A stretch of DNA of 64,000 bases. Source: Saprospiraceae bacterium (GTDB lineage Bacteria > Bacteroidota > Bacteroidia > Chitinophagales > Saprospiraceae). The translations under genes were made by a program, and so were the position numbers. The notes below the pieces were generated by a model. The model worked only from the letters and a program-made list of their open reading frames with translations. It was not told where the DNA came from and searched no databases. This document shows, one piece after another, positions 1 through 64,000 of the stretch. Location: the NCBI GenBank assembly GCA_019187225.1, contig JABAQQ010000008.1:16601-80600 (forward strand), written 5' to 3'. How positions within the stretch are numbered: position 1 is the first letter of the stretch; every line of letters begins with the position of its first letter.

Positions 1-1
1 G

Positions 2-643
2 CTGACGCGGGAAATAACCGACGACGATTTCCCAATGACCAACGACAACCTCTACTCCACCCACGCATTGGACAGGTCATTGGCTGGCGTGGAGGAAAAC
101 TACCTTCGTGAGTTTTTCAACCGCGTGGACAAAGCCTTCGTCGAGGTGTACAGAGCCAACCCGCTCCCGACCATACTTGCTGCCGACCAACAAAACCACA
201 GTCACTACCGCCAAATCTCCGACATTCCCGATGCCATCGTCGCCTATCTTTCCGGCAACCGCGACAACGACAAACCGCATGAACTCATCGCCGACGCTTG
301 GCCCGCGATGCGCGCCCACAACGCCCGCCAGCAGGACGAGGCGCTCCAACAACTTGACCTCGCGCAAAGCCACCAAAAAGCGCTGTCCGACCTTCAGGAC
401 ATCTTTTTGGCCGCCCGCGACGGACGCGCCGAGTTGTTGCTGGTAGAAAAAGGATTTTTGCAACCCGCCGTCGTCATCGGCGATTCCGTCAAAATCGTCA
501 CCAACGCAAATGCGCCCGGTGCGTCGGAGGACATCATAGACGACATCATTGAAATGACAATGGACAACGGCGGGAAAGTCGTCTATTTAGACCCGGGCCA
601 ACTCACGGATTATCAAAAACTTGCTTTGGTGGTCAGGTATTGA
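2..643 (+). CDS. aeRF1/Pelota-like (baeRF, Balon-like) protein, C-terminal part; partial at left window edge
   Basis: The frame is open from nt 2 with no stop upstream of the ATG at 35, so the gene probably starts outside the window. The visible part ([17 protein letters not shown], acidic [16 protein letters not shown] end) resembles the middle and C domains of bacterial eRF1-like proteins. Family call is from sequence style only. Confidence 0.35.
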
Positions 644-909
644 AACACACAGCCGTCGTCAAAAAAATGCTGAATTCGCTCCTCAAACAGATCCTCATCC
701 TCCCCATTCGCATTTACCAATACACCCTTTCGCCGCTTCTGGGGCCGAGCAAATGCCGTTATCGCCCCACTTGTTCGCACTATGCCATCGAAGCCATCCA
801 GGAATGGGGCATCTTCAAGGGTACCTACCTTGCGATTAAAAGGGTCCTGCGCTGCCACCCCTGGAGCAACCACCCGATGCACGACCCGGTGCCGAAAAGA
901 GGAGAGTAG
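640..909 (+). CDS. yidD: membrane protein insertion efficiency factor YidD
   Basis: Diagnostic YidD core: [53 protein letters not shown]. The TTG at 640 overlaps the upstream TGA; the ATG at 667 is an alternative start. Confidence 0.9.
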
Positions 910-966
910 GGATTGGGGATTGGGGATTGGGGATTGCGGATTGCGGATTGGGGATTTCGGATTGAG
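910..966. repeat. heptamer microsatellite (GGATTGG/GGATTGC) x8, G/T-rich arm
   Basis: Starts immediately after the yidD TAG. Sequence is gggattggggattggggattggggattgcggattgcggattggggatttcggattgag. Confidence 0.95.
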
Positions 967-1018
967 ACGTGGAAACTGCAGAATTTTGTAGATTTAATCC
1001 TGAAGAATAAAAGTAAAA

Positions 1019-1049
1019 CCAATCCGCAATCCGAAATCCGCAATCCGCA
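1019..1049. repeat. heptamer microsatellite, reverse complement of the 910-966 array (CAATCCG/AAATCCG)
   Basis: Sequence ccaatccgcaatccgaaatccgcaatccgca ends 5 nt before the ATG at 1055. It is the complementary arm to 910-966. Confidence 0.95.
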
Positions 1050-1054
1050 GCAAT

Positions 1055-2137
1055 ATGATCGAACACAAACGCCGCCTGCGCATTGTCGCCAAAAAATGGG
1101 AAACCGCCGACACTGCCACGTTCATCCTCGAACCGGCAGACGGCCTGCTGTTCCATTACAAACCCGGCCAATATTTATCCCTGATCTTTGAAACCGTCAG
1201 CGGCGAAAAACGGCGGGCCTATTCTTTCAGCTCCTGTCCGGGAGTAGATCCGCTGCCGGCCATCACCGTCAAACGGGTACCGAACGGCGAGTTCTCCAAT
1301 TGGTTGCTTTCACATGCCGAACCCGGCGACCTGCTTACTGCCACAGATGCCAACGGTCGCTTTTTATTGCCCGAAATTCAACCGGACACCCTTTTTTATC
1401 TCGCTGCCGGTAGCGGCATTACGCCGGTGATAAGCCATTTAAGAAGTCTCTTTTTTGGCGACGGGGTGACTTCGAGTCACCCCGTCGCTAAACCACAGGT
1501 AGTGCTTTACTACGCCAACCGCGACAGCCGGAATACTATTTTTAAAGGGCAGATTGACCGTTGGATGGATGAATTTCCGGGCCGTTTCGAGTGCACGTAT
1601 TTTTTCAGCCGGGAAAAAAACGCCGCACATGCCCTTCACCGCCACCTGAACAACGAGTTGCTGGAACAACTGTTGCTTCGACATTTCGGCGGCAAGCTCA
1701 CGACCCGTGTCCGGCGCAACACCCAGTTCTATCTCTGCGCGCCGAAGACAATGATGCGTATGGCTGAGATGACCCTGCGCACGTTGGATTTCCCGGAAAA
1801 AAACATCCTTAAAGAAACCTTCGTGCCGGAGACCCGCCTTCCCGTCAGGGTAACGGATCGCTCCAAAACCCACGACATTGTCGCCATTGGGAAAAATGAA
1901 CGCATTGAATTTCAAACGTTTGAAGGAGAAACCATTCTGAATGCAGCGCTGCGCCAGGGTATCGCGTTGCCTTATACATGTAAAAGCGGAGTCTGTTTTA
2001 CCTGCTTGGCAAAATGTACGAAAGGCGAAGTGGAGGTGGTCTTTGTGGACGTTACCCGCCGCGAAGGGCCGGGGAATATGGTGAACACGTGTATCGGGTA
2101 TGCTGTGACGGAAAAGGTGGAATTGTGTTATGAGTAG
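1055..2137 (+). CDS. FAD/NAD(P)-binding oxidoreductase with C-terminal plant-type 2Fe-2S ferredoxin domain (PaaE/ferredoxin-reductase type)
   Basis: FAD motif RAYSFSS, NAD motif AAGSGITP, and C-terminal cysteine cluster CKSGVCFTCLAKC...C. Confidence 0.85.
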   Translation: MIEHKRRLRIVAKKWETADTATFILEPADGLLFHYKPGQYLSLIFETVSGEKRRAYSFSSCPGVDPLPAITVKRVPNGEFSNWLLSHAEPGDLLTATDANGRFLLPEIQPDTLFYLAAGSGITPVISHLRSLFFGDGVTSSHPVAKPQVVLYYANRDSRNTIFKGQIDRWMDEFPGRFECTYFFSREKNAAHALHRHLNNELLEQLLLRHFGGKLTTRVRRNTQFYLCAPKTMMRMAEMTLRTLDFPEKNILKETFVPETRLPVRVTDRSKTHDIVAIGKNERIEFQTFEGETILNAALRQGIALPYTCKSGVCFTCLAKCTKGEVEVVFVDVTRREGPGNMVNTCIGYAVTEKVELCYE

Positions 2138-2240
2138 CAGTGGCAGTGGCAGTGGCAGTGGCAGTAGCAGTGGCAGTGGGCAGTGGCAGTGGGCAGTAGC
2201 AGTGGCAGTGGCAGTAGCAGTAGCAGTGGGCAGTGGCAGT
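2136..2240. repeat. hexamer microsatellite (GCAGTG/GCAGTA, occasional GGCAGTG), about 17 units
   Basis: Runs from the reductase TAG to the stop of the four-helix-bundle gene. Confidence 0.95.
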
Positions 2241-2623
2241 TATTTCTTGGGCAAAAATTTCTCAGGATGATCAATCATACCGCCCAACATTCTGCCAACT
2301 TCCTCATAGCGTTTGATTAAGTCCCTGTGTTTCTCAATGGTAATATAACCGCAATCCTTTGCAAAATCCAGGTGCACCGTGGTTTCACTGGCTTCGCCGT
2401 CAGCATCGGTCATCTTGCTGCGAAAGTGGGCCGGAAAAATTCTTTTGCGATAACCTTCCCCAATATTTCCCGGCACAGCACGAGAAGAGCGGCGTATTTG
2501 GTCCGTGAGAGAATAGGTCTCTTCTTTGGGAAATGTTTTAGCCAAAATGAAAATTTCCATGGCTAGTTCATAAGAGAGTTGATAAACTTTCAGAGAACGA
2601 AAATCATTTGAAGCGTCTTTCAT
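2240..2623 (-). CDS. four-helix-bundle protein (TIGR02436 / 23S rRNA intervening-sequence protein / Avd-like family)
   Basis: 127 aa with typical family features: KVYQLSYELAMEIF, EETYSLTDQIRRSSRAVPGNIGEGY, ETTVHLDFAKDCGYI. Confidence 0.85.
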   Translation of the reverse strand: MKDASNDFRSLKVYQLSYELAMEIFILAKTFPKEETYSLTDQIRRSSRAVPGNIGEGYRKRIFPAHFRSKMTDADGEASETTVHLDFAKDCGYITIEKHRDLIKRYEEVGRMLGGMIDHPEKFLPKK

Positions 2624-2658
2624 ATTGATAAGGATTTAAATGAATAAATTTGTTTGTC

Positions 2659-2803
2659 CGCCACTGCCACTGCCACTGCCACTGCCACTGCCACTGCTAC
2701 TGCCACTGCTACTGCCACTGCTACTGCTACTGCTACTGCCACTGCTACTGCCACTGCCACTGCTACTGCTACTGCCACTGCCACTGCTACTGCCACTGCC
2801 ACT
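2659..2803. repeat. hexamer microsatellite (CCACTG/CTACTG), reverse complement of the 2136-2240 array
   Basis: About 24 units. The last three codons and the stop codon of the gldD ORF lie inside it. Confidence 0.95.
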
Positions 2804-3458
2804 TCAACGTCCCCACCAATCTATCTAAGTCCTTTTTCATAAAAGCGATCACCGGCGCGAGCGAATCGGGGCGGCTCTGCGTGTTGAAATACAAGGCGCC
2901 GCGCAGAAAATTCCGGGTGGAATCGGTCAGGAAAAACTGGTAAGACGAGGCCGCAGCACCTTCCACATTGAAGACAATGCCGTATACCTTATCCTCCGGG
3001 CGGTGCACGTGCAATTCGTCAATATAACTGGCTTTGATATTGTGTTTGTTCGTCATGGCAAATGCATCGGCCACCAGTTCGTCAAAGTCTTTGCGGCTGC
3101 GGATGGGGTTGTAACTGCAATAGATTTTGGCGTTCAGTTGCTTCACGTCGAGATTGAACCAGCATTCGTCCTTTGGCTTCTCATCAAAAAAACTCGTGTC
3201 CTTTTCGATCGTCGCGTAGGCAGGCATCTCGAAGGTGAAATTGCAGTACGACGCATCGAACGGCTTGTATGTTTTTTCCGGGTAAACGACCCGCGGATAG
3301 GCGCGGGGTTTCGGTACGGGGGTGTAGTCTTCGCAGGAAGAAAGTAGCAGTGGCAGTGGCAGTAGCAGTAGCAGTAGCAGTGGCAGTGGCAGTGGCAGTG
3401 GCAATATGGTTCGGAAGAGAGGTATGGAAAATCTGTAATTTGTATTAGTCAAAGTCAT
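2787..3458 (-). CDS. gldD: gliding motility lipoprotein GldD
   Basis: Lipobox LLSSC followed by PKPRAYPRVVYPEKTYKPFDASYCNFTFEMPAYA and the rest of a ~190-aa GldD-like body. Both ends of the ORF run into hexamer arrays. Confidence 0.7.
   Translation of the reverse strand: MTLTNTNYRFSIPLFRTILPLPLPLPLLLLLLLPLPLLLSSCEDYTPVPKPRAYPRVVYPEKTYKPFDASYCNFTFEMPAYATIEKDTSFFDEKPKDECWFNLDVKQLNAKIYCSYNPIRSRKDFDELVADAFAMTNKHNIKASYIDELHVHRPEDKVYGIVFNVEGAAASSYQFFLTDSTRNFLRGALYFNTQSRPDSLAPVIAFMKKDLDRLVGTLKWQWQ
3344..3402. repeat. hexamer microsatellite (GCAGTG/GCAGTA) inside the gldD 5-prime coding region
   Basis: On the minus strand it reads CTG CCA / CTG CTA and encodes LPLPLPLPLLLLLLLPLPLL. Confidence 0.95.
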
Positions 3459-3508
3459 GGTTATGGTATGTGATATGAAGCGTAAAGTTCGTTAAAAAAG
3501 GCAATCCA

Positions 3509-3646
3509 CCTACTGCCACTGCTACTGCCACTGCCACTGCTACTGCCACTGCTACTGCCACTGCCACTGCCACTGCCACTGCTACTGCCACTGCCACTGC
3601 TACTGCCCCTGCTACTGCCACTGCTACTGCCACTGCCACTGCCACT
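3509..3646. repeat. hexamer microsatellite (CCACTG/CTACTG), inverted relative to 3344-3402
   Basis: About 23 units. It starts at the TAG of the upstream endonuclease gene. Confidence 0.95.
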
Positions 3647-4610
3647 ATCTCCTGTTCCACTCTTCCACCCGCTCTTCGTAGCGCCGGCGGTCTACCGGCC
3701 AGGCATCCTTGTCCAGCGAGCCTTCGATCTCTTCGTCCAGACCTTTCAACAAATTCGGAAAAAAATCCAGGCCGGTCAGTTTTTCCACCTGGTCAATCGA
3801 AACGGCGTAGTCCATCACCGGCTTGGTACTCATTTCATTGGGCATCACGAATGCAATGGCTTTGTGTTGCTCCGGGGCATACAGCACTTTGTAGTAAGCG
3901 CCCGGCACAGTCACCTTGCTGAAGCCGATGGCGCCCAGGGGCGTCTGGGGCAGCACGGGACCGGTGACGACGTACAGGTTTTCAAATTTGCGCGCCCAGT
4001 CGCGGGTACATTCTTCGAGTTCGCGCCAGATGCCGCCGTTGAAGGGCCTGAGTTGTGGACTCATATTGCTCATCAGGAAAGTTTCGTCGATGGCGGTGGC
4101 GTCGAAAGCCATATCCGCTGCCGCACAGAGATGGCCTTTGTCGTAGCCGCTGCCGTTGTAATCGCGCGGCGTGGCGCTTTCAGTGCGCACGTCCGGGTCA
4201 GGACGGAAGGTATTGGGGCGTTCTGCCCATTTTTTGTTGAGGCGTTCGCGCGTCAGTTCGTAAGCCACCCATTCGGCCTGTTCGTGGTCTTCGCTGTAGG
4301 AAAGGACGAAGTAGGTATGGCGCACCACCTCGCCGGTAGTGGAAGCCGGTAGAATATTTTCTGGAACGTATGATTTCGGATCGCGGATTCCGGATGGCGG
4401 ATTGTTGTCTGCCGGCAGCTCCGTTTTAGGTTGATTATCCTGGGAATCGGGAGTTTTTTTCCCGGAAAACCGGTTGAAAGCCCAGAAAGCCAGGCTGGCC
4501 AACAGGGCAAAAAGTCCGGTTTTGAACAGGAAGCCTCCGGAGTCGGAAGAAGATTTGCGTCGCGCCATGGGTGAGAGTCGTGCGTTTTTTGAAAAATTTT
4601 GTTGGCGCAA
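3645..4610 (-). CDS. DNA/RNA non-specific endonuclease (Serratia NucA / EndoG family), membrane-anchored or secreted
   Basis: Catalytic region GSGYDKGHLCAAADM with downstream MSNMSPQ (metal Asn). N-terminal hydrophobic segment FLFKTGLFALLASLAFWAF. Confidence 0.85.
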   Translation of the reverse strand: MRQQNFSKNARLSPMARRKSSSDSGGFLFKTGLFALLASLAFWAFNRFSGKKTPDSQDNQPKTELPADNNPPSGIRDPKSYVPENILPASTTGEVVRHTYFVLSYSEDHEQAEWVAYELTRERLNKKWAERPNTFRPDPDVRTESATPRDYNGSGYDKGHLCAAADMAFDATAIDETFLMSNMSPQLRPFNGGIWRELEECTRDWARKFENLYVVTGPVLPQTPLGAIGFSKVTVPGAYYKVLYAPEQHKAIAFVMPNEMSTKPVMDYAVSIDQVEKLTGLDFFPNLLKGLDEEIEGSLDKDAWPVDRRRYEERVEEWNRR

Positions 4611-4645
4611 ACATAAACTTTTTGTTGTGAATCAGGCGGCGATTT

Positions 4646-6997
4646 TTATAGTTTTACCACTTTAATTGTTTTTCCCTGGCTTTCATCTTGTTGAATATAA
4701 AAGAAATAAACGCCGCTGGCAAGCGTGGGGATTAACTCCAAAACAGCTGCTTCCGAATCAATTTGCCCCGATAAAACCTGTCGCCCCGCCACATCGAACA
4801 ACCGCCATTGAGCGGGCAATTGGCGTTCAGGCAAAAGACAGCGCACGAACAAGCGCTCGTGAAACGGATTGGGAAAAACCTCGGCTTGCAACGTTTCGAT
4901 GGGTAAAGCAGGTGTTGGCTGGCCGTCGCGGATTTCTACTGCGTCGAGTCCGACTTCGAGAAAAGATTGATCGAAACCGGAAGTTGTGTCTTTTGCTTCA
5001 AAAACGATTCTCCAGTTGCCCGATTTCACTTCTTCAGGGAGAGCGATGGTTCCGGAGGACGTCCAAACGTATGCAAATTTGTTTCTCGACCATATTTCTT
5101 TCCTGATCGTTTCATTTTCAATAAAAACTGAAAACCGGAGAGAGGTATCCAGGAGAGAACACCAGAATTGAAAATGCAGATCTGGCTGCTGAAATCTGCG
5201 CAGGTCAACTTCCGGAGAAACGAGCCGCACCGTGCCGCCATCCACATCGTAAGTTATTTCACCATAGTTGATGCGAATGTCGGTCAGATAGCATAATTCG
5301 CCCCAATCATCAGGTACATCTTCATCAGGTCCTGGTATAAAAGGCTTAAATTTTTCCAAGATACCCCGCTCCCAAAAACCTTTCTGCGCATCCCCTCCCG
5401 AAGTCCATCCCAAATCAAAATAAAAATCGTCATAATAGCCTCTCTGTAAACGCACTACCGGCGATTCCACAGGGTCCATCCACATCTTTTTCAGCGGCAA
5501 ACGGCCCCATAGGACTGGCAGTACATCGAAACTGTCCGCATACACAATCGGCACTTTGGCCCACCCCTTCGCATCGGTTTTTATCTCAAATTGAAATATC
5601 CCGTTGCGGACAACCACTTTGATGTTGGCAAGCGGTTGATTATCTTCGGCGGCTAAAAACAACATGGACAAGTCTTTTCCGGGTGAGGACAGCGGGACAA
5701 GTTCCACATTGAGCAGCGCCACTTCGCTTGGTTTCAGTTCGGCTTTCTGCAAGACAGGGCGAAAGCCTTCCTTGTAAAAGAGCACCTCAAATTCGCCCGC
5801 TTTAGTTTGTCCAGTCCGGTATTCGCCTTGCGCCGAGGTATGCGGAGGTTCCACCTGATCGCCCTTAAAAATAAGGACTTGTACACCTGAAAGAGGGTTT
5901 TTCGATGTCGCATCCTTAACGGTTCCTTCCAGGTAGCAGGCGCGAATGTAGGCGGGCGTGAGTACGAACAAGCCCTGTTCGATGTCGCTTATCAGCGTAT
6001 TGCCCGACGGAAGATAAGGATAGTTGCCCCAGGAGCCATTATAACCGTCACCTTCAAGCGGGCAGGTGTCGTAGTGTCCGACCTGAACAGCGTTTTCCGG
6101 GCGGGTCAGATCGAGCAAAATGAGGCCGTCGCGGTACCAGGAGACGAAAGCAAAGTCATTTAGAATGAAAGCGTTGTGTGGTACCGATCCGCTACCGGGC
6201 GTCGGGCGGAAACGGCTCACTTCGCGGATGTCTTCCAAGTCGCCTGTTTCCCAAATGGAAGCGAAACCGTTGCTGACTTCGTCGGTTGCTATCAGGTGTC
6301 GGCGATCGCGGGTAGGCCAGGTGTTGTGCGGGAATTTACCGGGCGTTTCAAAGGTAGAAAGCACGATGGGGTTCGATTTGTCGTGCATATCCACCACTGC
6401 GACAAAGCCTTCGTAAATATGTGCCGCAAACAAAGTGTCGTTGCCGGCATAACCGTCGTGGATGCCGCCTAATTCATCGTAAAAACCGGCAAAAACAGGA
6501 GAAAAGGGTTGGGATGATATCTTAAATATCCAGGATCGCGTACTGCCGCCATCATTCAGATACAACACCCCGGCAGCAGTATCCACATGCAGGGTATGTC
6601 CGCGCGTCTGTTTTCCTCCCGCATAGTTGATCTCCTTTTTCGGATAACTTGCAGGAAGCGTATCCGGCAAGGCAGACAAGTCATATATTACCAATCCCGG
6701 CCCCGATTCTGCACACACATAAGCAACATGTTGAAAGGTACGCACTTCTTTCCCCCAGTCGTCGGTCATGGGCAGACTGACAATATGCGATGGCACATCG
6801 GGGTCGGTCACTTCTACAATATGCAGGTTTTTGGCGCCCGCCACCAGAGCATATTCCCTTCCGGCCTTTTCATATCCCCACACGCCGGATATTTTTTCAT
6901 TGGGAAATGTAAATTGAGATCGCAGCGTGAAGTTGGAATTTTGAGCAAACGACTGCGCAGCGTAAAGGAGCAGAAAATGAAGGATAAACTTTTTCAT
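4646..6997 (-). CDS. LVIVD-repeat / choice-of-anchor-B-like beta-propeller protein with T9SS C-terminal sorting domain
   Basis: Signal peptide MKKFILHFLLLYAAQSFAQ. Repeats include GLVIYDLS, GFVAVVDM and GLILLDLT. The C terminus VFPNPFHERLFV...GVYFFYIQ...KVVKL is typical of a T9SS CTD. Confidence 0.7.
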   Translation of the reverse strand: MKKFILHFLLLYAAQSFAQNSNFTLRSQFTFPNEKISGVWGYEKAGREYALVAGAKNLHIVEVTDPDVPSHIVSLPMTDDWGKEVRTFQHVAYVCAESGPGLVIYDLSALPDTLPASYPKKEINYAGGKQTRGHTLHVDTAAGVLYLNDGGSTRSWIFKISSQPFSPVFAGFYDELGGIHDGYAGNDTLFAAHIYEGFVAVVDMHDKSNPIVLSTFETPGKFPHNTWPTRDRRHLIATDEVSNGFASIWETGDLEDIREVSRFRPTPGSGSVPHNAFILNDFAFVSWYRDGLILLDLTRPENAVQVGHYDTCPLEGDGYNGSWGNYPYLPSGNTLISDIEQGLFVLTPAYIRACYLEGTVKDATSKNPLSGVQVLIFKGDQVEPPHTSAQGEYRTGQTKAGEFEVLFYKEGFRPVLQKAELKPSEVALLNVELVPLSSPGKDLSMLFLAAEDNQPLANIKVVVRNGIFQFEIKTDAKGWAKVPIVYADSFDVLPVLWGRLPLKKMWMDPVESPVVRLQRGYYDDFYFDLGWTSGGDAQKGFWERGILEKFKPFIPGPDEDVPDDWGELCYLTDIRINYGEITYDVDGGTVRLVSPEVDLRRFQQPDLHFQFWCSLLDTSLRFSVFIENETIRKEIWSRNKFAYVWTSSGTIALPEEVKSGNWRIVFEAKDTTSGFDQSFLEVGLDAVEIRDGQPTPALPIETLQAEVFPNPFHERLFVRCLLPERQLPAQWRLFDVAGRQVLSGQIDSEAAVLELIPTLASGVYFFYIQQDESQGKTIKVVKL

Positions 6998-7119
6998 AGG
7001 TCAATGATTTTGGTCGCCTGAAAGTAAGGAAAACACCATTCTTGTGCCCCAAAATTCACCGTGTATCGAGTGAACGCCGCCTTTGAGGGTGTGAATCCAC
7101 CTTTTTTCAAATTCAAAAT

Positions 7120-7149
7120 TTGCAAAAACGAAATGGAGGCTTACCTTTG
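7120..7149 (+). promoter_or_regulatory. Bacteroidota sigma-A type promoter (-33 TTG, -7 TACCTTTG) for the tRNA
   Basis: TTG at 7120-7122, a 19-nt spacer, then TACCTTTG at 7142-7149, which matches TAnnTTTG. The tRNA starts 16 nt downstream. Confidence 0.55.
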
Positions 7150-7164
7150 CACCCGCTTTCAAAA

Positions 7165-7241
7165 GGCGCGATAGCTCAGCCGGTTAGAGCGTGCGATTCA
7201 TAATCGCAAGGTCGGGAGTTCAAGTCTCCCTCGCGCTACCA
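7165..7241 (+). tRNA. tRNA with CAU anticodon (elongator Met, or Ile2 if lysidine-modified); CCA encoded
   Basis: Hand-folded cloverleaf: acceptor GGCGCGA/TCGCGCT, D arm GCTC/GAGC, anticodon stem TGCGA/TCGCA with loop TTCATAA, T arm GGGAG/CTCCC, then ACCA. It lacks the initiator GGG:CCC anticodon stem. Confidence 0.9.
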
Positions 7242-7246
7242 TCTTA

Positions 7247-7279
7247 ACGCAGGTTTCACGACGAAGCCTGCGTTTTTTA
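7247..7279 (+). terminator. rho-independent terminator after the tRNA
   Basis: Stem CGCAGG...CCTGCG is followed by TTTTTTATTT. Confidence 0.7.
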
Positions 7280-7414
7280 TTTGTGCGAACAACGCAAAAA
7301 GCAGGCACTCCATCGGCAAGCAAAGGCAATACGTCCAAAATCCCGGCACTCTTTGCCAATCCTGGTGTTCATAGGCGCAAGAAATACAACCTTTGTCCCG
7401 TAAACCTGCAAGCC

Positions 7415-8479
7415 ATGCGTTTTACCGCCACCCTCCACGACCGCAACCAAAACAGCGCCGCCCCCGTCACCGTCCGGACGGAACCGGGGGTGTTGTTTAT
7501 CGAACTCGAAAATGGGCATATTCTCGACTGGACATTGAGCGATCTCGATTCCGCGCGGGCCCTGGAGGATGGATCTTACATTCTGCAGAACGGCAAACGA
7601 TTCCTCGAAGTGACCGATCCCGGTTTTCGCGCAGGTCTGGAGCGGAGTTTCCCAAAAAACAAGCTGTTCCGGCACACTTTTTTCGACCGGATCGGATTTG
7701 CGGGATGCCTCGTGGCCATCGCGGGCATCCTGGCGCCGCTGCTGGTGCTGTACTTCTTCATTGCGCCCCGGATTGTGGAAAAAGCCGCTGAAAAAGTGCC
7801 GCCGGAGATAGAAAAACAGATCGGCGATACGTGGTTTCATTCCCTTACCGCCGCATACAGAACGGACACGGCTCTCACCCGGCTCGTGCAGCAATTCTAT
7901 GATTCACTCGGCTATGGCAGCGACTATACCATGCGCATCACCGTTGTCAGCGAGCCGGTCGTCAATGCCTTCGCCGTGCCGGGCGGCCATATCGTGGTGT
8001 TCGACAGCATCATCGGCATCATGGATGCGCCGGAACAATTAGCCGCATTGCTGGCGCACGAGGCGAGCCACATCCAACTCAAACATTCCACCCGCTCCAT
8101 TTTCCGGGAATTGGCCAACAGCCTGATGTTCAGCCTGATGCTCGGCGACTACGGAGACTTCAGCGCCATTGTGGCGCGGCACGGCGACGAATTGGCCGGA
8201 CTTTCCTATTCACGCAAACTCGAATTCGAGGCCGACGAAAACGGAATGGAACTGATGTTCGCCAGCGGCATTCCTCTGCACGGCATGGCGGATCTGTTCC
8301 GGAGAATGAAAATGGCACAGGAAAACGGGCACAACGACGTGCCGGATTTTCTCAGCACCCATCCGTCCATGGAAGAGCGACTCGGCGTTGTCGAACAAAA
8401 AATCAAGGAACGGGGTGAGAGCAGCCGCAAAGCGAACGCCAGCCTGTACCGGATCTGGCAGGAAATCAAACGCCAGTGA
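7415..8479 (+). CDS. M48 family metallopeptidase, membrane-associated
   Basis: HExxH motif LLAHEASHIQLKH, downstream EFEADENG, and a TM segment FAGCLVAIAGILAPLLVLYFFIA. The start is placed at ATG 7415 because the 7283 extension overlaps the tRNA terminator. Confidence 0.8.
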   Translation: MRFTATLHDRNQNSAAPVTVRTEPGVLFIELENGHILDWTLSDLDSARALEDGSYILQNGKRFLEVTDPGFRAGLERSFPKNKLFRHTFFDRIGFAGCLVAIAGILAPLLVLYFFIAPRIVEKAAEKVPPEIEKQIGDTWFHSLTAAYRTDTALTRLVQQFYDSLGYGSDYTMRITVVSEPVVNAFAVPGGHIVVFDSIIGIMDAPEQLAALLAHEASHIQLKHSTRSIFRELANSLMFSLMLGDYGDFSAIVARHGDELAGLSYSRKLEFEADENGMELMFASGIPLHGMADLFRRMKMAQENGHNDVPDFLSTHPSMEERLGVVEQKIKERGESSRKANASLYRIWQEIKRQ

Positions 8480-8484
8480 CAGGA

Positions 8485-9159
8485 TTAATGCCTGTAAATC
8501 CACCGTGTATTGAACTTCTTTCGAAAGGAAAGACCTGCCAGCACACCGAATACGAAACCGCCGATGTGCGCCCACCAGGCTATGCCGCCACCGGTCTCAG
8601 CCGGGGTGCCCAGTACTCCCATACCTGAAATGGCTTGTTGCACAAACCAGATGCCCAAAAAAACCCACGAAGGCACGTAAAAAACGATGAAGAAAATCAG
8701 GAAAAACATCTTCACCCGCGAGCCGGGAAACATGATGATGTAGGCGCCCATCACCGCTGCGATGGCGCCGCTCGCGCCTACCACCGGCACGCCGCTGGAC
8801 GGATCTATCGCCACCTGCATCAAACTCGCCGTGATGCCGCCCAATAAGTAAAAAAGCAAAAAGCGGAAATTGCCGATCACAGCCTCGATGTTGTCGGCAA
8901 AAATCCAGAGATACAGCATATTGCCCAGGAGATGCAGCCAATTGCCATGCATGAACAGGCTCGTAAACAGCGTCTGCAGGTCGAGTCCCCGTACAACTTC
9001 ATTCGGAATGACGCCCCAGGTTTCCACAAATGCGGCTTGCAGGGGTGCAACCATCGAAGACTGAAAAATAAATACTGCGATATTCAGCAACAGAAAACCG
9101 TAACTGAAAACGGGCGGGTGGCCGCCTTTAATGTTGTCGTCGCCGATGGGGAAAAGCAT
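8485..9159 (-). CDS. rhomboid family intramembrane serine protease
   Basis: Six or seven TM segments, catalytic GASGAIAAVMGAY, and His in WAHIGGFVFG. Confidence 0.85.
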   Translation of the reverse strand: MLFPIGDDNIKGGHPPVFSYGFLLLNIAVFIFQSSMVAPLQAAFVETWGVIPNEVVRGLDLQTLFTSLFMHGNWLHLLGNMLYLWIFADNIEAVIGNFRFLLFYLLGGITASLMQVAIDPSSGVPVVGASGAIAAVMGAYIIMFPGSRVKMFFLIFFIVFYVPSWVFLGIWFVQQAISGMGVLGTPAETGGGIAWWAHIGGFVFGVLAGLSFRKKFNTRWIYRH

Positions 9160-9186
9160 TGGATTGCGGATTGCGGATTGCGGAGG
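9160..9186. repeat. heptamer microsatellite (GGATTGC) x3-4
   Basis: Sequence tggattgcggattgcggattgcggagg lies directly next to the rhomboid start codon, between rhomboid and rnpA. Confidence 0.9.
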
Positions 9187-9197
9187 GAAAGGTAGTT

Positions 9198-9599
9198 TTA
9201 TAGCGGGAATTTATGGGTCATCTTTTTAACGCCTCTTTCAATTTCGTCAAAAGGCAGTTCTTCTTTGGCGATATAGATCAACATCAGGGAAATGTGCCGT
9301 CCGGCAAGTTTGGCGAAGAGCTGGTGTTTGTTCAGGCGGTAGGCTTCGCGGATGCGGCGTTTGATGCGGTTGCGCGCCACAGCGGTTTTGAAACTTTTTT
9401 TAGGAACGGTAATGGCAATTTGGGCGTTCGTTTCCGACGATCCCTCCCCTGGCCCTTCCCCTGCAGGAAGGAGTGGGGAACTGGGCTCGGGCAACCACAC
9501 CACCCGCAGCGGATAGGCCACGAACGAGTTGCCTTCTTTAAAAAGCCGCCCAATGGTTTTGCGGCTTTTCAGCCTTTCCTGCTTTGAAAATGTGGGCAT
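9198..9599 (-). CDS. rnpA: ribonuclease P protein component
   Basis: FSKQERLKSRKTIGRLFKEGNSFVAYPLRVVW and KKSFKTAVARNRIKRRIREAYR. The gene lies immediately downstream of rpmH. The start is placed at MPTFSKQ. It carries a low-complexity insert, PEPSSPLLPAGEGPGEGSSE. Confidence 0.9.
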   Translation of the reverse strand: MPTFSKQERLKSRKTIGRLFKEGNSFVAYPLRVVWLPEPSSPLLPAGEGPGEGSSETNAQIAITVPKKSFKTAVARNRIKRRIREAYRLNKHQLFAKLAGRHISLMLIYIAKEELPFDEIERGVKKMTHKFPL

Positions 9600-9725
9600 G
9601 ACGAGGCGAATATAGGGGTTCCGAAGGGATTTGAATACAAAAGAAACCCGTCCTTCGGCGCAAGACCGGAGGACGGGCAGATATTTTGTATGCGGCAAAC
9701 CGCTTGCTGCGAACGGCCCGATGTT

Positions 9726-9881
9726 TTATTTGAGGCGGCGTTCGTCTGAGACGCTGAGCTTCCAACGGCCTTGTTTGCGGCGACGCGAGAGGACTTTGCG
9801 GCCATTTTTCGATTCCATGCGCTCACGGAAACCGTGTTTGTTCTTGCGGGAGCGGCGGGAAGGTTGATAGGTACGTTTCAT
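9726..9881 (-). CDS. rpmH: 50S ribosomal protein L34
   Basis: Hand translation gives [51 protein letters not shown] (51 aa). It is absent from the ORF track because it is under 60 aa. Classic rpmH-rnpA arrangement. Confidence 0.95.
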
Positions 9882-9923
9882 CGCTTATCGAAAAGTATTG
9901 TGTGCGGTCAAAAAATCGGAGCG

Positions 9924-9952
9924 CAAAGGTAATGCTACTTTCCGAAAATCAA
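9924..9952 (-). promoter_or_regulatory. candidate Bacteroidota promoter for rpmH-rnpA
   Basis: On the minus strand: TTG, an 18-nt spacer, then TACCTTTG. The -7 box ends 42 nt upstream of the rpmH ATG. Confidence 0.45.
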
Positions 9953-10237
9953 AGAAGGGAATTTATATTTTTCTGAAAAACAACGCCAACATACCGGCAA
10001 CAGACAACGTTACCGCTCTGTTTGTCGTCCGTTCGATGGCCAATGACCCCATGATTTCAGGAGCGAAATGACCCGATTTGGCTTCGGGCGGACATTTCAA
10101 GCGGTTAATATTCTTTTAAAACCCAACTATATAAGCAGCAACACGTTAATTCGCTGTTTCTTTGCAAACTCAAACTGTGAGTGGCGTGAGAGGCGTGAGA
10201 AAATTCAAATCCGACATTTTCAATATTCAACCAAAAT

Positions 10238-12439
10238 ATGCGCAACGGTACCCGTATTTCCCTGCTTGCACTTATTTATGCCTTGGTTTCAACGGCATTG
10301 CTCGCTCAAAACCCGGTAAAATGGTCGTTTTCGACCAAAGATGCCGGCAACTGTCAGGTGGACCTGATTTTTACAGGCACCATTGACGAAGGATGGTACA
10401 CCTATTCGCAATATCTTGAAAGTGAGGATGGCCCGGTGGCGACGAGTATCACATTCGACCAGCAACCGCATTTTAAACTGATGGGTAAAGCCAAAGAAGG
10501 CGGCGAGATCATCAAGGTGCACGATAAGGTTTTTGATATGAACCTCACCAAGTTCAAACACAAAGCCGTCATCACCCAGCGCATAGAAGTGAGCGACCCG
10601 ACCAAGCCGATTGTGGGGTATATAACGTTTATGACCTGCAACGACGAGATGTGCCTGCCTCCCAGGGATGTGGATTTTACCTTCAAAACCGGAACGCTGA
10701 GCAATTGCGTCACCGCTCCGGCAAAAAATGACAAACAGACATTGCCCGGCGCCAAAGATCAGGGTGCTGTGACGCCCGAAGCAACGCCTGCCGCGCCCGT
10801 CGAGACGAAACCCGGCACTGAAAACATCGCCGCCTCACCCGCTACCCAGGAAGGTCTGACCGCACCGGACGACCCGAATTTCAAAGGGTTTTTCCAATCC
10901 AAGCGGCCCGAGATCAATGCTGCCAAATTCGTGGGCAGCTGCGGCGACCTTTCCGCTGGCGGCAGCCAGGGCGCTTCGCTGGTGTCGTTGTTCCTGTTTT
11001 GTTTCATCGGTGGGCTTATTGCCCTGCTGACGCCCTGTGTGTTCCCGATGATCCCGATGACCGTGAGTTTTTTCGTGAAACGCTCGAGAGACCGCAGTGC
11101 CGGACTCCGAAACGCATTTATCTATGCAGCCAGCATCGTTTTGATCTTTTTGGCCCTGGGCACGGCTGTCACGGCTGCGCTCGGCCCCACCGCGCTGAAT
11201 GACATGAGCACGAACAAGTGGTTCAATCTCGTGGTGTTCGCGCTGCTCGTGGTTTTCGCTTTCTCGTTCTTCGGTTTCTATGACATCAGCCTCCCCTCCT
11301 CGTGGGTCAATAAAAGCGACCGCATGGCCGACAAAGGCGGGCTGGTCGGTACTTTTTTTATGGCATTCACGCTGGTATTGGTGTCGTTTTCCTGCACAGG
11401 CCCGATCGTAGGCACACTGCTGGTGGAAGCAGCCCGCTCCAATGCAGGCGCTTCGCTGCTGGGTTTCATCCCTTTAAAACCTGCGGTAGGCATGCTCGGT
11501 TTCGGCATGGGTCTGGCCTTGCCTTTCGGCTTGTTCGCCATGTTCCCCGGCTGGCTCAATTCGCTGCCCAAATCCGGCGGCTGGATGGACAACCTGAAGA
11601 TCACCCTCGGCCTCGTCGAACTGGCCCTGGCATTTAAATTTCTCAGCACGGCCGATATGGTGGAACAATGGGGTATCCTGCGTTTTGAGACCTTCATGGC
11701 ACTGTGGTTCCTGATCGCACTGGCATTGGCGCTTTATCAATTCGGCTTGATCCCCTGGAAAGGTAACAAGGGCAGGCCAGGTGTTGGAAGACTGGCATTG
11801 GCGATATCCTCCCTGGCATTTGCCATTTATGTCGGTTGGGGTTTGTTGAAATACGAATCTTTGTCGCTGCTAAGCGGTCTCGCACCGCCGGTACATTACA
11901 GCTACAAGTACGAAAGCAATAAAGGTCATCACGAAGGGCCCGGCTGCCCGCACGGCCTGAACTGCTTCCACGATTTCGACGAAGGTTTGGCTGAAGCGAA
12001 ACGCCAAAATAAACCTTTGTTTATTGACTTTACAGGGCACGGCTGCGTGAACTGCCGCAAAATGGAAGAAAACGTGTGGCCGAAACCCGGCATCATTGAC
12101 CACCTGCGCGACAATTATGTCGTAGTATCGCTCTATGTGGATGAAAAGGTGCGTTTGTTCCCGGAAAACGATTTTGCCTACCTGCTCGACCCCAAAACAG
12201 GCCAAAAACTCCGCACGGTGGGCAGCAAATGGAGCGCTTTCCAGGTCAACAACTTCGACGTGAGCGCCCAACCCTATTATGTACTGATGCACAACGACGG
12301 CAAAACGCTCCTGAACAAACCGACCGATTACACCAACGGAAACGATCCCGTTGTGTACAAGGCTTTTCTCGATTGCGGTCTGGAGGCTTTCCAAAGACTG
12401 AAAAACGGGGAAGGACAGGAGTTGATCGGAGCGAAGTGA
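10238..12439 (+). CDS. DsbD-family protein-disulfide reductase (DsbD-N-like domain, CcdA-type membrane core, C-terminal thioredoxin fold)
   Basis: Signal peptide, membrane-core motif LLTPCVFPMIPMT, a second Cys in VSFSCTGPIVG, and thioredoxin motif GHGCVNCRKME. Confidence 0.85.
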   Translation: MRNGTRISLLALIYALVSTALLAQNPVKWSFSTKDAGNCQVDLIFTGTIDEGWYTYSQYLESEDGPVATSITFDQQPHFKLMGKAKEGGEIIKVHDKVFDMNLTKFKHKAVITQRIEVSDPTKPIVGYITFMTCNDEMCLPPRDVDFTFKTGTLSNCVTAPAKNDKQTLPGAKDQGAVTPEATPAAPVETKPGTENIAASPATQEGLTAPDDPNFKGFFQSKRPEINAAKFVGSCGDLSAGGSQGASLVSLFLFCFIGGLIALLTPCVFPMIPMTVSFFVKRSRDRSAGLRNAFIYAASIVLIFLALGTAVTAALGPTALNDMSTNKWFNLVVFALLVVFAFSFFGFYDISLPSSWVNKSDRMADKGGLVGTFFMAFTLVLVSFSCTGPIVGTLLVEAARSNAGASLLGFIPLKPAVGMLGFGMGLALPFGLFAMFPGWLNSLPKSGGWMDNLKITLGLVELALAFKFLSTADMVEQWGILRFETFMALWFLIALALALYQFGLIPWKGNKGRPGVGRLALAISSLAFAIYVGWGLLKYESLSLLSGLAPPVHYSYKYESNKGHHEGPGCPHGLNCFHDFDEGLAEAKRQNKPLFIDFTGHGCVNCRKMEENVWPKPGIIDHLRDNYVVVSLYVDEKVRLFPENDFAYLLDPKTGQKLRTVGSKWSAFQVNNFDVSAQPYYVLMHNDGKTLLNKPTDYTNGNDPVVYKAFLDCGLEAFQRLKNGEGQELIGAK

Positions 12440-12470
12440 CATACGACGTGCGACATGCGACGTAAATAGC

Positions 12471-12512
12471 GGAGCGCCATTTTCCAACAGGAGGATGGCG
12501 CTCCTTGTTTTT
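12471..12512 (+). terminator. rho-independent terminator
   Basis: GGAGCGCCAT, a 14-nt loop, ATGGCGCTCC, then TTGTTTTTT. Confidence 0.8.
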
Positions 12513-12579
12513 TACAGAAAAGACTTGTTTGTTGTCACCATTTTTGGTTACTTTTACTGGCACATAAACCAGTGATATT

Positions 12580-15123
12580 ATGAAAAACAATCTGACCTCG
12601 CTCGCCCTTTTACTTTTATTCGCCACTTCATCATCCGCCCAGAGCACCTTCGAAAGACATTACGGCGCCCCTTCCAAACTCGACGCTTTTTCGGCCATAG
12701 TCCCGGCCGCCGACGGCGGCTATTTGTGTGCAGGCACAACGGCTAATTTCGGGAGCGAAGATTGGGACATTATGCTGATTAAAACCGACGCGGATGGCAA
12801 TGCGGTCTGGACAAAAACCTGGGGCGGGCCCGGCAACGATGGCGCCGCAGGCATCGTGAATGCCACAGGAGGGAACGGCTATTTATTGGCAGGTTATACT
12901 GCTGGCGCCAACGGCGACCGAGATTTCCTGGCGTTGCGCCTCGATGAAAACGGCGAAGAAATGTGGCGCATCGTGCGCGGCGGATCGGACGACGACGCTG
13001 CCACACATGCGCTGGTTGCAAGCAACGGCGATTTCCTCGTCTCAGGCCATACCATCGCCTCTCAATTTGCCGGGCAGGAAGTGCTGGCTATCCGCCTCTC
13101 AGCCACCGGCAATGTTGTTTGGGAAAACACCTACTCTCCCGATGAATCAAAAGGCGCGGTCGAAACCGCGGACGGCGGCTTCATTTTGCCGTTCGGATTC
13201 GATTTTTTGTACAAAATCAACGCGCAGGGTGTTTTTTCCTGGGAAAAAACGCTCAGTACGCCGGATTTTTCTCCTTATATCGAATTTATACAACGAGACT
13301 CCAGCGGACAAATTCTGATAGGGGGCGGTGATTTTGGCAGTGGAAGCCCCTTCCTCGCTTTTTTGGATGACGATGGCAACATCGCATCGCGGTATCACAT
13401 TCAGGACAGTGCTACTTTTGCGTTTTCACAATTGCAAAGAGCTATCGGCGCCGTACCGCTTGCGGGCGGCACATACGCCCTGGCTTTCCGCGATTTATTT
13501 TCGCCGACCGCTTCACCGTTCACCCCCGGATTGGCAGTATTCTCCCCTTCAGGCGACACCCTTCTCTGGTATTCCACTTATGAGGCGCTCGATCTGGCCG
13601 ATATCTGGAACCCCGGCCAACTGATCCGGGCCGGAACAGGCACTGACGTGTTGTTGGCCGGAAGCACATCGAACAACGATGAAGGCGTGAACGCCATGCT
13701 GGCAAAATACTCCGGCCCGGGCGCCCCCCTCTGGCGCAAATCTTACGGTGTTGCCGCTCCGGCCGACAATGAAGGCGCCCGAAAGGTGCTGCAAACCAGC
13801 GACGGCGGCTATATAGTGCTCGCCAACAAAGCAGTAGCGGGCAATTCCCGCGATATCTGGCTCATCAAAACCGATGCAAACGGTTCGGTGCAATGGGATG
13901 CAGCATACGGGTTTCCCGACGCAGACGACATTGCCGGGGTGGATGCCACGCCCGACGGCGGTTATATAGCGACGGCATACAACGGTCCATCCATCCGGGT
14001 ATTCAAAATCAGCGGCAGCGGACAACTGCAATGGCTCAAAAAATTCGATACCGGACTTGCCGACGGCACCTTCGGGATACGCGCTACCGCCGACAACGGG
14101 TGCCTGCTGATCTTTCCTGCCATTATCCCGAATATCATCGTAGGAAGCACTTTGATGAAAGTTGGACCTCAGGGCGACAGTTTGTGGTCCAAATATTATT
14201 CAGATTTAGGCTCAGGATACGACGAGCCCTTTTTGTACGGCATCGCATTCGCTTCGGACAACCGCTTTGCGCTGTGTGGCGGGGTGGAGGCTCCACCTAA
14301 TGGTGACTTATGGCCGGTTGTGGCATTCACAGATATCAACGGCAACCTGCTCTCGGCAAAAGCGTACGATACCAATGATCTGCTGGCCATCATGATTGAT
14401 GTCCATACGACTGCCAGCAACGGCTTCGTCACCCATGGTATCCGGATAGACAATAACACCGGCACCCTCCGGCCACTTGTGATCCGCACCGACACAAACG
14501 GCAATCTGCTCTGGACTGCCAAGCCCGACGACCCCAATGCAGGATTTTTGTTTCCCTGGGCAAGCGCTTACACGGGTAATTCCGGCCATACTTTTCTGTT
14601 TGAACAAAAACGCCTGGATTCCGGCAACAAGCCGCTGCTGCCCCTGCGCGACTACGCGGGCAGTGTTCACAAACTGAACGCCGACGGCCAAATCATCTGC
14701 GATGTAAATTTTGGCCTTGGGAAAGCCGGCCAATTCTCCGGCGGCGCAACCACTTCCGACGGCGGTGCCGTCGCGGTGGGCAACGCTGTTTTCGACAACT
14801 CCACCGATGCGTGGATCGTGAAAATGAACCCCGATTGTACGGTGGGATTTCAAACGCCGCTTGCGCCGCCGTTTGGGATGAGGATATCGCCCAGCCCTTC
14901 ATCAGGGCCGTTTGTCCTGGAAATTGAATCGGAAATAAACGGCTCCCTTTCTGTAGATGTAGTCAATGCGGCGGGTGATAAGGTTCTGGAGTGGCACGGA
15001 AGAAAAAACGCGGCTGTGTTGCGCCAAGCCTTCGATCTGAGCAGCGTTGCCGACGGGGTTTATTTTGTGCGGGTGCAAATCGGCGAAAAAGCGCGGGTTT
15101 CGGGCTGGGTGAAACACAAATAA
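12580..15123 (+). CDS. secreted repeat (beta-propeller-like) protein with T9SS C-terminal domain
   Basis: Signal peptide LLLLFATSSSAQS. About 10 degenerate units of the type TxDGGY...IKTDxxGxxxW. C terminus GVYFVRVQIGEKARVSGWVKHK. Confidence 0.65.
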   Translation: MKNNLTSLALLLLFATSSSAQSTFERHYGAPSKLDAFSAIVPAADGGYLCAGTTANFGSEDWDIMLIKTDADGNAVWTKTWGGPGNDGAAGIVNATGGNGYLLAGYTAGANGDRDFLALRLDENGEEMWRIVRGGSDDDAATHALVASNGDFLVSGHTIASQFAGQEVLAIRLSATGNVVWENTYSPDESKGAVETADGGFILPFGFDFLYKINAQGVFSWEKTLSTPDFSPYIEFIQRDSSGQILIGGGDFGSGSPFLAFLDDDGNIASRYHIQDSATFAFSQLQRAIGAVPLAGGTYALAFRDLFSPTASPFTPGLAVFSPSGDTLLWYSTYEALDLADIWNPGQLIRAGTGTDVLLAGSTSNNDEGVNAMLAKYSGPGAPLWRKSYGVAAPADNEGARKVLQTSDGGYIVLANKAVAGNSRDIWLIKTDANGSVQWDAAYGFPDADDIAGVDATPDGGYIATAYNGPSIRVFKISGSGQLQWLKKFDTGLADGTFGIRATADNGCLLIFPAIIPNIIVGSTLMKVGPQGDSLWSKYYSDLGSGYDEPFLYGIAFASDNRFALCGGVEAPPNGDLWPVVAFTDINGNLLSAKAYDTNDLLAIMIDVHTTASNGFVTHGIRIDNNTGTLRPLVIRTDTNGNLLWTAKPDDPNAGFLFPWASAYTGNSGHTFLFEQKRLDSGNKPLLPLRDYAGSVHKLNADGQIICDVNFGLGKAGQFSGGATTSDGGAVAVGNAVFDNSTDAWIVKMNPDCTVGFQTPLAPPFGMRISPSPSSGPFVLEIESEINGSLSVDVVNAAGDKVLEWHGRKNAAVLRQAFDLSSVADGVYFVRVQIGEKARVSGWVKHK

Positions 15124-15127
15124 TTGT

Positions 15128-15210
15128 TTAAACACACAGGCACATAGAACACAATAGTATTTGTCTGTTTTAAGGAGTTGACTGTGTGTTCTATGTGCCT
15201 GTGTGTTTAA
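15128..15210. terminator. long perfect hairpin between convergent genes (26-bp arms, 31-nt loop)
   Basis: ttaaacacacaggcacatagaacaca pairs with tgtgttctatgtgcctgtgtgtttaa. Confidence 0.5.
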
Positions 15211-15218
15211 TGTAATAT

Positions 15219-15476
15219 CTAATCCTTCCGGCTTTTTTGGAGCAACTCCCGCGAAGCCTCCGACAGCTCAGCCGGGTCGAATTCGACTTTCGATAAAATA
15301 TCGAGCAGGCAATTGATGCGGGCTTCGGTGTCGAAAAATCTGTTGACCACTGCAATGCGGCGGTTCTCAACGAGGCAATACCCGCTTTGAAAATTGCCTT
15401 TTTCGTAGCGCACCGTGTAGTCGAGTTCTTTCAATACTTCCTCGAGTTTTTTTAATGTCGTTTGAGTATAGCGCAT
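15219..15476 (-). CDS. small conserved-looking hypothetical protein (85 aa)
   Basis: Clean ORF with balanced composition (MRYTQTTLKKLEEVLKELDYTVRYEKGNF...). No family recognised. Confidence 0.5.
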   Translation of the reverse strand: MRYTQTTLKKLEEVLKELDYTVRYEKGNFQSGYCLVENRRIAVVNRFFDTEARINCLLDILSKVEFDPAELSEASRELLQKSRKD

Positions 15477-15609
15477 CGCATTTATGGGTTGTTAGTTGTT
15501 GGTTATTCGTTCCTGGCGACAACCTTGAAATCAAATTTTATACGCAGACAACCGGCAACTGTCGGCGAACATCTATTTTGCAGCGCAAAATTATCCAAAA
15601 TTTTACACC

Positions 15610-16254
15610 ATGCGGATCAACACATACTACTTCCCGGCGCTGCTGGCAGCGCTTTTTTTACTTCCGGCTTCTGTACAAAGCCAACGGACCCAACGCTTTA
15701 AAGCCGGCATCATTGCGGGGTTGACGGCTTCGCAAATTGACGGCGACGTGTCGGCCGGTTACCACAAAGTGGGCTGGCAGGCGGGCCTTCGCGGGATTGC
15801 CAGATTGAAAACCAAGCAAGAGGCCAGCATCGAGATCCTTTATACCCAACGCGGTTGCCGCAACGAACCGAAAACGATCCCGTTTTACAGTACCACACTC
15901 GATTACATCGAAATACCGGTGCAATGGCATTATGCCGACTGGCTTGTGGACGAAGGCGACGATGCCGACAATTTTTACCGCGTTCAACTCAATCTGGGCG
16001 TTACCTATGGCCGCCTGATGGGATATAAGGATAAATACGATGACGGTTACGGCATCGCCGAAGCGTTGCCCGATTTGAACGAAAACAGTTTTTGTTTCCT
16101 GGCAGGCGTCACTTTCTACGCTACCAAACACCTCGGTATTACCGCCCGGTGGCACCGGGCGGTCAACAGACTCTACAGCCCCAAAGACAGTGGAGGATTT
16201 GCCAACTCGCTCAATGAACATTTCCTGGCTTTTCAGGCAATGTATGTGTTTTAA
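15610..16254 (+). CDS. outer-membrane beta-barrel protein (PorT/OmpA-like barrel family)
   Basis: Signal peptide, alternating hydrophobic beta-strand pattern, and a C-terminal aromatic end (FQAMYVF). Confidence 0.6.
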   Translation: MRINTYYFPALLAALFLLPASVQSQRTQRFKAGIIAGLTASQIDGDVSAGYHKVGWQAGLRGIARLKTKQEASIEILYTQRGCRNEPKTIPFYSTTLDYIEIPVQWHYADWLVDEGDDADNFYRVQLNLGVTYGRLMGYKDKYDDGYGIAEALPDLNENSFCFLAGVTFYATKHLGITARWHRAVNRLYSPKDSGGFANSLNEHFLAFQAMYVF

Positions 16255-16264
16255 ACGGACTTCC

Positions 16265-17200
16265 ATGCGCGTCGCCGTCCTCGATCTTGGAACGAATACC
16301 TTTCACCTGCTCATCGCCGAGAGCGACGGCGCAGGCGGCTGGCAGTATTTGACTAAAAACAAAATTTACGTAAAACTGGCCGAAGAAGGTATTCATAGAA
16401 TCGGCGAAGCGGCGTTCGGACGGGCGCTCGACGCTTTGCGTATTTTTAAATCGGAAATGGATGCCGCCGGGGTATTGCCTTCCCGTATTCGCGCATTGGG
16501 CACTGCCGCCCTCCGAACGGCGGACAATGCGCCGGATCTTGTCGAACAGGCCGCTGCCATCACCGGCGTCCGGCCCGAAACGATTCCCGGCGAGCGCGAA
16601 GCCGAATTGATCCATAAGGGTGTTCGCCAGGCGGTGCCTTTCCCCGATCACCGGGTCCTGATCATGGACATCGGCGGCGGAAGCGTCGAATTCATCATAG
16701 CCGACCGGGATAAAGTGTACTGGCAACAGAGTTTTCCGGTTGGTGTGGCAGTGCTGCGGCAGGCATTTCACCACAGCGATCCTATCACCGCTGATGAAAT
16801 ACAGCACGTAGAAAATTATCTTGAAACTGCGCTTGCAGACCTATGGCGGGCGCTTGGAAATTTCCCCTCCCCCACCCTCGTGGGCGCTTCCGGCACTTTC
16901 GATGTGATCGATCTTTTCCTGCTCGATGCGGCGGAAAAACCCGAATTGTACGGGATCATCCCCGTGGAGGATTTTTACCCTTTATATCAAAAATTGGTTG
17001 AAAGCACGATGGCCGGGCGCCGCGCCATGCCCAAAATGCCCGACGAACGTGTGGAAATGGTGGTTGTAGCCGTCGTGTTGATCCGCAAAGTGCTGCAAAA
17101 AGCGCGTATAGGAGACATTTATACCTCCACCTATGCGATGAAAGAGGGAATGCTGACGGAATTGTTGGATTTGTTCGATGAGAAAAACCAGTATCCTTAA
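16265..17200 (+). CDS. Ppx/GppA family phosphatase (exopolyphosphatase-like)
   Basis: N-terminal phosphate-1 motif VAVLDLGTNTFHLLIAE, then IMDIGGGSVEF. The start is placed at ATG 16265. Confidence 0.85.
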   Translation: MRVAVLDLGTNTFHLLIAESDGAGGWQYLTKNKIYVKLAEEGIHRIGEAAFGRALDALRIFKSEMDAAGVLPSRIRALGTAALRTADNAPDLVEQAAAITGVRPETIPGEREAELIHKGVRQAVPFPDHRVLIMDIGGGSVEFIIADRDKVYWQQSFPVGVAVLRQAFHHSDPITADEIQHVENYLETALADLWRALGNFPSPTLVGASGTFDVIDLFLLDAAEKPELYGIIPVEDFYPLYQKLVESTMAGRRAMPKMPDERVEMVVVAVVLIRKVLQKARIGDIYTSTYAMKEGMLTELLDLFDEKNQYP

Positions 17201-18258
17201 AACTTTCCTTCCAGGAATGCCATCACATCTTTTACCGTTTGTTCCGCGTTCTCTTCCTGCGGCCAATGACCGGTATTGCGGTAAATCCGCAAATAAGAGC
17301 CCCGGATATTGCGGTGAAAGTCGTAGGCAAATTCCGGCGACAGGCGTGCATCCTCCGCCCCCCACAAGATCAGGGTAGGGATGTTGATGCGTTCTATAAT
17401 GTCTACCGGAGGGCGGTTCTCGCTAACGGAAGCGCGGTCAATAAATGCCTGGCGGTTGCCGGAGCGAAGTAAAAGTTCGAAATGGCGCTGCACCAGTGAA
17501 TCGGTCACCAGCGCGTGGTCGGCGAACACTTCTTCCAGCATGATCTTCAAAAATGAGCGAGGGGTGATTTTGGTCATCACCTGATTGAGCACGGGAGTGC
17601 GGGCGATCCATATGATCCATGGCGTAGTTTTCGGCTCAAAGCCGGGTGCATCGAGCAGGATGAGTTTTTGGAGCCGTTCGGGATGATCTGCCGCGTAGAA
17701 CCACGCGATTTCTGCTCCAAGTCCGTTCCCCGCCAAATGGAACTTTTTCAGGTCCAGCCGGGCGACAAGGCTATCGAGAAAACCGGCGTACATAAAGGCA
17801 CTGTAACTGCCCCGCGGGTGCGGCCCCGTCAATCCGAATCCCGGAAGGTCTACGCTGATCACCTGATATTTATGCGACAACTGTTCCGTCCAGCCAGCCC
17901 AGGTATGCAATGAACTCTGGGCGTTGTGCAACAACAGAACCGGTTCTCCTTTTCCCGTGATGCGGCAATGTACGTCCATGCCATCCAACCTCAGAAAGCG
18001 GGAATCCGGGTAAGTGTATTGCTGTAACAGTTCCTGCGGACGGATATCTTCGTGCCAATTGCGATAAATCCAAATGAGGATGCTGAGGAGCACCGCCCCA
18101 CGCAACAAGCGGGAAATACTCAGATGGCCTACCCATTTCCGGGCGGTTTCGAGGCGATCGTCGTCGCCGCCGGAACGCTCGTCGCGATCCGTGTCGCTTT
18201 CGATTGGTTTTTGGTACCCGAAAGAATCGGGATCGCGTACATTTTCATCCATAGGCAT
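17197..18258 (-). CDS. alpha/beta-hydrolase fold protein with N-terminal membrane anchor; nucleophile position is Gly
   Basis: Typical fold landmarks VLLLHNAQSSLHTW, HLAGNGLGAEIA, WGAEDARL and NTGHWPQEE. The nucleophile elbow reads GNGLG instead of GxSxG. Confidence 0.7.
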   Translation of the reverse strand: MPMDENVRDPDSFGYQKPIESDTDRDERSGGDDDRLETARKWVGHLSISRLLRGAVLLSILIWIYRNWHEDIRPQELLQQYTYPDSRFLRLDGMDVHCRITGKGEPVLLLHNAQSSLHTWAGWTEQLSHKYQVISVDLPGFGLTGPHPRGSYSAFMYAGFLDSLVARLDLKKFHLAGNGLGAEIAWFYAADHPERLQKLILLDAPGFEPKTTPWIIWIARTPVLNQVMTKITPRSFLKIMLEEVFADHALVTDSLVQRHFELLLRSGNRQAFIDRASVSENRPPVDIIERINIPTLILWGAEDARLSPEFAYDFHRNIRGSYLRIYRNTGHWPQEENAEQTVKDVMAFLEGKF

Positions 18259-18308
18259 GGGGAGGATGCTTTTTTTCAGGAATCACGGTGTTAAGTACAT
18301 GGACAATA

Positions 18309-18418
18309 GATTTTTGACATTGGACATTTGACCAAATGATTGGTTGTCAGGGTCAAACGTCCAATATCCAATGTCCAATGTCGATTTATTTTGTCCGCTT
18401 ACTTATCTGTCATTTTCT
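18309..18418. repeat. dispersed ~100-nt intergenic element, copy 1 (second copy at 48246-48340)
   Basis: gatttttgacattggacatttgaccaaatgattggttgtcagggtcaaacgtccaa...tcgatttattttgtccgcttacttat aligns with the second copy at roughly 90 percent identity, apart from one 7-nt indel. Confidence 0.8.
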
Positions 18419-18931
18419 GCCCATATTTCGAACAATGGCGCCGATGCCTGCCGACAACAAAAAACCGCCCAGTGCGCCGATACCCATCTGTAAAAACACA
18501 GCACCCATGGTCAGAGTTGTCCCTTCTTTCTCCAAAACCTGAATTTGATCCCGCAATTGATTGGCGTGTTGAGGATCGCCGGGACCGGTGGCAAGTTGTT
18601 GTTTTAAATAATTCAGTTGAAGGGCATTTTCCATCTGAAGGAGTTCCGGATCGGCGAGATGCAACGTATACCAGAACAACCAGAACAGGAGATTGATCAA
18701 TAAGAACACGATGAACGGCGTGCGCAGGATTTCGCGAAAATCGCGCGCAACTCCCTTCTCCTCACAGTCTTCCCTCGCCGCCCGCCACATGAACAACAGG
18801 TAAATCGCCATACTTGCCCAGTAAAGCCAGGTATTGAGAAACAACTCTTTTTTGATAAAATACAGGATGGCGAAATAGAAAACGACCGTTGCGCCGCCCA
18901 ACAAGCCGTATTTGACAGCAGGGTTCTTCAT
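18410..18931 (-). CDS. DUF4199 family membrane protein
   Basis: The start MKNPAVKYGLLGGATVVFYFAILYF is typical of DUF4199. It has a 4-nt ATGA overlap with the upstream paralog. Confidence 0.7.
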   Translation of the reverse strand: MKNPAVKYGLLGGATVVFYFAILYFIKKELFLNTWLYWASMAIYLLFMWRAAREDCEEKGVARDFREILRTPFIVFLLINLLFWLFWYTLHLADPELLQMENALQLNYLKQQLATGPGDPQHANQLRDQIQVLEKEGTTLTMGAVFLQMGIGALGGFLLSAGIGAIVRNMGRK

Positions 18932-19497
18932 ACGTAAGTTTGTTCTCGTTTCATGATTAATCCCGCTACCAGACCAATGATCAAACCGAGCAGCGCGCCG
19001 CCCAATGTTTGCCAGACCGCCAGCATCACCGGATTGGTGAAAGCGGAAGACATACTCAGTGCCATTTCGATCTGTTCCTCGCTCATACCCTGCTCTTCCC
19101 ATTGAGCGATCATTAATTCTTTTAACTGCTCCCTGAAGCCGGGATTGATGACGGTCATGTAAAGCAGGGTGAACAGCGCCCCGATCGCACCCGCGATAAC
19201 ACCCGTGAGCGCGCCAATCCCGACACAACGCCCCAACCCGATGTAACCGCCCAATTGTTGGTCGCGGTCAATGCGAATGACGGTTGCAATCGCCCAGATG
19301 GCAACCCCGATCCCGATCAGGGTATACACCCATTGGATGGGGCCCGCATTGGGAATAGAACCGTCGGTGTTGGTCAGATAACCGACGAGGGAGGTAAGGA
19401 TGCTGACCCCGCCCCAAATGGCGCCATAGCGCAAGGCGAGAGGCCGGTAAGGAACATTGGCGGGATCAAAAGGAGGTTGGCGGTCGGGTGTGTTCAT
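18928..19497 (-). CDS. DUF4199 family membrane protein
   Basis: ALRYGAIWGGVSILTSLVGYL, four TM segments, paralog of its neighbours. Confidence 0.7.
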   Translation of the reverse strand: MNTPDRQPPFDPANVPYRPLALRYGAIWGGVSILTSLVGYLTNTDGSIPNAGPIQWVYTLIGIGVAIWAIATVIRIDRDQQLGGYIGLGRCVGIGALTGVIAGAIGALFTLLYMTVINPGFREQLKELMIAQWEEQGMSEEQIEMALSMSSAFTNPVMLAVWQTLGGALLGLIIGLVAGLIMKREQTYV

Positions 19498-19577
19498 GGT
19501 ATTTCCGTTTCGTGAAAGATGATTTGATTTTCAGCACGAAACTACACATTCATCGCGGATTGCAACCCGAATCTATA

Positions 19578-19625
19578 TTTTTTTAATAAAATGAGGCAGC
19601 CCCGGGATAAAGGAGACTGCCTCAT
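19578..19625 (-). terminator. rho-independent terminator after the third DUF4199 gene
   Basis: On the minus strand, ATGAGGCAG...CTGCCTCAT is followed by TTTATTAAAAAAA. Confidence 0.6.
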
Positions 19626-19661
19626 GGAATAAAAGTGAACTTCTATTCAAGCCTTCGCAAC

Positions 19662-20222
19662 TCAACGAATGGAAATCTCGGGCTGTTTTTTCATAAATGC
19701 AGCCGCGATCAATCCGATGATAAGTCCATAGATGGCGCCGCCGGTGAGGCCGTTCATGAGAATGGAACCCAGATCGCCCGCTTTGTCGAAACCTTCGAGC
19801 GCTTTTTCCAGTGCTTCCGGAGGCATTCGCTCTCCCCAGGACTCCACAAACCGCTCTTTGAGATTCGCCACATAATTGGGATCAATGAAGTTGATCAGCA
19901 CGTAATTCCACAGACCGGAGACAAACACGCCGATGAATACGGTCAGCAAACCGACCAGCAACGCTTTGCCGTAACTGATGTAGCCACCGTCGAGTTGGTC
20001 GCGCTGATGACGCATGGCCATCACTGCGAAGACAAAGCCTACCGCAAACAAGGTGATATAAAAAACGACCATTCCTCCAATTGACATCATGTTAAAGTTG
20101 ATCAGGTACATCAACAGGGACATGACCACGTAACCGCCGGTGCAATAGGCGCCATAACGCAGAATAGTATCCCAAATGGGAACATTGGGCAATTGTTGAC
20201 TGGGGCTGTCGAGTGTGCTCAT
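19662..20222 (-). CDS. DUF4199 family membrane protein
   Basis: ILRYGAYCTGGYVVMSLLMYLINF. The start is placed at MSTLDSPSQQ (ATG 20222). Confidence 0.7.
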   Translation of the reverse strand: MSTLDSPSQQLPNVPIWDTILRYGAYCTGGYVVMSLLMYLINFNMMSIGGMVVFYITLFAVGFVFAVMAMRHQRDQLDGGYISYGKALLVGLLTVFIGVFVSGLWNYVLINFIDPNYVANLKERFVESWGERMPPEALEKALEGFDKAGDLGSILMNGLTGGAIYGLIIGLIAAAFMKKQPEISIR

Positions 20223-20463
20223 ACTTTTTAGTTTGATGAAAAGATTGATTTTGATTTGCAGCACGAATCTAAGCCGCTTTCCCTTGCTTTTGTCTAATAG
20301 TTACGACTACTTTTCTGTTTTTTCCGACAAAAATCCACCGGGCAACGGCTTTTGCCGAACTTTGCTGAAGGAAAATGGTTTGAAGGGATGGCCAATGTAA
20401 GGCACCCGACCCTCGACCCGCAAACAATTATTTCGTATTCATTTTTCCGGTTTCGCAGTTTTC

Positions 20464-20524
20464 GTCCACCGTCAGGTACCGTCTACCTTCTACCATCCAC
20501 CGTCTACCATCCACCGTCTACCGT
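20464..20524. repeat. heptamer microsatellite (GTCCACC/GTCTACC), C-rich orientation
   Basis: gtccaccgtcaggtaccgtctaccttctaccatccaccgtctaccatccaccgtctaccgt ends 2 nt before the ATG at 20527. Confidence 0.9.
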
Positions 20525-20526
20525 AA

Positions 20527-22293
20527 ATGTCCGATTCTCAGAAATTCAATTATTCCTTGTTTCGCCGGGTCATGGCCATGGTGAAACCGTATAAAAAAAC
20601 GTTTTACCTCACTGCCGCACTGACCATCGTTCTGGCGCCTTTAGCTGTGTTGCGCCCCAAACTGGTGGAAACGATGGTAGATGATTACATCTTTGCGGGA
20701 GATGTAAAAGGCATGACCATTCTGGCCTGTATCATTGTCGGCATCCTGATCCTGGAAGTGGTATTGCGGTATTTCTTTCTCTTCTGGGCTGATTGGCTGG
20801 GACAGGTCACTATTCGCGATCTCCGGGTGCGGGTATTCAACCACGTCACCGGACTGAATCTCAACTACTTCGACAAAACGCCCATCGGTCAAAGCACTAC
20901 CCGCACCATCAACGACATCGAGGCCATCAATACGGTGTTTTCGGAAGGTAGCATCACCATTCTGGCCGATCTGATGACGCTGAGTGCTGTGTTGTTCATT
21001 ATGTTTTATACCTCCTGGAAACTAACCCTGGTAGTACTCGTGGTCTTCCCCCTGTTGATCTGGGGCAGTTATATGTTCAAGGAAAGTGTGCGAAAAAGTT
21101 ACGAAAAGGTGCGCAACCACATTGCCACGATGAACGCCTTTTTGCAGGAACGCATCAGCGGTATGCGTATCGTGCAGATATTCAATGCAGAAGCCCGCGA
21201 AGCGGAGAAATTCCGCCAGATCAATCACGACTACACTTCCGCCAACCTGAGAGCCATTTTTGCCTACGCCGTTTTTTTTCCGGTGGTGGATATCATCTCC
21301 GCACTTTCGCTCGGCCTGATGGTATGGTACGGCGCACGGGGCGTCTTGTCCGAAGAAGTGACCATCGGTATGCTGGTGGCCTTCCCGCTTTATATTACGA
21401 TGCTCTACCGCCCGATCAGGATGTTGGCGGACAAGTTCAATACGTTGCAAATGGGACTGATCGCAGCCGAGCGCGTTTTCAAATTGTTGGAAAACAAGGA
21501 CAAAGTACAAAACACAGGTACACTTGCACCGGAGCGGCTGCGCGGAGACGTCGAGTTCGACGACGTATATTTTTCTTACAGCGACGACCTGGCTGGCGAT
21601 GCCATCCTGAAAGGCGTATCATTTGAAATAAAATCCGGCGATACGCTGGCGATCGTGGGCAGCACAGGCAGCGGCAAAACGACCATCATCAGCCTGCTCA
21701 ACCGGTTCTACGAGATCCAGAAAGGACAGATCCGAATAGACGGACAAGATCTGCGGGAATACGACGTGTTTGCATTGCGCCGGCGCATCGCCGTCGTGTT
21801 GCAGGATGTGTTTTTATTCTCCGGCACCGTTCTGGAAAACATTACCCTCCGCGATCCGGACATTTCGGAGGAACAGGTGATCGCGGCGGCAAAAATGATC
21901 GGCGCACACCAGTTCATTCAGAAATTGCCGGGCGGCTATCATTACCAGGTGATGGAACGCGGCGCCACCCTCTCTATGGGACAGCGCCAGTTGATCTCTT
22001 TCGTCCGCGCACTCGTCTTCAATCCCGACATTCTGATCCTCGACGAGGCCACCTCTTCTATTGACCCCGAAACGGAAAGCGTGATCCAGCATGCCATCGA
22101 AACGCTCATCGCCAAACGCACGAGCATCATTATCGCGCACCGCCTTTCGACGATCCGCCATGCCACGAACATCCTGGTATTGGAAAAAGGCGAGGTCAAG
22201 GAATTCGGCTCGCACGATGTTTTGGTCGAACTGGAAGAAGGAAAATACCGGGAATTGTACGAAAAGCAGTTTTTGCAGGTGAGCGAGGCGTAA
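20527..22293 (+). CDS. ABC transporter permease/ATP-binding fusion (MsbA/type I exporter-like)
   Basis: Six-TM N-terminal half, Walker A GSTGSGKTT, signature LSMGQRQ, Walker B ILILDEAT. Confidence 0.9.
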   Translation: MSDSQKFNYSLFRRVMAMVKPYKKTFYLTAALTIVLAPLAVLRPKLVETMVDDYIFAGDVKGMTILACIIVGILILEVVLRYFFLFWADWLGQVTIRDLRVRVFNHVTGLNLNYFDKTPIGQSTTRTINDIEAINTVFSEGSITILADLMTLSAVLFIMFYTSWKLTLVVLVVFPLLIWGSYMFKESVRKSYEKVRNHIATMNAFLQERISGMRIVQIFNAEAREAEKFRQINHDYTSANLRAIFAYAVFFPVVDIISALSLGLMVWYGARGVLSEEVTIGMLVAFPLYITMLYRPIRMLADKFNTLQMGLIAAERVFKLLENKDKVQNTGTLAPERLRGDVEFDDVYFSYSDDLAGDAILKGVSFEIKSGDTLAIVGSTGSGKTTIISLLNRFYEIQKGQIRIDGQDLREYDVFALRRRIAVVLQDVFLFSGTVLENITLRDPDISEEQVIAAAKMIGAHQFIQKLPGGYHYQVMERGATLSMGQRQLISFVRALVFNPDILILDEATSSIDPETESVIQHAIETLIAKRTSIIIAHRLSTIRHATNILVLEKGEVKEFGSHDVLVELEEGKYRELYEKQFLQVSEA

Positions 22294-22378
22294 GGTTCGC
22301 CATTGGGGTCATTATTAGACATTGGGGCATTCCCAAATAATGACTTGAATTGCTGTAATTACCAACAACTCCCCCTTT

Positions 22379-22903
22379 TCACTCCTTCGCCTTTTTGTAC
22401 ACCGGTACCGTCGAACACGGCTCGCCGAACATAATGCTCAGTGCCACCGGTTGTAAGCGGCGCGTGATCTCGAGGTAAGCGGAGGGTGGTACGGGTTTGT
22501 CGCTGCAGCCCTTGATGACGAGCCGTTTGCCTGCGTAATCGCTGATGTCCAGCGCCGCAAGTTTTTTCAGGAAAGCCGTTTCGATAAAATTCTCGGGCGA
22601 GGTTTGGGCGATATCGCTGACGTGAGGCGCGGCATAGGTAGCCACAAGCATATAGGCCCACATGGGAATAATGGCATCGGCGGAGCAAAACACGGCGAGG
22701 TTTTTCCCCTGGTATTGCGACCAGTCGTGGTTTTTGAGGGCTTCGCGGAAGTCTTTTTCTTTCAGGATAAGGCCCATGAACAGGTAATCCTTCAGATCGA
22801 AGGGGACGATCGCACCTGCCGGATACAACTCTTCCAGGTCGATGGTGACGAGGCCGCTTTGGGCGACCCGGTTGACGAGCGGTTGTTCGAGTATGGATTC
22901 CAC
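22379..22903 (-). CDS. DUF2480 family protein
   Basis: LVNRVAQSGLVTIDLEELYP and the rest of a 174-aa DUF2480-like body. GTG start. Confidence 0.65.
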   Translation of the reverse strand: MESILEQPLVNRVAQSGLVTIDLEELYPAGAIVPFDLKDYLFMGLILKEKDFREALKNHDWSQYQGKNLAVFCSADAIIPMWAYMLVATYAAPHVSDIAQTSPENFIETAFLKKLAALDISDYAGKRLVIKGCSDKPVPPSAYLEITRRLQPVALSIMFGEPCSTVPVYKKAKE

Positions 22904-22932
22904 GAATGATGAATGATGAATGATGAATGATG
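22904..22932. repeat. heptamer microsatellite (GAATGAT) x4
   Basis: gaatgatgaatgatgaatgatgaatgatg lies between the scpB stop and the DUF2480 start. Confidence 0.9.
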
Positions 22933-22966
22933 TTATTCGTCACAAATAAAATTATTCCCGGTGACT

Positions 22967-23542
22967 TCAATTGCCTCCAATTACTTCTTCCGCCGGCGGC
23001 GCTTCCCCTATCATATTTTCCACCTCTTTAAAGTCTTTCGGCTTCGGCAGATCGTTCAGACTGTTGATGCCTAAGTAGTCCATAAACTTTTCGGAAGTGG
23101 CGTAGAGTAGCGGCCGCCCGGGACCCTCGCTGCGGCCGGCAATTGTAACAAGTTCTTTTTCCAAAAGTTTCTGGAGGGCATAATCGCAGTTGACGCCTCG
23201 GATCTCTTCGAGTTCGGACTTGGTCACCGGCTGTTTGTAGGCGATCAGCGCCAGCGTCTCCATCGCCGCCTGCGAGAGACGTTTTTTGGTGGTTTGTTTG
23301 AGGTGAATGGCAATGGTGTTGTGGTAAGCGCCTTTGGTAAGAAATTGCCAACCACCTGCGATTTCTACCAATTCGAAAGCGAAATCTTCCTGCTGAAACC
23401 GGACCTGGATCTCCGCGATGGCTGTCGTTATATCCGCGTCGGCCACTTCCGCCTGCAGGGCTTCTTCCAAAACCGACTTGATGTCCCCCGTTGAAATAGC
23501 TTGTGGCGAGGCAAAAATGAGGGCTTCAATGTGCTGCTTCAT
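22967..23542 (-). CDS. scpB: SMC-Scp complex subunit ScpB
   Basis: HIEALIFASPQAIS, ETLALIAYKQPVTKSELEEIRGV, GRSEGPGRPLLYATS. Confidence 0.9.
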   Translation of the reverse strand: MKQHIEALIFASPQAISTGDIKSVLEEALQAEVADADITTAIAEIQVRFQQEDFAFELVEIAGGWQFLTKGAYHNTIAIHLKQTTKKRLSQAAMETLALIAYKQPVTKSELEEIRGVNCDYALQKLLEKELVTIAGRSEGPGRPLLYATSEKFMDYLGINSLNDLPKPKDFKEVENMIGEAPPAEEVIGGN

Positions 23543-23557
23543 AGGGCAAAGGTAAAA

Positions 23558-23620
23558 TGGGGATTTGGGATTTGGGATTGGGGATTTGGGATTGCGGATT
23601 GCGGATTTGGGATTGCGGAT
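23558..23620. repeat. heptamer microsatellite (GGATTTG/GGATTGG/GGATTGC) x9
   Basis: It lies in the spacer between the scpB start (23542) and the DUF4382 stop (23621) and fills all of it except the first 15 nt. Confidence 0.95.
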
Positions 23621-24130
23621 TTACTTCACTTTGATCACCGGCTTCAGAATATAGGCGCCGTTACCGGTTTCGACGATGGACTGCTCCGCGTCGAAGTCAA
23701 AAATGAGTGTGTTGATATCGAGGTTGAGGTTCTTGTCCACCTTGATCTTCAGGCCGGACTGTTGGGCGCTGGGCGTCGTGAGCGGGTACAACACGCTGTC
23801 TATCATGACGGTATTGCTGTCGCCGAGGACGAAGCGAACTTCCTTGAGCGCAACAGGCGCATTCAATGTGTCGGTAGCAACCAGGGTGTCTACTCCGTTT
23901 TGCAGTTGGAGCAGGTCATAAATGCCGGCAGCAGTGTTCAACGTAATCCATTGGGAGGTGTCATCGGAAGTTTTGATGCGGACTTCCCTGATGTCCACGT
24001 TCACCTGCTGGTAGTCACCGGGACCGTCGGTGAGTCGGATGTTGAGTGCGACGGCCTCTTTATCGTCCTTGTTGCAGGCAAAGAAAGCGATTAAACCGAG
24101 TGCGCATGTGATTAACAGTGTTTTTTTCAT
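23621..24130 (-). CDS. DUF4382 domain lipoprotein
   Basis: MKKTLLITCALGLIAFFACNKDD (lipobox), followed by LNIRLTDGPGDYQQVNVDIREVRIK. Confidence 0.55.
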   Translation of the reverse strand: MKKTLLITCALGLIAFFACNKDDKEAVALNIRLTDGPGDYQQVNVDIREVRIKTSDDTSQWITLNTAAGIYDLLQLQNGVDTLVATDTLNAPVALKEVRFVLGDSNTVMIDSVLYPLTTPSAQQSGLKIKVDKNLNLDINTLIFDFDAEQSIVETGNGAYILKPVIKVK

Positions 24131-24365
24131 GTTTGAAAACAGCATTTTTGTTAAAAAATCGGATAAAGGAACCGGATTAAAAAAGATGTTCAGGCGCCTG
24201 GAAAATTGCCCCAAAAACGGCCATAGCCCGGGTTTATTTTCACAAAAACAAAAATTGGCTGCCCCGCATGAGATGGAAGCAGCCGTTTCTGACTGATCGT
24301 TCGGCAATAGATATTTGCGATGGAAAGAGTTATGGTTTGCAAAAAAACACCAAGCGGCGTGAAAA

Positions 24366-26540
24366 TTATTTTGCCTCTAATTTTCCGGCGCCAATCCTTT
24401 TTCCCGCCGATTCGATCAAAAAGTAATATAGCCCGGGTAGCAACGCTTGACGTTGAATGACAAACTGTTCGCCAGCAAACTCCGCTCTGCGCACCTCCCT
24501 TCCCAAGGCATCGAACAGGCGAAGGGAAAAAATTTGGCCAAGCGTGACGAAGCCGTTCACTTCAAAAGTGATATATTGTTCGAAGGGGTTCGGGTAAGCA
24601 TGTACAGAACTGGAAGAAACATGAGGCTGGGGCAGGGAGACGTTTGTCGTGGGATCAGTGCTTCTATGTATAACATCTCCAAAAATCGAAAAGTAAAGAT
24701 AATCATCCGGAGCGATGTACAAATCGTAAACCTGGGTCGAAAATTTATTCAACACTGCTTTTTCCTGCCAAGTTACGCCATTGTCCTTGCTCACATAAAG
24801 CGTCGTATTGGGGTATGTATTGGAAAGAACGAAAATCTCTCCCAGACTATTTGATGTTATGTAACGCACGGATTTGTTGTTAAAAAAACCGACAGTATCA
24901 AGCACATTGGTATTTTCATTCCACCTTACCATACTCATCGGATCTTGATAGGCAGGTCCTTTAGCCCACATAAAAAGCAAACCGGAAGGCTGGTGATAAT
25001 GGAAATCAGCAATTAAACCAAATCCGTTGAAATTGATCTGAACAGTTGAATCTATATCGGCCCGATAACGAAACAGGTCATAATTGCCCAAATAAATGTC
25101 ATCATTGGACAGGAATTCTGCCGTGCTGCCGATGTAGCTGAACTTCAGATTCACCTGCTGCCATGACTGCCCCTTATCGGTTGACTTAAAAGATGTTGCG
25201 TCAGGGTTCAGCATATAAAATATTTCAGAGGGGCTTGCCAGCAACCTGCTTTGCGATGTCATTCCGGGCGGTGCAGACGCGTTTGTCCAATTTGCACCAT
25301 TGTTGTCGGTGTAAAAAACATTCCCCATCTCCGAAATAGCCATGCCAACCGGGCTGTTTTCGATAAATACAAGTTGTTTCGCAAGCGATGATGGCAATAC
25401 ATCCGGCAGCACCATGTCTTCCCAGGTTTCGCCGTCGTCTGGGCTTTTTTCCCATGCGCTGTTTCGACAGGTATACGCATACAGATTTGCGTCCGCATCT
25501 TTTTGAATGTCGTAAACAGTAGGGTGTTTTAGCGAAACGGAAATATCCAACCACGTCGCGCCATTGTCCGAAGAGAGCAATAGTTTTTCACGACCGCAAT
25601 CATGCTGCGACGTATAATACCTGCCATCAGGTGCGATCAGAAACTTCTCGAAAGTCGTTTCACCAATATTTGTTTTCGCCCAGGTCAAGCCATCGTCTTC
25701 GGATTTGTAAAGTCCATTTCGAATTGAGCCCGATTTTTCAAATTTCAACTTTCCAAATATGAGCGGGTTGCCATCTGCGTCATCTGACGTCACAGGCGAC
25801 CATGTCAAGCCGCCGTCAATAGAACGCAACAGCGTGTCGAATCTGGAATAAAACGCTGTGCCTGAATAGGGGCTGTACCCTATAAAACTTACAGAATTCA
25901 AACTGTCCTGCAAAAGAACGGTCTCCCCTGCCGCATTGAAATGATAGAGATTATATTTCGTGCTCCCTGTTCCGTAAGAAGTGACGAACAGTCCGTGATC
26001 GTCCGAATAAGGTGCCAATTGAGAGACTACACCATTGGCAACCGTATAATAATTGAAAACAGGTTGAAATGTATTGGCATCGTCGGTTGAAATATACATT
26101 TTATAGCTGTTGCTTGCCCACAAACGCCCTTGATTATCTATACCCAAATTGCCGAAGCTAAAGTCAGGATACACCCAGGTATTGGAGGATGGGTCAAATT
26201 GCATCAATTTAAAGTGAGTCTTGGCAAATACCTTACCCGAAGGCAAACTCCAAAAGTTTCGGATATGAGCAATATCTTCAGGATCGGTCCATCCTGTAGA
26301 AACGTCCGTCCAAGTATCCCCGCCATCGGTGGAGCGGTAAATCTGACGCATCCGGCGCAAATAAACAGCCCCCGAAGAGTCGGCTTCAAGCATGGAAACG
26401 TTGCCGACACCCCGCGGGCCATTTAACGGAGTTAAGAAATCCTGAGCATTTGATGTGGTTGCAGCGAAAAACAGACAGAAGGCGAGGAGCATTTGGTAAT
26501 AAGGTATCATAGCGGAAAAGAGTATTGGGTTAAAAAGCAA
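24366..26540 (-). CDS. BNR/Asp-box repeat (sortilin/VPS10-like propeller) protein with T9SS C-terminal domain
   Basis: Eight SxDxGxTW-type motifs: STDGGDTW, SIDGGLTW, SEDDGLTW, SSDNGATW, SPDDGETW, TDNNGANW, STDKGQSW, SKDNGVTW. C terminus AYPNPFEQYITF...GLYYFLIE. The start may be an internal Met. Confidence 0.75.
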   Translation of the reverse strand: MLFNPILFSAMIPYYQMLLAFCLFFAATTSNAQDFLTPLNGPRGVGNVSMLEADSSGAVYLRRMRQIYRSTDGGDTWTDVSTGWTDPEDIAHIRNFWSLPSGKVFAKTHFKLMQFDPSSNTWVYPDFSFGNLGIDNQGRLWASNSYKMYISTDDANTFQPVFNYYTVANGVVSQLAPYSDDHGLFVTSYGTGSTKYNLYHFNAAGETVLLQDSLNSVSFIGYSPYSGTAFYSRFDTLLRSIDGGLTWSPVTSDDADGNPLIFGKLKFEKSGSIRNGLYKSEDDGLTWAKTNIGETTFEKFLIAPDGRYYTSQHDCGREKLLLSSDNGATWLDISVSLKHPTVYDIQKDADANLYAYTCRNSAWEKSPDDGETWEDMVLPDVLPSSLAKQLVFIENSPVGMAISEMGNVFYTDNNGANWTNASAPPGMTSQSRLLASPSEIFYMLNPDATSFKSTDKGQSWQQVNLKFSYIGSTAEFLSNDDIYLGNYDLFRYRADIDSTVQINFNGFGLIADFHYHQPSGLLFMWAKGPAYQDPMSMVRWNENTNVLDTVGFFNNKSVRYITSNSLGEIFVLSNTYPNTTLYVSKDNGVTWQEKAVLNKFSTQVYDLYIAPDDYLYFSIFGDVIHRSTDPTTNVSLPQPHVSSSSVHAYPNPFEQYITFEVNGFVTLGQIFSLRLFDALGREVRRAEFAGEQFVIQRQALLPGLYYFLIESAGKRIGAGKLEAK

Positions 26541-26612
26541 TAAAAATAGCCCTTCCTCTTTGTTGGCAAATTTAAAGTCGGCGAAATGTCGGCGGTCAGT
26601 CAGAATTGTCGC

Positions 26613-26649
26613 AAAAAACGGTTGCCCCCGCGCCTGGCGAGAGCAACCG
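26613..26649 (-). terminator. rho-independent terminator after the M23 peptidase gene
   Basis: On the minus strand, CGGTTGC, a loop, GCAACCG, then TTTTTT. Confidence 0.6.
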
Positions 26650-26697
26650 TCCGAATAATTCCTGCTCTGAATTTTATACGCCGAAACTCATCCCGCT

Positions 26698-28068
26698 TTA
26701 TGGCTCCGCTTTATTAAAAGTTTCTTCTTCCGCAGTGTCCTCGGCGATCTGTTCATGGGTGCGGTATTCCACCGCGTTCAGCATTTGAATAAGGCCGTCG
26801 CGCACGATTTTGAATTCTTCCAGGACTGCGCCTTTAATGGGTTCCGGTTGGGGCAGGTTGAGGCGCAGGTGGTCCACTTCGCGACCGTTTTTCCAGAAAC
26901 GGAAACACACGTGCGGCCCTGTCGCCAGGCCGGTGGAACCCACGTAACCGATCGTCTGTCCCTGCGCTACGCGCGTGCCGGGGCGAATACCTTTGGCAAA
27001 GCCGCTCATGTGCAGGTATTGCGTTTGGTAGGTACCGTCGTGGCGGATTTTGACATAGATACCGTTGCCGCCTTTGCGCGCGGCTTCCACCACCGTACCT
27101 TCAGCGACCGCCATGATGGGCGTACCGTGCGGGGCGGCGTAGTCGGTGCCGAGGTGCGCTTTGTGATAGCCGAGAATGGGATGCAGGCGGCGCAGGTTGT
27201 AGCGGCTGCTGATGCGCGAATAACGCAGCGGCGATTTAAGGAACGCCTTGCGCGCCGGGCGGCCGTCGTAGTCGAAATAATTCGTTTTTTCGCCCGGTTT
27301 TTCAAAATTAAAGGCATAATATTCTTTGCCTTCGCGCTCGTAAAGGGCCGCAATGATCTTGCCGGTACCGACGGGTTCGCCTTCCACATAATGTTGCTCG
27401 AACACCACCTTGAAGCGGTCGCCTTGTTTTTGGTGGTAAAAATCCACGGAAGAGGCCAGTATGTCAATCATGCCGTCGGCCAGTTGGTCGTTGAGGCCGT
27501 TATCCATCAGCGCCTGCCAGAAACTGGTTTCCAGCACGCCCGAAGCGGCGACCGTATCAATAACGACGTCGCGTTTCACTACTTCCACTTTGTAAGGCTC
27601 CTTCAACTGGAAAACAACGTACTCATAGGGCGAGGGTTCGTACACCATGAAGTCCGGCGACTGTCCCGCTTGTTTGGTGAGAAAGTTCAACTTGCGCCCC
27701 ACCCGCATCGAATTGATGTTGAACTTGCCTTTGCATTGCTCCACGATCTGGTGTACCTGCGGGTAATCGAGGCCGTGTTGCATCAGGATTTCGCCCAGCA
27801 CATCGCCGCGTTTGAGTTCGTCCTCCAGGAGGTGGAATTCGCCGAGTGCGAATCCCCAGCGCATATTTTCGGGAACGACAGGGAGCGCATCGAGCGAAGG
27901 ATCAGCCATAGCCAGTGCGGCGGCTTGCCGGGTATTGGAAAATTGGACGGTGGCTGCAAATACTCCTATTCCGAGCACAATACTGGTTGCGAGCATAACA
28001 TTTTTACGCGTGTGCAACCGTTTTAAACGCCGCAGCCCCTGCTGCAGCCAATTACTGTCTGATTTCAC
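26698..28068 (-). CDS. M23 family metallopeptidase (peptidoglycan DD-endopeptidase type)
   Basis: HLGTDYAAPHGTPI, HDGTYQTQYLHMS, GYVGSTGLATGPHVCFRF. N-terminal TM anchor. Confidence 0.85.
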   Translation of the reverse strand: MKSDSNWLQQGLRRLKRLHTRKNVMLATSIVLGIGVFAATVQFSNTRQAAALAMADPSLDALPVVPENMRWGFALGEFHLLEDELKRGDVLGEILMQHGLDYPQVHQIVEQCKGKFNINSMRVGRKLNFLTKQAGQSPDFMVYEPSPYEYVVFQLKEPYKVEVVKRDVVIDTVAASGVLETSFWQALMDNGLNDQLADGMIDILASSVDFYHQKQGDRFKVVFEQHYVEGEPVGTGKIIAALYEREGKEYYAFNFEKPGEKTNYFDYDGRPARKAFLKSPLRYSRISSRYNLRRLHPILGYHKAHLGTDYAAPHGTPIMAVAEGTVVEAARKGGNGIYVKIRHDGTYQTQYLHMSGFAKGIRPGTRVAQGQTIGYVGSTGLATGPHVCFRFWKNGREVDHLRLNLPQPEPIKGAVLEEFKIVRDGLIQMLNAVEYRTHEQIAEDTAEEETFNKAEP

Positions 28069-28373
28069 GTGTGTGTAAGATTAGAACGAGGTTCAGTGAA
28101 TCGTTTTCACGGCCGGGGGAGCGGCAAAAATAGAATTGCATTTCGGTTTTATACCAATTGTGAGATTTTTTTTAACCAACACCCTTCACACCGTTTTACA
28201 CCCAAAATGTTGATAACCTGATTTTTGAAGGTGATAAATTCTTGAAAATAAAAAAGCGTGGCGATGGCAGAAATATGGCCGTTTGCAAAAACAAAGCACA
28301 GAAAAGCGGATTTCGGTCTGAAAGTTTCGCAAAAAATGCACCTACCTTTCGACGATTACAAAAAGCCTGCGCC

Positions 28374-30074
28374 ATGCGATCTTCCATACTCTTGCCCTTG
28401 ATTTTTCCCTGGTTGGCCACCGGTCAATCCAGTACCTTCGACTCCGGCAACGAAGGCTGGACGACTTTTGGAGACGCCACCAGCCCCAACGCGACGTGGG
28501 TTGCCAACGGTGGCAACCCGGGCGGTTTTATCCGCGCTACCGATCTGTCAACCGGCGGCACCTGGCATTTTGTTGCGCCTTCCAGATTTACAGGGAACAA
28601 ATGCGACGCCTATGGCAACTACCTGCGTTACGACCAGATCACCAGCGATACTACCAACGAAGACCTGTACGGCGACCTCCCCGACGTAGTGCTGTTCGGC
28701 GCAGGGCTGGTACTCGTATACGAAAACGACGAAAACCCTAACCTTACCTGGACCCATTACGACGTTTTGCTGCGTGAAGATGCGGGTTGGCGGCTCAATT
28801 CCATCACCGGCGCCGTACCCACCGAAGCGCAATTTCGCGCTGTGTTGGCCGACCTCGATGGGTTGCGCATCCGCGGCGAATACCGCCCTTTCGACGATGT
28901 TGGCGGACTGGATAATGTGGTATTGGAAAGCAGTTTCGGGTTCGACCTCGACGGCGACGACAGTTCGGGCGCTTCGAATGGCGACTTTCGTTCCGATACG
29001 CTCTGCGTTCCTTCCGGCGCCGTTGCCGACCTGGATGCCGTGCTTTTTTCGGAAAAACCGATTGATTCCATCGTGATAAGAATTCAAAACGCGACAGTCG
29101 AAGAATATATGGAGCTGGACGCCATCCCGGCTGGTCTGGATGTTTACGCACCCGATGTGCACACCATCGTTCTGAGAAATGCGGGAGGGGCAACCGCTCA
29201 GGATTTTTTGCTCGCCCTGCCGCTGTTGCACTACAACGATCTTTCTGCTTTCCCGGCCCGCGGGCAGCGGCTCATTGAATTCAGGGTCTTCACGGAATGC
29301 GGAGAAATTGCTGTGCGTTATGCCCGCCTGCTGCTCTACCCCAAGCCTCACGCCGGGGGCGACGCCGATACGCTGGTGTGTGCCGGAAGCCCGCCTTTCG
29401 ATCTGTTTGCATTGCTGAAAGATTCGCCCCAAACGGGCGGCATGTGGTATCCTCAGTTATCCTCCGGCAACGGCATTTTCGACGCTGCAAAAGACCCCTC
29501 CGGAACATACGCCTATTTCTTCCCCAATGCCGGCGAATGCCCCGGTGACACAGCGTTCCTTACCGTCCGGATCGAAAAGCCATTCCAACTCCGGCCGGAC
29601 ACTACGATCTGTTATGAAGATACTTTGATCGCATCGGTGCCGCCTGGCGTGACAGAATGGCAATGGAACGACGGCAGCCGGAGCAGCGAAATATCCATTG
29701 CGTTACCAGGCACTTACATCCTGAAAGGCGAATTGAACGAGTGCATATTCACCGATAGCCTCCAGGTTGGTTTTTATACTTGTGAAGAATGTCCGTATTA
29801 CGCACCCAACGTTTTTTCGCCCAACGACGACGGTGTAAATGACATATGGCAAGTCTATCTGCCGTGCAACTGGATTCAATTTAACCTCAGGGTGTATGAC
29901 CGATGGGGCGGCCTTGTGTTCAGCGCCGACGACCCTGAAAACGGCTGGGACGGCTCCATCCGGGGACGCGAAGCCGTGCCGGGTGTGTATGTGTGGAGTC
30001 TGGAATGGACGGGTGAGCTGTTGGGCGAACGCAGGGTTTTCCGGGCGGAAGGAGATGTTTCGATAGTACGATGA
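28374..30074 (+). CDS. secreted protein with gliding-motility-associated (T9SS type B) C-terminal domain
   Basis: Signal peptide MRSSILLPLIFPWLATGQS. C terminus YAPNVFSPNDDGVNDIWQV...NGWDG...GVYVW. Confidence 0.7.
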   Translation: MRSSILLPLIFPWLATGQSSTFDSGNEGWTTFGDATSPNATWVANGGNPGGFIRATDLSTGGTWHFVAPSRFTGNKCDAYGNYLRYDQITSDTTNEDLYGDLPDVVLFGAGLVLVYENDENPNLTWTHYDVLLREDAGWRLNSITGAVPTEAQFRAVLADLDGLRIRGEYRPFDDVGGLDNVVLESSFGFDLDGDDSSGASNGDFRSDTLCVPSGAVADLDAVLFSEKPIDSIVIRIQNATVEEYMELDAIPAGLDVYAPDVHTIVLRNAGGATAQDFLLALPLLHYNDLSAFPARGQRLIEFRVFTECGEIAVRYARLLLYPKPHAGGDADTLVCAGSPPFDLFALLKDSPQTGGMWYPQLSSGNGIFDAAKDPSGTYAYFFPNAGECPGDTAFLTVRIEKPFQLRPDTTICYEDTLIASVPPGVTEWQWNDGSRSSEISIALPGTYILKGELNECIFTDSLQVGFYTCEECPYYAPNVFSPNDDGVNDIWQVYLPCNWIQFNLRVYDRWGGLVFSADDPENGWDGSIRGREAVPGVYVWSLEWTGELLGERRVFRAEGDVSIVR

Positions 30075-30083
30075 TGTACGAAG

Positions 30084-31583
30084 CTAATTCGCTTTAATAA
30101 ACATCCGGCTGATCAATTCGCTTTTTCCCCTGAGTGTCAGGTAATAAACTCCATCCGGCAGTTTTTCTACTGAAATTTCACAATGAGGGTTGACGACTTT
30201 GCCGGATAACATCAACTGGCCTGCAGCATCGTGTATTTGCCACCCTAAATCAGGTGTGGTTTGAGTTCCGCTCGAAACTTGCAGCGTATTTTGAACTGGG
30301 TTGGGCGATAAGAAAAGCCCGGCTTGTCCGGCATTTTGTTTTGTGGAGGTAACAGAGGGAACTTCAAAACAAAATTTTGAAAGGTGGCCCGCCTTTGTGG
30401 CATGCACTACCATTCGGCAAACATTATCATCGGGATGGTAAGCATTCAGATCCACTGCTTCCCAATAATAGTATTGTGTTTTGTCTCTTCCGTAAATCCA
30501 CCCGTCTGTTCCTGCTGCGGACAAGTGCCGGATGCAATCATCCATTTCCGGCAAGTCGCTTTGATCGAGGTTTGTAATGTCGTATTTTTTGTTCCGGGAA
30601 TAAATAAAATTGCCCTCGTCTGCAACGGGATCGCCATAGTCGTACTGCTGGTCTTTCAAATTGGAAAGGCTTCCATCATTGTTCAGCGTGAAATAGAGCC
30701 GACCATATCCTTCATCGAGGCATCCGATGTAAAAATAGTAATCAATCCAACCCCAGAGTTGCCCGTTTGGCAAGCGACGGAGTTGGCCTCCATAAGCATG
30801 ATAGTCGTCTCCGGTATATAACGGGCCTAAATCCGTTTTCCAACTCCCTTCGAGGTTCATCCGCATAAGGCGGAAACCATTGAGCCAGTAGATTTTACCG
30901 TCTTCTCCTTCGCAGATTGATTGTGCTTGAGCGCTGCTGTTCAGAACTATGTAGTTTGAACCGTCGGGGTTGACGCTGAAGATGGTCTCATTATATAATA
31001 GTGTATTTTTGCCTCCTCCTATTAACTGCCCGTTGCTGCCATACAGCAGGGAAAGCATTCTGGTATTGGCCGGCAATTGATAGATTGGTGTAAAATCCGA
31101 GCCGTCCGCCGCCATTTTAAAAATGTAGCCGCTGTTGTATTGTCCGCCCAATGTCACTGCCCCGTAATAATTTTCATCATTTCCCCGGATCAACAAGGTA
31201 GGCATGGCACCTGCAACAGGCGGTTCATCTATGACATACAGGTATTGAAAATCCGTACCGTCGGGTTGCATGGAAAAGATCGCGCCGCTGATACCACTCA
31301 AACCGTCTACGTTTTCGTTCAGGAGCCGGAGTTTCCAACCGTATAATTTGCCGTCCTGTCCTGAAACAAGGTTGTCGGAAGGTGAGCCAATGCGGGGGTA
31401 CGCCCAATTTTTCAGAACATTGAAATTTGTACCGTCGGTATTCACTTCCCAAATCATGCCGCCGGAATGTTCATGACCAAAATTGCCATATTGGGCGAGG
31501 CCGACCCATTTTTTTTGAGCGGAAAGCAGGGGAAGGAAGAAAAGGCAAAACAGTGCGGAGTACAGGTATCCGATCGTTTTCAT
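30084..31583 (-). CDS. choice-of-anchor/GloVer-type repeat protein with T9SS C-terminal domain
   Basis: Repeated units GGMIWEVNTDGTNF, GAIFSMQPDGTDF, GYIFKMAADGSDF, ETIFSVNPDGSNY. C terminus LSPNPVQNTLQV...DGVYYLTLRG. Confidence 0.6.
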   Translation of the reverse strand: MKTIGYLYSALFCLFFLPLLSAQKKWVGLAQYGNFGHEHSGGMIWEVNTDGTNFNVLKNWAYPRIGSPSDNLVSGQDGKLYGWKLRLLNENVDGLSGISGAIFSMQPDGTDFQYLYVIDEPPVAGAMPTLLIRGNDENYYGAVTLGGQYNSGYIFKMAADGSDFTPIYQLPANTRMLSLLYGSNGQLIGGGKNTLLYNETIFSVNPDGSNYIVLNSSAQAQSICEGEDGKIYWLNGFRLMRMNLEGSWKTDLGPLYTGDDYHAYGGQLRRLPNGQLWGWIDYYFYIGCLDEGYGRLYFTLNNDGSLSNLKDQQYDYGDPVADEGNFIYSRNKKYDITNLDQSDLPEMDDCIRHLSAAGTDGWIYGRDKTQYYYWEAVDLNAYHPDDNVCRMVVHATKAGHLSKFCFEVPSVTSTKQNAGQAGLFLSPNPVQNTLQVSSGTQTTPDLGWQIHDAAGQLMLSGKVVNPHCEISVEKLPDGVYYLTLRGKSELISRMFIKAN

Positions 31584-31694
31584 ATCACTGGCATTTAAAA
31601 AGTGAACGGAATGCCGGAGTTGTTTTTGAAAACGTCTGACCGCTGAAAACTGCTGCCTTCAAAATCGGCAATTGCCGGTTCTGATTCGCATAAT

Positions 31695-32729
31695 TTATCC
31701 CTCCGATCCCGACAGTCCCTCTATCCCCGTCACCGTCGTGTATTTGAACGATAATTTCTTGTCCGGATGCACGAACTTAAATGCCGACTGGCACGCCAGC
31801 GTCGCCTCGTGGAAGCCGCAGAGAATAAGTTTGAGTTTGCCCGGATAGGTGTTGATGTCGCCGATGGCAAAAATGCCCGGCACACTGGTGCTGTAATCGA
31901 AGGTATTGACCTCCACCGCGCCTTTGTCAATCGCCAGTCCCCAATCGGCGATGGGCCCCAGTTTGGGTGTGAGACCGAACAGCGGCACAAAATGGTCGGT
32001 TTCGAGCACAAATTCGCCTTCTGTGTCGTGCTGAATGACCACGCCGTTGAGTTGGCCGTTACCGTTCAGGCCGACGACCTGGGCATTGGTGATGAGTTTA
32101 ATCTTTCCCTTATTGGCCAGATACTGGATTTTTTCCACCGAATCGGGCGCGCCGCGAAACTCGGTGCGGCGGTGGATGAGCGTCAGTTCTTTCGCTACTT
32201 TCGACAGATAGATCGCCCAGTCGAGCGCGGAGTCGCCGCCGCCGGCGATGACCACGCGGCTGTTGTGATAAAATTCGGGATTGCGCACAAAATATTCCAC
32301 GCCCTTATCCTCGAACTGTGCGATGTTGTCAATCGGCGGTTTGCGCGGTTCGAAACTGCCGAGACCGCCTGCAATAAAAATGACCGGTGCGAGGTGCTTT
32401 GTGCCTTTTATGGTCGTGACCAACCATCGGCCGTCTTCCTGTTTTTCAATGGTTTCGGCGCGTTCGCCAAAAGTGAAGCCCGGCTTGAATGGTTCGATTT
32501 GTTTCATCAGATTTTGCACCAGTTCGCCCGCCAACACACTGGGATAACCGGGAATGTCGTATATCGGTTTTTTAGGATAAATCTCTGTTAGTTGGCCGCC
32601 CGCCTGCGGCAGCGCGTCTATCAAATGACAACGCAATTTCAGCAACCCGGCCTCGAATACAGCAAACAGCCCAACCGGGCCTGCGCCGATGATGATGATG
32701 TCAGTCTCTATCTTATTTTGATTTTCCAT
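31695..32729 (-). CDS. ferredoxin-NADP(+) reductase, thioredoxin-reductase-like (YumC) type
   Basis: IIIIGAGPVGLFAVFEAG, QLTEIYPKKPIYDIPGYP, VVIAGGGDSALDWA, PGIFAIGD. Confidence 0.85.
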   Translation of the reverse strand: MENQNKIETDIIIIGAGPVGLFAVFEAGLLKLRCHLIDALPQAGGQLTEIYPKKPIYDIPGYPSVLAGELVQNLMKQIEPFKPGFTFGERAETIEKQEDGRWLVTTIKGTKHLAPVIFIAGGLGSFEPRKPPIDNIAQFEDKGVEYFVRNPEFYHNSRVVIAGGGDSALDWAIYLSKVAKELTLIHRRTEFRGAPDSVEKIQYLANKGKIKLITNAQVVGLNGNGQLNGVVIQHDTEGEFVLETDHFVPLFGLTPKLGPIADWGLAIDKGAVEVNTFDYSTSVPGIFAIGDINTYPGKLKLILCGFHEATLACQSAFKFVHPDKKLSFKYTTVTGIEGLSGSEG

Positions 32730-32824
32730 GCAATGGCGTAAACAAGTCAGAATCTGTGTAGTTGTTCAAACGGGCGCAAAAATATGACAACTACAGCGAG
32801 CCTCGGTTGATGTGCGTCAGCCTT

Positions 32825-34063
32825 TCAACTGATTTTCGGCGTGTGGAACATCCTCCAGGTAATAATCCCCCATATAATTATACATGGCACGGCTTTTAGT
32901 ACGTAAGGTTGGATGATCCCCCGCCGCACATCAGCGGGGAAAATGTCGGTCGGCGAAAGCGACACCAGGGCAAATGCGACCCATATCAGTGCTTTCTCCC
33001 ACCATTTTTGCTCCGAAGCGCACCACCACAACGCTGTGCCACACATAGCGATGACAAAAGTCGGCGATTCTGCTTTATGGTTGAAGATCACGACCCAGAT
33101 CAGCACCGATGCGCAGGCGAGGAGACGGTGGACAGCAGACGGTGGACGGTGGGTAATGGACGGTTTATCTGCCGAAGCCTCGGTGGGTGATAGATTGGTC
33201 GGGGCATCTTTACTCCATCTTCGGCGAGCCGGGACAGCAAAAATCGAGAGCAAAAAAACTGCCAGACCGGCCAATGTCACACCCATTTTCGAGGGCATCC
33301 AGCCGAGCCATGTTTGCAACCAGCCTTGTACCGACAGGCCAATGGACGCTTCGTGATCTTCCCGGAGCAACTCCCACCACCATTCATACACTTGCCACAG
33401 GTGAGAAGGGGTGATTACGAGCAACGGTATCAAAGTAAAAAATACAGCCCATGCTGTCAGCCAAAATGAAAACTTTAGCCATTTCGGATACAACAGTGCC
33501 AATATTGCGCTAAAAATTCCGAATATCTTGATGAAGGCAGATACCGCCACATATCCCGCTGCCTGCCAGTTCTTGCCGCGCTCAAAAGCAATGAAGGCCC
33601 ATAACATCAATCCGGCAGTAAGGCCATTGCTTTGGCTGCTCTGCATGGAAGTGATCAATTCGATAAAAACGAACCAGGCCATAAAAGCCCGTTGGCCGGA
33701 CGTGAGAACCGGCATTTTCAGGATGGCAGCCAGCAGCACGAGCGCATTCAACAGATTCCAAAAAAGCAACCCCAGCCAGTCGGGCAGCAATGCGAACGGC
33801 CCCATCATCAACGCGAATGCCGGGCTGTATTTGAACAAATCCCAGGGGCCGTTGGAATAACCCGAATAGGGGTTTTGGCCTTCGGTAAGGTAAAAAAATG
33901 CAGATTTAAAAATCCGGTAGTTCTCGTAGGCTGTGCGCCCCCCCCAATCATAAAACAAGGAGCCGTCGAAAAAACCCTGGGTGATCTTTTGGAAGGAAAT
34001 GAGCACTGCCGCCGCGATATAGGCTGCCCAAATAACACGCGTGTCTTTCCAAAAATGCTGCAT
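32825..34063 (-). CDS. polytopic membrane glycosyltransferase-like protein (GT87/DUF2029-like)
   Basis: About 10 TM segments and an N-terminal region YENYRIFKSAFFYLTEGQNPY typical of this family. It contains a heptamer-repeat-derived insert at 33123-33179. Confidence 0.5.
   Translation of the reverse strand: MQHFWKDTRVIWAAYIAAAVLISFQKITQGFFDGSLFYDWGGRTAYENYRIFKSAFFYLTEGQNPYSGYSNGPWDLFKYSPAFALMMGPFALLPDWLGLLFWNLLNALVLLAAILKMPVLTSGQRAFMAWFVFIELITSMQSSQSNGLTAGLMLWAFIAFERGKNWQAAGYVAVSAFIKIFGIFSAILALLYPKWLKFSFWLTAWAVFFTLIPLLVITPSHLWQVYEWWWELLREDHEASIGLSVQGWLQTWLGWMPSKMGVTLAGLAVFLLSIFAVPARRRWSKDAPTNLSPTEASADKPSITHRPPSAVHRLLACASVLIWVVIFNHKAESPTFVIAMCGTALWWCASEQKWWEKALIWVAFALVSLSPTDIFPADVRRGIIQPYVLKAVPCIIIWGIITWRMFHTPKIS
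33123..33179. repeat. GGTGGAC-family repeat block plus GGTTTATCYGCCGAAGCC tail, inside a CDS
   Basis: agacggtggacagcagacggtggacggtgggtaatggacggtttatctgccgaagcc is related to 55499-55559. Confidence 0.8.
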
Positions 34064-34070
34064 TTCTCTT

Positions 34071-34236
34071 AGACGTTGGACTATTGGACGTTGGACTATT
34101 GGACGTTGGACTATTGGACGTTGGACTATTGGACGTTGGATTTTTGGGCGTTGGACTATTGGACGTTGGATTTTTGGACGTTGGATTTTTGGACGTTGGA
34201 TTTTTGGACTATTGGACGTTGGACTATTGGACGTTG
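34071..34236. repeat. 7/8-nt microsatellite (ACGTTGG/ACTATTGG/ATTTTTGG), G/T-rich arm
   Basis: About 22 units, starting 7 nt from the GT87-like start codon. Confidence 0.95.
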
Positions 34237-34261
34237 AAAAGTGGAGGGTATTGACTTATCT

Positions 34262-34326
34262 AACGTCCAAAGTCGAATAGTCCAACGTCTAATAATCCAA
34301 CATCCAATAGTCCGATAATCCAATAT
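34262..34326. repeat. same family in reverse-complement orientation (CCAACGT/CCAATAGT)
   Basis: aacgtccaaagtcgaatagtccaacgtctaataatccaacatccaatagtccgataatccaatat ends at the DUF6438 stop codon. Confidence 0.9.
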
Positions 34327-35039
34327 CAATTCCGATCCTTAGCGGGCATATTGGTTTGCACTTCCACGACGCCGTCCATGTCTTTTAACACGTCAATCAG
34401 CGCCTTTTCTTCGATCTGTTTCGGATCGAAAGCCACGATCCAAATGTTTTCAGCGGAAATACGGCGCACGAGGCGGAGTTTGAACTCGGTGAACTGGTTG
34501 ACCCAGTTGCCTGCATTTACGTCGGGTTTGAGTTGGACGATGACTTCTTTCATGGTACCTGAAGGCGGCGAGTTTGGGTTGATGCCGCGTTTGAGTTGAA
34601 GACCGTGCGCTTCGGCGAGGTCTTTAAGCAGTCCTTCGAGTTCGAGCAAAGGCGCCGGCCGATCAATGGAGCCGCGCACCGTTTTGCTTTTTTCTCCTTC
34701 ATAGGCGATCAAAGTGGCAAACGGCGCATCCACGACATCGGTCTTGATCATATCGGGGTATTGCCAGAGATTCACCGATTGAATTTTTTCCTTCAACTGT
34801 TTGAGTTCCGTCCGGGTGAGGTAAAACGAGTCTTTGCCCACTTTTTCCACAAAACGTTCGCCGTTGTACCGCACAAAACCATTGTTCAACACCTCCAGTT
34901 TGAATACCGGACAGAAACCGAAACAGGGACCGGTTTCGAGGCTGACGAGGTTGGATGCGTCGCCGCCGGGCGATTTTTTTTTGCACTTTTCGGCGGAAAA
35001 AAACGCAAGAGCGGAGAGAAAGAACAAGAGGGTTTTCAT
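34326..35039 (-). CDS. DUF6438-like lipoprotein
   Basis: Signal and lipobox region FFSAEKC, then ETGPCFGFCPVFKLEVLNNGFVRYNGERF. Confidence 0.5.
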   Translation of the reverse strand: MKTLLFFLSALAFFSAEKCKKKSPGGDASNLVSLETGPCFGFCPVFKLEVLNNGFVRYNGERFVEKVGKDSFYLTRTELKQLKEKIQSVNLWQYPDMIKTDVVDAPFATLIAYEGEKSKTVRGSIDRPAPLLELEGLLKDLAEAHGLQLKRGINPNSPPSGTMKEVIVQLKPDVNAGNWVNQFTEFKLRLVRRISAENIWIVAFDPKQIEEKALIDVLKDMDGVVEVQTNMPAKDRN

Positions 35040-35295
35040 GTTGTTCTGATTTGAATCGCTAAAAAAGGTTGATGAATATTTTCGGCTTCACGACTTTCCT
35101 GTGCTTTTTCCGAACGAACTGACGGGCACAAAGTTAGGAAATGTGTTGCACTGTGGGTTTTCTCTTTTGGAGCAGGGCGTCCCGACGCGTAAATTGTATT
35201 CCTGCGGGCTCATCATTGGTCGGTGTATGTGTTGAAATTAATGTTAGCCCTGAGGGAGGTTTTTTGCGTTGCCGTTTTCTCCAAAGCGACAGCCT

Positions 35296-38200
35296 TCACT
35301 CCACCAGCACAAACCCCGCCCAATAGTATGGCCCCAATCCCGCCTCACGCATCTCTTGTTGCGCCGCTTTGAATGCGACAGGTATCTCCATTTTTCGCTC
35401 CAACCAATTCCTGTAAAATGCCGTCATCAGCCGCGCCGTCTCCCGATCCTGCACTTTCCACAAGCTCATCAGCAGGTATTTCGCACCTGCGATTTTGAAA
35501 GCGCGCTGCAGACCATAGACGCCTTCGTTGCCCTCGATGTCGCCCAGACCCGTCTCGCATGCCGAGAGTACTACCAGTTCCGTGGCCGACAAATTCATTT
35601 GGCTGATTTCATAGGCGGTAAGAATGCCGTCCTCCATGCCGGCCTTCACAGGCTTGCCTGTATTCCATGCGTGGTTGGCGCCTGCCAGCAAAAGGCCGGA
35701 GCGGATCATCGGATGATCGCTGATTTTGAAAGCAGGATCATTGCGGCCCGCCATCAACCGTCTGTCGTTCAACGTAGTATCTTTGGGATCGGGAAAGAAA
35801 AAGCCGTGCGTGGCCAGGTGAAGCACCCTGGGTGAGGGTTCATCCTGTCCGATTTGTTTAAATGATTCTTCGGAAGCGGAATATCCTTTTCGGACGACAA
35901 AGGGCATGCCGGCAATGCGCATAATACGACTAATGGTATCTACTTCCCGTGCGGATCCGGGCAAATAATACCAGTTATCGCCGCGGTGCGCAGAATCAGG
36001 AGGAGAAAAAGACACTCTGTCACGGCTGGCAACATTCTCCAGTCCAATCATATCAACCCGTGCAAGGGTGGCAGAGTCCATTTGATATTGAACCCCGCCG
36101 TAAAGCAAAGCGGTTTGATTGTGAAAAACATCCGGAGAAGGAATAACCAGTTGGCGCGTGCTGCCAATCTCGATCAGGCGGTATCGGTCGGCGAGGACGG
36201 AATCAGGACTGACAGGGATGGCATCGAAGTTGAACCGGTGAAGCAAGCCGGAAGGGGAAAAATAGATGATTTTTACTCCGGCGAGGTATTTTTCGAGGGG
36301 CTGCCAGAGGAGTTCGAACAGTGATTTTGTCGGTTTGTCAGGGTTAATGATACCGCGTTCGGCAAAGGTATAGAGGTCGTTGACATAATCTGCACGCCGA
36401 TCTTTGTGGAGTTGAAGAAGGGAGTCGAGCGCTCGTTCTTCAAAAAGGGCCACCAATTGAGGATGCGTATCGCCGGGGCGAAGCACCAGCGCAGCGTACA
36501 TGAGGCTGTCGCTTTTTTTAGGAGTATAATACTGGTAATGAATAAATTCGATGGCAGCCTCTTCTGGTTTTAGTCGCGCCTGCACTTCCCGCCAACGCAC
36601 TTGCCGGAGCGCGTCGTCAAAACCTGCAACGGTGCGAACGAGCTCTTTTTCAAGGGCATTGGTTTTTTCTTCGAGTCGAGCAATATTAACGCTATCGCGT
36701 TCTGCAATGGGGAGGGCATACTGGACGGCGAGACGGCGATGATATAGTTTTAAGAGGTCGAGCTTTTCTGCAATTATGGAGTCGGATAAAGCCAAACGGT
36801 TGATATAAACGACGCTATTGATGATGAAGCCTTTGAAAAACAGGATGTTATCATAACAAACATCAGACATGTTTAATTTGGCCGGGTTAAATTCCCTGGC
36901 GGCATTCTGAGAATAAGAGAACATCTGATCAAGTTTATTCACATAGCCCCGCAGGTATTGATACAACTCAATCTCCGTCAAATGATTAACTGATCGGGAT
37001 AAAAGCAATTGGGACAATTCGGAAGATTGAATAAATAAAGCGTCAGATTTCTCGGGTTCTTCTGATTGCCAATAATAGAGGGCTAAGGAATGTAAGTTTT
37101 CAACGTATTCCGGGTGTTCCTTTCCAAGAATTCTCTCCACTATCGCCTTCGATTCAAGAAAAAGAGGGAGTGCCTTTTCATGGTTTCCCATGTCCTCATA
37201 TAACGTCGCCAGGTTGAAAAGGCTCATGGCATAATCCTTGTGTTCCTTTCCCCATATTTTTTCCTGAATAGAATTGGCCTTGTAATAAAGCATTTCAGAT
37301 TTTCCATAGGCTTTCATTTTTTGATATAAAACAGCCAGGTTATTCAGGATCATCGCATAATCAGTATGTTCTTCGCCCAGAGATTTTTCAAAAGCAGCCT
37401 GAGATTTCAGATAATAAATTTCCGCTTTATTATAAGCGCCTTTCCTGTTATATAAATTTGCAAGATTGTTCGCACACCAGCCATAACGCGGATGTTCAAC
37501 ACCTAAAGCTTTTTCTATTATGGACATCGCCTCTTTATAATAAACCTCAGATTTATCATCATTTCCCATTTGCCAGTACAAAGATGCGATATTGTTCAGG
37601 CACCAGCCATATTCCGGATTTTCTTTTCCCAGTACCTTTTCATAAATAGCCCTGGAATCCAGATACAAAATCTCAGCCTCTCCGAACCTGCCCATACTCC
37701 TGTACAGATTAGCCAGGGACTCCAGGCTGGGGGCATATTCGATGTGTTCTTTTCCAAATACGCTTTCAAATATAGATTTCGATTCAAGATAAAAACTTTC
37801 AGCTCGATCATAATCGCAGTTTTTGTGATATAAATTTCCCAAACACTCCAGTATAGCTGCATAGGAAGTATGTTCTTTTCCACGTACTTTAGCAAAGATT
37901 TCCCCGGCTTCGGTGTAAAAGAGTTCAGCCTTTTCGTACAACTCTTTTTCAAAATATATATTTGCCAAATTTGCAGTGATTTCTGCATAACCATTACTTT
38001 CCTTTCCAGTCAATTTTTCCCAAATGTCTTTCGCAATAAGGTATATGGATTCAGCCTTATCCAGGTTTCCCATCATCCTGTATAGCACCCCGAAGCCGTT
38101 TAAGCAAATGGCATAATTAATACCATCTGTCTCCATTATTTTTTCATAGATGGCTTTGGATTCCAGAAAACGCTCTTCGGATTCCCTGTATTTACCTATC

Positions 38201-38583
38201 TTACAATAAAATCTCGCTATCGTGTTCAAGATATCCGCGTAGTAAGTATTTTCTTTACCCAGCAAGTTATCAACGATAGACAGGGCTTCAAGATAAACTG
38301 ATTCAGTTTCAGCAGGCAATTTTATATAATAAAGGACATTCCCATAATGATGCAGGCAGTTTATATACCATATATGGTTTTTCCCGAATACAGATTCCAC
38401 TTTACTTTTCGCTATTTCGACTACTTGCAGCGCCTCCTCGTATCTTTGCTTTTTTAATAAAGTCTGAGTTACTTGTAACAGGCTATCTACTTCCTTCGCT
38501 ACGCCCAACGAATCAATTGTTTGAGACAAGCCTGTTTCCGGTGTCATCAAAAAAAAGAGTAAAAACAGTAGTACAACTTTCAT
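35296..38583 (-). CDS. secreted TPR-repeat / CHAT-domain (caspase-fold peptidase) protein
   Basis: Signal peptide MKVVLLFLLFFLMTPETGLSQ. About 11 kinesin-light-chain-type 42-aa TPR units. C-terminal CHAT domain with His (LHLATHGFF) and Cys (LVVLSACETG). The start is placed at ATG 38583. Confidence 0.8.
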   Translation of the reverse strand: MKVVLLFLLFFLMTPETGLSQTIDSLGVAKEVDSLLQVTQTLLKKQRYEEALQVVEIAKSKVESVFGKNHIWYINCLHHYGNVLYYIKLPAETESVYLEALSIVDNLLGKENTYYADILNTIARFYCKIGKYRESEERFLESKAIYEKIMETDGINYAICLNGFGVLYRMMGNLDKAESIYLIAKDIWEKLTGKESNGYAEITANLANIYFEKELYEKAELFYTEAGEIFAKVRGKEHTSYAAILECLGNLYHKNCDYDRAESFYLESKSIFESVFGKEHIEYAPSLESLANLYRSMGRFGEAEILYLDSRAIYEKVLGKENPEYGWCLNNIASLYWQMGNDDKSEVYYKEAMSIIEKALGVEHPRYGWCANNLANLYNRKGAYNKAEIYYLKSQAAFEKSLGEEHTDYAMILNNLAVLYQKMKAYGKSEMLYYKANSIQEKIWGKEHKDYAMSLFNLATLYEDMGNHEKALPLFLESKAIVERILGKEHPEYVENLHSLALYYWQSEEPEKSDALFIQSSELSQLLLSRSVNHLTEIELYQYLRGYVNKLDQMFSYSQNAAREFNPAKLNMSDVCYDNILFFKGFIINSVVYINRLALSDSIIAEKLDLLKLYHRRLAVQYALPIAERDSVNIARLEEKTNALEKELVRTVAGFDDALRQVRWREVQARLKPEEAAIEFIHYQYYTPKKSDSLMYAALVLRPGDTHPQLVALFEERALDSLLQLHKDRRADYVNDLYTFAERGIINPDKPTKSLFELLWQPLEKYLAGVKIIYFSPSGLLHRFNFDAIPVSPDSVLADRYRLIEIGSTRQLVIPSPDVFHNQTALLYGGVQYQMDSATLARVDMIGLENVASRDRVSFSPPDSAHRGDNWYYLPGSAREVDTISRIMRIAGMPFVVRKGYSASEESFKQIGQDEPSPRVLHLATHGFFFPDPKDTTLNDRRLMAGRNDPAFKISDHPMIRSGLLLAGANHAWNTGKPVKAGMEDGILTAYEISQMNLSATELVVLSACETGLGDIEGNEGVYGLQRAFKIAGAKYLLMSLWKVQDRETARLMTAFYRNWLERKMEIPVAFKAAQQEMREAGLGPYYWAGFVLVE

Positions 38584-38910
38584 CTTAAAGAGGTTTTTAG
38601 TTGTTGGCAAAAAAATGAATTTGAGCAAAAGCCTGGTTGCGCCGGTAAAAGTAATAAAGCCGGTAAAAAGGCGCAACAGACATACCAATTGAAATTCCGG
38701 TAAAGTTCCTCCTGAATACCATGCGTACGGAACCACGGGTTATGCGGCGTCCGGAGTTGGCTTGCGCAAGGCAATGCGCAGAGTAAAAAGGCCAGGATTA
38801 TCAGCCATCCTTTGCTCACTTGTTAGCCGGGGATTTTTAATCCGGGAAATTTAAAGGTACGATATTAGCAGCGAAAGTGCGGGGCAACTCCTTTCTCAAT
38901 CGGAAACCGC

Positions 38911-40122
38911 TTAAGACATTGCGATCGCCTCCTCCAAATCCCTGATGATATCTTCCACATTCTCAATCCCCACCGACACCCGTATCATCCCGTCGGTGAT
39001 GCCGTTCTGCTCGCGTATCTCTTTTGGCACCGCGATATGCGAGCTCGATGCCGGGTGCAGGATGAGCGTATCCACATCGCCGAGTGTGGGCGCGAGGGTA
39101 CAGAATTTGATCCGGTTCATGCATCGTATCCCCGCTTCCAGTCCTCCTTTCAGTTCGAAACTCAACATCCCTCCGAAACCGCCGTTCATTTGGCGCCTGG
39201 CCAAATCGTGGTCGGGATGCGAGGGCAAGCCGGGATAATTGACGCGTTCTACGGCAGGGTGTTTTTCGAGGAACTCCGCCAGCGCGAGGGCGTTGGAGCA
39301 GTGCCGTTCCATGCGCAGGGCGAGGGTTTTCATGCCGTTGTGCGTGAGCCAGGCCTCGAAAGGCGAACAATTGGTGCCGGCGAGTTTCATGGCGCGCCAA
39401 ACCTGTTTGCGCATCAGGGTTTTGTCTGAGCCGAGGATGACACCTGCCGTGGAGTTGCCGTGGCCGTTCAAATATTTAGTGGTAGAGTGAATGATAAAAT
39501 CCACGCCGTGCGCGAAGGGTTGCTGCAACAGCGGCGTCGAAAATGTATTGTCTATCGCGCATAAGGCGCCATGCCGGTGCGCCAGATCAGCCAAAGCCCG
39601 GATGTCCACGCAGGCGAGCGTGGGATTGGCAGGCGTTTCGCAATAGAGCAAGCGGATGTTGCGGTAATGGGGGTCATTGGAGGCATTTTTCAAGATGCCT
39701 TCCACACGGGTCAAATCACGCAGGTCGGTCAGTACCGTTTCCACGCCGAATTGGCCGAACACAGCGGTCAGCAACTCCGTCGTGCCGCCGTACAAGTTGC
39801 CCTGCGTCAGTATTTTATCGCCCGCTTTCAGCACGCCCAGCAGCAGCGTGGAAATGGCCGACATGCCGCTGGAAGTCATCATGGCGTAGGCTTCGAGGCC
39901 GAGGCCGTGCGTTTCAAGATCGGCAATTTTGGCCGCTGCCGTGTCTACCGTCGGATTGGCGTAGCGGCTGTACACGTGCCCGCTTTCGATATTTTTGAAA
40001 ATTTCGATGCCCTGCCCGATGTCCTCGAAAGCGAACGAGGATGTGGCATAAATGGGCAGCACGTGCGGCGCAGTGGTGCGGTTGTCGGGGCGTTCCTTTA
40101 CGGTGAGTGAGTCTATGCGCAT
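38911..40122 (-). CDS. Cys/Met-metabolism PLP-dependent enzyme (trans-sulfuration family: methionine gamma-lyase / O-acylhomoserine sulfhydrylase type)
   Basis: YSRYANPT, IDNTFSTP, and PLP lysine in HSTTKYLNGHG. 403 aa. Confidence 0.8.
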   Translation of the reverse strand: MRIDSLTVKERPDNRTTAPHVLPIYATSSFAFEDIGQGIEIFKNIESGHVYSRYANPTVDTAAAKIADLETHGLGLEAYAMMTSSGMSAISTLLLGVLKAGDKILTQGNLYGGTTELLTAVFGQFGVETVLTDLRDLTRVEGILKNASNDPHYRNIRLLYCETPANPTLACVDIRALADLAHRHGALCAIDNTFSTPLLQQPFAHGVDFIIHSTTKYLNGHGNSTAGVILGSDKTLMRKQVWRAMKLAGTNCSPFEAWLTHNGMKTLALRMERHCSNALALAEFLEKHPAVERVNYPGLPSHPDHDLARRQMNGGFGGMLSFELKGGLEAGIRCMNRIKFCTLAPTLGDVDTLILHPASSSHIAVPKEIREQNGITDGMIRVSVGIENVEDIIRDLEEAIAMS

Positions 40123-40226
40123 GGTTATTTGTTAATTTGCTGATTGGGTGATTTGGTTATTTGTTGATTGAGCGAAAATCGTCCTTTTATTACATGTTGT
40201 AAACAATAGTCCGACCGAAACCGGCA

Positions 40227-40337
40227 CTCTGCGTTGTCCTGCTGTAAGCACCTGTCCGATCTACGTATTGCACTACATGATCTCATTCGCAGTTTTTCAC
40301 GTAGAGCGGACAGGTGTTACAGCATGACAACGTAGAG
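40227..40337. repeat. long imperfect inverted repeat (about 40-nt arms, 32-nt loop)
   Basis: ctctgcgttgtcctgctgtaagcacctgtccgatctacgt pairs with acgtagagcggacaggtgttacagcatgacaacgtagag, with a few mismatches and one indel. Confidence 0.85.
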
Positions 40338-40397
40338 TACAAATAAACGAGTAACATAGGAGGAAATCGCAAGTCTTAAGTCGCATTTCGTATGCCC

Positions 40398-41399
40398 TCA
40401 ATCCCCCGGCCAGAAATGCTCGCACACCTTTCGCAAGTATTCGCCCGGTCGGGCTTTGGAAGAGAGGAACAGCGCATCGCGGCAACCCATTTCATAGGGG
40501 CAATCGTCGAAGATGGCGTCGGGTTTACCGTCCATGTCGAGGTCGCCGTACCAGGAGAGCCGGACGTTGGGATTGAATTCTTCCGATTCGGGTCGTACCC
40601 AGGGCGTAAGGTCTTGTTGGCGTGGTGGAGTAGTAGTATAATCGAGCAAAGTCAATTTGTAATTTTCAACCTTCACATTGAGGTATTCCGAGTCATCCAT
40701 CCTGGCACAGCCGGTGGCGACGAAGATGTAGCTGGGTTTGAGCGTGGTATCATTGGAATCCATTTCACCGCCGGGATGGATGGAAAGCGTGCTGCCCGGC
40801 GCCAGTTCGCCGGAAAGGTACATGTCGCGCACTTCGAGGGTACCGAGCGGTCCGGCATAGCCGGTTTTCATAGGTTGCAGGCTACCGACGATGAATTTAC
40901 TCGCGTCTTTCTGGTTGGTTTTCAGCACTTTGACGTTTTCGCCGTAGAATTCGTTTTTTTCTTCCACGATACGGACTTCGATTTTGCGCAGTTCGTCGGC
41001 GAAAGAATCGCGCTGGTACACGCCGTACCAATTCAGCGGCGGCAGCGGGTTGTCATTCCAGAACAGGTCGCCCTCGTGGTATAGTCCGATCGTGCCCGTT
41101 ACATGCGCGCCGAAGACCCATCCGCTTTTGTCCTGGTGGCGCACTTTGAGCCAGGGGCCATAAGGCGAATTCGGGTCGGTGGTGTCGGCCTGCACCCATT
41201 GGCCATTGTTGTGCGCCTCCACAAAGCGCACTACCATTCCGCGGGTAAGCGAAGCGATTTTTTTCGCGTTTTTATCGGGCGCCTCGCGCATGTTCAGCGA
41301 GGTGGCGGTGACGACCATTTCTTCGGGGAAAAACTGCGATTGGGCAGGCGATTTTAATGTAAAAAACAGTAAAAAAGCAAGTGTGATGATTGATTTCAT
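40398..41399 (-). CDS. secreted SH3-domain-containing hypothetical protein
   Basis: Signal peptide MKSIITLAFLLFFTLKSPAQS and a bacterial SH3-like segment LNMREAPDKNAKKIASLTRGMVVRF. The longer ORF start is a translation of the repeat array. Confidence 0.6.
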   Translation of the reverse strand: MKSIITLAFLLFFTLKSPAQSQFFPEEMVVTATSLNMREAPDKNAKKIASLTRGMVVRFVEAHNNGQWVQADTTDPNSPYGPWLKVRHQDKSGWVFGAHVTGTIGLYHEGDLFWNDNPLPPLNWYGVYQRDSFADELRKIEVRIVEEKNEFYGENVKVLKTNQKDASKFIVGSLQPMKTGYAGPLGTLEVRDMYLSGELAPGSTLSIHPGGEMDSNDTTLKPSYIFVATGCARMDDSEYLNVKVENYKLTLLDYTTTPPRQQDLTPWVRPESEEFNPNVRLSWYGDLDMDGKPDAIFDDCPYEMGCRDALFLSSKARPGEYLRKVCEHFWPGD

Positions 41400-41410
41400 T
41401 GAGTAGAATT

Positions 41411-41551
41411 TAGACGTTGGATTTTTAGACGTTGGACTGTTGGACGTTGGACGTTGGACTATTGGATGTTGGACTGTTGGACTATTGGATGTTGGACTGT
41501 TGGACATTAGATGTTGGATGATGGGTGTTGGATAATTGGACGTTGGATTTT
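41411..41551. repeat. 7/8-nt microsatellite (ACGTTGG/ACTGTTGG/ATGTTGG), G/T-rich arm
   Basis: About 18 units, beginning 12 nt from the SH3 gene start codon. Confidence 0.95.
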
Positions 41552-41722
41552 AAGCATTCCATCAGGATTTTGGACGGCAAGTTCGTATCACATACGGGAG
41601 CGTTCAAAATAGTGTGCTATTCCGGATTACCTCAACACTGCATGACCGCTTCGCGGTCGGATTTACGGCGGTTAAAAAACAAAATGACACGCTTTTTGAC
41701 CACTCCCTCACATGCGCCCGCG

Positions 41723-41794
41723 AATCCAACAATCCAACGTCCAATAGTCCAACGTCCAGCGTCTAAAAATCCAACGTCCAACAGTCCAACGTCC
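41723..41794. repeat. same family in reverse-complement orientation
   Basis: aatccaacaatccaacgtccaatagtccaacgtccagcgtctaaaaatccaacgtccaacagtccaacgtcc ends 8 nt before the next stop codon. Confidence 0.9.
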
Positions 41795-41802
41795 TCAAAA
41801 AA

Positions 41803-42336
41803 CTATTTCAGCAACACAACCCGGTAACCGAACAAGCCGCTCCGGACAGGTAAAAATACCGTTTCGCCGGATTTCGTCAGCGGGTAATACGATTGGGTTT
41901 TGTATTGAAAACGGAGTTCCCGTCCTTTTTCTTTAACGATGAGATAGTAGCCCGTCGGTTTCAGTTTTTCTCCTTTCAAAATACCGTAATTGGAAGCGAG
42001 GTAGGGAGTTTCGGAGACAAACTCAAAAGATTGATGGCTGTTTTTTCCCAACGATCTGTTGAGCAAACTACCGAATAAGGGTGCAAACAACACGCTGAAG
42101 ATCAGGAGAAACAATACCTCCGGTAGATGCCGCTCCCAGGGCGTGAACCGGTTGCGCCAGCGCCACAGTCCACCCGTAACCAGCATCAATGCCACGAACA
42201 TTGAACCTAAAACCAGGCTCTTTGCTTTGATGGTATTATACAACACTGCAAACTCACGGACGTAAAGCCAGACGAGGGCGAAAAAAACGAGGACGGCGAG
42301 CAGCGCGAGAATTCGGGTGCGCATGGTATATCTCAA
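41803..42336 (-). CDS. hypothetical membrane protein (three TM segments)
   Basis: Clean 177-aa ORF with three hydrophobic helices. No family recognised. Confidence 0.5.
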   Translation of the reverse strand: MRYTMRTRILALLAVLVFFALVWLYVREFAVLYNTIKAKSLVLGSMFVALMLVTGGLWRWRNRFTPWERHLPEVLFLLIFSVLFAPLFGSLLNRSLGKNSHQSFEFVSETPYLASNYGILKGEKLKPTGYYLIVKEKGRELRFQYKTQSYYPLTKSGETVFLPVRSGLFGYRVVLLK

Positions 42337-42501
42337 TTATTTCAGATTCCGCAACACACGCTTGAGGTCGCGTTTGCTGTGAATGACCCGATGCACAATA
42401 CATTACTTTTTAAGCAGGACATACACCAATGTCAATGTTTCGGTATCGTCAGTTTGTTCAAGCAACTGATGGATAGACAATTTTAAATCGCGGGCGCTCA
42501 T
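42337..42501 (-). pseudogene. possible decayed toxin-antitoxin remnant (antitoxin N-terminus joined in frame, through a stop, to a ParE/RelE-like C-terminus)
   Basis: Hand translation gives MSARDLKLSIHQLLEQTDDTETLTLVYVLLKK-stop-CIVHRVIHSKRDLKRVLRNLK-stop. The first part looks like an addiction-module antitoxin N-terminus. The second looks like the (I/V)xRVxHxxRD tail of ParE/RelE toxins. Confidence 0.3.
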
Positions 42502-42580
42502 GAAATTTATATTTATTGACAAAAATAAGGGTTTCAATCCAATTTTTCCAACACCGGGCACACTTCGATTCCTCACACCT

Positions 42581-44518
<1,938 letters not shown>

Positions 44519-44911
44519 AGCGGGCGCAAAGGTAGGGATTCTGCGCTGCTATTCGGGTAGCGGCTCTACTTTCACATAATCGAAAAAAGGGCCTTGACGA
44601 TCGGTATCCGGCACCTTCCACCAGGTGTTTACTGGGTACAAATCATTGGAAACGACGGTATCCGATTCGGCAAGTTCATCAAACAGTAGAAAACATTAGG
44701 CCGATTATAACCGGGCAACTCGGGCGATCGCTCGTGGTGCCCTTTTTGTCATGAAAATCAATGTCATTTTATTGACACTGTTCATTGGCACACATCCGCT
44801 TTGTGTCCGGGTATACAATAGGGATCATTTCGTATTTTTGCGCCAACTTTCCGGCAATGAACATACCCGACGAAATGAAGGGTGAAACCGTCCCGAAATA
44901 GGTCTTTTTCA

Positions 44912-45235
44912 ATGATCCACATCACCGTCCTCGACCGCGAAGATACCCCCCACCAGCTCGAAGCCCCTACCGACATGGGGCTGAACCTCATGGAATTGTG
45001 CAAAGCTTACGAACTCCCGGTGGAAGGCACCTGCGGAGGAATGGCCCTCTGTGCGACATGCCACGTGTACGTGCTCAGCGACCACTCCTTGCCCGAGCCC
45101 AGCGACGACGAGCTGGCCATGCTCGATCAGGCGTTCTTTGTCAAGAACAACAGCCGCCTCGGTTGCCAGATAAAGCTCAAAGATGAACAACTGGACGGAT
45201 TGACGGTGCAACTCGCGCCCGTAGCAACGGATTGA
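44912..45235 (+). CDS. 2Fe-2S ferredoxin (adrenodoxin/putidaredoxin type)
   Basis: GTCGGMALCATCHV...(33 aa)...LGCQI. 107 aa from ATG 44912. Confidence 0.85.
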   Translation: MIHITVLDREDTPHQLEAPTDMGLNLMELCKAYELPVEGTCGGMALCATCHVYVLSDHSLPEPSDDELAMLDQAFFVKNNSRLGCQIKLKDEQLDGLTVQLAPVATD

Positions 45236-45272
45236 GGGGAGTGTAATGTCTTTGGAAAGTCCGGATCATATC

Positions 45273-48029
45273 TCAAAACCCTGTTTCGATCAGCGTCCGG
45301 TAGTCGTCCCAGCGCGCATCCTCCGTTTTCATTTCGAGCAGATCGAACAATTGACCTTCGTAGAGCGATTCCAGTTCCGGGGCCGTGCGGTCTGTGCGCA
45401 GTTCGACGATGCCGCGGCGCACCTGATCCATACGCCAGGCGAATGTTTTTTCCATTTTTTCAAAAATCGCAGCACAGGCGGCAGCATGGTCGTCGCCTCC
45501 CGTTCCCGCAACGATCGCTTCTTTGAAGGCTTTCGCATTGCGGGCGATCATTTTTCCCTCTTCTAAGATAAAATAAGCGGTGTGCGGCCACTGTCCTTCG
45601 GGGGGGAGCAAGCGGGCATAAAGAACAAGTTGCAGGTCTTCACCATTCTGAATCAATTCTTTGCGCCGTTTTGCTCCGCTCCATTTCAGGTCAACAATGG
45701 CCTGCTCGCCGTCCCGTTGTAATACGAGGTCGGCTTTGCCGCGCACAGGTATCCCGCCGAAATGGCCTTCCAGTTCCAATTCCGTATGCGCGACCGTCCA
45801 TCCGTTGGAACGCAGCAGCGACACTAAGTTCCAGGCGGCGTTTTTCACCCGGTTGAGGAAGGCGTTGCGCTCGGGTTCACGGCCATAAAGCAATAAGGTC
45901 GCGCCTTCACGGGGCAACAGATGCTCCGCTTCTGCGTCCACCCATTCCTGAATGGCACGACGGTCGAGACCCGACAGATCTTCTTTCAGCAATTTTTCAA
46001 AAAAACGGTGAGCGAGGCTGCCAAACAATGTGTTGTCGCCCGTGACGCTCAACAGACTGGACGGAAAAAGACGCAATTGTTGCCTGAAAAACCAGCGGTG
46101 CGGGTAGTAAAACAGACTCTCTAAGTTGGTCGGCGTTTCGTATTCGCTCTCATTCAGCAGTTCCGGGTGGGCGATATGCAGGTGCGGACGGGCGCGCCCG
46201 CTTGTAAGGACCGGGAGGGTTTCAGGGGCAGGGATACGGATAATTTTTTCCAGACGTACGCGGTCGTTTTCGTCATCGAGGCAAAATGTAAAATCCCTGT
46301 AGTTCGGCAATGTCGCTTCGATATCGCCCAACAGCAGGCTGGGGACGGCTTCCACGCCATTTATCAATTCCGGCACTGACAGGATAAGGCGATGGGTTAT
46401 TTGCAACACCAGCCTCGTTTGTAACAATTGTGTCAATTGGCTTTCGCTGCGCGGCGTACTCAACGCAAAACCCTGCTGTTCTAAAAATTGTCTTTCTTCC
46501 AATTGCCATTTGTCGGGAGAAGGTGCCGCATTATCATATAAACAATTCCACCAGACAAGGGTATCAGCGGGCACCGCCAGGGCGCCGCGATGGTGCACGA
46601 ACGCAAGGCTCCCTACTTCAGCCGGGGCAATTTGCACCGGCGACGGCTCGTAGATCGTGCGCACAATGCGTTCCAATTCGAGAAAGGTCAGCCGTTGTTC
46701 CGGCAGCGCCTCCAACAAGTCGCGGATGCGGCGGGCTTGTTCAGCCAGTACGAGCACGGAACTGTTCGTGCTGCCGCTTTCTTCGTAGTAATCGAGCGCC
46801 CATTCGTGCAGGTAGTTGTAAATGACAATGGCATCGCGTTTGGGGGCCGTGCCGCTGGCCGGGTAGCGGCGGCGACCGAACCAAAACTCGTACTGATCGC
46901 GGGCCACATCGGGCACTTCACCGCGTTCCAGATATCCGTACACGGCAGCAAACCAGGTATCGCTGAACAAACCCGGCTTTTCAGCCAATACCCGGGCAAT
47001 TTCAAGCGCCAGGCCTGTATCCAGCGGCTTCACCGGCAACGTAACAAACTCCATGATCTTGAACACATCCACCGGTTCCCACAGGAATACGGGAGCGAGT
47101 TTCAGCACCTGCAATGAAGGACGCGCCAGGGAAGCGGAAAGAATACCCATTGCCGGGAAACCCTCCAGCGCGAGCGCCCGTTCGAGGCTCAGGTTCATTT
47201 CAGGGATAAAAAAAACAGGTCGCAATGCCGGGTTCTCTCTCATCATCTGCGCCAGATCCGTGGCGGCATCGCTGTCGCGGCGGGAACGCAGGATGAGGAT
47301 GCTATCGTCATTGTGGTCATTACTGGAATTACTACAATGATAATGACCTGCTATTTTCCGTTGCAACTTTCCCAGGTTTGTGCTTTCGCTCGCCGCACAG
47401 GCGATTTCTATTTCCGAGACTTCGATATTTCTCTTTTTACAAATGACGATCCAGCGCCGGATATGCGGCAATTGCAAATATTCCGGTTCGTACAGCCATA
47501 TCTTTTCCAAAGGCGCATTTCGTTTTTCAAGCGCGTTCAATGCCTGGACAAAACGGTCGGCAAACCCGGAAGCAAGGGGGCTGATTTCAGGATCGGACAA
47601 TTTTTTTTGGAAAATAATTTCGACCGCCAGGAAGGTAGCAATGCGGGAAGGGAGTTCGCCGGAATGCGATAATTTTTCAACAAGCGTTTCTCCCACAGGG
47701 TTGGCGAGCAATAATTCGTCGCGCCAGGCAAGCAGCGCAGCAGCCGTAGCGAAGCGGTCGGCTGCGAATGATTTTTCATAAAAGGGATGGCTGCCAAACA
47801 ACGGTTGCTGGCCGGTTTCGGCGAGATGCTGCCCCAGCGACTGCCGGTATAGTTCAATGCGGAGGTAATCGGTATTTTCAGGATAACCGCTCAGTCCAAG
47901 TTGACTCTCCAGCCAGTGAAGCAGTTTTTTCGGACCGGCGTAAAATTCGCCTGCCCTTAAACCGGTGGAAGAGGCGTATACCGGTCCATCGAAGTCGTTG
48001 CCAAAATGTAGGACGAACATGGTGAGCAA
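45273..48029 (-). CDS. PD-(D/E)XK nuclease family protein, AddB-like
   Basis: 918 aa. C-terminal RecB-type nuclease motif GKADLVLQRDGEQAIVDLKWSG...LQLVLYA. No Walker A motif noticed. Confidence 0.65.
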   Translation of the reverse strand: MLTMFVLHFGNDFDGPVYASSTGLRAGEFYAGPKKLLHWLESQLGLSGYPENTDYLRIELYRQSLGQHLAETGQQPLFGSHPFYEKSFAADRFATAAALLAWRDELLLANPVGETLVEKLSHSGELPSRIATFLAVEIIFQKKLSDPEISPLASGFADRFVQALNALEKRNAPLEKIWLYEPEYLQLPHIRRWIVICKKRNIEVSEIEIACAASESTNLGKLQRKIAGHYHCSNSSNDHNDDSILILRSRRDSDAATDLAQMMRENPALRPVFFIPEMNLSLERALALEGFPAMGILSASLARPSLQVLKLAPVFLWEPVDVFKIMEFVTLPVKPLDTGLALEIARVLAEKPGLFSDTWFAAVYGYLERGEVPDVARDQYEFWFGRRRYPASGTAPKRDAIVIYNYLHEWALDYYEESGSTNSSVLVLAEQARRIRDLLEALPEQRLTFLELERIVRTIYEPSPVQIAPAEVGSLAFVHHRGALAVPADTLVWWNCLYDNAAPSPDKWQLEERQFLEQQGFALSTPRSESQLTQLLQTRLVLQITHRLILSVPELINGVEAVPSLLLGDIEATLPNYRDFTFCLDDENDRVRLEKIIRIPAPETLPVLTSGRARPHLHIAHPELLNESEYETPTNLESLFYYPHRWFFRQQLRLFPSSLLSVTGDNTLFGSLAHRFFEKLLKEDLSGLDRRAIQEWVDAEAEHLLPREGATLLLYGREPERNAFLNRVKNAAWNLVSLLRSNGWTVAHTELELEGHFGGIPVRGKADLVLQRDGEQAIVDLKWSGAKRRKELIQNGEDLQLVLYARLLPPEGQWPHTAYFILEEGKMIARNAKAFKEAIVAGTGGDDHAAACAAIFEKMEKTFAWRMDQVRRGIVELRTDRTAPELESLYEGQLFDLLEMKTEDARWDDYRTLIETGF

Positions 48030-48090
48030 ATGTAGGCGCTCCCGTCTTTTTCAATTAGTTTTGCCCCGATTTTTTAAAACAAATAATCAG

Positions 48091-48208
48091 ACATTGGACT
48101 TTTGACAATTGGACATTGGACTTTTGACAATTGGACATTGGACTTTTGACATTTGGACATTGGACTTTTGACATTTGGACATTGGACTTTTGACATTTGG
48201 ACATTGGA
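48091..48208. repeat. tandem 22-nt repeat (CATTGGACTTTTGACAWTTGGA) x5
   Basis: acattggacttttgacaattgg is repeated five times with A/T variation at one position. Confidence 0.9.
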
Positions 48209-48245
48209 AGTGTCTGTTTTTTTAACTGTAAGTACATTGACAATG

Positions 48246-48340
48246 GATTTTTGACATTGGACATTTGACCAAATGATTGGTTTTCAAGGTCAAACGTCCA
48301 AAGTCTAACGTCAATTTATTTTGTCCAATTACTTATATCT
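48246..48340. repeat. dispersed ~100-nt intergenic element, copy 2 (see 18309-18418)
   Basis: gatttttgacattggacatttgaccaaatgattggttttcaaggtcaaacgtccaaagtctaacgtcaatttattttgtccaattacttat. Confidence 0.8.
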
Positions 48341-48355
48341 CTTCTTTTTAACAAT

Positions 48356-48712
48356 ATGGAATCGAACGAAATCGCGAAAACGAGCGACATCACGCTCCGG
48401 GTTGGATTGAATGCAGAACAGGTACCCGTCAAAATCGAATGGGGCGCCAGCGACCGCAACAACGGCCAAATGGAAGAATGCAAAGCGATGGCCGTCGCCT
48501 TGTTCGACAAGGAGCACCGCGACACGCTGCGCATTGACCTGTGGACCAAAGAAATGCAGGTCGTCGAGATGGATCGTTTCGTTTATCAGATACTCCGGTC
48601 GTTGGGGCAGACTTACCTGCGGGCCACCCAAAACAAGGATTTAGCCGAGGATTTGGCAAAATTCGCGCATTATTTCGGCGAACAAACGGAGATCATTCCG
48701 AAACAATCCTGA
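48356..48712 (+). CDS. gldC: gliding motility protein GldC
   Basis: 118 aa with VPVKIEWGASD, CKAMAVALFDKEHRDTLRIDLWTKEMQVVEMDRFVYQ, which matches my recollection of the GldC pattern. Confidence 0.7.
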   Translation: MESNEIAKTSDITLRVGLNAEQVPVKIEWGASDRNNGQMEECKAMAVALFDKEHRDTLRIDLWTKEMQVVEMDRFVYQILRSLGQTYLRATQNKDLAEDLAKFAHYFGEQTEIIPKQS

Positions 48713-48731
48713 TAAAAATCGTTACTTTTGA

Positions 48732-48887
48732 TGGCTGATTGACCCTTATGAGGAAAAAGCCTATATCTATCGCGCCGGCAGGTCCGAACCTGAAATTGTG
48801 GAAGGTTTTTCCGGGAAAAATTTGTCGGGAGAAGACGTGCTGCCGGGTTTTGAACTGCCACTAGAGACGATGATGCGAAAGATGTGA
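48732..48887 (+). pseudogene. C-terminal fragment of a Uma2 (DUF820) family endonuclease gene
   Basis: Hand translation gives WLIDPYEEKAYIYRAGRSEPEIVEGFSGKNLSGEDVLPGFELPLETMMRKM-stop, preceded by an in-frame TGA. The (EY)WLIDP and VLPGF motifs are typical of the Uma2 C-terminal half. No N-terminal half is present. Confidence 0.55.
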
Positions 48888-48892
48888 GTACT

Positions 48893-50677
48893 TTACGCCA
48901 TCTCAAATTGCAGTCGCGCCAAACTCGAATAAACACCCTCTTCCAGGGCCGACAATTCCTCGTGCGTGCCCTGCTCCACAATACGGCCATTTTCCAGAAC
49001 ATAAATACAATCCACATCCCGGATCGTCGCCAGCCGGTGCGCGATGATGATGCTCGTGCGGCCTTCCATCAGGTTGTTGAGCGCTTCCTGCACCACTTTT
49101 TCCGATTCGGCATCGAGTGAAGAAGTCGCTTCGTCGAGCAAAAGAATGGAGGGGTTGCGCAAAATGGCGCGGGCGATAGCGATGCGTTGGCGCTGACCGC
49201 CGGATAGCTTGATGCCGCGCTCGCCGACGATGGTGTCCAATTTATCGGGGAACATCGAGATGAAATCCCAGGCATTGGCCTGGCGCGCGGCAGCGATGAT
49301 CTCGTCTTCCGTCGCTTCGGGTTTTCCGTACAGAATATTTTCCCGGATCGTGCCGCCGAACAGGATAACCTCCTGCGGCACAATAGCGAAGTTGCGACGG
49401 TACGATTCGAGGTCGTAATCGTAAATGTTTTTTCCATCCACGACAATGTCGCCCGAAGTCGGAAAATGAAATTGGAGTAGCAACTGCATGATGGTGGACT
49501 TGCCGGCGCCGCTCTGACCCACGAGCGCCACTTTTTGCCCGGCGGGTATTTCCAGACTCACCCCTTTCAGCACCTCCACATCAGGACGGGTGGGATAGGA
49601 AAAATGCGCGTTTTCAAAAGAAACATGCCCCCGCAAACGCCCCGCATTCGTGTTTCCACGGGGGCGCTCTTCCGTTTCGGCAGGCGATTTCAGGATTTCC
49701 CGGACGCGCTCGGTAGCGCCCACTGCGCCCACAAGTTCCGTATAAAAATTGCCCAGACTGGCGATGCTGCCACCGATCACCGCCGTATAAGTCACGAAAG
49801 CGATCAGGTCGCCCGCCGTGATCTGCCCCGTCTGCACCATGTGCATCCCGTATCCGATGACGAAAAATAAGGCTCCAAACAACATGGTGATGATAAACAC
49901 GGCGAATACCGCCCGGCCTTTTGCGTAACGCATCGAGACGTTCACGACCGAAGAATTGGAGCGGGAATAACGCCGGCTTTCAAAGAGTTCGTTCGTAAAT
50001 GCCTTTACGGCATGGATGCTTTGCAGGGTTTCGTCGAGAATGGTGTTGGTCTCGGCGAGTTTGTTCTGGCGCTCTTTGGACAATTTACGCACCCAACGAC
50101 CGAAAAACATCGCGCCGATGACGATGACCGGAAAAGTCGCCAGCATCACGAAGGCCAGACGGTGCGACATCCACCACAACACCGCAATACCGCCGACGAG
50201 GATGATGATCTGGCGCAAAAACTCGGCGAGGATGAAATAGAAGGTGTTGTACAGTTTCTCCACATCGTTGGTCAGGCGGCTGACCAACTCCCCTACCCTG
50301 CTTTTTTCAAAAAACACGATGGGCAGTGAAATGAGCCGCTTGTACAGCGCCACGCGGATATCGGCGGTGCCTTTTTCGCTGACCTGTGCAAACATCATGA
50401 CGCGCAGGTAGGACACAATTCCCTGAAAAACAAGGATCCCGATGAGCCAGAAACCGATGGTTTTCAAATCGAGGTCGGTCGTGACTTTGCCCTGCGCCAC
50501 ATCGAGCATTTGCCCGATGATCTTGGGAAAGATCAGAAAAACCGTGCTACCGAGGAACAGCAGGAACAACCCGAAAATGAACTGCCATTTATAGGGACGG
50601 ATGTATTCAAAAATCTTGACAGCCTCGCGCAGACTCTCGCGGCTGAGTTTGGGGCGGGTGGATTCGTTTTTCTCCAT
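48893..50677 (-). CDS. ABC transporter permease/ATP-binding fusion (MsbA-like exporter)
   Basis: Six-TM half, Walker A GQSGAGKST, signature LSGGQRQRIAIARA, Walker B ILLLDEATS. Confidence 0.9.
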   Translation of the reverse strand: MEKNESTRPKLSRESLREAVKIFEYIRPYKWQFIFGLFLLFLGSTVFLIFPKIIGQMLDVAQGKVTTDLDLKTIGFWLIGILVFQGIVSYLRVMMFAQVSEKGTADIRVALYKRLISLPIVFFEKSRVGELVSRLTNDVEKLYNTFYFILAEFLRQIIILVGGIAVLWWMSHRLAFVMLATFPVIVIGAMFFGRWVRKLSKERQNKLAETNTILDETLQSIHAVKAFTNELFESRRYSRSNSSVVNVSMRYAKGRAVFAVFIITMLFGALFFVIGYGMHMVQTGQITAGDLIAFVTYTAVIGGSIASLGNFYTELVGAVGATERVREILKSPAETEERPRGNTNAGRLRGHVSFENAHFSYPTRPDVEVLKGVSLEIPAGQKVALVGQSGAGKSTIMQLLLQFHFPTSGDIVVDGKNIYDYDLESYRRNFAIVPQEVILFGGTIRENILYGKPEATEDEIIAAARQANAWDFISMFPDKLDTIVGERGIKLSGGQRQRIAIARAILRNPSILLLDEATSSLDAESEKVVQEALNNLMEGRTSIIIAHRLATIRDVDCIYVLENGRIVEQGTHEELSALEEGVYSSLARLQFEMA

Positions 50678-50892
50678 GACGGCGCAAAATTCGGGAGCGA
50701 AACTGAGAATCGCAGGAAAAGTTGATAACGAGCAGAAAATTGACGGTTTTGTGAAGGTTTACCAAACCCCTTGCCGTTTTTCAAAAATTCGGGAACTTTG
50801 CCCGCCTTTTGCATGGCGGGCTTTCGCGTCCGTATGCAGCGCCATTGTTAAATCCAACCTTTTTGGCGGACCGGAAAGTCCGCACTACCGCA

Positions 50893-52287
50893 ATGAAAGA
50901 ACTGAAAAAGTATTTTGAAGCCAACAAAGACCGCTTTCTCGACGAACTGCTCGAACTGCTGCGCATTCCTTCCGTGAGCGCCGACCCGAAATACAAGGGC
51001 GACGTGCGCCGCATGGCCGAAGCCACCGCTCAGCACCTCCGCAATGTGGGCGCCGACTCGGTGGAAATCTGCGAAACCGACGGCCACCCCATCGTTTATG
51101 CCGAAAAAATGGTGAACCCGAAAGCGCCGACCGTGCTCGTGTACGGCCACTACGACGTGCAGCCGCCGGATCCGCTCGACCTTTGGGACAGCCCACCGTT
51201 CGAGCCGGTGGTGAAAAAAACGAAATTGCACCCGCAGGGCGCCATTTTCGCCCGCGGCGCCTGCGACGACAAAGGACAGTTTTTCATACACGTCAAGGCT
51301 TTTGAAATGATGCTGAAAAACAACGTATTGCCCTGCAATGTAAAGTTTATGATAGAAGGCGAGGAAGAAGTCGGCTCGAAGAACTTAGAGAAATTCTGCA
51401 AGGACAACAAAAAGAAACTCGCCTGCAATGTGGTGCTGATCTCCGACACCAGCGTCATCGCCAACGACACGCCCAGCCTCACCGTCGGGTTGCGCGGTCT
51501 GTGCTACATGGAAGTGGAAGTGACGGGGCCGAATAAAGACCTGCACTCCGGCGTCTACGGCGGCGCAGTGGCCAATCCGGTCAATGTACTGTGCCAAATG
51601 ATCGCTTCTTTGCACGATTCGAAGCGACATGTCACCGTCAAAGGTTTTTACGACGACGTGAAAAAAGTGAGCGCCAAGGAGCGCAAAATGATGAACGAAG
51701 CGCCCTACGATGAAAAACAATACATGAAAGACCTCGGCGTGAACGAACTGATGGGCGAAAAAGGCTACACCACCATCGAACGCACCGGCATCCGCCCGAC
51801 GCTGGATGTGAACGGTATCTGGGGCGGTTACACCGGCGAAGGCGCCAAAACGGTATTGCCCTCCAAGGCATTTGCCAAGATCTCCATGCGCCTCGTGCCC
51901 GACCAGGACCCGAAGAAAATCGAAAAATTATTCCAGAAACACTTCGAGAGCCTCGCGCCCAAGTCGGTCAAAGTCAGGGTTACGGCCCATCACGGCGGCT
52001 GGCCGGTGGTGGTGCCCACCAACTCGGTGGAGTACAAAGCCTCCGAAAAAGCGATGGAACTGGCTTATGGCAAAAAGCCCCTGCCCCAGCGCGGCGGCGG
52101 CAGCATCCCGATCGTAGCGATGTTCGACCAGGTACTCGGCGCCAAATCCGTGCTCATGGGCTTCGGCCTCGATTCGGACGACATTCACTCGCCCAACGAG
52201 CATTATGGCCTGTTCAACTACTACAAAGGCATCGAGACGATTCCGTATTTCTACAAGTTCTATTCGGAAATGAAGAAGAAAAAATAA
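50893..52287 (+). CDS. M20 family dipeptidase/metallo-hydrolase
   Basis: ELLRIPSVSADP, VLVYGHYDVQP, ARGACDDKGQ, MIEGEEEVGS, HSPNEH. Confidence 0.85.
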   Translation: MKELKKYFEANKDRFLDELLELLRIPSVSADPKYKGDVRRMAEATAQHLRNVGADSVEICETDGHPIVYAEKMVNPKAPTVLVYGHYDVQPPDPLDLWDSPPFEPVVKKTKLHPQGAIFARGACDDKGQFFIHVKAFEMMLKNNVLPCNVKFMIEGEEEVGSKNLEKFCKDNKKKLACNVVLISDTSVIANDTPSLTVGLRGLCYMEVEVTGPNKDLHSGVYGGAVANPVNVLCQMIASLHDSKRHVTVKGFYDDVKKVSAKERKMMNEAPYDEKQYMKDLGVNELMGEKGYTTIERTGIRPTLDVNGIWGGYTGEGAKTVLPSKAFAKISMRLVPDQDPKKIEKLFQKHFESLAPKSVKVRVTAHHGGWPVVVPTNSVEYKASEKAMELAYGKKPLPQRGGGSIPIVAMFDQVLGAKSVLMGFGLDSDDIHSPNEHYGLFNYYKGIETIPYFYKFYSEMKKKK

Positions 52288-52342
52288 CCCGAAACCCGTT
52301 AACCCGAAACCCGGAACTCGTTAACCCGAAACCCGTTAACCT
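52286..52342. repeat. short tandem repeat (AACCCGAAACCCGTT-type)
   Basis: aacccgaaacccgttaacccgaaacccggaactcgttaacccgaaacccgttaacc lies directly after the stop codon. Confidence 0.85.
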
Positions 52343-52389
52343 ATTTGTCTAACTCACTCAAATTCAACAACCGTATTACACATTCGATC

Positions 52390-53064
52390 ATGAAAAAAAC
52401 GCTTTTGCTGCTCTTCGTTGCGGCCATGACCACGGGGCTGTTCGCCCAATCCAAAGTGACGCTGACCAACGCCAAAGACAGCGCCAGTTACGCTTACGGC
52501 ATCGTTCTGGCCAACAGCATCAAACGCCAACTGAGCAGCGACCTCAGCCGCGACGTGCTCATTGCCGCGTTGAACGGCGCGCTAAAAGACGAAAACATGC
52601 TTTTCACGCCTGAAGCAGCCAATAAAATATTCAGCGATTACAACCGCGCCATGCAAGCGAAAGCGAGCGAAAGGATCCGCAAGGAAGGTCAGGAATTCCT
52701 GGAACAGAACAAAAAACGCAAGGAAGTGACCACCACTGCCAGCGGCCTGCAATACGAAGTGCTGAAACGCGGCACGGGCACGGAATCGCCCAAAGAGACC
52801 GACAAGGTGGAAGTGCACTACCACGGCACGCTCATCAACGGCGAAGTGTTCGACAGCAGCGTCGAACGCGGCCAGCCGGCCCAATTCGGCCTCAACCAGG
52901 TGATCAAAGGCTGGACCGAAGGCTTGCAATACATGAAAGAAGGCGACAAGTTCAAATTCTACCTTCCGGCAGACCTGGCCTACGGCGAGCGCAGCGCAGG
53001 CGCCAAGATCAAACCCGGCTCCACTTTGGTCTTCGAAGTGGAACTGTTGAAAATATTGAAATAA
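52390..53064 (+). CDS. FKBP-type peptidyl-prolyl cis-trans isomerase (Mip/FkpA-like)
   Basis: Signal peptide, helical N-domain, and an FKBP core: VEVHYHGTLINGEVFDSS, NQVIKGWTEGLQYMKEGDK, PGSTLVFEVELL. Confidence 0.9.
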   Translation: MKKTLLLLFVAAMTTGLFAQSKVTLTNAKDSASYAYGIVLANSIKRQLSSDLSRDVLIAALNGALKDENMLFTPEAANKIFSDYNRAMQAKASERIRKEGQEFLEQNKKRKEVTTTASGLQYEVLKRGTGTESPKETDKVEVHYHGTLINGEVFDSSVERGQPAQFGLNQVIKGWTEGLQYMKEGDKFKFYLPADLAYGERSAGAKIKPGSTLVFEVELLKILK

Positions 53065-53067
53065 AAC

Positions 53068-53139
53068 CAGTTTGCAGTGGGCAGTGGCAGTTTGCAGTGG
53101 CAGTGGCAGTGGCAGTGGGCAGTTTGCAGTGGGCAGTAG
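53068..53139. repeat. hexamer/heptamer microsatellite (GCAGTG, GGGCAGT, TTTGCAGTG), G/T-rich arm
   Basis: Starts 4 nt after the FKBP stop. Confidence 0.95.
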
Positions 53140-53171
53140 TCAACGTGCAGCAACAATACATGAAGCGAGCT

Positions 53172-53308
53172 AACTGCCCGCTGCCCAGTGCAAACTGCCC
53201 ACTGCCACTGCAAACTGCCACTGCCCACTGCCACTGCCCACTGCCCACTGCCCACTGCCACTGCCCACTGCCCACTGCCACTGCAAATTGCCACTGCAAA
53301 CTGCTACT
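53172..53308. repeat. same family in reverse-complement orientation (CCACTG/CCCACTG/CAAACTG)
   Basis: Ends exactly at the ATG at 53309. Confidence 0.95.
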
Positions 53309-53956
53309 ATGAACAACCTCCACTACCGGGCCATCATAATGGTGTTGATCTATGTCGTTCTGCGTTTTTTCGGCGGGTCGTTCGGCAACTTCGTGTTGTA
53401 TCCGGTGACGTTACTGGTCACCTTTTTACACGAATTCGGCCACGCGCTGGGGGCGATCCTGACCGGCGGCGCCGTAAGCGGCATGCAGATCAATCCCGAC
53501 GGCAGCGGCTACACCGTTACGCAGGGCGGCAGCCCGGGGGTGGTGCTCATGGGCGGCTACCTCGGCAGCGCACTGCTGGGCAACATCCTGTTCCGCATCG
53601 GCGCCCGGCACCCTTCGTTTACCCGGGTGACGCTCCTGACCTTGTCGTGCCTCATGGTACTGGCTGGCGTGGTGTGGTTCGAGTCGTTCGGCAGCACTGC
53701 CCTCCTGCTGGGATTTGCCGCTTTGTTGTTCGTCGTCGCGTGCAATACCGATTGGGGTCAGGACGTGCTGATGTTCCTCGGCCTCGCTGCCGTGCTCTAC
53801 ATCATTCAGGATTTCAACGTGGGGCCGCAAAGCGACCTGGCGATGTACGAACAGGAAGTCGGGGTTTTCCCTTCACACGTATGGATGTATGTGTGGTTGG
53901 GTGTCGCAGGGGCGTTGTTTTATCTGAATATCAGGGAGATTTTCGGTAGACGGTAG
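53309..53956 (+). CDS. M50-like membrane metallopeptidase
   Basis: HExxH in a TM helix (TFLHEFGHALGAILTGG). Five or six TM segments. Confidence 0.7.
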   Translation: MNNLHYRAIIMVLIYVVLRFFGGSFGNFVLYPVTLLVTFLHEFGHALGAILTGGAVSGMQINPDGSGYTVTQGGSPGVVLMGGYLGSALLGNILFRIGARHPSFTRVTLLTLSCLMVLAGVVWFESFGSTALLLGFAALLFVVACNTDWGQDVLMFLGLAAVLYIIQDFNVGPQSDLAMYEQEVGVFPSHVWMYVWLGVAGALFYLNIREIFGRR

Positions 53957-53987
53957 ACGGTGGACGGTGGACGGTGGACGGTGGACG
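53945..53987. repeat. heptamer microsatellite (GGTAGAC/GGTGGAC) x6, G-rich arm
   Basis: It overlaps the last codons and the TAG of the M50-like gene. Confidence 0.95.
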
Positions 53988-54097
53988 AAATTTGAGCAAG
54001 AAAACTTATCTGATTGTCTGTCAATAATTTTTTTCAAAAATTGCATTTTTAACCTTCAGGAAACGCCAGACTAATTAACGCGAGCCCTACCCACCGT

Positions 54098-54210
54098 AGG
54101 AACAATGGGAACGCAGATGACGCGGATCAGGCGGATTTTCACAGATTTTCATCTGCTCGCAATCCGTTTTCATCCGCCCAATTCGCGTCATCTGCGTTCC
54201 CATTGTTCCT
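54098..54210. mobile_element. MITE-like palindromic element, family 1 (GATGACGCGGATCAGGCGGATTTTCACAGAT core), copy 1
   Basis: Arms aggaacaatgggaacgcagatgacgcg and cgcgtcatctgcgttcccattgttcct. The core is shared with 56371-56467. No coding capacity. Confidence 0.7.
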
Positions 54211-54259
54211 GCGAAAGGCAAGTCACAACCTGCATTGATTAAATTGGATTGGATGTGAT

Positions 54260-54330
54260 CTACCGTCCACCGTCCACCGTCCACCGTCTACCGTCCACCG
54301 TCCACCGTCCACCGTCCACCGTCCACCGTC
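54260..54330. repeat. heptamer microsatellite (GTCCACC/GTCTACC) x10, C-rich arm
   Basis: Ends exactly at the ATG at 54331. Confidence 0.95.
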
Positions 54331-55320
54331 ATGCTCATCGAAAAAATACCGCTACGCCGGTTTTCCCGGTTCGTCATTGGCTACATGGTGCTGGCCTTTG
54401 CATGGTGGACGTACAGCCTTTGGCAGCAAAACGACCGAATATACGAATTGGAAAAACAGGCGCTGGAAACGCGCTTCACCCGCGGCAACAAAGGCGTCAA
54501 CCTGACGCAATTGTACGAGACCGCCGAGTATAAAAAGATCGAGCGCAACTGGCACAAAGGCCACCGGATGGTGATCGCCGAAGGTTTGTTCTTCACCGCC
54601 TGCCTGATCTTCGGCCTGTGGGTCATCAACCGCAGCGCCAACCGGGAAGTGACGTTGGCGCGCCAGCGCCGTAATTTCCTGCTGAGCATCACCCACGAAC
54701 TGAAATCGCCGATCGCTTCCGTACGCTTGGTGTTAGAAACCCTCAGCAGACGCGAACTGTCCCGCGAACAAATCGAAAAACTCTGCAAAAGCGGCCTCAA
54801 AGACGCCAACCGCCTCCAGCAATTGGTGGAAGACCTGTTGCTCGCCGCACGGCTCGAAGACAACTGGCGCCCCCTGCGCGAACCTGTTGACCTGCCCGCA
54901 CTCGCCCGCGACGTGGTTTCCGGTCTGCACGTCCGCTTCCCTGAAGCGAACATTCAACTGCGATTCCCGAATAACTTCCCGCCCGTTCAGGCCGACAAGT
55001 CGGGTCTGACCGCCATCGTCCAGAACCTGTTGGAAAATGCCGTAAAATATTCACCCGAAGGCGCACTGATCGAGCTATCCGCCGAGCATAAAGACGGCGC
55101 CTTCCGACTCCGGGTCACCGACGAGGGACGCGGCATCCCCGATGCGGAAAAGCAGGCCGTTTTTGAAAAATTCTACCGCCTCGGCAACGAAGAAACCCGG
55201 CAGGCGACCGGCACCGGCCTGGGGCTTTATATTGTCAACCAGGTCGTAAAAGCGCACAGCGGAACCCTCCGGGTGGAGGACAACAAACCGCAGGGGACGG
55301 TGTTTGAGATCGAGATGTAA
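54331..55320 (+). CDS. sensor histidine kinase (two TM segments, HisKA, HATPase_c)
   Basis: H-box LLSITHELKSPIASV, N-box QNLLENAVKYS, G-boxes DEGRGIP and GTGLGLYIV. Confidence 0.9.
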   Translation: MLIEKIPLRRFSRFVIGYMVLAFAWWTYSLWQQNDRIYELEKQALETRFTRGNKGVNLTQLYETAEYKKIERNWHKGHRMVIAEGLFFTACLIFGLWVINRSANREVTLARQRRNFLLSITHELKSPIASVRLVLETLSRRELSREQIEKLCKSGLKDANRLQQLVEDLLLAARLEDNWRPLREPVDLPALARDVVSGLHVRFPEANIQLRFPNNFPPVQADKSGLTAIVQNLLENAVKYSPEGALIELSAEHKDGAFRLRVTDEGRGIPDAEKQAVFEKFYRLGNEETRQATGTGLGLYIVNQVVKAHSGTLRVEDNKPQGTVFEIEM

Positions 55321-55385
55321 GGCCTCTATTGCTTTACCTATCTTCTCTGATGACCCATTGCCATTGAAAAGTCCGGACTACAACA

Positions 55386-56306
55386 ATGACAACCGCATCA
55401 GCTTACTCCTTTCTCATCCAACAACTCAGCCCCCGCTACGGCCCCGGCGAAGCGGCGGCCATCGCGCGTATTGTCCTGGAAGATGTGTTTGGGGCAGAGG
55501 GTAGAAGGTGGACGGTAGACGGTGGAGGGCAGACGGTAGACGGTTTATCCGCCGAAGCCCCCGTGAAGGCGGAGGGATGGACGGCGACAGAAGTGGAACA
55601 ATTGAAAAACATCACCGCCCGGCTGATAAGCGGCGAACCAGTGCAGTACGTGCTCGGCCAGGCGGATTTTTTCGGCCTGAAATTCAAAGTGAATCCCGCC
55701 GTGCTGATTCCCCGGCAGGAAACGGAAGAACTCGTGGCATGGATACTGGAGCATCTGAAAAACAGTAGGATAGAACACCCCGCCGTGCTCGACATCGGCT
55801 TAGGCAGCGGCTGTATCGGCCTCACGCTGAAGAAAAAATTCCCCGGACTGCAATTGTTCGGCCTGGAAAAAAGTCCCGCCGCGCTGGAAGTGGCAACAGA
55901 AAATGCCCGCCGCATCCTGGGCGAAGATGCGACGTTCCAGTTTGTCGAAGGCGATGTCTTCGACTACCGCGTTTGGGTTAAATTTCCTTTTTTAGACGTA
56001 GTCGCAAGCAACCCGCCCTACATTCCGAACGTACAGAAAAGTATCATGCCCGAACACGTGACGGCGCACGAACCCGCATTGGCCCTGTTCGTGGACGATG
56101 AGGACCCGCTGTCGTTCTATCGCGTGATCGCGGATTTTTCTTTACAAAAACTTAAACCCTGCGGCGCACTTTTTTTTGAATGCAACGAGTTCAACGCCGG
56201 CGAAGTCGCAGCATTGTTACAGGAAAAAGGATTTGTTCGGGTAGAATTGCGCAAAGACCTCGCGGGCGCAGAAAGAATGGTATGCGGGATGGTTGCGCGG
56301 CATTAA
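55386..56306 (+). CDS. prmC: peptide chain release factor N5-glutamine methyltransferase
   Basis: VLDIGLGSGCIG, VASNPPYI, EPALALF. It contains a repeat-derived insert, GRRWTVDGGGQTVDGLSAEAP. Confidence 0.85.
   Translation: MTTASAYSFLIQQLSPRYGPGEAAAIARIVLEDVFGAEGRRWTVDGGGQTVDGLSAEAPVKAEGWTATEVEQLKNITARLISGEPVQYVLGQADFFGLKFKVNPAVLIPRQETEELVAWILEHLKNSRIEHPAVLDIGLGSGCIGLTLKKKFPGLQLFGLEKSPAALEVATENARRILGEDATFQFVEGDVFDYRVWVKFPFLDVVASNPPYIPNVQKSIMPEHVTAHEPALALFVDDEDPLSFYRVIADFSLQKLKPCGALFFECNEFNAGEVAALLQEKGFVRVELRKDLAGAERMVCGMVARH
55499..55559. repeat. GGTGGAC/GGTAGAC repeat block plus GGTTTATCCGCCGAAGCC tail, inside prmC
   Basis: ggtagaaggtggacggtagacggtggagggcagacggtagacggtttatccgccgaagcc. Confidence 0.85.
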
Positions 56307-56370
56307 ACCTTATACCAGGGGAACAGTCGAATCTTTTTACCGCGTGTTGTGACCTACGCTTCGTAGTAGT

Positions 56371-56467
56371 AGTGGGAACTCGGATGACGCGGATCAGGCG
56401 GATTTTCACAGATATTTTTTTAAAATCCGCTTTTATCCGCCTGATCCGCGTCATCCGAGTTCCCACT
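56371..56467. mobile_element. MITE-like palindromic element, family 1, copy 2 (perfect 32-nt arms)
   Basis: gtgggaactcggatgacgcggatcaggcggat...atccgcctgatccgcgtcatccgagttcccac. Confidence 0.8.
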
Positions 56468-56557
56468 GTTATCGCGTTGGATCCGTTACAACCTGAGTTG
56501 TTTATTCTTATTCCACATCAAACCACTTTTTGCCGACTATTTCCAACAGATTTATCC

Positions 56558-56746
56558 ATGAAATTGAATCTCCTCTCCAAACTGGGCCGTCTCGTATCGA
56601 ACGTCGAAAACGAGGCGTATTACAACGAGGCGCATGAGACCTCGGAGCCTGTTTTCTGGCTCGTTTTCGGCATGGCGATGGTGATCGCCGTCGTATCGCT
56701 TTATGTGGCCATGCCCCTGCGGCGGTGGCTGGGCGCGCGCATGTAA
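56558..56746 (+). CDS. small hypothetical membrane protein (62 aa)
   Basis: MKLNLLSKLGRLVSNVENEAYYNEAHETSEPVFWLVFGMAMVIAVVSLYVAMPLRRWLGARM, with one TM helix. It is only the distal part of the 56180-56746 ORF. Confidence 0.35.
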   Translation: MKLNLLSKLGRLVSNVENEAYYNEAHETSEPVFWLVFGMAMVIAVVSLYVAMPLRRWLGARM

Positions 56747-56815
56747 ATTCCACTTCCAACAGCTGCAACCACCACACAGGAGGGCTGTCTTTTGCATTCA
56801 GCAAAACCCTCCTGC

Positions 56816-59479
56816 ATGAAAAATGCCTCTCTGTTCCTGCCTGCCCTCCTCATTCCAATCGTAAACCTGCCTGCGCAACCGCCCAAGGCAGAAATCACTA
56901 AAAAACTGTATTTCACGGAATTGGCCGACGACAACGCCATCGAGTTCGACGGCATCCCGAATGAGGCCGCCTGGGAAAAAGTAACCTGGGGCGGCGAATT
57001 TATTCAGTATCAACCCCACGAGAATACGCCGCCCTATCAGCCTACCCAATTCAAGATACTTTATACGCAAAAGCACCTGGTCATCGGCTATCGCTGTTTC
57101 GACGTGTCGCCCGACAGCATCGTACAGCGCATGAGCCGGCGAGACGAATTTCCCGGCGATTGGGTGGAGATCAACATTGACAGTTACCACGACCTGCGCA
57201 CGGCCTTTTCGTTCACCTTGTCGGTGAGCGGGGTAAAAGGCGACGAGTTCATCTCGGACAACGGCAACAACTGGGATACCAACTGGAACCCCATCTGGTA
57301 TGCCAAAACGAATGTGGACAGCTTAGGCTGGACGGCAGAGGTCAAGATCCCGTTCAGCCAATTGCGCTACGGCAACCAGGGCGATCCCGTGTGGGGCATC
57401 CAGGTGCAACGGCGCATTTTCAGGCAGGAAGAGCGCTCCACCTGGCAATACATTCCCCGCAATGCCGGCGGCTGGGTCAGCGGCTTCGGCGAATTGCACG
57501 GCCTGTGCGACCTGCCCTCCGGAAAGCAGATCGAGTTGGCACCTTACGTTGTGGCGCAGGCGGAACGTTTCGAAAAACAGGATGGCAATCCCTTCGCCGA
57601 CGGCTCCAGCAACCGCTTCAGCGCAGGTTTGGACGGCAAACTGGCCGTCACGAGAGACCTCATCCTCGACTTCACCATCAACCCCGATTTTGGGCAGGTG
57701 GAGGCCGACCCTGGCGCCGTGCGGCTCGACGGCTACCAGATCTTTTTCAGCGAACGGCGGCCCTTTTTTATGGAAAGCCGCAACCTGTTCGATTACCGCC
57801 TCACGGGATCGGAAGCGGGCGGCGATTACGACTCCGACCTGCTTTTTTACTCCCGCCGCATCGGCGGAGCGCCCCATGGTTATCCCAACGTGGCCAAGGG
57901 AGAGTATGCCGACGTGCCGCAGCGCACATCCATCCTCGGCGCGGCCAAATTCAGCGGAAAAACAAAAAAAGGCTGGTCGCTGGGCATCCTGGAAAGTGTG
58001 ACGCAACGGGAAATGGCCACCATTGACCACAGCGGCGAGCAACGCGACGAACTCGTCGAGCCGCTCACCAACTATTTCGTCGGGCGGGTGATGAAAGACT
58101 ACGACCAGGGAAATACCATTTTTGGCGGCATCGTGACGGCGGTCAACCGGGAAAAAGGGCTGGACTGGCTCCATCGAAGCGCTTATTCGGGCGGGCTCGA
58201 TTTTCAGCGCTTCTGGAAAAATCGCTGGTGGTACGTCAGGACGAATGCGCTCTTCAGCCGGGTGGAAGGCAGCGAAAATGCCATTCTTCAAACGCAGACC
58301 GGTTTCGTGCACCTGTTCCAGCGCACCAATGCAGGTCACCTCTCGGTAGACAGCACCCGCACTTCACTCAGCGGCACGGGCGGCACTTTTCGCATCGGCA
58401 AGATCGGCGGCAAACCCGACAAACGCGGCGGGGTGTTCAAATTTGAATCGGGCGTCACCTGGCGCTCACCCGAATTCGAACCAAACGACGTGGGATTCCT
58501 GCTGGCCGCCGACGAGATCAACCATTTTACCTGGGCCGGCTACCAGATTCAAAAACCGTTCTCCATTTTTCGCAATTGCCGCATCAACTACAACCATTGG
58601 GCGCGCTGGGATTTCGGCGGGCAATTTCTGAATTCGACGTTCAATACCAACGCCCACGCCTGGTTTAAAAACAACTGGTACATCGGATCGGGAATGAACT
58701 GGAACCCACTCGACATTTCCAACAATGCGCTCCGCGGCGGCTCCTCCTTGCGGCGGCCACCGGGCATGAGCACCTGGGCGTACTTAGAGACCGACAACCG
58801 GAAAAAAGTGTCTTTTTCGCTCAATACGTCTTTTGCCTGGGGCTTCGGAGAAACGGTGCGCGCGCAGGACTATTCAGGCGGCGTGAATTTCCAACCCCTC
58901 GACGCCCTGCGCATCGGTCTTTACCCGGGATACAGCCACTACTGGCGCAAACAAGACCAGTACGTCGCACAGGCCGATCTCGACGGCGAACTGCGCACCA
59001 TCGTCAGCGAAGTGAAGCAGCGCAGTTTTTCGCTTACCGCCCGCCTCAACTACAACATCACTCCCGATCTGACGGTGCAATACTACGGGCAGCCATTCAT
59101 TTTCAGGGCTTTGTATCAAAATTACGGCTACGTCACCGATCCGCTGAACAAAACGTACGACGCGCGTTTTCACCGCTACGGCGCGCAGGAGATCAGTTTT
59201 GCCGGTGATCAGTATTTTGTGGATGAAAACGGCGACGGCGCGACGGATTACGCCTTCGGCAAGCCCGATTTTAATTTCATTCAGTTCCGCTCGAACTTAG
59301 TGGTGCGCTGGGAATACATTCCCGGTTCGGAAGTCTATCTCGTGTGGTCGCAGGGCAGCACGCCGGACGCTTATGCCGATCTGGATACCCCGCTGCTGCG
59401 CAGCCTGCTCGACAACGTCTTCGAACAAAAGCCTCAGAATATATTTTTGGTAAAATTCACCTACCGGTTCTTATTGTAA
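56816..59479 (+). CDS. CBM9-like / DUF5916 domain outer-membrane-type protein
   Basis: Signal peptide and an N-terminal IEFDGIPNEAAWEKV...FIQYQP module, followed by a long beta-rich region ending in an aromatic C terminus (KFTYRFLL). Confidence 0.6.
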   Translation: MKNASLFLPALLIPIVNLPAQPPKAEITKKLYFTELADDNAIEFDGIPNEAAWEKVTWGGEFIQYQPHENTPPYQPTQFKILYTQKHLVIGYRCFDVSPDSIVQRMSRRDEFPGDWVEINIDSYHDLRTAFSFTLSVSGVKGDEFISDNGNNWDTNWNPIWYAKTNVDSLGWTAEVKIPFSQLRYGNQGDPVWGIQVQRRIFRQEERSTWQYIPRNAGGWVSGFGELHGLCDLPSGKQIELAPYVVAQAERFEKQDGNPFADGSSNRFSAGLDGKLAVTRDLILDFTINPDFGQVEADPGAVRLDGYQIFFSERRPFFMESRNLFDYRLTGSEAGGDYDSDLLFYSRRIGGAPHGYPNVAKGEYADVPQRTSILGAAKFSGKTKKGWSLGILESVTQREMATIDHSGEQRDELVEPLTNYFVGRVMKDYDQGNTIFGGIVTAVNREKGLDWLHRSAYSGGLDFQRFWKNRWWYVRTNALFSRVEGSENAILQTQTGFVHLFQRTNAGHLSVDSTRTSLSGTGGTFRIGKIGGKPDKRGGVFKFESGVTWRSPEFEPNDVGFLLAADEINHFTWAGYQIQKPFSIFRNCRINYNHWARWDFGGQFLNSTFNTNAHAWFKNNWYIGSGMNWNPLDISNNALRGGSSLRRPPGMSTWAYLETDNRKKVSFSLNTSFAWGFGETVRAQDYSGGVNFQPLDALRIGLYPGYSHYWRKQDQYVAQADLDGELRTIVSEVKQRSFSLTARLNYNITPDLTVQYYGQPFIFRALYQNYGYVTDPLNKTYDARFHRYGAQEISFAGDQYFVDENGDGATDYAFGKPDFNFIQFRSNLVVRWEYIPGSEVYLVWSQGSTPDAYADLDTPLLRSLLDNVFEQKPQNIFLVKFTYRFLL

Positions 59480-60460
59480 AACCGCTTCGATCCGCGCGAG
59501 TTCTTCCTTGTCGAATTGCAGGTTTTCGAGGCATTTCAGCGAATCCGCTAATTGCTCCGGGCGGCTGGCGCCGATGAGTACCGAAGTGATGCGCGGGTCT
59601 TTTAAAAGCCAGGCCAGGGCCATTTGAGCGAGCGACTGTCCCCGGTCGCGGGCGATGGCGTCGAGCGCCCGGATCTGGCGGATTCGGTCTTCCGAAATCG
59701 CGCTTTCCTGCAAAGCGCCGTGCGGCTTGGCCGCCCGCGAATCAGCGGGAATACCGCCTAAGTATTTGTTTGTCAGCAATCCTTGCGCCAAAGGTGAAAA
59801 CGGAATGCAGCCCACCCCTTCCTTTTCCAGCAGATCGAGCAGGCCGTTTTCCACCCAGCGCACAAACATGGAATATTTCGGCTGATGAATGAGACAAGGC
59901 GTGCCGAGTTGTTTCAAAATGCGCAACGCTTCACGCGCTTCCTCCACCTCGTAGTTGGAAATGCCGACATAAAGCGCCTTCCCCTGCCGCACGATCAGAT
60001 CGAGCGCCGACATGGTTTCTTCCAGCGGCGTATCGGGGTCGGGGCGGTGGCTGTAAAAGATGTCCACGTAATCCAGCCCCATGCGCTTCAGGCTCTGGTC
60101 GAGACTGGCGACGAGGTATTTTTTGGAGCCCCATTCGCCGTAAGGGCCTTCCCACATATGATAACCCGCCTTGGTAGAAATGATCATTTCGTCGCGGTAT
60201 CCCCTGAAATCCATGCGCAGGATGCGGCCGAAGTTCTCTTCCGCCGAGCCGGGCGGCGGGCCGTAGTTGTTGGCGAGGTCGAAGTGCGTGATGCCCGCAT
60301 CGAAAGCCATCCGCAGCATGGCACGGCAATTCTCCAGCACATCCACATGGCCGAAATTGTGCCACAGGCCAAGCGATATTTCCGGCAACCGGATGCCGCT
60401 GCGCCCGCAGCGACGGTATTGCATAGACTGGTAGCGTTGGGGGGAAGGCAGGTAGGTCAT
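59471..60460 (-). CDS. aldo/keto reductase (YghZ / L-glyceraldehyde-3-phosphate reductase-like)
   Basis: GITHFDLANNYG, ISTKAG, ALYVGISNY, and the rest of a 329-aa AKR body. Confidence 0.85.
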   Translation of the reverse strand: MTYLPSPQRYQSMQYRRCGRSGIRLPEISLGLWHNFGHVDVLENCRAMLRMAFDAGITHFDLANNYGPPPGSAEENFGRILRMDFRGYRDEMIISTKAGYHMWEGPYGEWGSKKYLVASLDQSLKRMGLDYVDIFYSHRPDPDTPLEETMSALDLIVRQGKALYVGISNYEVEEAREALRILKQLGTPCLIHQPKYSMFVRWVENGLLDLLEKEGVGCIPFSPLAQGLLTNKYLGGIPADSRAAKPHGALQESAISEDRIRQIRALDAIARDRGQSLAQMALAWLLKDPRITSVLIGASRPEQLADSLKCLENLQFDKEELARIEAVLQ

Positions 60461-60496
60461 TTTCGTTGAATTTGAGGCGAAATGTAGGGGTAATTG

Positions 60497-60635
60497 GGGT
60501 AATTAACGCAAGTTGTGACCAGCCCCGGAGGGGCGAAATATTTGTAGAAAAGTGATGGTGTTGTCCAATAAAATTCGGATACTCCTACAAATATTTAGCC
60601 CCTCCGGGGCTGGTCACAACTTGCGTTAATTACCC
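60497..60635. mobile_element. MITE-like palindromic element, family 2 (about 50-nt arms)
   Basis: gggtaattaacgcaagttgtgaccagccccggaggggcgaaatatttgtag pairs with ctacaaatatttagcccctccggggctggtcacaacttgcgttaattaccc. Confidence 0.8.
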
Positions 60636-60644
60636 TTATTGACC

Positions 60645-62222
60645 TCACATCGAACTCGCCGATTTGAATATCCGGTTCCAGTTGATGCCCTCGCGCATGT
60701 TGCCGTTTTTGGTCGAGAACCAGATAAAGAGCGGTTTGCCCACGATGTGGTCTTCTGGCACATAGCCCCAGATGCGGGAATCCTCCGAGTTGTGGCGGTT
60801 GTCGCCCATCATCCAGTAGTAATCCTGTTTGAACGTGTAGGAATTCGTTTCCTGGCCGTTGATGAAAATTTTTCCGTCGCGCACTTCGAGTTGATTGCCT
60901 TCGTAAGCTGCGATCACCCGCACGTAAAAGGGCAGGTTGTCCAAATTGAGCGGCGTCGTCACACCTTTTTTGGGGATAAAGATGGGGCCGTAATCATCCA
61001 CCGTCCAGCCGCCGTAGCGTTTGGAGTCATTGGGGAAAACGTAGCCGGGTTCGCGGTCCTGCGGGATGCGGGAGACCTGGATGTTGGGGCCCAGCGATTT
61101 GATTTTCCGCACCTGTTCGTCGTCGAGGTTGAACAAACCCCGGCTGGCCAGCATCCTGTCCTGCTCGCTGCTTAACGAAACGCCCCACTCCTCCAGTTTT
61201 TTCAGGTTGACGTTTTGCGGCGTTACCTGGTATAAAAACTGGCGGTGTGTGGGATTTTGCGCCGGCACGCCGTTGATGAAGAGTTGCCCGTCGCGGATGG
61301 AAAGACTGTCGCCCGGCAATCCCACGCAGCGCTTGATGTAATGGTCTTTTTTGTCCACCGGGCGGGTGATGACCTCCATACCCGGCGGGATCTTGCCGCC
61401 GGTTTGCTGCTTTAGTTGGAACACGGCCCAACTGCGCTCCGGCGTAAGCACGACGCTGTCGCCTGCCGGCCAGTTGAACACCACCGGTTCGTTGTGGTCA
61501 ATTTTTTCGATGGCGGGAAGGCGGTAATAGGAAAGGGAGGGTTTTTTGGTGTACGATTCGCCGAGATTGAACGGCAAGCGGTTGTGCATCAAGGGAAACT
61601 GCACGACAGTCATCGGTGTGCGGATACCGTAATGAGCTTTGCTGACGAACAAAAAGTCGCCGACTTTCAGGGTGCCTTCCATCGAGGGCGTCGGGATGAC
61701 GTAGGCTTCGATCAGGAACATCCGGATGAACGCTGCGGCGAATACGGCAAAAATGATGGCTTCCGTCCATTCGCGGAGCTGCGATTTGTGCATGTAAGCG
61801 TACTCCGTTTCGATTTTTTTCAGCGCCAGTTTGTCGTTTTTTTCCACAGCTTCGTGGTGCAGGCGGTGGAACTCGCGTTCGCGCTCCAGGATGGGGCCTT
61901 CGTAGCGGCTGTTTTTATCGAGACCGATCTGAAAAAATGGAATGGGCGCGTAGATCACCGCCATTGCCGCCTGCCAGAAACTGTGTTTGCCGAACGACCG
62001 TACCATATCGATCACCATTCCCGCATAGATAAAAATATTGACGATCGGGAACAGGAACCACCAGGCGTAGCGGGGTTTGCGGCCGATCATTTTGCACCAT
62101 TCGACAGCAGCCAGGCCCGGTACCAGCGCCTTCCAGCCGGGAATACCCGCCTTTTCAAACAGTTTCATCATGCTCACGCCGAGCAGGATATACAAAACGA
62201 CAAGGAAAATCAGGACTGACAT
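60645..62222 (-). CDS. lepB: signal peptidase I (S26), long Bacteroidota form with N-terminal DUF5684-like membrane domain
   Basis: SMEGTLKVGDFLFV (catalytic Ser), YIKRCVGLPGD (Lys), GDNRHNSEDSRIWGYVPEDHIVGKP. Confidence 0.9.
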   Translation of the reverse strand: MSVLIFLVVLYILLGVSMMKLFEKAGIPGWKALVPGLAAVEWCKMIGRKPRYAWWFLFPIVNIFIYAGMVIDMVRSFGKHSFWQAAMAVIYAPIPFFQIGLDKNSRYEGPILEREREFHRLHHEAVEKNDKLALKKIETEYAYMHKSQLREWTEAIIFAVFAAAFIRMFLIEAYVIPTPSMEGTLKVGDFLFVSKAHYGIRTPMTVVQFPLMHNRLPFNLGESYTKKPSLSYYRLPAIEKIDHNEPVVFNWPAGDSVVLTPERSWAVFQLKQQTGGKIPPGMEVITRPVDKKDHYIKRCVGLPGDSLSIRDGQLFINGVPAQNPTHRQFLYQVTPQNVNLKKLEEWGVSLSSEQDRMLASRGLFNLDDEQVRKIKSLGPNIQVSRIPQDREPGYVFPNDSKRYGGWTVDDYGPIFIPKKGVTTPLNLDNLPFYVRVIAAYEGNQLEVRDGKIFINGQETNSYTFKQDYYWMMGDNRHNSEDSRIWGYVPEDHIVGKPLFIWFSTKNGNMREGINWNRIFKSASSM

Positions 62223-62234
62223 AAGAGATGGAGG

Positions 62235-62311
62235 TTTTCGATTGCGGCAGGTAGGAAAAAAGGCGTTTTTTTACGAAAAACGCCTTTTTTCCTACCTGCC
62301 GCAATCGAAAA
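62235..62311. repeat. perfect 77-nt palindrome (36-nt arms, 5-nt loop)
   Basis: ttttcgattgcggcaggtaggaaaaaaggcgttttt - ttacg - aaaaacgccttttttcctacctgccgcaatcgaaaa. Confidence 0.9.
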
Positions 62312-62470
62312 CCGTTAATTAATTGATTGAAAAATAATGAACGGCGCGAAGGTATTGCGCGACCGTTCTGTGCAACTCATGCTTCGACGAGTTTTAGAAA
62401 AAAATCGTTTTTCGCATCACTTTCAATGTACGAGTAACGATTGGCAATTATTCACTCCGTTAAAACTGTA

Positions 62471-62547
62471 AATAAAATCCCGCAGGCGGCCCAAAATTCG
62501 ATTTTTCCCGGAAAAATCGAATTTTGGGCCGCCTGCGGGATTTTATT
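62471..62547. terminator. perfect 77-nt palindrome overlapping the stop of the upstream gene; probable terminator
   Basis: aataaaatcccgcaggcggcccaaaattcgatttttcc - c - ggaaaaatcgaattttgggccgcctgcgggattttatt. Confidence 0.6.
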
Positions 62548-63934
62548 CCCCTGCCACTTTCCGCCGCTTGCGCCGCGTTTTGAACATTTCCACCACCTCT
62601 TTATCGGTCAGAAAACCGAAATCCACGAATTGGGTAGAAACGAATCTTTTCACGTCCTGGTAATCTTTGGCGCGTTTGTCGGTGAACCGCTTGAGCAATT
62701 TGCCGACGTAGTTCAGCGAAAGTTTTTCGACATCCTGGTTGAACTGCTGATTGCCAAATATTTTCATGTAAATGGCAAATATCTTGGTCAGTTCGAAGTA
62801 ATCGGCATATTCGCGTTCGGTCAGGCCGTTGATCAGGCGGGTAAAGTAGGTCAGCACCAATTGACGCAGGCACTCACTTTCCACCGATAAACCCTTGTGG
62901 GTGTTGTAGAAATCCTGCACGGCCTCGATGGAGTCGGGATGCACGTAGCCGAGGCTGTGGATCTTGTCGGCAATGCGATAATAGTCCGAAATTTTGTCCT
63001 TCCAGTTTTTGTCTATGGCAGCGCTCATGCGCTCGTCGCTGGCGGAATTGATGCCGGGCGACTGGTACAGAGACAAAAGGAAGCGCAGGTAGCGCACGTC
63101 GAATTCGGCAAAAGAGCGGCGTTCGCGCTCGAAGTGCGTCGCAAAAGCCAGGCGTTCTGCCGGGTCGAGATCGGAATAGTTGCCGTACATCGCCAGCATT
63201 TCCAGATATTCTTCCGTTGCCTGAAAACTTTTGTTGTCCAGGAAATCCTTCATCTGCGTTTTCAGGCTTTCGTTCACACCGCCCACTTCGAAACGTTTGA
63301 GCAGAAACTGGCGCAAAGCCGAAAAATTGGCCTTCATTTCGCCTAAGGACGTGGGAAAATCCGCCGAATAATACAGTTCATTGCGGAACTGGTTGGAATA
63401 ACGGCGGTAGAGGTCGGCGCGCTCTTTGACGTCGCGGTAGCGGTCGTTTTTCAGTTGCTGGAGGAAATACCGGATGCGTTTGTTTTCCACCAGGCTCATC
63501 AGGTTGGTGATCCAGATGTCGCTGCTCAGCGCAAAGCCCACGGTGATACTCTGTCCGATGCGCTTTTTCAGCTGCTCGAAGTGAACGCTGTGGCATATCG
63601 CCAACAGGATGTCCTTGAAGTGGTCATTGGGACGCACGTATTTGTACTGATCGTTGATTTCGCCCCGCAGGACCGCGTAGCCGAGCACGCGCGGGAGGTA
63701 CAGCCCCTCGAACGGCGGCTCCAGGAGATATTTTTCAAAAGTGACCAGTTGCAAAGGCGCTTCTGCGGCCACCTGGTGGTGCAGGTCGGACAACGGCGGC
63801 TCGAATTCCTGGCGGAGCGCGTTGTAGTATTCGTCCTCTTCTTCTTCGAGGTACATGGCCAGGTTGGGCGATTCCTGGATGGTCACCGCGATTTCATTCA
63901 GGCGGTCGTAATATTGCTCGTCTAAGGGTTGCAT
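62543..63934 (-). CDS. hypothetical protein (463 aa, soluble, helical-looking)
   Basis: Long clean ORF with normal composition. No family recognised. Confidence 0.55.
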   Translation of the reverse strand: MQPLDEQYYDRLNEIAVTIQESPNLAMYLEEEEDEYYNALRQEFEPPLSDLHHQVAAEAPLQLVTFEKYLLEPPFEGLYLPRVLGYAVLRGEINDQYKYVRPNDHFKDILLAICHSVHFEQLKKRIGQSITVGFALSSDIWITNLMSLVENKRIRYFLQQLKNDRYRDVKERADLYRRYSNQFRNELYYSADFPTSLGEMKANFSALRQFLLKRFEVGGVNESLKTQMKDFLDNKSFQATEEYLEMLAMYGNYSDLDPAERLAFATHFERERRSFAEFDVRYLRFLLSLYQSPGINSASDERMSAAIDKNWKDKISDYYRIADKIHSLGYVHPDSIEAVQDFYNTHKGLSVESECLRQLVLTYFTRLINGLTEREYADYFELTKIFAIYMKIFGNQQFNQDVEKLSLNYVGKLLKRFTDKRAKDYQDVKRFVSTQFVDFGFLTDKEVVEMFKTRRKRRKVAGE

Positions 63935-63970
63935 GTGTGAGAGTCGTGAGAGTGTGAGAGTCGTAAGAGT
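63935..63970. repeat. short tandem repeat (GTGAGAGTC/GTGAGAGT)
   Basis: gtgtgagagtcgtgagagtgtgagagtcgtaagagt lies directly next to the start codon at 63934. Confidence 0.8.
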
Positions 63971-64000
63971 ATGGAGAAATGAAGGGTATTTTGAAAAAAG

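Follow-up and report, generated by a model that had tools for sequence, protein, structure and literature searches.

Tandem repeats of the LSSR/STRR type, including the TAACTGA repeats, consist of short units, mostly heptamers, and start-proximal, orientation-biased heptamers are known in Beggiatoaceae, Cyanobacteria and a few Bacteroidetes (PMC4679880). In the BOGUAY genome, 169 direct repeat sets were reported and 1 inverted set (PMC4679880). A second related system is the intervening sequence (IVS) of 23S rRNA with an S23p ORF, found in Coxiella and Leptospira, which has a 28-bp stem in Coxiella and is regarded as selfish, horizontally spread and transcribed by the host (PMC4990558). The arrays in the 64-kb stretch of Saprospiraceae DNA analysed here (the window) resemble LSSR/STRR and TAACTGA repeats in that they are composed of tandem 5-11-nt units, mostly heptamers, are mostly intergenic with variable copy number, often lie a few nt from start codons with a preferred orientation to the gene, and are tolerated in ORFs when the unit is divisible by three. 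They differ in unit sequence, in the arrangement as inverted same-family pairs with long hairpins and fixed G-first polarity, and in the link to a gene cassette, described only for the window hexamers and not for LSSR/STRR. An earlier note on this DNA knew of no described system of gene-boundary microsatellite hairpins in Bacteroidota. Start-proximal heptamers as such are already on record; for arrays paired in inverted orientation, and for their association with a four-helix-bundle (4HB) gene, a literature search found no description.

Analysis of the window with TRF revealed 29 merged arrays of 6-8-nt units totalling 1,969 nt, compared with a chance expectation of ~1.5 arrays (45 nt) and a maximum of 5 in 30 third-order Markov simulations. 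Intergenic DNA amounts to 12.6% of the window but holds 85% of the array bases, so that 21% of it consists of arrays. The assignment of the arrays to intergenic spacers is therefore correct for most of their bases, but in-frame and decayed copies are also present inside ORFs. In eight spacers a G-rich array is followed by a loop and a complementary C-rich array, the two arms of each pair being reverse-complementary members of one family. The predicted stems are 25-105 bp long, and the arm duplexes have predicted energies of -26 to -218 kcal/mol, in every case better than the shuffled-arm control. The seven pairs first listed, and the four unpaired arrays at 9160, 20464, 22904 and 23558, were all recovered by TRF and sequence inspection, the pairs within a few nt of the coordinates given. 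Seven is not the total, since an eighth pair was found at 48090-48208/48285-48312 in addition to a 112-bp hairpin at 18291-18402; the sister assembly has a ninth large pair directly upstream of the window (6597-6669 and 6677-6730 of L217). Families beyond those first listed are GACATTG/GACTTTTG, AACCCGW, GAATGAT and GTGAGAG. A search of Rfam with the elements matched no family.

The proposal that arrays hug start and stop codons and can form long hairpins was borne out by the array positions and by the predicted duplexes. The G-rich arm of pair 1 (GGGATTG x8, 909..964) starts 1 nt past the yidD stop codon and the C-rich arm (CAATCCG x4.3, 1020..1049) ends 5 nt short of the ATG at 1055. Pair 4 has a G-rich arm of GACGTTG/GACTATTG units (34072..34236), 8 nt from the start of a GT87 gene (-), and a C-rich arm (34265..34336) that overlaps the stop of a DUF6438 gene (-). 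In pair 5, 11-16 nt separate the G-rich arm (41411..41548) from an SH3 gene (-), whose true start is 41399, and the C-rich arm (41723..41794) is 8 nt from the stop of a 173-aa gene (-). In pair 6 the G-rich arm, composed of GCAGTG, GGCAGTG and GCAGTTT (53068..53137), starts 3 nt past the FKBP stop codon, and the last base of the C-rich arm (53172..53308) directly precedes the ATG at 53309. Likewise, the C-rich arm of pair 7 (54262..54330) directly precedes the ATG at 54331, and the stop codon of an M50B peptidase gene is inside the GACGGTG arm (53944..53987). Pair 8, missing from the earlier list, is formed by a GACATTG/GACTTTTG array (48090..48208) in a divergent spacer and a short C-rich arm (48285-48312) within a second copy of the 112-bp hairpin (48226..48336).

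Other arrays are unpaired. Those upstream of genes include 9161..9184, 1 nt upstream of a rhomboid gene (-) and G-poor in the gene sense; the C-rich array at 20465..20524, ending 2 nt short of the ATG at 20527; a GAATGAT array (22904..22932) upstream of a DUF2480 gene (-) and G-free in the gene sense; a G/T-rich array (40123..40170) abutting the start of a Cys/Met-metabolism gene (-); and a GTGAGAG-type array (63935..63970) directly next to a 463-aa gene (-) that starts at 63934. A GGGATTK array (23558..23622), C-rich in the gene sense, separates DUF4382 and scpB (both -), and an AACCCGW array (52285..52335) lies between an M20 peptidase stop and the FKBP start (both +). The elements have entered ORFs as well, at places where the reading frame can accommodate them. 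An in-frame (GGCAGT)10.5 array (42821..42883, -) encodes a (Gly-Ser)10 linker in an ABC-F ATPase gene, a PrmC/HemK-like methyltransferase ORF has a decayed GACGGTG-type array (55496..55544, +) in its N-terminal part, and further in-frame or decayed copies are found at 33124-33152 and 4372-4403.

Pair 2 is not in a bare spacer, as previously assumed, but encloses a 127-aa 4HB protein gene (2240..2623, -) matching PF05635 (23S_rRNA_IVP) and TIGR02436, the cargo in its loop. The arm at 2133..2240 has GCAGTR units on the plus strand, overlaps the TAG of a ferredoxin-reductase gene and abuts the 4HB stop; read in the 4HB sense, this is the C-rich arm on the downstream side. The arm at 2660..2803, YACTGC on the plus strand, is the upstream G-rich arm in that sense, 36 nt before the ATG, and also provides the final codons and stop of gldD. 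Pair 3 adjoins, with one arm (3343..3403) reading (CCACTG/CTACTG)n in the gldD sense and the other (3512..3646) beginning at the stop of an endonuclease gene (3645..4568, -). The former arm is inside gldD, where it codes for the Leu/Pro core of the lipoprotein signal peptide, which is kept in a species with 88% GldD identity.

Distinct metagenomic relatives showed a common cassette layout of upstream stop, 11 nt (median), (GCAGTR)n, ~41 nt, ORF, ~8 nt, (YACTGC)n, ~15 nt and the next ATG, with arms flush with the adjoining genes. The upstream flank was GCAG-rich in 56/67 relatives, the downstream flank CTGC-rich in 53/67 and both in 45/67, while the opposite arm type was present in 3 of 67 upstream and 3 downstream; control windows had such flanks in 6/163 and 5/163 (~3%). 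The upstream gene was co-directional in 56/59 loci, and one cassette has inserted between rsfS and rlmH. The unit sequence differs between loci while complementarity stays, and arms of one locus pair better than cross-locus arms (-63.8 vs -52.7 kcal/mol, p=0.0017). In the predicted minimum-energy RNA fold an arm-arm stem closes the whole cassette (z=-5.3 and -8.6). The same layout was found in Lewinellaceae, Calditrichia, a 35%-GC Bacteroidetes MAG and Prevotellaceae, and recurs in dozens of unrelated metagenomes and long-read MAGs, the GCAG/CTGC arms around the 4HB family being kept across phyla at GC contents of 29-60%. The cassette shares with the 23S rRNA IVS the cargo family (PF05635/TIGR02436 four-helix bundle) and complementary termini that bound the ORF, with a stem predicted to close the insert. 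In contrast, the cassette lies between protein-coding genes whereas the IVS resides in 23S helices 9, 25 or 45, and the cassette arms are GCAGTR-type hexamer/heptamer arrays conserved across phyla. No rRNA was near the cassette in 20 loci examined. The 4HB fold family is also that of Avd (PF22296 bAvd-like, 44 bits; NF033474 match); the score as an Avd of diversity-generating retroelements is 36 bits, below the 80-bit equivalog cut-off, and neither a reverse transcriptase nor a template/variable repeat was found near the gene. Integron cassettes are similar in that they too combine a small ORF, which looks promoterless and points the same way as upstream transcription, with an imperfect inverted repeat able to form a hairpin; they differ in that the halves of the 4HB inverted repeat flank the ORF on both sides and in that no integrase, attI or cassette array was seen with the 4HB cassette.

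The comparison of strains suggested in the earlier note showed that copy number varies in whole units, with indels of -7, -42, -54 and -21 nt. In the sister assembly the C-rich arm of pair 1 (1020..1049) has one unit less and the arm at 3512..3646 is 54 nt (9 units) shorter; a 96%-identical strain has 3 units (21 nt) fewer in the array at 23558..23622. Arm length thus changes from strain to strain in steps of a full unit, the pattern expected of slippage. The ~20 arrays over 46 kb in which two assemblies are almost SNP-free showed zero differences. Pair 3 is at the same position in a species with ~80-88% protein identity, as is the cassette, which indicates that both have long been stably maintained at this site. 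The 4HB cassette itself showed no presence/absence polymorphism in the assemblies compared. Loci of related Saprospiraceae have the cassette and few other arrays, indicating that the heptamer bloom is lineage-specific and that its link to the cassette is by analogy only.

The 112-bp hairpin (18291..18402) is MITE-like, with GACATTG-type heptamer arms, imperfect terminal inverted repeats and TTA duplicated at the junction, and is missing from two same-population assemblies (GCA_021404605.1 and a Logan contig); it is a recent insertion, an insertion polymorphism. The elements are therefore inserted DNA, of which the 112-bp member is polymorphic and has a second copy in the window. They are similar to REP/REPIN and MITE elements as short non-coding intergenic palindromes with many copies, hairpins and insertion polymorphism, the 112-bp element also having imperfect TIRs and a 3-bp TTA duplication. 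They differ in that the arms are microsatellite arrays expanding to >100 nt, that no transposase, RAYT or integrase is encoded within the window and no mobilising enzyme was identified, and that the large heptamer pairs show neither target-site duplication nor recognisable conserved termini.

Non-random polarity had been proposed from seven of seven pairs. The number by itself is weak (two-sided p=0.016, fewer than seven independent families); however, a census outside the lineage gave 26 G-first, 1 C-first and 6 ambiguous pairs (26/27 of those clearly skewed), counting several pairs per contig, or, by locus, 13 that are all G-first vs 1-2 with any exception. A further C-first exception is a terminator-like hairpin in a Flavobacterium followed by a T-run. 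The non-randomness is thereby upheld, but the seven sites are not seven independent selective events since the polarity of a palindrome is unchanged by insertion orientation. Polarity thus belongs to the element as such and is not set site by site.

Overall, with fairly high confidence, the arrays are the arms of palindromic intergenic repeat elements colonising co-directional spacers in the Haliscomenobacteraceae (Saprospirales) lineage, and the GCAGTR arrays are the terminal inverted arms of a widespread, promoterless-looking 4HB gene cassette. The full explanation comprising elements, cassette, RNA role and polarity carries moderate confidence, and its components concerning an RNA-level role and the cause of the polarity are offered as a tentative model. 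The elements would be transcribed within host operons, where the stem would close off the insert and bring the flanking stop and start codons together; insertion may be tolerated because the stem closes off the insert, by analogy with the IVS stem that restores the rRNA helix. The stem would also be a likely RNase III substrate, freeing the 4HB mRNA. Candidate functions at the RNA level are thus insert closure, RNase III processing and Rho avoidance. With respect to the last, only G-first elements would have spread, the C-first alternative having a long C-rich, G-poor arm that would be transcribed first and unpaired as a potential Rho loading site, and also placing a G-rich repeat before the downstream start codon. 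Counting against the Rho argument, C-rich arrays as long as 65 nt occur unpaired upstream of genes. The scarcity of room for promoters and terminators, noted earlier, is explained by spacers between co-directional genes; exact Bacteroidota -7 boxes (TAnnTTTG) are upstream of many array-free genes and there are 0 in loops. Start-proximal arrays are G-poor in the sense direction in 19/20 cases, in this resembling array-free leaders, which contain 15% G vs 26% genome-wide. Bacteroidetes do not use Shine-Dalgarno sequences and adjust initiation through mRNA structure (PMC6847099). In such an organism a hairpin that extends to the start codon should block initiation unless opened or cleaved, which counts against the favoured explanation. 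The same holds for the failure to identify a mobilising enzyme, for the large pairs without target-site duplication or conserved termini, for the age and stability of pair 3 and the cassette, for the cassette's lack of presence/absence polymorphism, for the scarcity of other arrays in related Saprospiraceae loci and for the smaller by-locus count of the polarity census.

The elements might instead be dedicated regulatory hairpins, each pair selected at its own site for processing, termination, insulation or translational coupling and the arrays merely how a stem is made. Long stems flush with stop and start codons, the conserved position of pair 3 at ~80-88% protein identity, cassette arms that keep complementarity as units change, and the T-run after the clear C-first hairpin are consistent with that proposal, which nonetheless appears unlikely considering the unequal arms (e.g. 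165 vs 72 nt) that vary between strains, the many arrays that are unpaired or within ORFs, the unrelated housekeeping genes adjoining them, the absence of most arrays from close relatives and of any Rfam match, and one recently inserted element whose site functions without it in sister strains. Since arrays occur in ORFs, one family flanks a cassette and a small element inserted recently, the results favour invasive repeats over a signal dedicated to gene boundaries. Neutral slippage, in which arrays grow in place under weak repair, with no mobility or function and with pairs and polarity arising by chance or from few ancestors, accounts for length changes in repeat-unit multiples and for the occupation of otherwise free spacer DNA, and heptamer-rich genomes are ascribed to slippage in Mrazek 2007 as summarised in PMC4679880. 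Slippage by itself does not make a same-family reverse-complement copy in one spacer eight times, and leaves unexplained the 26:1 G-first bias in unrelated organisms, the conservation of GCAG/CTGC arms at a single gene family in different phyla, and the 112-bp insertion. Neutral slippage is thus improbable, strained by the contradicting cassette flank counts and polarity census.

Slightly less probable still are contingency (phase-variation) loci, in which start-adjacent copy number would switch or tune genes. Arrays do abut start codons and vary in copy number by strain, 5'-leader repeats tune expression in Moraxella according to the account in PMC4679880, and Nostoc heptamer repeats affect recF/recO expression (bioRxiv 10.1101/2022.06.06.494920). 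However, the identity of ~20 arrays over 46 kb indicates that they do not reach the hypermutability of contingency loci, the neighbours have housekeeping roles (rhomboid, ABC transporters, scpB, peptidases) and are not surface-variation genes, and the heptamers lie outside the reading frames in which gain or loss of units would turn a gene off. Finally, short-read contigs of the same population break within arrays, as would be expected if arrays and inversions arose from repeat misassembly; such an artefact is extremely improbable given the same arrays and flanks in two independent assemblies and in a related species, and the cassette layout in unrelated metagenomes and long-read MAGs.

As an additional observation, the four hexamer arrays across 2133-3646 run G, C, G, C, so that 2660-2803 could equally pair with 3343-3403 across gldD, in reverse order.

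The arrays listed in the earlier note were all recovered within a few nucleotides by TRF and by reading of the sequence. After merging, the window contained 29 arrays occupying 1,969 nt, compared with a mean of 1.5 and a maximum of 5 arrays in third-order Markov simulations. The arrays are head-to-tail and exceed what composition predicts (29 vs 1.5 arrays), as is characteristic of LSSR/STRR repeats, whose units are of 5–11 nt. Array bases were 85% intergenic, against 12.6% of the window as a whole, and constituted 21% of the intergenic DNA. In each of the seven listed pairs (pairs 1–7, each a G-rich array, a loop and a C-rich array) the right array was the reverse complement of the left. Duplexes of 25–105 bp were predicted between the arms with energies of −26 to −218 kcal/mol, in every case more stable than with a shuffled arm; the extreme values of 105 bp and −218 kcal/mol were those of pair 2. 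An eighth pair at 48090-48208/48285-48312 and a 112-bp hairpin at 18291-18402 were added to the list, and one more pair was seen just upstream of the window in the contig of the sister assembly. The description of the pairs as features of spacers holds for most array bases, but pair 2 encloses a gene, and arrays or their decayed remains were also found within open reading frames. Two components describe the structure best. The first is a set of palindromic repeat elements of the LSSR/STRR kind, with microsatellite arms in a hairpin arrangement; the second is one family among them that supplies the arms of a four-helix-bundle gene cassette, IVS-like and present in many phyla.

The gene in the loop of pair 2 (2240..2623, minus strand) encodes a four-helix-bundle (4HB) protein of 127 aa that matched PF05635 with 109.4 bits (cut-off 33.8) and TIGR02436 with 102.6 bits (cut-off 24). 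The nearest solved structure was XCC0516 (PDB 2gsc, E=3e-10), and the NCBI entry for the exact protein is assigned to 'Haliscomenobacteraceae bacterium CHB4' (Saprospirales, Bacteroidota). In the sense of the gene the cassette reads (GGCAGT)n, 36 nt, the ORF and (ACTGCC)n. Four MAGs, assigned to Lewinellaceae, Calditrichia, Bacteroidetes (35% GC) and Prevotellaceae, had homologues in the same layout, the Prevotellaceae copy being frameshifted. A metagenome scan yielded 80 close relatives with 62–85% identity in hosts of 29–60% GC, among which 67 distinct loci with adequate flanks were used for statistics on the arms, with 163 random windows from the same loci as controls. The upstream flank was GCAG-rich in 56 of the 67 loci, the downstream flank was CTGC-rich in 53, and both were so in 45; the reverse arrangement was seen in 3 loci on each side, and 6/163 and 5/163 control windows qualified. 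Unit variants of one arm were matched in the other (e.g. GGCAGG by CCTGCC), and arms from one locus paired with a predicted −63.8 kcal/mol compared with −52.7 kcal/mol for arms of different loci (p=0.0017). Predicted MFE and centroid folds of two other whole cassettes likewise closed via the arms (z=−5.3 and −8.6).

The median cassette, determined from 62 loci, comprised the upstream stop codon, 11 nt, the G-rich arm, 41 nt, the ORF from ATG to stop, 8 nt, the C-rich arm and 15 nt before the next ATG. The arms typically spanned ∼24 nt, compared with 136 and 103 nt in the window. Neighbouring genes were co-directional with the cassette in 56 of 59 loci upstream and 52 of 63 downstream. One cassette was inserted between rsfS and rlmH, which are neighbours in E. 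coli, and in another the arms had been absorbed into the reading frames of the neighbouring genes. Additional arms were observed in two loci, in the order G-C-gene-G-C in L139 (2820-3665) and G-gene-G-loop-C in L219 (3379-3483), permitting alternative pairings that include or exclude the 4HB ORF. No relatives of the 4HB gene were found in viral contigs, and literature searches returned no description of such a cassette.

The intervening sequences (IVS) of 23S rRNA contain an S23p ORF; their ends form a stem around it that is cut by RNase III, and they are regarded as selfish and horizontally spread (PMC4990558). The cassette shares with them the PF05635/TIGR02436 four-helix-bundle protein, complementary termini and a predicted stem around the ORF. 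The two differ in location, since the IVS lies in helix 9, 25 or 45 whereas the cassette is flanked by protein genes; no rRNA was present in the window or in the 20 cassette loci examined. Judged from these sequences, the cassette appears to be the IVS architecture moved to spacers between protein genes and provided with tandem-repeat arms. The similarity to Avd of diversity-generating retroelements (DGRs) was weaker, the 4HB protein scoring 36.3 bits with NF033474, below the equivalog cut-off of 80, and no reverse transcriptase was encoded in the window. Gene calls and Pfam hits precomputed for contig QWGW01000032.1 and mapped onto the window revealed ordinary housekeeping, gliding-motility and T9SS genes, with no transposase, integrase or reverse transcriptase among them. 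An integron was not indicated by the gene list, and a fit such as that of the unit GTTGGAC to the core site GTTRRRY is to be expected by chance given the many units and permutations.

In related Saprospiraceae loci the cassette was present, but its arms were short and other arrays were almost absent, indicating that the expansion of long arrays, heptamer as well as hexamer, is specific to this lineage. The heptamer families (e.g. GGATTGS, GACGTTG and GACATTG) were considered as arms of other 4HB paralogues; however, neither such a gene nor any other was present in any heptamer loop of the window or of 35 heptamer-rich contigs. The likeness of the heptamer hairpins to the cassette is one of architecture and polarity only.

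The earlier note had drawn attention to the G/T-rich arm lying first in seven of seven pairs and had taken this as suggesting selection or a directional mechanism. The shared polarity is real, but the seven sites do not count as independent trials because the reverse complement of G-rich arm, loop and C-rich arm has the identical order, whatever the orientation of insertion. To learn how general the polarity is, a census was made of adjacent inverted same-family arrays no more than 300 nt apart in every locus already retrieved, namely those containing (GCAGTR)5 or (GGATTGS)4 on either strand and the flanks of the 4HB loci. The contig scan with (GCAGTR)5 gave at least 116 loci among the matches listed, mostly from unrelated taxa, of which ∼10 were useful. 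Outside this lineage, 26 pairs were G-first (G-rich arm 5′), 1 was C-first and 6 were ambiguous; by locus, 13 were purely G-first and 1 was not. The G-versus-C skew was a cleaner variable (26, 1, 6) than the GT-rich versus CA-rich composition; the latter fits the window, but elsewhere purine-rich units are wrongly assigned by it (18 first, 6 second, 9 ambiguous). A C-first hairpin outside the census count, from Flavobacterium (L118), was followed by a T-run in the manner of a terminator and was the sole case with a T-run. The contig IMG/VR UViG_3300037843_000663 (L253; 14.2 kb, 65% GC) had 35 arrays in 14 kb and a G-first hairpin of AGGAGTT/CTCCTAA units in each of seven successive spacers. 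G-first polarity is accordingly regarded as real and general.

Stated with respect to genes, the array adjacent to a start codon was C-rich and G-poor in the sense strand and the array after a stop codon was G-rich. In the window and 9 kb upstream of it, 19 of the 20 arrays within ∼60 nt upstream of host start codons were G-poor in sense, many of them 0–5 nt from the ATG, the exception being a weak 9-mer at 10177. Upstream of the 4HB gene itself lies the G-rich arm, but at a distance of 36 nt. Unpaired arrays located between a stop and a start codon obeyed the rule for starts and not that for stops, thereby providing an independent test of the gene-centred rule. One preferred orientation upstream of starts is also a property of the TAACTGA-type start-proximal heptamer repeats (PMC4679880); arrays of the TAACTGA unit itself were absent from the TRF output for the window. 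Leaders free of arrays were also depleted in G, with 15% G at positions −40 to −1 compared with 26% overall, which fits the finding that initiation in Bacteroidetes is Shine-Dalgarno-less and relies on unstructured leaders (PMC6847099). This mode of translation is not the sole reason for the polarity, since the hairpins of L253 are built from units containing AGGAG, Shine-Dalgarno-like sequences paired with anti-SD-like ones.

All array-bearing spacers but two were between co-directional genes, the exceptions being the cassette spacer, which is convergent, and a divergent one at 48 kb. Exact Bacteroidota −7 boxes (TAnnTTTG) preceded many array-free genes and the tRNA, and none occurred in any loop of the window pairs. 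A role of the loops in carrying the promoter of the downstream gene was therefore unsupported, a near-match being present in the gldD loop only, and the hairpins are most likely internal to operons. Since the arms are flush with both codons, the stem would bring the upstream stop and downstream start together, which could keep translational coupling or allow clean excision. Exact boxes on the minus strand at 23547-23554, 44527-44534 and 48027-34 ended 4–9 nt before the ATG of the scpB, ABC-F and PDDEXK genes, a distance that would imply leaderless or near-leaderless mRNAs; in the case of scpB the C-rich array would then be upstream of the promoter and outside the leader.

Several known elements were weighed as explanations for the hairpins. 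The form of an intrinsic terminator was not found in the window, where C-rich arms reach ATG codons directly with no T-run. The sole match to known RNA families at gathering thresholds was a tRNA, and the sub-threshold matches were to eukaryotic miRNA-precursor models, that is, generic hairpins. CRISPR was ruled out since no unique spacers separate the repeats, and G-quadruplex formation as the cause of polarity does not explain all families, G3 runs occurring only in the GGGATTK family. Single-stranded, C-rich and G-poor RNA is the classical requirement for loading of Rho. If the arms were in C-first order, the long arm of this composition would emerge first and stay single-stranded until its partner is transcribed, and a G-rich repeat would also come to lie right before the start codon downstream; with G-first order, the C-rich arm would be captured on emergence. 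Avoidance of Rho loading, or a constraint on leaders, may thus underlie the polarity. No REP-associated tyrosine transposase (RAYT), the protein expected with REP/REPIN elements, was found among the genes with Pfam annotation in the window and its flanks (∼70 kb).

The window was compared with contig QWGW01000032.1 of the sister assembly GCA_021404605.1, to which it is 98–100% identical. Between the two there were 11 indels and 100 SNPs, the first 8 kb accounting for 72 of the SNPs. The sole large difference in the SNP-free part was the insertion of the 112-bp hairpin at 18291-18402, for which both the sister assembly and an independent Logan contig have the empty site. The element folds with a predicted −41 kcal/mol, has GACATTG-type arms and ends in TAAGTA...TACTTA with TTA duplicated; a second copy is at 48226-48336. 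It is a MITE-like element with microsatellite arms, and in this element alone were the features of a MITE seen together: small size, no coding sequence, inverted repeats at the ends, a duplicated target site, more than one copy and an insertion polymorphism. In the large array pairs no conserved termini or duplications were seen, and pair 3 is stably placed across species.

Copy-number variation between strains, proposed as a check in the earlier note, was found in whole units, as in LSSR/STRR repeats (−7, −42 and −54 nt relative to the sister assembly and −21 nt elsewhere). Array copy-number changes accounted for 6 of the 11 indels, all in the diverged 8 kb (−7, net −19, −42 and −54 nt), and 0 of ∼20 arrays differed in the almost SNP-free interval of 10–56 kb. 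The array at 23558-23622 was exactly three heptamers shorter (−21 nt) in a 96%-identical strain. These comparisons indicate that the arrays are unstable in whole units, but below the scale of contingency loci. The clustering of SNPs (72/100 in 1-8000, with 46 kb mid-window near-identical) suggests either that recombination has produced a mosaic or that the population assembly is chimeric. Two differences in genes were also observed. A T9SS-cargo (Por_Secre_tail) gene contained an in-frame 1,311-bp segment at 5233-6543 in the window (783 aa) that was missing in the sister (346 aa), which looks like variation in the number of domain repeats, and a 714-aa BNR/T9SS gene (about 24400-26694) was wholly missing in the Logan DRR774217 contig (L015) of the 96%-identical strain.

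Arrays were also found as coding sequence. The perfect (GGCAGT)10.5 array at 42821-42883 encodes a (Gly-Ser)10 linker in an Uup/EttA-like ABC-F ATPase (42581..44518, minus strand), located between domains and before the C-terminal coiled-coil domain. In the lipoprotein GldD (3343-3458, minus strand) the signal peptide has a Leu/Pro-rich hydrophobic core, LPLPLPLLLLLLLPLPLLLSSC, that is specified by the hexamer array forming the C-rich arm of pair 3. An ATG in the loop was in frame with the lipobox cysteine in the window and likewise in a related species whose GldD is 88% identical (L133, 2238-2390); a repeat arm has here been recruited for coding. Decayed arrays were present within a PrmC-like methyltransferase, a GT87 protein and the linker of an endonuclease. 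Public gene calls were misled by the arrays (934, 3404, 41507 and 53009-53275), with starts extended into arrays for the ferredoxin reductase and the SH3 protein and an 88-aa ORF called wholly inside pair 6, and short-read contigs ended within arrays. In practical terms, arrays of this kind break short-read assemblies, produce false gene calls and can become coding sequence.

The observation made in the earlier note was confirmed, and its interpretation was supported in part. PF05635, with more than 7,900 homologues among the matches listed, had previously been described only as 'found in rRNA intervening sequences' and 'Avd-like'. The repeat arms, flush insertion and upstream co-orientation lead to a testable model of an operon-hitchhiking cassette, self-closed by its stem, which may explain the origin of IVS elements; we infer that the arms would act at the RNA level, as a closing stem processed by RNase III. 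A broader proposal is possible although rather doubtful, namely that the 4HB gene and its (GCAGTR)n/(YACTGC)n arms form a selfish cassette of an undescribed class that crosses phyla, in effect an 'intervening sequence' between protein genes. Its arms would be both a self-closing, RNase III-processed stem and portable homology or hairpin substrates for entering new spacers, the gene-less hairpins would be non-autonomous relatives or landing pads, and G-first order would be a general constraint on transcribed bacterial palindromes arising from Rho and the translation leader. The G-first rule is simple, strand-independent and testable with reporters; should it stem from constraints on leaders or from the avoidance of Rho loading, it would apply to palindromic repeats generally.

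A second, unrelated palindromic family of ∼90–120 nt, GGGAACGCAGATGACGCGG...CGCGTCATCTGCGTTCCC, was observed at 54095-54213 and 56374-56464, the first copy nested between the arms of pair 7 and the second following the methyltransferase gene.

Follow-up and report, generated by a model that had tools for sequence, protein, structure and literature searches.

The window analysed here, a 64,000-nucleotide (64-kb) stretch of DNA, carries a gene for a 127-aa four-helix-bundle protein that is packaged between two mutually complementary arrays of a hexamer. The package behaves as a single insertion/deletion unit, it sits sense to upstream transcription, and its architecture is conserved across phyla. 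RNA cleavage and mobilisation of the cassette remain inferred, and the explanation we prefer, in which it resembles the intervening sequences (IVSs) of 23S rRNA, has no direct RNA evidence behind it.

Results

Anatomy of the cassette

The package occupies window positions 2133-2803 and consists of a (GCAGTG)-type array, the minus-strand bundle gene and the complementary array. Its parts, with the sources of each assignment in brackets, are:

2660-2803, minus strand: 5' arm, sense strand (GCAGTG/GCAGTA) x24, purine-rich (Tandem Repeats Finder (TRF), sequence, ORF list, empty-site alignment)
2624-2659, minus strand: leader, 36 nt, AT-rich, between 5' arm and ATG (sequence, promoter scans)
2240-2623, minus strand: PF05635/TIGR02436 (S23p/Avd-like) four-helix-bundle gene, 127 aa, ATG 2621-2623, TAA 2240-2242 (Pfam, NCBIfam, AlphaFold, Foldseek)
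2133-2240, minus strand: 3' arm, sense strand (CACTGC/CTACTGC/CCCACTGC) x ~17, pyrimidine-rich (TRF, sequence, RNA fold)
2141-2794 (approximate), minus strand: insertion/deletion unit of arms, leader and gene, ~654 nt (MAFFT alignment with the cassette-free loci L095 and L097)

TRF gives both arms a period of 6, with 24 copies of GCCACT at 91% matches in the 5' arm and 17.5 copies of AGTGGC at 87% matches in the 3' arm, of which the former is the reverse complement. The TAA of the bundle gene adjoins the start of the 3' arm, and the loop between the arms is ~420 nt. Both convergent neighbours, gldD and a reductase, have TAG stops overlapped by the arrays: the C-terminal codons (KWQWQ) and stop of gldD (2787-2789) form the distal end of the 5' arm, and the reductase stop (2135-2137) lies inside the distal end of the 3' arm. 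The initial annotation, made from the sequence alone, had placed the gene between complementary hexamer arrays in the loop of a potential stem, which TRF, profile searches and RNA folding bear out, and had the arrays touching the stops of the reductase, the bundle gene and gldD, which held at the positions given. The search for an intrinsic terminator, meaning a short GC-rich hairpin with a U-tract behind it, gave nothing at the cassette, and Rfam has no matching family there.

The cargo protein

The encoded protein is a member of the PF05635/TIGR02436 (S23p) family, with profile scores above the curated cut-offs (PF05635, E 1.3e-31 and 109.4 bits against a cut-off of 33.8; TIGR02436, 102.6 bits against 24), and it also matches PF22296 (bAvd-like, E 3e-11). 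Its AlphaFold monomer model has four helices at a pLDDT of 93.6. Foldseek aligns this model with 2GSC (Xcc0516; TM 0.82-0.92), 2RLD (BT_0352; TM 0.75-0.87) and 4DWL (Avd; TM 0.75-0.88), all of which are relatives that form pentameric rings, and there are matches to solved structures at the sequence level too. On these profiles and structures, the claim that the family is shared with the ORFs of 23S rRNA IVSs and with Avd, the accessory protein of diversity-generating retroelements (DGRs), also held. The TIGR02436 family is large: over 8,000 clusters of related proteins came back from a single search.

With the NF033474 equivalog model of Avd the protein reaches 36.3 bits, short of the cut-off of 80. 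The genes called in the 10 kb to each side of the cassette include no reverse transcriptase, and no DGR template/variable repeat pair is present at the cassette, where the repeats found are the tandem arrays. Among phage proteins, the bundle protein matches only genuine Avd proteins of DGRs, which are 33% identical to it, and a PADLOC defence-system search gave no match for it.

Empty sites and fixation

The gldD/reductase junction is shared by two close relatives, L095 and L097, whose GldD proteins are 91% and 83% identical to that of the window. Their two stops are 3-18 nt apart, with neither gene nor arrays present; another relative, L001, has both. Because L095 and L097 lack gene and arrays alike, the ~654 nt act as one insertion/deletion unit. 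In the MAFFT alignment, homology with the empty sites ends at ...TGGCAGT on the gldD side and restarts at TACTCATAA on the reductase side, and this TGGCAGT, equal to one repeat unit, is already present at the end of the empty site. No target-site duplication is visible in this alignment, although a very short one could hide in the repeats, and there is no transposase or recombinase in or adjoining the cassette. An IS/MITE-type element would require a transposase, or else a target-site duplication next to terminal inverted repeats, and the cassette satisfies neither criterion.

In four DNA metagenomes the unique parts of the reductase, the bundle gene and gldD have equal depth, and we therefore take the cassette to be fixed in this population. 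Alternative joints seen in these metagenomes were rejected as repeat artefacts.

Recurrence across phyla

We examined ~85 homologous loci from at least 12 phyla, including a survey of 80 loci sampled at species level, and the architecture of the cassette proved to be conserved across them. Typically, a purine-rich array of 6-7-nt units lies ~35 nt upstream of the ATG (the median gap across relatives being 35 nt) and its complement lies just past the stop; the 5' arm is the purine-rich one in 74 of 81 loci. Of 54 upstream arrays in relatives, 40 have heptamer units, such that the hexamer of the window cassette is a minority form. Because the same layout recurs around homologues elsewhere, we conclude that the layout in the window is not due to chance. 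The flank inverted-repeat score has a median of 35 at bundle loci versus 18 at 203 control genes, and 47 of 71 bundle loci exceed the control 95th percentile (Mann-Whitney p = 9e-18). Up to 350 nt from the gene, short-period arrays reach 12x the density seen in the remainder of the loci (1.0 vs 0.08 per kb), GCAGT being enriched 20-fold upstream of the gene and ACTGC 15-fold downstream. About one third of the loci have arm pairing that is weak or undetectable, and a few (L031, L073, L083, L091, L103) have arms in direct orientation.

The two arms within a cassette are complementary to each other in particular: they pair better together than with the arms of other loci (permutation p <= 1e-4), and the repeat unit varies between lineages and between paralogs of one genome while the arms within a cassette still match. 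Thus two paralogs in one genome have differing arm units. A GCAGT core is retained across phyla, over which the bundle protein is 55-75% identical. Closer homologues, 82-85% identical, occur in three different gene contexts, each with the array layout (L001, L005, L006), and homologues of 71-74% identity have it in Lewinellaceae, Calditrichaceae and a 7.9-Mb genome. Four distant paralogs are also flanked by inverted arrays, as are three of four copies on cyanobacterial plasmids, some of which are predicted to be conjugative. In Flavobacteriaceae the cassette is found at one site (ffh-folD) in seven lineages and so need not be mobile over short periods.

A small-gene family unrelated to the bundle, GxxExxY, whose identity as TIGR04256 was confirmed, has the same array packaging; it gives weak Cas4 matches and is predicted to have a nuclease-like fold. 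Since an unrelated family is packaged alike, the array architecture is independent of the four-helix-bundle fold. In the full-text literature that we searched, which leaves most subscription journals outside, no paper ties PF05635 or GxxExxY genes to flanking inverted arrays.

The idea of a self-contained cassette of stem plus gene, also put forward in the initial annotation, is supported by this recurrence and by the presence or absence of the whole unit; the further idea that it is processed or mobilised as a unit is unproven as to mechanism. The annotation would have been refuted by paralogs without flanking inverted repeats together with relatives having gene without arrays or arrays without gene. 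Neither was met, as shown by the counts above for loci (47/71), distant paralogs (4) and plasmid copies (3/4), and by the syntenic relatives, of which L095 and L097 lack both parts and L001 has both.

Orientation and promoters

Nearly always, the gene preceding the cassette runs in the same direction (64 of 67 loci; control rate 0.68; p = 2e-8), and the cassette starts at the stop codon of this gene. The median distance from that stop to the array is 4 nt, and the stop is TAG in 22 of 45 cases. Within co-directional flanks, 54 cassettes are sense and 1 is antisense. The cassette thus sits sense to upstream transcription. Promoter scans found neither a sigma-70-like nor a Bacteroidetes-type (TAnnTTTG) promoter in the window leader (2624-2659), and no sigma-70-like site on the sense strand. 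With the Bacteroidetes -7 motif present in just 2 of 81 leaders as well, we rejected a promoter of the cassette's own.

Predicted fold and RNA evidence

In the predicted fold of the 696-nt sense-strand RNA the two arrays pair into one long stem, with a minimum free energy of -320.7 kcal/mol compared with -219 +/- 8 for shuffled sequences (z = -12). Arm mismatches compatible with G:U pairing show no sense excess, either in bundle cassettes (108 sense vs 100 antisense) or in GxxExxY cassettes (99 sense vs 114 antisense), and hence nothing strand-specific points to selection for an RNA helix; this test is weakened by the register ambiguity of the repeats. The RNA data available were limited to assembled metatranscriptome contigs. 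These are interrupted at the arrays, whose k-mers derive from many organisms. One contig was informative (2199-2499), containing the 3' part of the bundle gene and 41 nt of the 3' arm.

Other arrays in the window

The bundle gene is not the only array-bracketed feature of the window, and in this respect the framing of the initial annotation needs correction: gldD is likewise bracketed by arrays of opposite orientation, and eight or more inverted pairs of arrays, belonging to several unit families, enclose no cargo gene. Those bearing on the argument are:

3343-3403, no strand assigned: cargo-free GCAGTG-unit array, G-type on the plus strand (TRF, ORF translation)
3512-3646, no strand assigned: complementary partner of 3343-3403, C-type on the plus strand (TRF, inverted repeats I1-I5, sequence)
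53074-53308, no strand assigned: gene-less inverted pair of the GCAGTG/GGCAGT unit family, 53074-53137 + 53173-53308, ~35-nt loop (TRF, sequence)
42821-42883: solo array, (ACTGCC) x10.5 (TRF, sequence)

On the minus strand, the array at 3343-3403 encodes LPLPLL..., the hydrophobic core of the GldD lipoprotein signal peptide; it is kept in L001 and missing in L095, L097 and L099. Its partner at 3512-3646 adjoins the stop of an Endonuclease_NS gene, and the 108-nt spacer that the pair encloses contains the gldD start. Array families of the window include GGGATTG, GACGTTGGACTATTG and GGTGGAC, yet there is only one bundle gene in the 64 kb. Six-frame HMM searches with the bundle and GxxExxY profiles, and tblastn, found nothing significant by way of degenerate cargo in the gene-less pairs. 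Rfam identifies one tRNA only in the window; an isrG match at 3299-3624 was rejected as a generic hairpin match, being sub-threshold and matching both strands. In the four metagenomes, array k-mers are 100-175x deeper than single-copy flanks.

Discussion

A proposed IVS-like cassette

We prefer to view the cassette as IVS-like: promoter-less, transcribed together with its host gene and looped out as the arms pair. We consider this explanation as likely to fail as to stand. Transcription would arise by read-through from the upstream gene, and the arms would then pair as a long double-stranded RNA stem, looping the cassette out of the host transcript and thereby joining, and insulating, the ends of the flanking cistrons. 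By analogy with rRNA IVSs, the stem may be an RNase III substrate, whose cleavage would release or stabilise the small mRNA, and the length of the arms may change fast through replication slippage. With the same evenly balanced confidence, we place the window cassette in a widespread class of array-bracketed small-gene cassettes that are gained and lost whole, and regard it as the protein-gene counterpart, in cargo and in architecture, of ORF-bearing 23S rRNA IVSs, a likeness suggested by the recurrence of the package around the family in more than 10 phyla. Several observations count against this explanation. Read-through, stem and cleavage all lack direct RNA evidence, and there is no sense excess of G:U-compatible mismatches. 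Retention of the GCAGT core across phyla is not predicted by a pairing requirement alone. About one third of loci pair weakly or not at all, a few have arms in direct orientation, and the long residence at ffh-folD in Flavobacteriaceae indicates that the cassette is not necessarily mobile in the short term.

Alternative explanations

A DNA-level mobile element is an unlikely alternative. The arms would then be terminal inverted repeats made of many short protein-binding sites, like the subterminal repeats of some transposons, recognised by a recombinase or nuclease acting in trans or by the cargo protein; the cassette would move either through transposition or through recombination of one array with another, the RNA stem being incidental. 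In favour of this are the presence or absence of the whole unit between close relatives, the 82-85% identical cargo in three unrelated contexts in Saprospiraceae-like genomes, the 55-75% protein identity across phyla, which suggests horizontal transfer, and the copies on cyanobacterial plasmids, some predicted conjugative. The strand-symmetric wobble result is what a DNA-level constraint would be expected to give, the TGGCAGT unit ending the empty site suggests microhomology at the junction, and the GxxExxY cargo has its predicted nuclease-like fold and weak Cas4 matches. However, there is no transposase or recombinase in or beside the cassette and no visible target-site duplication, the 54:1 sense bias is not expected of transposition alone, residence at one site in Flavobacteriaceae is long, and a 127-aa four-helix bundle, judging from Avd and Xcc0516, is not known to have catalytic activity. 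We also think it improbable, lacking any binding data, that the arrays serve to bind the cargo protein, whose pentameric ring would engage single-stranded RNA or DNA with one unit per subunit in the manner of TRAP. The cargo would then autoregulate its own cassette, with the scattered gene-less arrays of the same unit as further targets in a REPIN-RAYT-like arrangement, and the cargo proteins would be the missing partners of STRR/TAACTGA-type intergenic heptamer arrays. Consistent with this, the unit follows the cargo subfamily and not the host (GCAGT-type for the window subfamily across phyla), distant paralogs in the same genome carry different units, and polarity is conserved (74/81). Gene-less GCAGTG-unit arrays lie at 3343-3646, 42821-42883 and 53074-53308, array k-mers have their 100-175x depth in four metagenomes, and the relatives 2GSC, 2RLD and 4DWL are pentameric. 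Avd binds nucleic acid. Intergenic heptamer arrays have also been stated to lack a known binding partner (PMC4679880; bioRxiv 10.1101/2022.06.06.494920). Against it, GxxExxY is packaged likewise, so that the bundle fold is not required, the window's many array families accompany only one bundle gene, and binding alone leaves the need for a complementary second arm unexplained.

Coincidence, in which intergenic regions are filled with inverted arrays (terminators, for example) and the bundle gene fell between two of them by chance, is very unlikely and already contradicted. The eight or more cargo-free pairs in the window, and gldD itself lying between arrays, speak for it. Against it stand the association in 80 other species, which have few arrays away from the gene (0.08 per kb, vs 1.0 beside it), the lack of this association at control genes, the joint absence of gene and arrays in syntenic relatives, and the lack of a hairpin and U-tract terminator at the cassette. 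Finally, the gene might be the Avd of a diversity-generating retroelement. Fold and family are indeed related to Avd (PF22296 at E 3e-11; 4DWL at TM 0.75-0.88), but the sub-cut-off NF033474 score (36.3 vs 80 bits) and the absence of a reverse transcriptase within 10 kb on each side leave this reading almost no room, and the sole phage matches, although true Avd proteins, reach only 33% identity.

Relation to known systems

The IVS-like explanation that we prefer draws on the 23S IVS of Coxiella, in which a terminal-inverted-repeat stem cut by RNase III encloses an S23p ORF, variable-copy tandem heptamers (GACAGAT) lie just upstream of that ORF, and the 5' RNase III cut site is at the first heptamer (PMC4990558). 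Like the ORF-bearing IVSs of Leptospira, Coxiella, Brucella and Xanthomonas, the cassette has PF05635 cargo inside an inverted-repeat stem, and like that of Coxiella it has tandem short repeats upstream, in this case a hexamer. ORF-less IVSs exist, comparable to the window's gene-less pairs, and the sense orientation to host transcription (54 vs 1) is shared. Unlike IVSs, however, the cassette lies between the gldD and reductase stops and not in helix 25 or 45 of 23S rRNA, cassette arms are tandem arrays of 100-320 nt compared with an IVS stem of ~28 bp, excision by RNase III is not demonstrated, and a second, unrelated cargo family has the same packaging. With Avd the cassette shares a four-helix-bundle fold and superfamily, but not a reverse transcriptase, template/variable repeats or a score reaching the equivalog cut-off.

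REPIN-RAYT systems are similar in having a single gene flanked by inverted short repeats, the same repeat occurring in gene-less inverted doublets elsewhere (here 3343-3403 + 3512-3646 and 53074-53137 + 53173-53308). The flanked gene, however, is PF05635 only and not an HUH/Y1 (IS200/IS605-like) transposase, and the repeats are tandem 6-7-nt units whereas REPs are single ~25-nt palindromes. The STRR heptamers of cyanobacteria, the TAACTGA repeats of Beggiatoaceae, Cyanobacteria and Bacteroidetes, and long simple sequence repeats (LSSR) are likewise intergenic tandem 6-7-nt units adjoining start or stop codons, with an ACTG/CAGT core and in the same phyla (PMC4679880), but are reported as direct repeats with no gene and no partner arm, whereas the cassettes are complementary pairs around a specific small gene. 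Integron cassettes, too, are promoter-less small ORFs in sense orientation downstream of host transcription, bounded by a hairpin-forming repeat; here, by contrast, there is no integrase and no attI/attC, two arms replace the single 3' attC, and the sites are dispersed.

Implications

The shared packaging, consisting of complementary short-unit arrays, insertion at stop codons, sense orientation and no recognisable promoter, gives two families of unknown function (TIGR02436 and TIGR04256) a testable context and links both to rRNA IVSs, whose origin has been described as unclear (PMC4990558). It also points to a candidate source of the intergenic heptamer arrays found in Cyanobacteria, Bacteroidota and Beggiatoaceae, and to a candidate for the partner that binds them. 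A bolder reading, which is possible but rather unlikely, is that array-bracketed cassettes are a general and unrecognised means of small-gene carriage, the protein-coding IVSs of ordinary operons, rRNA IVSs being merely those that ended up in rRNA. Each cargo protein, whether a PF05635 pentamer or a GxxExxY protein, would specifically recognise its own unit, and the cassettes would be master copies of the gene-less inverted 6-7-nt arrays of STRR/TAACTGA type in those same three groups. Cassettes may conceivably explain the 23S_rRNA_IVP genes found inside cas operons. They also break short-read assemblies, since contigs end in the arms, and the arrays contribute stop codons, and even parts of signal peptides, to the genes beside them.

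Anatomy of the cassette

The initial annotation had described a gene for an Avd-like four-helix-bundle protein (the bundle gene) bracketed by complementary hexamer arrays, and this observation held, the sequence being as described.

Features of the cassette and its neighbours (window coordinates)
1055-2137, plus strand: PaaE-like FAD/NAD/2Fe-2S reductase gene, neighbour of the cassette
2133-2240: array of period 6, 17.5 copies, 87% matches (Tandem Repeats Finder)
2240-2623, minus strand: bundle gene, a 127-aa ORF between both arrays (ORF list and profile matches)
2660-2803: reverse-complement array, 24 copies, 91% matches (Tandem Repeats Finder)
2787-3458, minus strand: gldD, gliding-motility lipoprotein gene, neighbour of the cassette

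The TAG stops of the reductase gene (2135-2137) and of gldD (2787-2789) both lie inside the arrays, and the bundle gene's own TAA adjoins the array at 2133-2240. Read on the sense strand of the bundle gene, the cassette comprises a 5' arm of (GCAGTR) x24, a 36-nt AT-rich leader, the gene itself and a 3' arm of (YACTGC) x about 17. Folded as RNA, both arrays pair to give one long stem (MFE -320.7 kcal/mol, z = -12 against shuffles), and a promoter and terminator scan of the cassette found neither a terminator nor, on the sense strand, a sigma-70-like promoter.

The bundle protein matches the profiles PF05635 (E 1.3e-31), TIGR02436 (E 1.3e-29) and PF22296 bAvd-like (E 3e-11). An AlphaFold model from 24 homologues predicts four long helices (pLDDT 93.6), and its best structural matches are pentameric Xcc0516 (2GSC, TM 0.82-0.92) and BT_0352 (2RLD), followed by Bordetella phage Avd (4DWL), in agreement with sequence-level matches to solved structures.

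Filled and empty sites in relatives

The window derives from a Bacteroidota MAG of Saprospiraceae/Lewinellaceae-like affinity, known from sludge and bioreactor metagenomes, and close homologues of its bundle protein (82-85% identical) were found on three other contigs. One (L001) is syntenic with the window: the bundle gene follows Endonuclease_NS and gldD, and the contig ends inside the 3' array. In the second (L005) the bundle gene is flanked by glycosyltransferase and T9SS-plug genes, and in the third (L006) by DUF4197 and PrsW genes. All three have GCAGT-type arrays upstream and ACTGC-type arrays downstream, in the same order as the window. This layout also surrounds homologues of 71-74% identity from Lewinellaceae (one genome), Calditrichaceae (one MAG) and a genome of 7.9 Mb; their units differ from the window's yet stay complementary, for example GGGCAG/CCCTGC.

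Two further relatives, L095 and L097, have the window's gldD/reductase junction (GldD 91% and 83% identical to the window's, respectively) with the convergent stops only 3 nt and 18 nt apart and neither bundle gene nor arrays between them. In a MAFFT alignment with these empty sites, homology ends at ...AAATGGCAGT on the gldD side and restarts at TACTCATAA on the reductase side, leaving about 654 nt (arms, leader and gene) unique to the window. At the empty sites, gldD natively ends in TGGCAGTAA, already one repeat unit. Without the cassette, in L095, the two genes end in TAA; with it, both end in TAG codons that lie inside the arrays. Comparison with these relatives thus shows that the cassette is one indel unit, gene and arrays being absent together.

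Conservation of the architecture across phyla

We surveyed 80 loci by a protein-pattern scan of one genome per species, chosen on protein similarity alone (53-74% identical), in Bacteroidota, Acidobacteriota, Chloroflexota, Calditrichota, Ignavibacteriota, Planctomycetota, Verrucomicrobiota, Nitrospinota, Nitrospirota, Desulfobacterota, Lentisphaerota and Firmicutes. As a measure of arm pairing we used the local alignment score of the 250 nt upstream against the reverse complement of the 250 nt downstream. Its median was 35 at bundle genes and 18 for 203 other genes of the same loci, with 47 of 71 bundle loci above the control 95th percentile (Mann-Whitney p = 9e-18). Arrays (period 5-9, at least 4 copies) reach a density of 1.02 per kb up to 350 nt from the gene, compared with 0.084 per kb in the rest of the loci. 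Upstream of bundle genes GCAGT is enriched 20-fold, and downstream ACTGC 15-fold; the upstream flank is purine-rich in 74/81 loci and has positive GC skew in 76/81.

The unit is usually 7 nt long (40/54 upstream and 33/45 downstream arrays), the window's hexamer being the second most common period, and it varies by lineage (GGCAGT, GGCAGA, TCAGTN, GACAGT, GGGAGA, GTGAGT and others). The median arm is about 32 nt long and the longest measures 316 nt; a median of 35 nt separates the upstream array from the ATG, and a median of 11.5 nt separates the stop from the downstream array. Arms of the same cassette pair better than arms combined across loci (mean 38.5 vs 21.6, permutation p <= 1e-4). Four loci contain another, distant TIGR02436 paralog no more than 3 kb away. 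Each paralog has a unit of its own, and in three of these loci arms score higher with their own partner than with the other cassette's (in L066, for the paralog only). The arms thus belong to the cassette rather than to the host genome. Arrays of GGGGAGCA-type and their complements also flank three of four cyanobacterial plasmid homologues (40-50% identical). Arm pairing was weak or undetected in about a third of loci, some of these being frameshifted genes, and in a few (L031, L073, L083, L091, L103) the arrays are in direct orientation. In a Terriglobia MAG (L079 2857-3900) the bundle gene is followed by its 3' arm only after about 1 kb, and between them is an extra ORF of roughly 240 aa and unknown function, possibly a passenger gene inside the cassette. 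Architecture, polarity and cassette-specific arm complementarity are conserved.

Placement relative to neighbouring genes

The upstream neighbour is co-directional in 64/67 loci, against a control same-strand adjacency of 0.68 in the same loci (p = 2e-8). With both flanking genes on a common strand, 54 cassettes are in sense orientation and 1 in antisense (p = 3e-15). The upstream ORF, whose stop is TAG in 22/45, ends a median of 4 nt before the array, and in 20/45 its stop lies inside the array or no more than 3 nt from it. Thus, the cassette abuts a stop codon and is sense to upstream transcription. The Bacteroidetes -7 motif was present in the leaders of just 2/81 loci. In seven lineages of Flavobacteriaceae the cassette sits between ffh and folD, with short arms that are unlike one another but still complementary in most; this one site across seven lineages indicates that long-term residence is possible, besides recent gain or loss.

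A second cargo family

Among the control genes, two ORFs whose flanks form strong inverted repeats proved to be GxxExxY proteins (TIGR04256, E 2e-44), a small-protein family. A metagenome scan for this family gave 80 loci, and complementary short-unit arrays surround GxxExxY genes at L078 4141-4518, L081 4241-4618 and L104-L183. The median flank score was 35, reaching 30 or more in 43/63 loci vs 6/203 control genes. Upstream units are of CACAGAG, CGCAAAG or CACAAGG type, a family unlike that of the bundle genes, with their complements downstream; the 5' flank is purine-rich in 63/69 loci, and sense outnumbers antisense 40:7. Since GxxExxY genes are similarly bracketed, the packaging is not tied to the four-helix-bundle fold.

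Proposed mechanism and alternatives

The cassette would have no promoter of its own and be transcribed by read-through. Its arms would pair within the transcript, looping the cassette out and drawing the ends of the flanking cistrons together, and RNase III would cut the long double-stranded stem as in intervening sequences (IVSs) of 23S rRNA; slippage would let arm length drift. We prefer this reading as a whole, although it is inferred without RNA data and could as readily prove wrong as right. Against RNA looping, mismatches between arms show no G:U-compatible excess on the sense strand (108 vs 100, and likewise 99 vs 114 for GxxExxY), and pairing alone does not explain why the GCAGT core is kept across phyla. 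A DNA-level mobile element with multi-site terminal repeats is an improbable alternative, as is the idea that the arrays are specific binding sites of the cargo protein and gene-less arrays their satellites; both are compatible with the looping and cleavage reading. Coincidence is very hard to sustain, being contradicted by the arm-pairing controls, the array density near the gene and the empty-site alignment, and a DGR role for the bundle gene is all but ruled out by the Avd equivalog profile score and the gene content near the cassette. The initial annotation's interpretation is supported at the level of a self-contained cassette, and its pattern goes further, holding across phyla and in a second gene family.

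The cassette resembles rRNA IVSs in its cargo and in combining a stem with short tandem repeats. However, it lies between protein-coding genes and its arms are built of arrays; failing the defining feature of lying inside 23S rRNA, it is no strict member of that family. The Coxiella 23S rRNA IVS has an S23p ORF, a terminal-inverted-repeat stem of 28 bp that RNase III cuts and, just upstream of the ORF, 2 or 3 tandem GACAGAT heptamers (strain-variable), the first marking the 5' cut (PMC4990558). The same GACAGAT unit occurs in a Pirellulales locus of our survey (L062). MacGregor (2015) described intergenic TAACTGA heptamer arrays abutting start codons in Beggiatoaceae, Cyanobacteria and Bacteroidetes, proposing horizontal spread and an unknown binding factor (PMC4679880), and a Nostoc study likewise stated the partner of heptamer repeats to be unidentified. 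23S_rRNA_IVP genes have been reported inside cas operons (PMC3936711) and in rRNA insertions of CPR bacteria, and both placements fit a promoter-less cassette landing in transcribed regions. In the full-text literature searched, we found no description of flanking inverted arrays around PF05635 or GxxExxY genes.

Other arrays and features

A second inverted pair with the cassette's hexamer unit (3343-3403 and 3512-3646) brackets the gldD start, as in L001 (5120-5180 and 5300-5375). Its minus-strand CTGCCA/CTGCTA repeats translate as LPLPLPLLLLLLLPLPLLL, which forms the hydrophobic signal-peptide core of the GldD lipoprotein immediately ahead of the lipobox cysteine; L095, L097 and L099 have ordinary GldD signal peptides and lack arrays there. 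A sub-threshold Rfam isrG match to this pair (3299-3624, both strands, 50 bits vs a gathering score of 100) is probably a generic long-hairpin match. L099, a more distant relative (GldD 76% identical), has a gene-less inverted pair of AATGTGGTC-type units at its convergent gldD/scpA junction (4100-4230) and no cassette.

An inverted heptamer pair, (GGGATTG)n at 909-964 and (CAATCCG)n at 1020-1049, fills the whole yidD-reductase intergenic region, from the yidD TAG stop to 5 nt before the reductase ATG, with no cargo gene between its arms.

Additional arrays in the window
34072-34336, 41416-41794, 48090-48312, 53944-54330: further intergenic arrays
4372-4404, 9161-9184, 20477-20524, 22904-22932, 23560-23622, 52286-52335, 55496-55544: solo arrays

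These further arrays comprise at least five more unit families (GACGTTGGACTATTG, GACATTGGACTTTTG, CGGTGGA/ACCGTCC, GGGATTG and AACCCGA), often as inverted pairs with loops of 30-275 nt, and the pairs contained no detectable degenerate copy of a bundle or GxxExxY gene. One pair, (CGGTGGA)n/(ACCGTCC)n, surrounds a 275-nt non-coding insert (53988-54261) with its own near-perfect hairpin (ggaacaatgggaacgcagatgacgcgg..., especially 54097-54211), which gave only sub-threshold, hairpin-type Rfam matches to miRNA precursor models. An intergenic 66-nt inverted repeat without tandem units (60482-60547 and 60585-60650) is 89% complementary across a 37-nt loop.

Array 31-mers are 100-175 times deeper than single-copy flanks in four metagenomes. 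Short-read contigs often stop inside arms (L001, at 6464, and many homologue and GldD contigs of 0.5-2 kb), so metagenome assemblies systematically break up cassettes together with their neighbours. Upstream of yidD, the ORF at 35-643 belongs to a bacterial eRF1-like family (baeRF_family3, E 1e-32) and in the longer contig is a 361-aa gene adjoining a response regulator gene and a ParE-type toxin gene.

Follow-up and report, generated by a model that had tools for sequence, protein, structure and literature searches.

A hexanucleotide array of the intervening-sequence cassette-arm type encodes the predicted signal-peptide core of GldD in a Saprospiraceae bacterium

In a 64,000-nucleotide stretch of a Saprospiraceae metagenome-assembled genome (MAG; contig JABAQQ010000008.1, hereafter the window), the hydrophobic core (h-region) of the predicted signal peptide of the gliding-motility lipoprotein GldD is encoded by a tandem array of hexanucleotides. 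This repeat-encoded h-region is real, and it is akin both to coding repeats of the Opa type and to intervening-sequence (IVS) elements. The array is matched by an inverted partner, and it belongs to a family of GGCAGT/ACTGCC arrays that are the inverted arms of cassettes with a gene for a four-helix-bundle protein, the 23S rRNA intervening-sequence protein (IVP). Taken as a whole, the explanation that we consider probable is that an arm of this cassette family is translated in the GldD signal peptide, that the stem which it can form with its upstream partner is not regulatory, and that gldD is served by a promoter within the loop.

The locus contains four period-6 arrays detected by Tandem Repeats Finder (TRF) with scores of 94-225, all of which have the unit size (1-11 nt) and the length beyond chance that characterize repeats of the LSSR type. 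Read along the minus strand, these are the G-rich arm A1 at 3512-3646, (GTGGCA/GTAGCA) x 22.5; the C-rich arm B1 at 3343-3403, with 10.2 copies of (CTGCCA/CTGCTA); the G-rich arm A2 at 2660-2803, (TGGCAG/TAGCAG) x 24; and the C-rich arm B2 at 2133-2240, (CTGCCA/CTGCCCA/CTGCTA)n with 17.5 copies. A preliminary description of this DNA had placed the first two at 3509-3646 and 3344-3402, which agrees essentially with the TRF boundaries. In inverted orientation, 3646-3512 pairs with 3403-3343 and 2803-2660 with 2240-2133, and a gene lies between the arms of the second pair. The loop of the A1/B1 pair (3404..3511, minus strand) lacks an IVP gene and holds the 5' end of gldD, with a T6 run, a promoter-like motif, the gldD ATG and the n-region codons 1-18 (MTLTNTNYRFSIPLFRTI). 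As the same description had it, A1 begins at the stop codon of the upstream gene, an Endonuclease_NS nuclease (3645..4610, minus strand; PF01223, 2e-53) whose TAG (3647-3645) is the first A1 unit, and gldD terminates inside a third array, ending as WQWQ-TAG (stop 2789-2787) within A2. On the far side, B2 overlaps the stop codon of a convergent oxidoreductase gene in the ORF list (1055..2137, plus strand). A1 itself ends at a small stem and the T6 run (3499-3494), with a terminator-like site at 3517-3500. The A1 and B1 arms, 108 nt apart, are 91-97% complementary across 61-68 nt, and the predicted RNA fold of 3670..3320 reaches -176.6 kcal/mol (z = -7.8; 0 of 100 shuffles as stable) with the ATG at 3458 unpaired, consistent with the earlier suggestion that complementary arms could enclose this start codon. 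The corresponding fold of the IVP cassette (2815..2120) is predicted at -320.7 kcal/mol (z = -12). The arrays, their overlaps with starts and stops, and the complementarity between leader and coding sequence are not chance features.

The open reading frame at 3458..2787 (minus strand, 223 aa) lies well above the curated GldD cutoffs, matching PF25593 with 213 bits (cutoff 27; 3e-63) and the TIGR03512 equivalog with 209 bits (cutoff 120; 4e-62), and on this homology its product is GldD, as first proposed. The minus-strand translation of its N-terminus is MTLTNTNYRFSIPLFRTI-LPLPLPLPLLLLLLLPLPLL-LSSC, in which B1 provides codons 19-38 (LPLPLPLPLLLLLLLPLPLL), the h-region of the signal peptide. 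Directly 3' of the array comes the lipobox L-S-S-C (CTT TCT TCC TGC, 3344-3333), whose cysteine would be the first residue of mature GldD. This cysteine is conserved in 120 of 120 homologs among the matches listed and is followed in them by the conserved sequence E-[DE]-Y-T-P-V-P-K-P-R-A-Y-P, and the core LLPLPLLLSSC agrees with the PS51257-type lipobox core pattern. Thus, the suggestion that the repeat constitutes the entire h-region up to the lipobox cysteine holds. Inspection of the reading frame found no start codon between the array and the lipobox cysteine; the first possible start is the ATG at 3458, whose context is the same in the orthologous loci L085 and L086, and an in-frame stop lies 11 codons 5' of it with no other start codon between. 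Since the conserved cysteine stands directly after the array, every possible start codon would yield a repeat-encoded h-region. This includes the TTG chosen by PGAP in the sister strain CHB4, which gives MPLPLP...; the N-termini in the annotation of this MAG and in that of PGAP lie 18 residues apart on identical DNA. We infer both the start codon and the lipoprotein processing of GldD from these sequence features.

The resulting signal peptide is atypical, with the cysteine at residue 42 (ortholog median 25), seven prolines (ortholog median 1) and no K/R in residues 1-7. Its best 10-residue Kyte-Doolittle value, 2.72, is inside the ortholog range (median 2.83). In 18 of 92 loci a tandem repeat overlaps the segment that encodes the signal peptide, and in two of the 92 the part that encodes the mature protein. 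The gldD codons differ from those of the relative L081 by 51 synonymous and 5 nonsynonymous changes, pointing to strong purifying selection on mature GldD.

The length polymorphism of the signal peptide that the preliminary description had proposed to look for among orthologs is indeed present. Three alleles (L144, L083 and L143), which have mature gldD DNA 95-96.5% identical and share the n-region and lipobox, differ in ATG-to-Cys length, with 66, 99 and 129 nt respectively, corresponding to signal peptides of 22, 33 and 43 residues that are always in frame. Comparison with such close relatives confirms, as far as sequence can, both that the B1 array is translated as GldD signal peptide and that coding arrays of this kind are unstable. 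The coding arrays of relatives mix 6- and 7-nt units, yet their totals are always a multiple of 3, which points to selection. Hence the proposal that a 6-nt unit can never shift the frame is arithmetically correct for the present allele, but it does not describe a general safeguard. Among the alleles compared we found no frameshifted signal peptide and no evidence of on/off switching. In the sister strain CHB4, a separately deposited MAG with ~98% DNA identity, the number of units varies in A1 (23 here vs 14), A2 (24 vs 17, the CHB4 GldD C-terminus being KWQ*) and B2 (107 nt vs 88 nt, ~3 units), whereas the coding array B1 is constant, having 10 pure 6-nt units in both with one C/T change; the loop is identical from the promoter-like motif to the array.

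The family to which B1 belongs becomes apparent from the cassette just downstream of gldD. There A2 is the 5' arm and B2 the 3' arm of a stem whose loop holds an Avd-like IVP gene (2240..2623, minus strand) that matches PF05635 (1e-31) and TIGR02436 (1e-29). Further IVP sites were located by protein search together with genomic context, and IVP genes lie between GGCAG-type and CTGCC-type arms at all six distinct sites, one of them in a Calditrichaceae genome; no IVP paralogs beyond the gldD site were found in the 739 kb of DNA examined. The same 739 kb contains 46 inverted array pairs, 35 of them with the G-rich arm first, and five of the eight exceptions to this polarity are the B1/A2 combination spanning gldD. 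Three of the eight inverted pairs among those listed in the window are of the GGCAG/CTGCC type. The arms of the cassettes often extend into the ends of neighbouring ORFs and are translated there, for instance as (SG)10 in an ABC-F gene (42821-42883) of the window and in the NuoF-like and NuoG-like neighbours at L150.

An unlikely account, though the one among the alternatives that keeps most weight, is that the arrays are of local origin, having grown by slippage from gldD's own TGG-CAG-TAG C-terminus and from its Leu-rich CTG-CTA signal peptide, with template switching between inverted repeats that match imperfectly keeping them complementary and the IVP gene inserted later into the loop of a hairpin already present. 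The KWQ-stop (AAGTGGCAGTAG) is conserved in array-free relatives, whose signal peptides already contain CTGC(C/T) strings. The IVP gene is missing from the gldD 3' site in L082, L083, L084, L087 and L144, and L083, L084, L087 and L144 have a hairpin at that site without the gene; other array families in the window likewise lack an IVP gene. However, GGCAG/CTGCC-type arms accompany the IVP gene at six of six independent sites, even though arms of other families are no less frequent in these genomes, and the same arm core recurs in a different phylum; we argue from this that the arms and the gene travel together.

The preliminary description had placed A1 in the 5' leader of gldD, where it would pair with the coding array. 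As a regulatory model this would put the start codon into a loop, and the ~60-bp stem closing that loop would tune translation or mRNA stability, with the copy number as an evolvable dial; we regard the model as improbable. In its favour are the stability of the predicted A1/B1 stem, the difference of 9 A1 units between strains that are 98% identical, and the recurrence of the layout in several lineages. The order of stop codon, G-rich arm, motif, ATG and C-rich arm in the signal peptide recurs in L048 with a different repeat unit, so that the hairpin around the start could be selected and not merely tolerated. Against it, a motif TTTTT-N4-GA(A/C)CTTTG, which resembles the Bacteroidetes -7 box, is conserved in 32 orthologous loci between A1 and the ATG, inside the loop, and lies on the gldD side of the terminator-like stem with its T6 run. 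From this conserved motif in the loop it follows that A1 is probably absent from the main gldD mRNA, and so is probably not a 5' leader of gldD. In the present strain the motif is GAACTTTA (3490-3483, minus strand), where the conserved final G is replaced by A. This is a point for the model, as read-through could contribute more to transcription in this strain than it does in its relatives. A sigma-70 promoter scan of the loop gave nothing useful, the sigma-70 consensus not covering Bacteroidota, and we used in its place the conservation of the motif and the enrichment of TAnnTTTG upstream of the window genes (9 observed vs ~1.7 expected). A sigma-54 reading of the conserved motif was also considered, by eye against the sigma-54 consensus, and rejected, the spacing being 1 nt short and most loci having no GG.

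Complementarity between signal peptide and leader is present in nine of 98 orthologous loci and the remainder equal the controls, with no general trend outside the array-bearing loci among the 98. Together with the equal controls elsewhere, its lack in 89 loci argues that the pairing is generic to the inverted arms found genome-wide, at unrelated sites, and is not a conserved control of gldD. A conserved cis-regulatory leader hairpin of gldD is therefore not supported. At L067, moreover, there is a coding array, yet the small hairpin of that locus closes before the ATG is reached. The sole Rfam match in 1900-4800 was isrG at 44.6 bits, below the gathering score of 100, and was rejected because it aligns one long GC-rich hairpin to another with a 109-nt loop as insertion; the same search found no rRNA in this interval. 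Asymmetry of G-U wobbles as a test for selection at the RNA as opposed to the DNA level was uninformative, since the polarity with the G-rich arm first is the same on both strands.

That recombination between the inverted arrays flips the 108-bp loop, with its promoter-like motif and start codon, to turn gldD on and off is very improbable: inverted repeats of ~60 bp around a promoter and a start do have the geometry of an invertible promoter, but the loop is in the ON orientation in all assemblies with the layout (the window, L142, L086, L083, L144, L084 and L082), none of the 17 genes called in the CHB4 neighbourhood is a recombinase gene, and the flipped loop, read by eye, has no in-frame start codon. 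Equally hard to credit is a repeat misassembly, or a gldD that has become a pseudogene or relies on another signal, as might be suspected from a MAG with repeats prone to misassembly and a long, proline-rich signal peptide, given that the 10-unit array recurs in the separately deposited CHB4 MAG together with an identical loop, that homologous arrays occur on separate contigs from other samples, that strong purifying selection acts on the mature region, and that the frame is kept across length variants.

In the explanation that we prefer, in which a cassette arm is translated in the signal peptide, the 59-61-nt B1 array is the pyrimidine-rich arm of an inverted pair, and the gldD frame reads it as CTG-CCA/CTG-CTA (Leu-Pro/Leu-Leu). 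Such a tract would be hydrophobic enough to serve as an h-region directly before the lipobox cysteine and would be tolerated because signal-peptide cores need only hydrophobicity. Replication slippage may then resize it, with only the in-frame variants persisting. The array family is not specific to gldD, its members being the inverted arms of IVS-like cassettes, in which a long stem carries the IVP gene in its loop. These hypervariable arms often abut or enter the ends of neighbouring ORFs and are translated where the frame gives tolerable residues, as LP/LL in the GldD signal peptide, WQ and a stop at the GldD C-terminus and SG in the ABC-F linker; the entry of the arm into the signal peptide is inferred. 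The stem between leader and coding sequence would be a consequence of arm pairing and not a dedicated regulator of gldD. Most likely gldD has its own promoter inside the loop and its main mRNA lacks the upstream arm, so the stem would form only on read-through transcripts from the nuclease gene. By analogy with IVS elements, RNase III would probably cut this read-through stem and so insulate gldD from upstream transcription.

Several known systems share individual features with this locus. In Neisseria Opa, CTCTT pentamers are found in the coding region of the leader peptide (PMC3960869), and here too a slippage-prone tandem repeat (codons 19-38) lies where the signal peptide of a surface or envelope protein is encoded, specifies its hydrophobic part and has a strain-variable copy number among L144, L083 and L143, the window and CHB4 being alike. 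In contrast to Opa, where the 5-nt unit shifts the frame and switches expression on or off (PMC3960869), the 6-nt or mixed 6/7-nt units of gldD change only the length of the h-region, and the gldD repeat has, in addition, an inverted partner array. In-frame variation of repeat length in a hydrophobic core, tolerated in natural populations, is likewise known from leucine-repeat polymorphisms of eukaryotic signal peptides such as the insertion/deletion of APOB (PMC4201729); those variants are CTG trinucleotides, change the length by only a few residues and lack a partner with which to form a hairpin.

In the 23S rRNA IVS of Coxiella burnetii a homologous ORF occupies the loop of a stem that RNase III cuts, strain-variable heptamer repeats are also present, and the rRNA IVS element is regarded as selfish or mobile (PMC4990558). 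The cassette 2803-2660/2240-2133 resembles it in that terminal inverted repeats form a long stem around a four-helix-bundle (S23p/IVP-family) ORF, with tandem repeats beside the ORF. The pair 3646-3512/3403-3343 has the long stem but no IVP-family ORF in its loop. Unlike the Coxiella element, the cassettes are located between protein-coding genes and not in helix 25 or 45 of 23S rRNA, and their arms are tandem arrays of 60-300 nt, as against a unique stem of 28 bp (PMC4990558). Intergenic heptamer repeats of free-living bacteria, direct repeats of TAACTGA with a single inverted one (MacGregor 2015; PMC4679880), and LSSRs (Mrazek 2007, as cited in PMC4679880) are a further parallel: abundant, mostly intergenic and strain-variable arrays of 5-11-nt units in some Bacteroidetes, the heptamers often ending a few nt before start codons (PMC4679880). 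The arrays described here differ from the heptamer repeats in forming inverted pairs of consistent G-rich-arm-first polarity, in comprising several unit families, and in having one family that is tied to a gene cassette and translated. Our literature search, from which absence cannot be concluded, returned nothing relevant on Saprospiraceae intergenic repeats or on IVP genes with tandem-array arms. As a tentative extension, IVP cassettes may be mobile elements that have colonised the intergenic DNA of protein-coding operons across phyla, much as IVS elements have done with rRNA, with stems cut by RNase III from polycistronic mRNAs and expanding arms that rewrite the N- and C-termini of neighbours, to the point of building a functional lipoprotein signal peptide; hairpins without an ORF, among them that at the gldD start, would then be their non-autonomous derivatives.

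The gldD locus shows how, in nature, an unstable repeat can make up an essential targeting signal and change its length while the gene is kept, and it is a natural test case of the h-region length and proline content that lipoprotein export tolerates. For annotation it carries the warning that start codons and N-termini beside such arrays are called inconsistently. It also ties a long-unexplained family, the "23S rRNA intervening-sequence protein", to a recognisable hairpin cassette outside rRNA, and thereby provides a testable handle on the role of the very abundant IVP genes and of the Saprospiraceae intergenic arrays. One may ask whether operon transcripts are processed by RNase III at such stems, whether the cassettes move, and to what extent they remodel protein termini.

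On the minus strand, the gldD region of the window carries four hexamer arrays arranged as two inverted pairs, the second of which encloses a gene. The Endonuclease_NS gene (4610..3645) runs into the G-rich array A1, (GTGGCA/GTAGCA) x 22.5 at 3646-3512, with the TAG stop of the nuclease in the first unit. A unique segment of 108 nt (3511-3404, the loop) leads to the C-rich array B1, (CTGCCA/CTGCTA) x 10 at 3403-3343, and the remainder of gldD. The ORF at 3458..2787 encodes the gliding-motility lipoprotein GldD (PF25593, 3e-63; TIGR03512 equivalog, 4e-62), and a Saprospiraceae MAG has an identical protein on record (P0001). Its last codons, W-Q-W-Q and the stop TAG, lie in array A2, (TGGCAG/TAGCAG) x 24 at 2803-2660. 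Between A2 and array B2 (2240-2133) lies a gene for a 127-aa "23S rRNA intervening sequence protein" (IVP; 2623..2240) of the four-helix-bundle family (PF05635, 1e-31; TIGR02436, 1e-29), which is related to the Avd protein of diversity-generating retroelements. A convergent ferredoxin-reductase-type oxidoreductase gene (1055..2137) overlaps B2 with its stop codon and thus ends inside an ACTGCC-type arm (2133-2137). Our sequence, repeat and ORF analysis of the window bore out the array coordinates and composition in the preliminary description, which had missed the organization into two pairs and the gene within the second. A1 and B1 are 91-97% complementary over 61-68 nt, and the predicted RNA fold of 3670..3320 (-176.6 kcal/mol, z = -7.8) leaves the ATG unpaired.

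B1 lies in frame and directly ahead of a conserved lipobox. All 120 homologs among the matches listed have a short hydrophobic signal before a Cys that is followed by E-[DE]-Y-T-P-V-P-K-P-R-A-Y-P. The window's Cys (3335-3333) is four codons past the last full repeat unit, and no ATG, GTG or TTG separates it from the array. Reading upstream from ATG 3458, an in-frame stop is reached at 11 codons with no start codon on the way; the candidate starts are limited to ATG 3458, TTG 3452 and TTG 3404, and the h-region is repeat-encoded from each. ATG 3458 is favoured because it recurs with its surroundings (…cataaccATGac…) in two relatives, L085 and L086. On identical DNA (window 3404-3458), the start has been called differently in this MAG (ATG, 223 aa) and, by PGAP, in the separately deposited MAG of sister strain CHB4, L142 (TTG, 203 aa, MPLPLP…). 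The repeat-derived core matches a lipobox core pattern and equals ordinary GldD signals in hydrophobicity, with a best 10-residue Kyte-Doolittle mean of 2.72 versus an ortholog median of 2.83. The signal is still an unusual one, being long (Cys at residue 42 versus a median of 25) and proline-rich (7 Pro versus a median of 1). Mature GldD shows 51 synonymous versus 5 nonsynonymous codon differences from the related locus L081, indicating strong purifying selection and hence a gene that is not decaying.

Natural alleles vary array length in frame, and the arrays are hypervariable. CHB4, with ~98% DNA identity to the window, differs at 2 of 177 mature GldD codons; it has 14 units in A1 versus 23 in the window, 17 in A2 versus 24, a B2 of 88 nt versus 107 nt, and a GldD C-terminus of KWQ* versus KWQWQ*. 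The coding array B1 has 10 units in both, with one C/T change (LL to LP), and the A1/B1 loop is the same. The nearest relative beyond this strain pair (L081/P0002, 96% identity) has an ordinary signal, MRFAFYFSLFVLFLVSC, without an upstream array. The signal-peptide length polymorphism that had been predicted was found in a sister cluster (85% identity), where three alleles with mature DNA 95-96.5% identical have 66, 99 and 129 nt from ATG to Cys. They have the n-region MSDKKTAR and the end LLFSSC in common; in their interiors CTGCC-type units of 6 and 7 nt are mixed, yet the lengths differ by 33 and 63 nt, always a multiple of three. The accompanying idea that a 6-nt unit makes slippage frame-safe holds in part: unit size contributes, but since these mixed alleles remain in frame, selection must also keep it. 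Of 92 loci, 18 have tandem repeats that overlap the signal-peptide segment (60 nt) and two have repeats that overlap the mature part (520 nt). Signal-peptide arrays are present independently in L067 (74% identity; array at -94..-7) and in L048 (2830-3000), the latter with a different heptamer, AAGGGCA/TTGCCCT. The L048 layout is that of the window: stop codon, G-rich array, upstream motif, ATG and a C-rich stretch in the signal peptide.

A dedicated role in gldD regulation for the leader/CDS stem, which had been proposed to enclose the start codon in a loop, is disfavoured by several results. Complementarity between the signal-peptide and upstream segments occurs in 9 of 98 loci, all nine array-bearing; in the remaining 89 it equals that of mature-region and shuffled controls. 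Further, the loop contains a promoter-like motif and the end of A1 a terminator-like stem. The former, TTTTT-N4-GA(A/C)CTTTG, is a conserved noncoding motif that precedes gldD in 32 loci, array-free Saprospiraceae lineages among them, and is probably a promoter or regulatory site. It resembles the Bacteroidetes -7 element, TAnnTTTG, which is enriched upstream of genes in the window (9 occurrences versus ~1.7 expected). The window copy (3490-3483, GAACTTTA; whole site 3499-3483) lies 24 nt ahead of the ATG, and the final G of the motif is replaced by A in this strain. The terminator-like stem with its T6 run (3517-3500) is a weak consensus match. On the simplest reading, A1 would form part of the nuclease mRNA's 3' end and gldD mRNA would start inside the loop, with the A1:B1 stem forming only on read-through RNA, where it would become an RNase III target. 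Some long-range pairing would be possible even in a loop-started mRNA because B1 still has A2 as a partner (predicted fold of 3478..2640, -317.6 kcal/mol, z = -6.9), unless ribosomes or B2 compete.

The 3' site of gldD holds an IVP gene in the window, CHB4 and L086, a hairpin without this gene in L083, L084, L087 and L144, and two stop codons just 3 nt apart in L082. IVP homologs number >7,500 at E below 1e-20, with ~70% identity across phyla. We compared the context of close homologs at five further chromosomal sites (L145, L147, L148, L149, L150 and L152): between DUF4197 and PrsW genes, between OmpA-like and GldN genes, after a RidA gene, between NuoF-like and NuoG-like genes (L150), and in a Calditrichaceae genome. 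At each of the five, a GGCAG-type array ends ~20-65 nt before the IVP ATG and a CTGCC-type array begins 0-15 nt past its stop. With the gldD site the association is six of six, although this unit type accounts for just three of the eight pairs listed in the window, which argues that the IVP gene and the arms belong together. The A2-IVP-B2 segment is predicted to fold as a ~100-bp stem around the ORF (-320.7 kcal/mol, z = -12). In the L150 cassette (1440-1930) the arms are translated in both neighbours, the NuoF-like protein ending in …RRSGSSSSSGS* and the N-terminal extension of the NuoG-like protein beginning MNLLSAITATATATAAS…. An ABC-F ATPase ORF of the window (44518..42581, minus) has a perfect in-frame (GGCAGT)10.5 array of the same unit family at 42821-42883, which encodes an (SG)10 linker around residue 545. 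Given such translated arms, the GldD signal peptide and WQWQ tail are two cases of a general behaviour.

The gldD arrays are members of a family of arms linked to IVP cassettes. The 64-kb window has ~29 arrays in all, nearly all intergenic and 0-15 nt from gene ends, and several inverted pairs span the whole spacer from stop to start codon (e.g. 53068-53137/53172-53308 and 53944-53987/54262-54330). These two begin 3 nt past, or within, the stop codon of the preceding gene and extend precisely to the ATG of the following one (53309, 54331); a further palindrome is nested in the second pair's 274-nt loop. Among 46 inverted pairs in 739 kb (the window and 144 related loci), the G-rich arm comes first in 35 and the C-rich arm in 8. 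Five of these eight exceptions are the B1/A2 combination across gldD, not true neighbour pairs, which makes A1/B1 and A2/B2 the natural units. The polarity is identical on both strands, so that a gene starting beside such a hairpin has the pyrimidine-rich arm in its sense strand. Codons read from this arm carry a second-position T or C (Leu, Phe, Pro, Ala, Ser, Thr), which could be why it can pass as a signal-peptide core.

Other arrays in the window also adjoin or enter ORFs. A heptamer array, (AGACGGT) x 7 at 55496-55544, lies inside a long ORF as called (55386-56306) and would be read there as …GRRWTVDGGGQTVDG…. A heptamer/15-mer array (41416-41548) immediately precedes what is likely the true start (MKSIITLAFLLFF…) of ORF 40398-41507 (minus), whose longest version runs through it as SNSPTSNSPT…, a likely start-codon annotation trap. 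ORF 640-909, at a position matching that of YidD as annotated in CHB4, ends where a (GGGATTG)n array (909-1049) starts, the array end coinciding with the stop codon.

The closest functional analogue of the GldD array is the CTCTT coding repeat within the leader peptide of Neisseria opa (PMC3960869), which differs in switching by frameshift. The closest structural analogue of A2-IVP-B2 is the 23S rRNA intervening sequence, which has the same layout but differs in its rRNA location and short unique stem. In Coxiella a terminal inverted-repeat stem, cut by RNase III, holds the ORF of S23p, an IVP homolog, in its loop, and strain-variable heptamer repeats adjoin this ORF (PMC4990558). Intergenic short-unit repeats are known in some Bacteroidetes (PMC4679880); those are direct, with only one inverted, and are described with no mention of an IVP gene or signal peptides. 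Our literature search, of limited coverage, found no paper tying IVP genes outside rRNA to tandem-array arms.

Slippage may generate the length variation, and the loose sequence requirement of the h-region would let a pyrimidine-rich arm act as the signal core. An arm could have entered the signal peptide by spread from a cassette, by local seeding from a Leu-rich CTGC(T/C) sequence, or by template switching between imperfect inverted repeats. The comparative data provide good documentation of a lipoprotein signal that is built from repeats and polymorphic in length. The more surprising part is the apparent link to the IVP gene, which together with its GGCAGT/ACTGCC arms suggests an intervening-sequence-like, possibly mobile, cassette residing outside rRNA.
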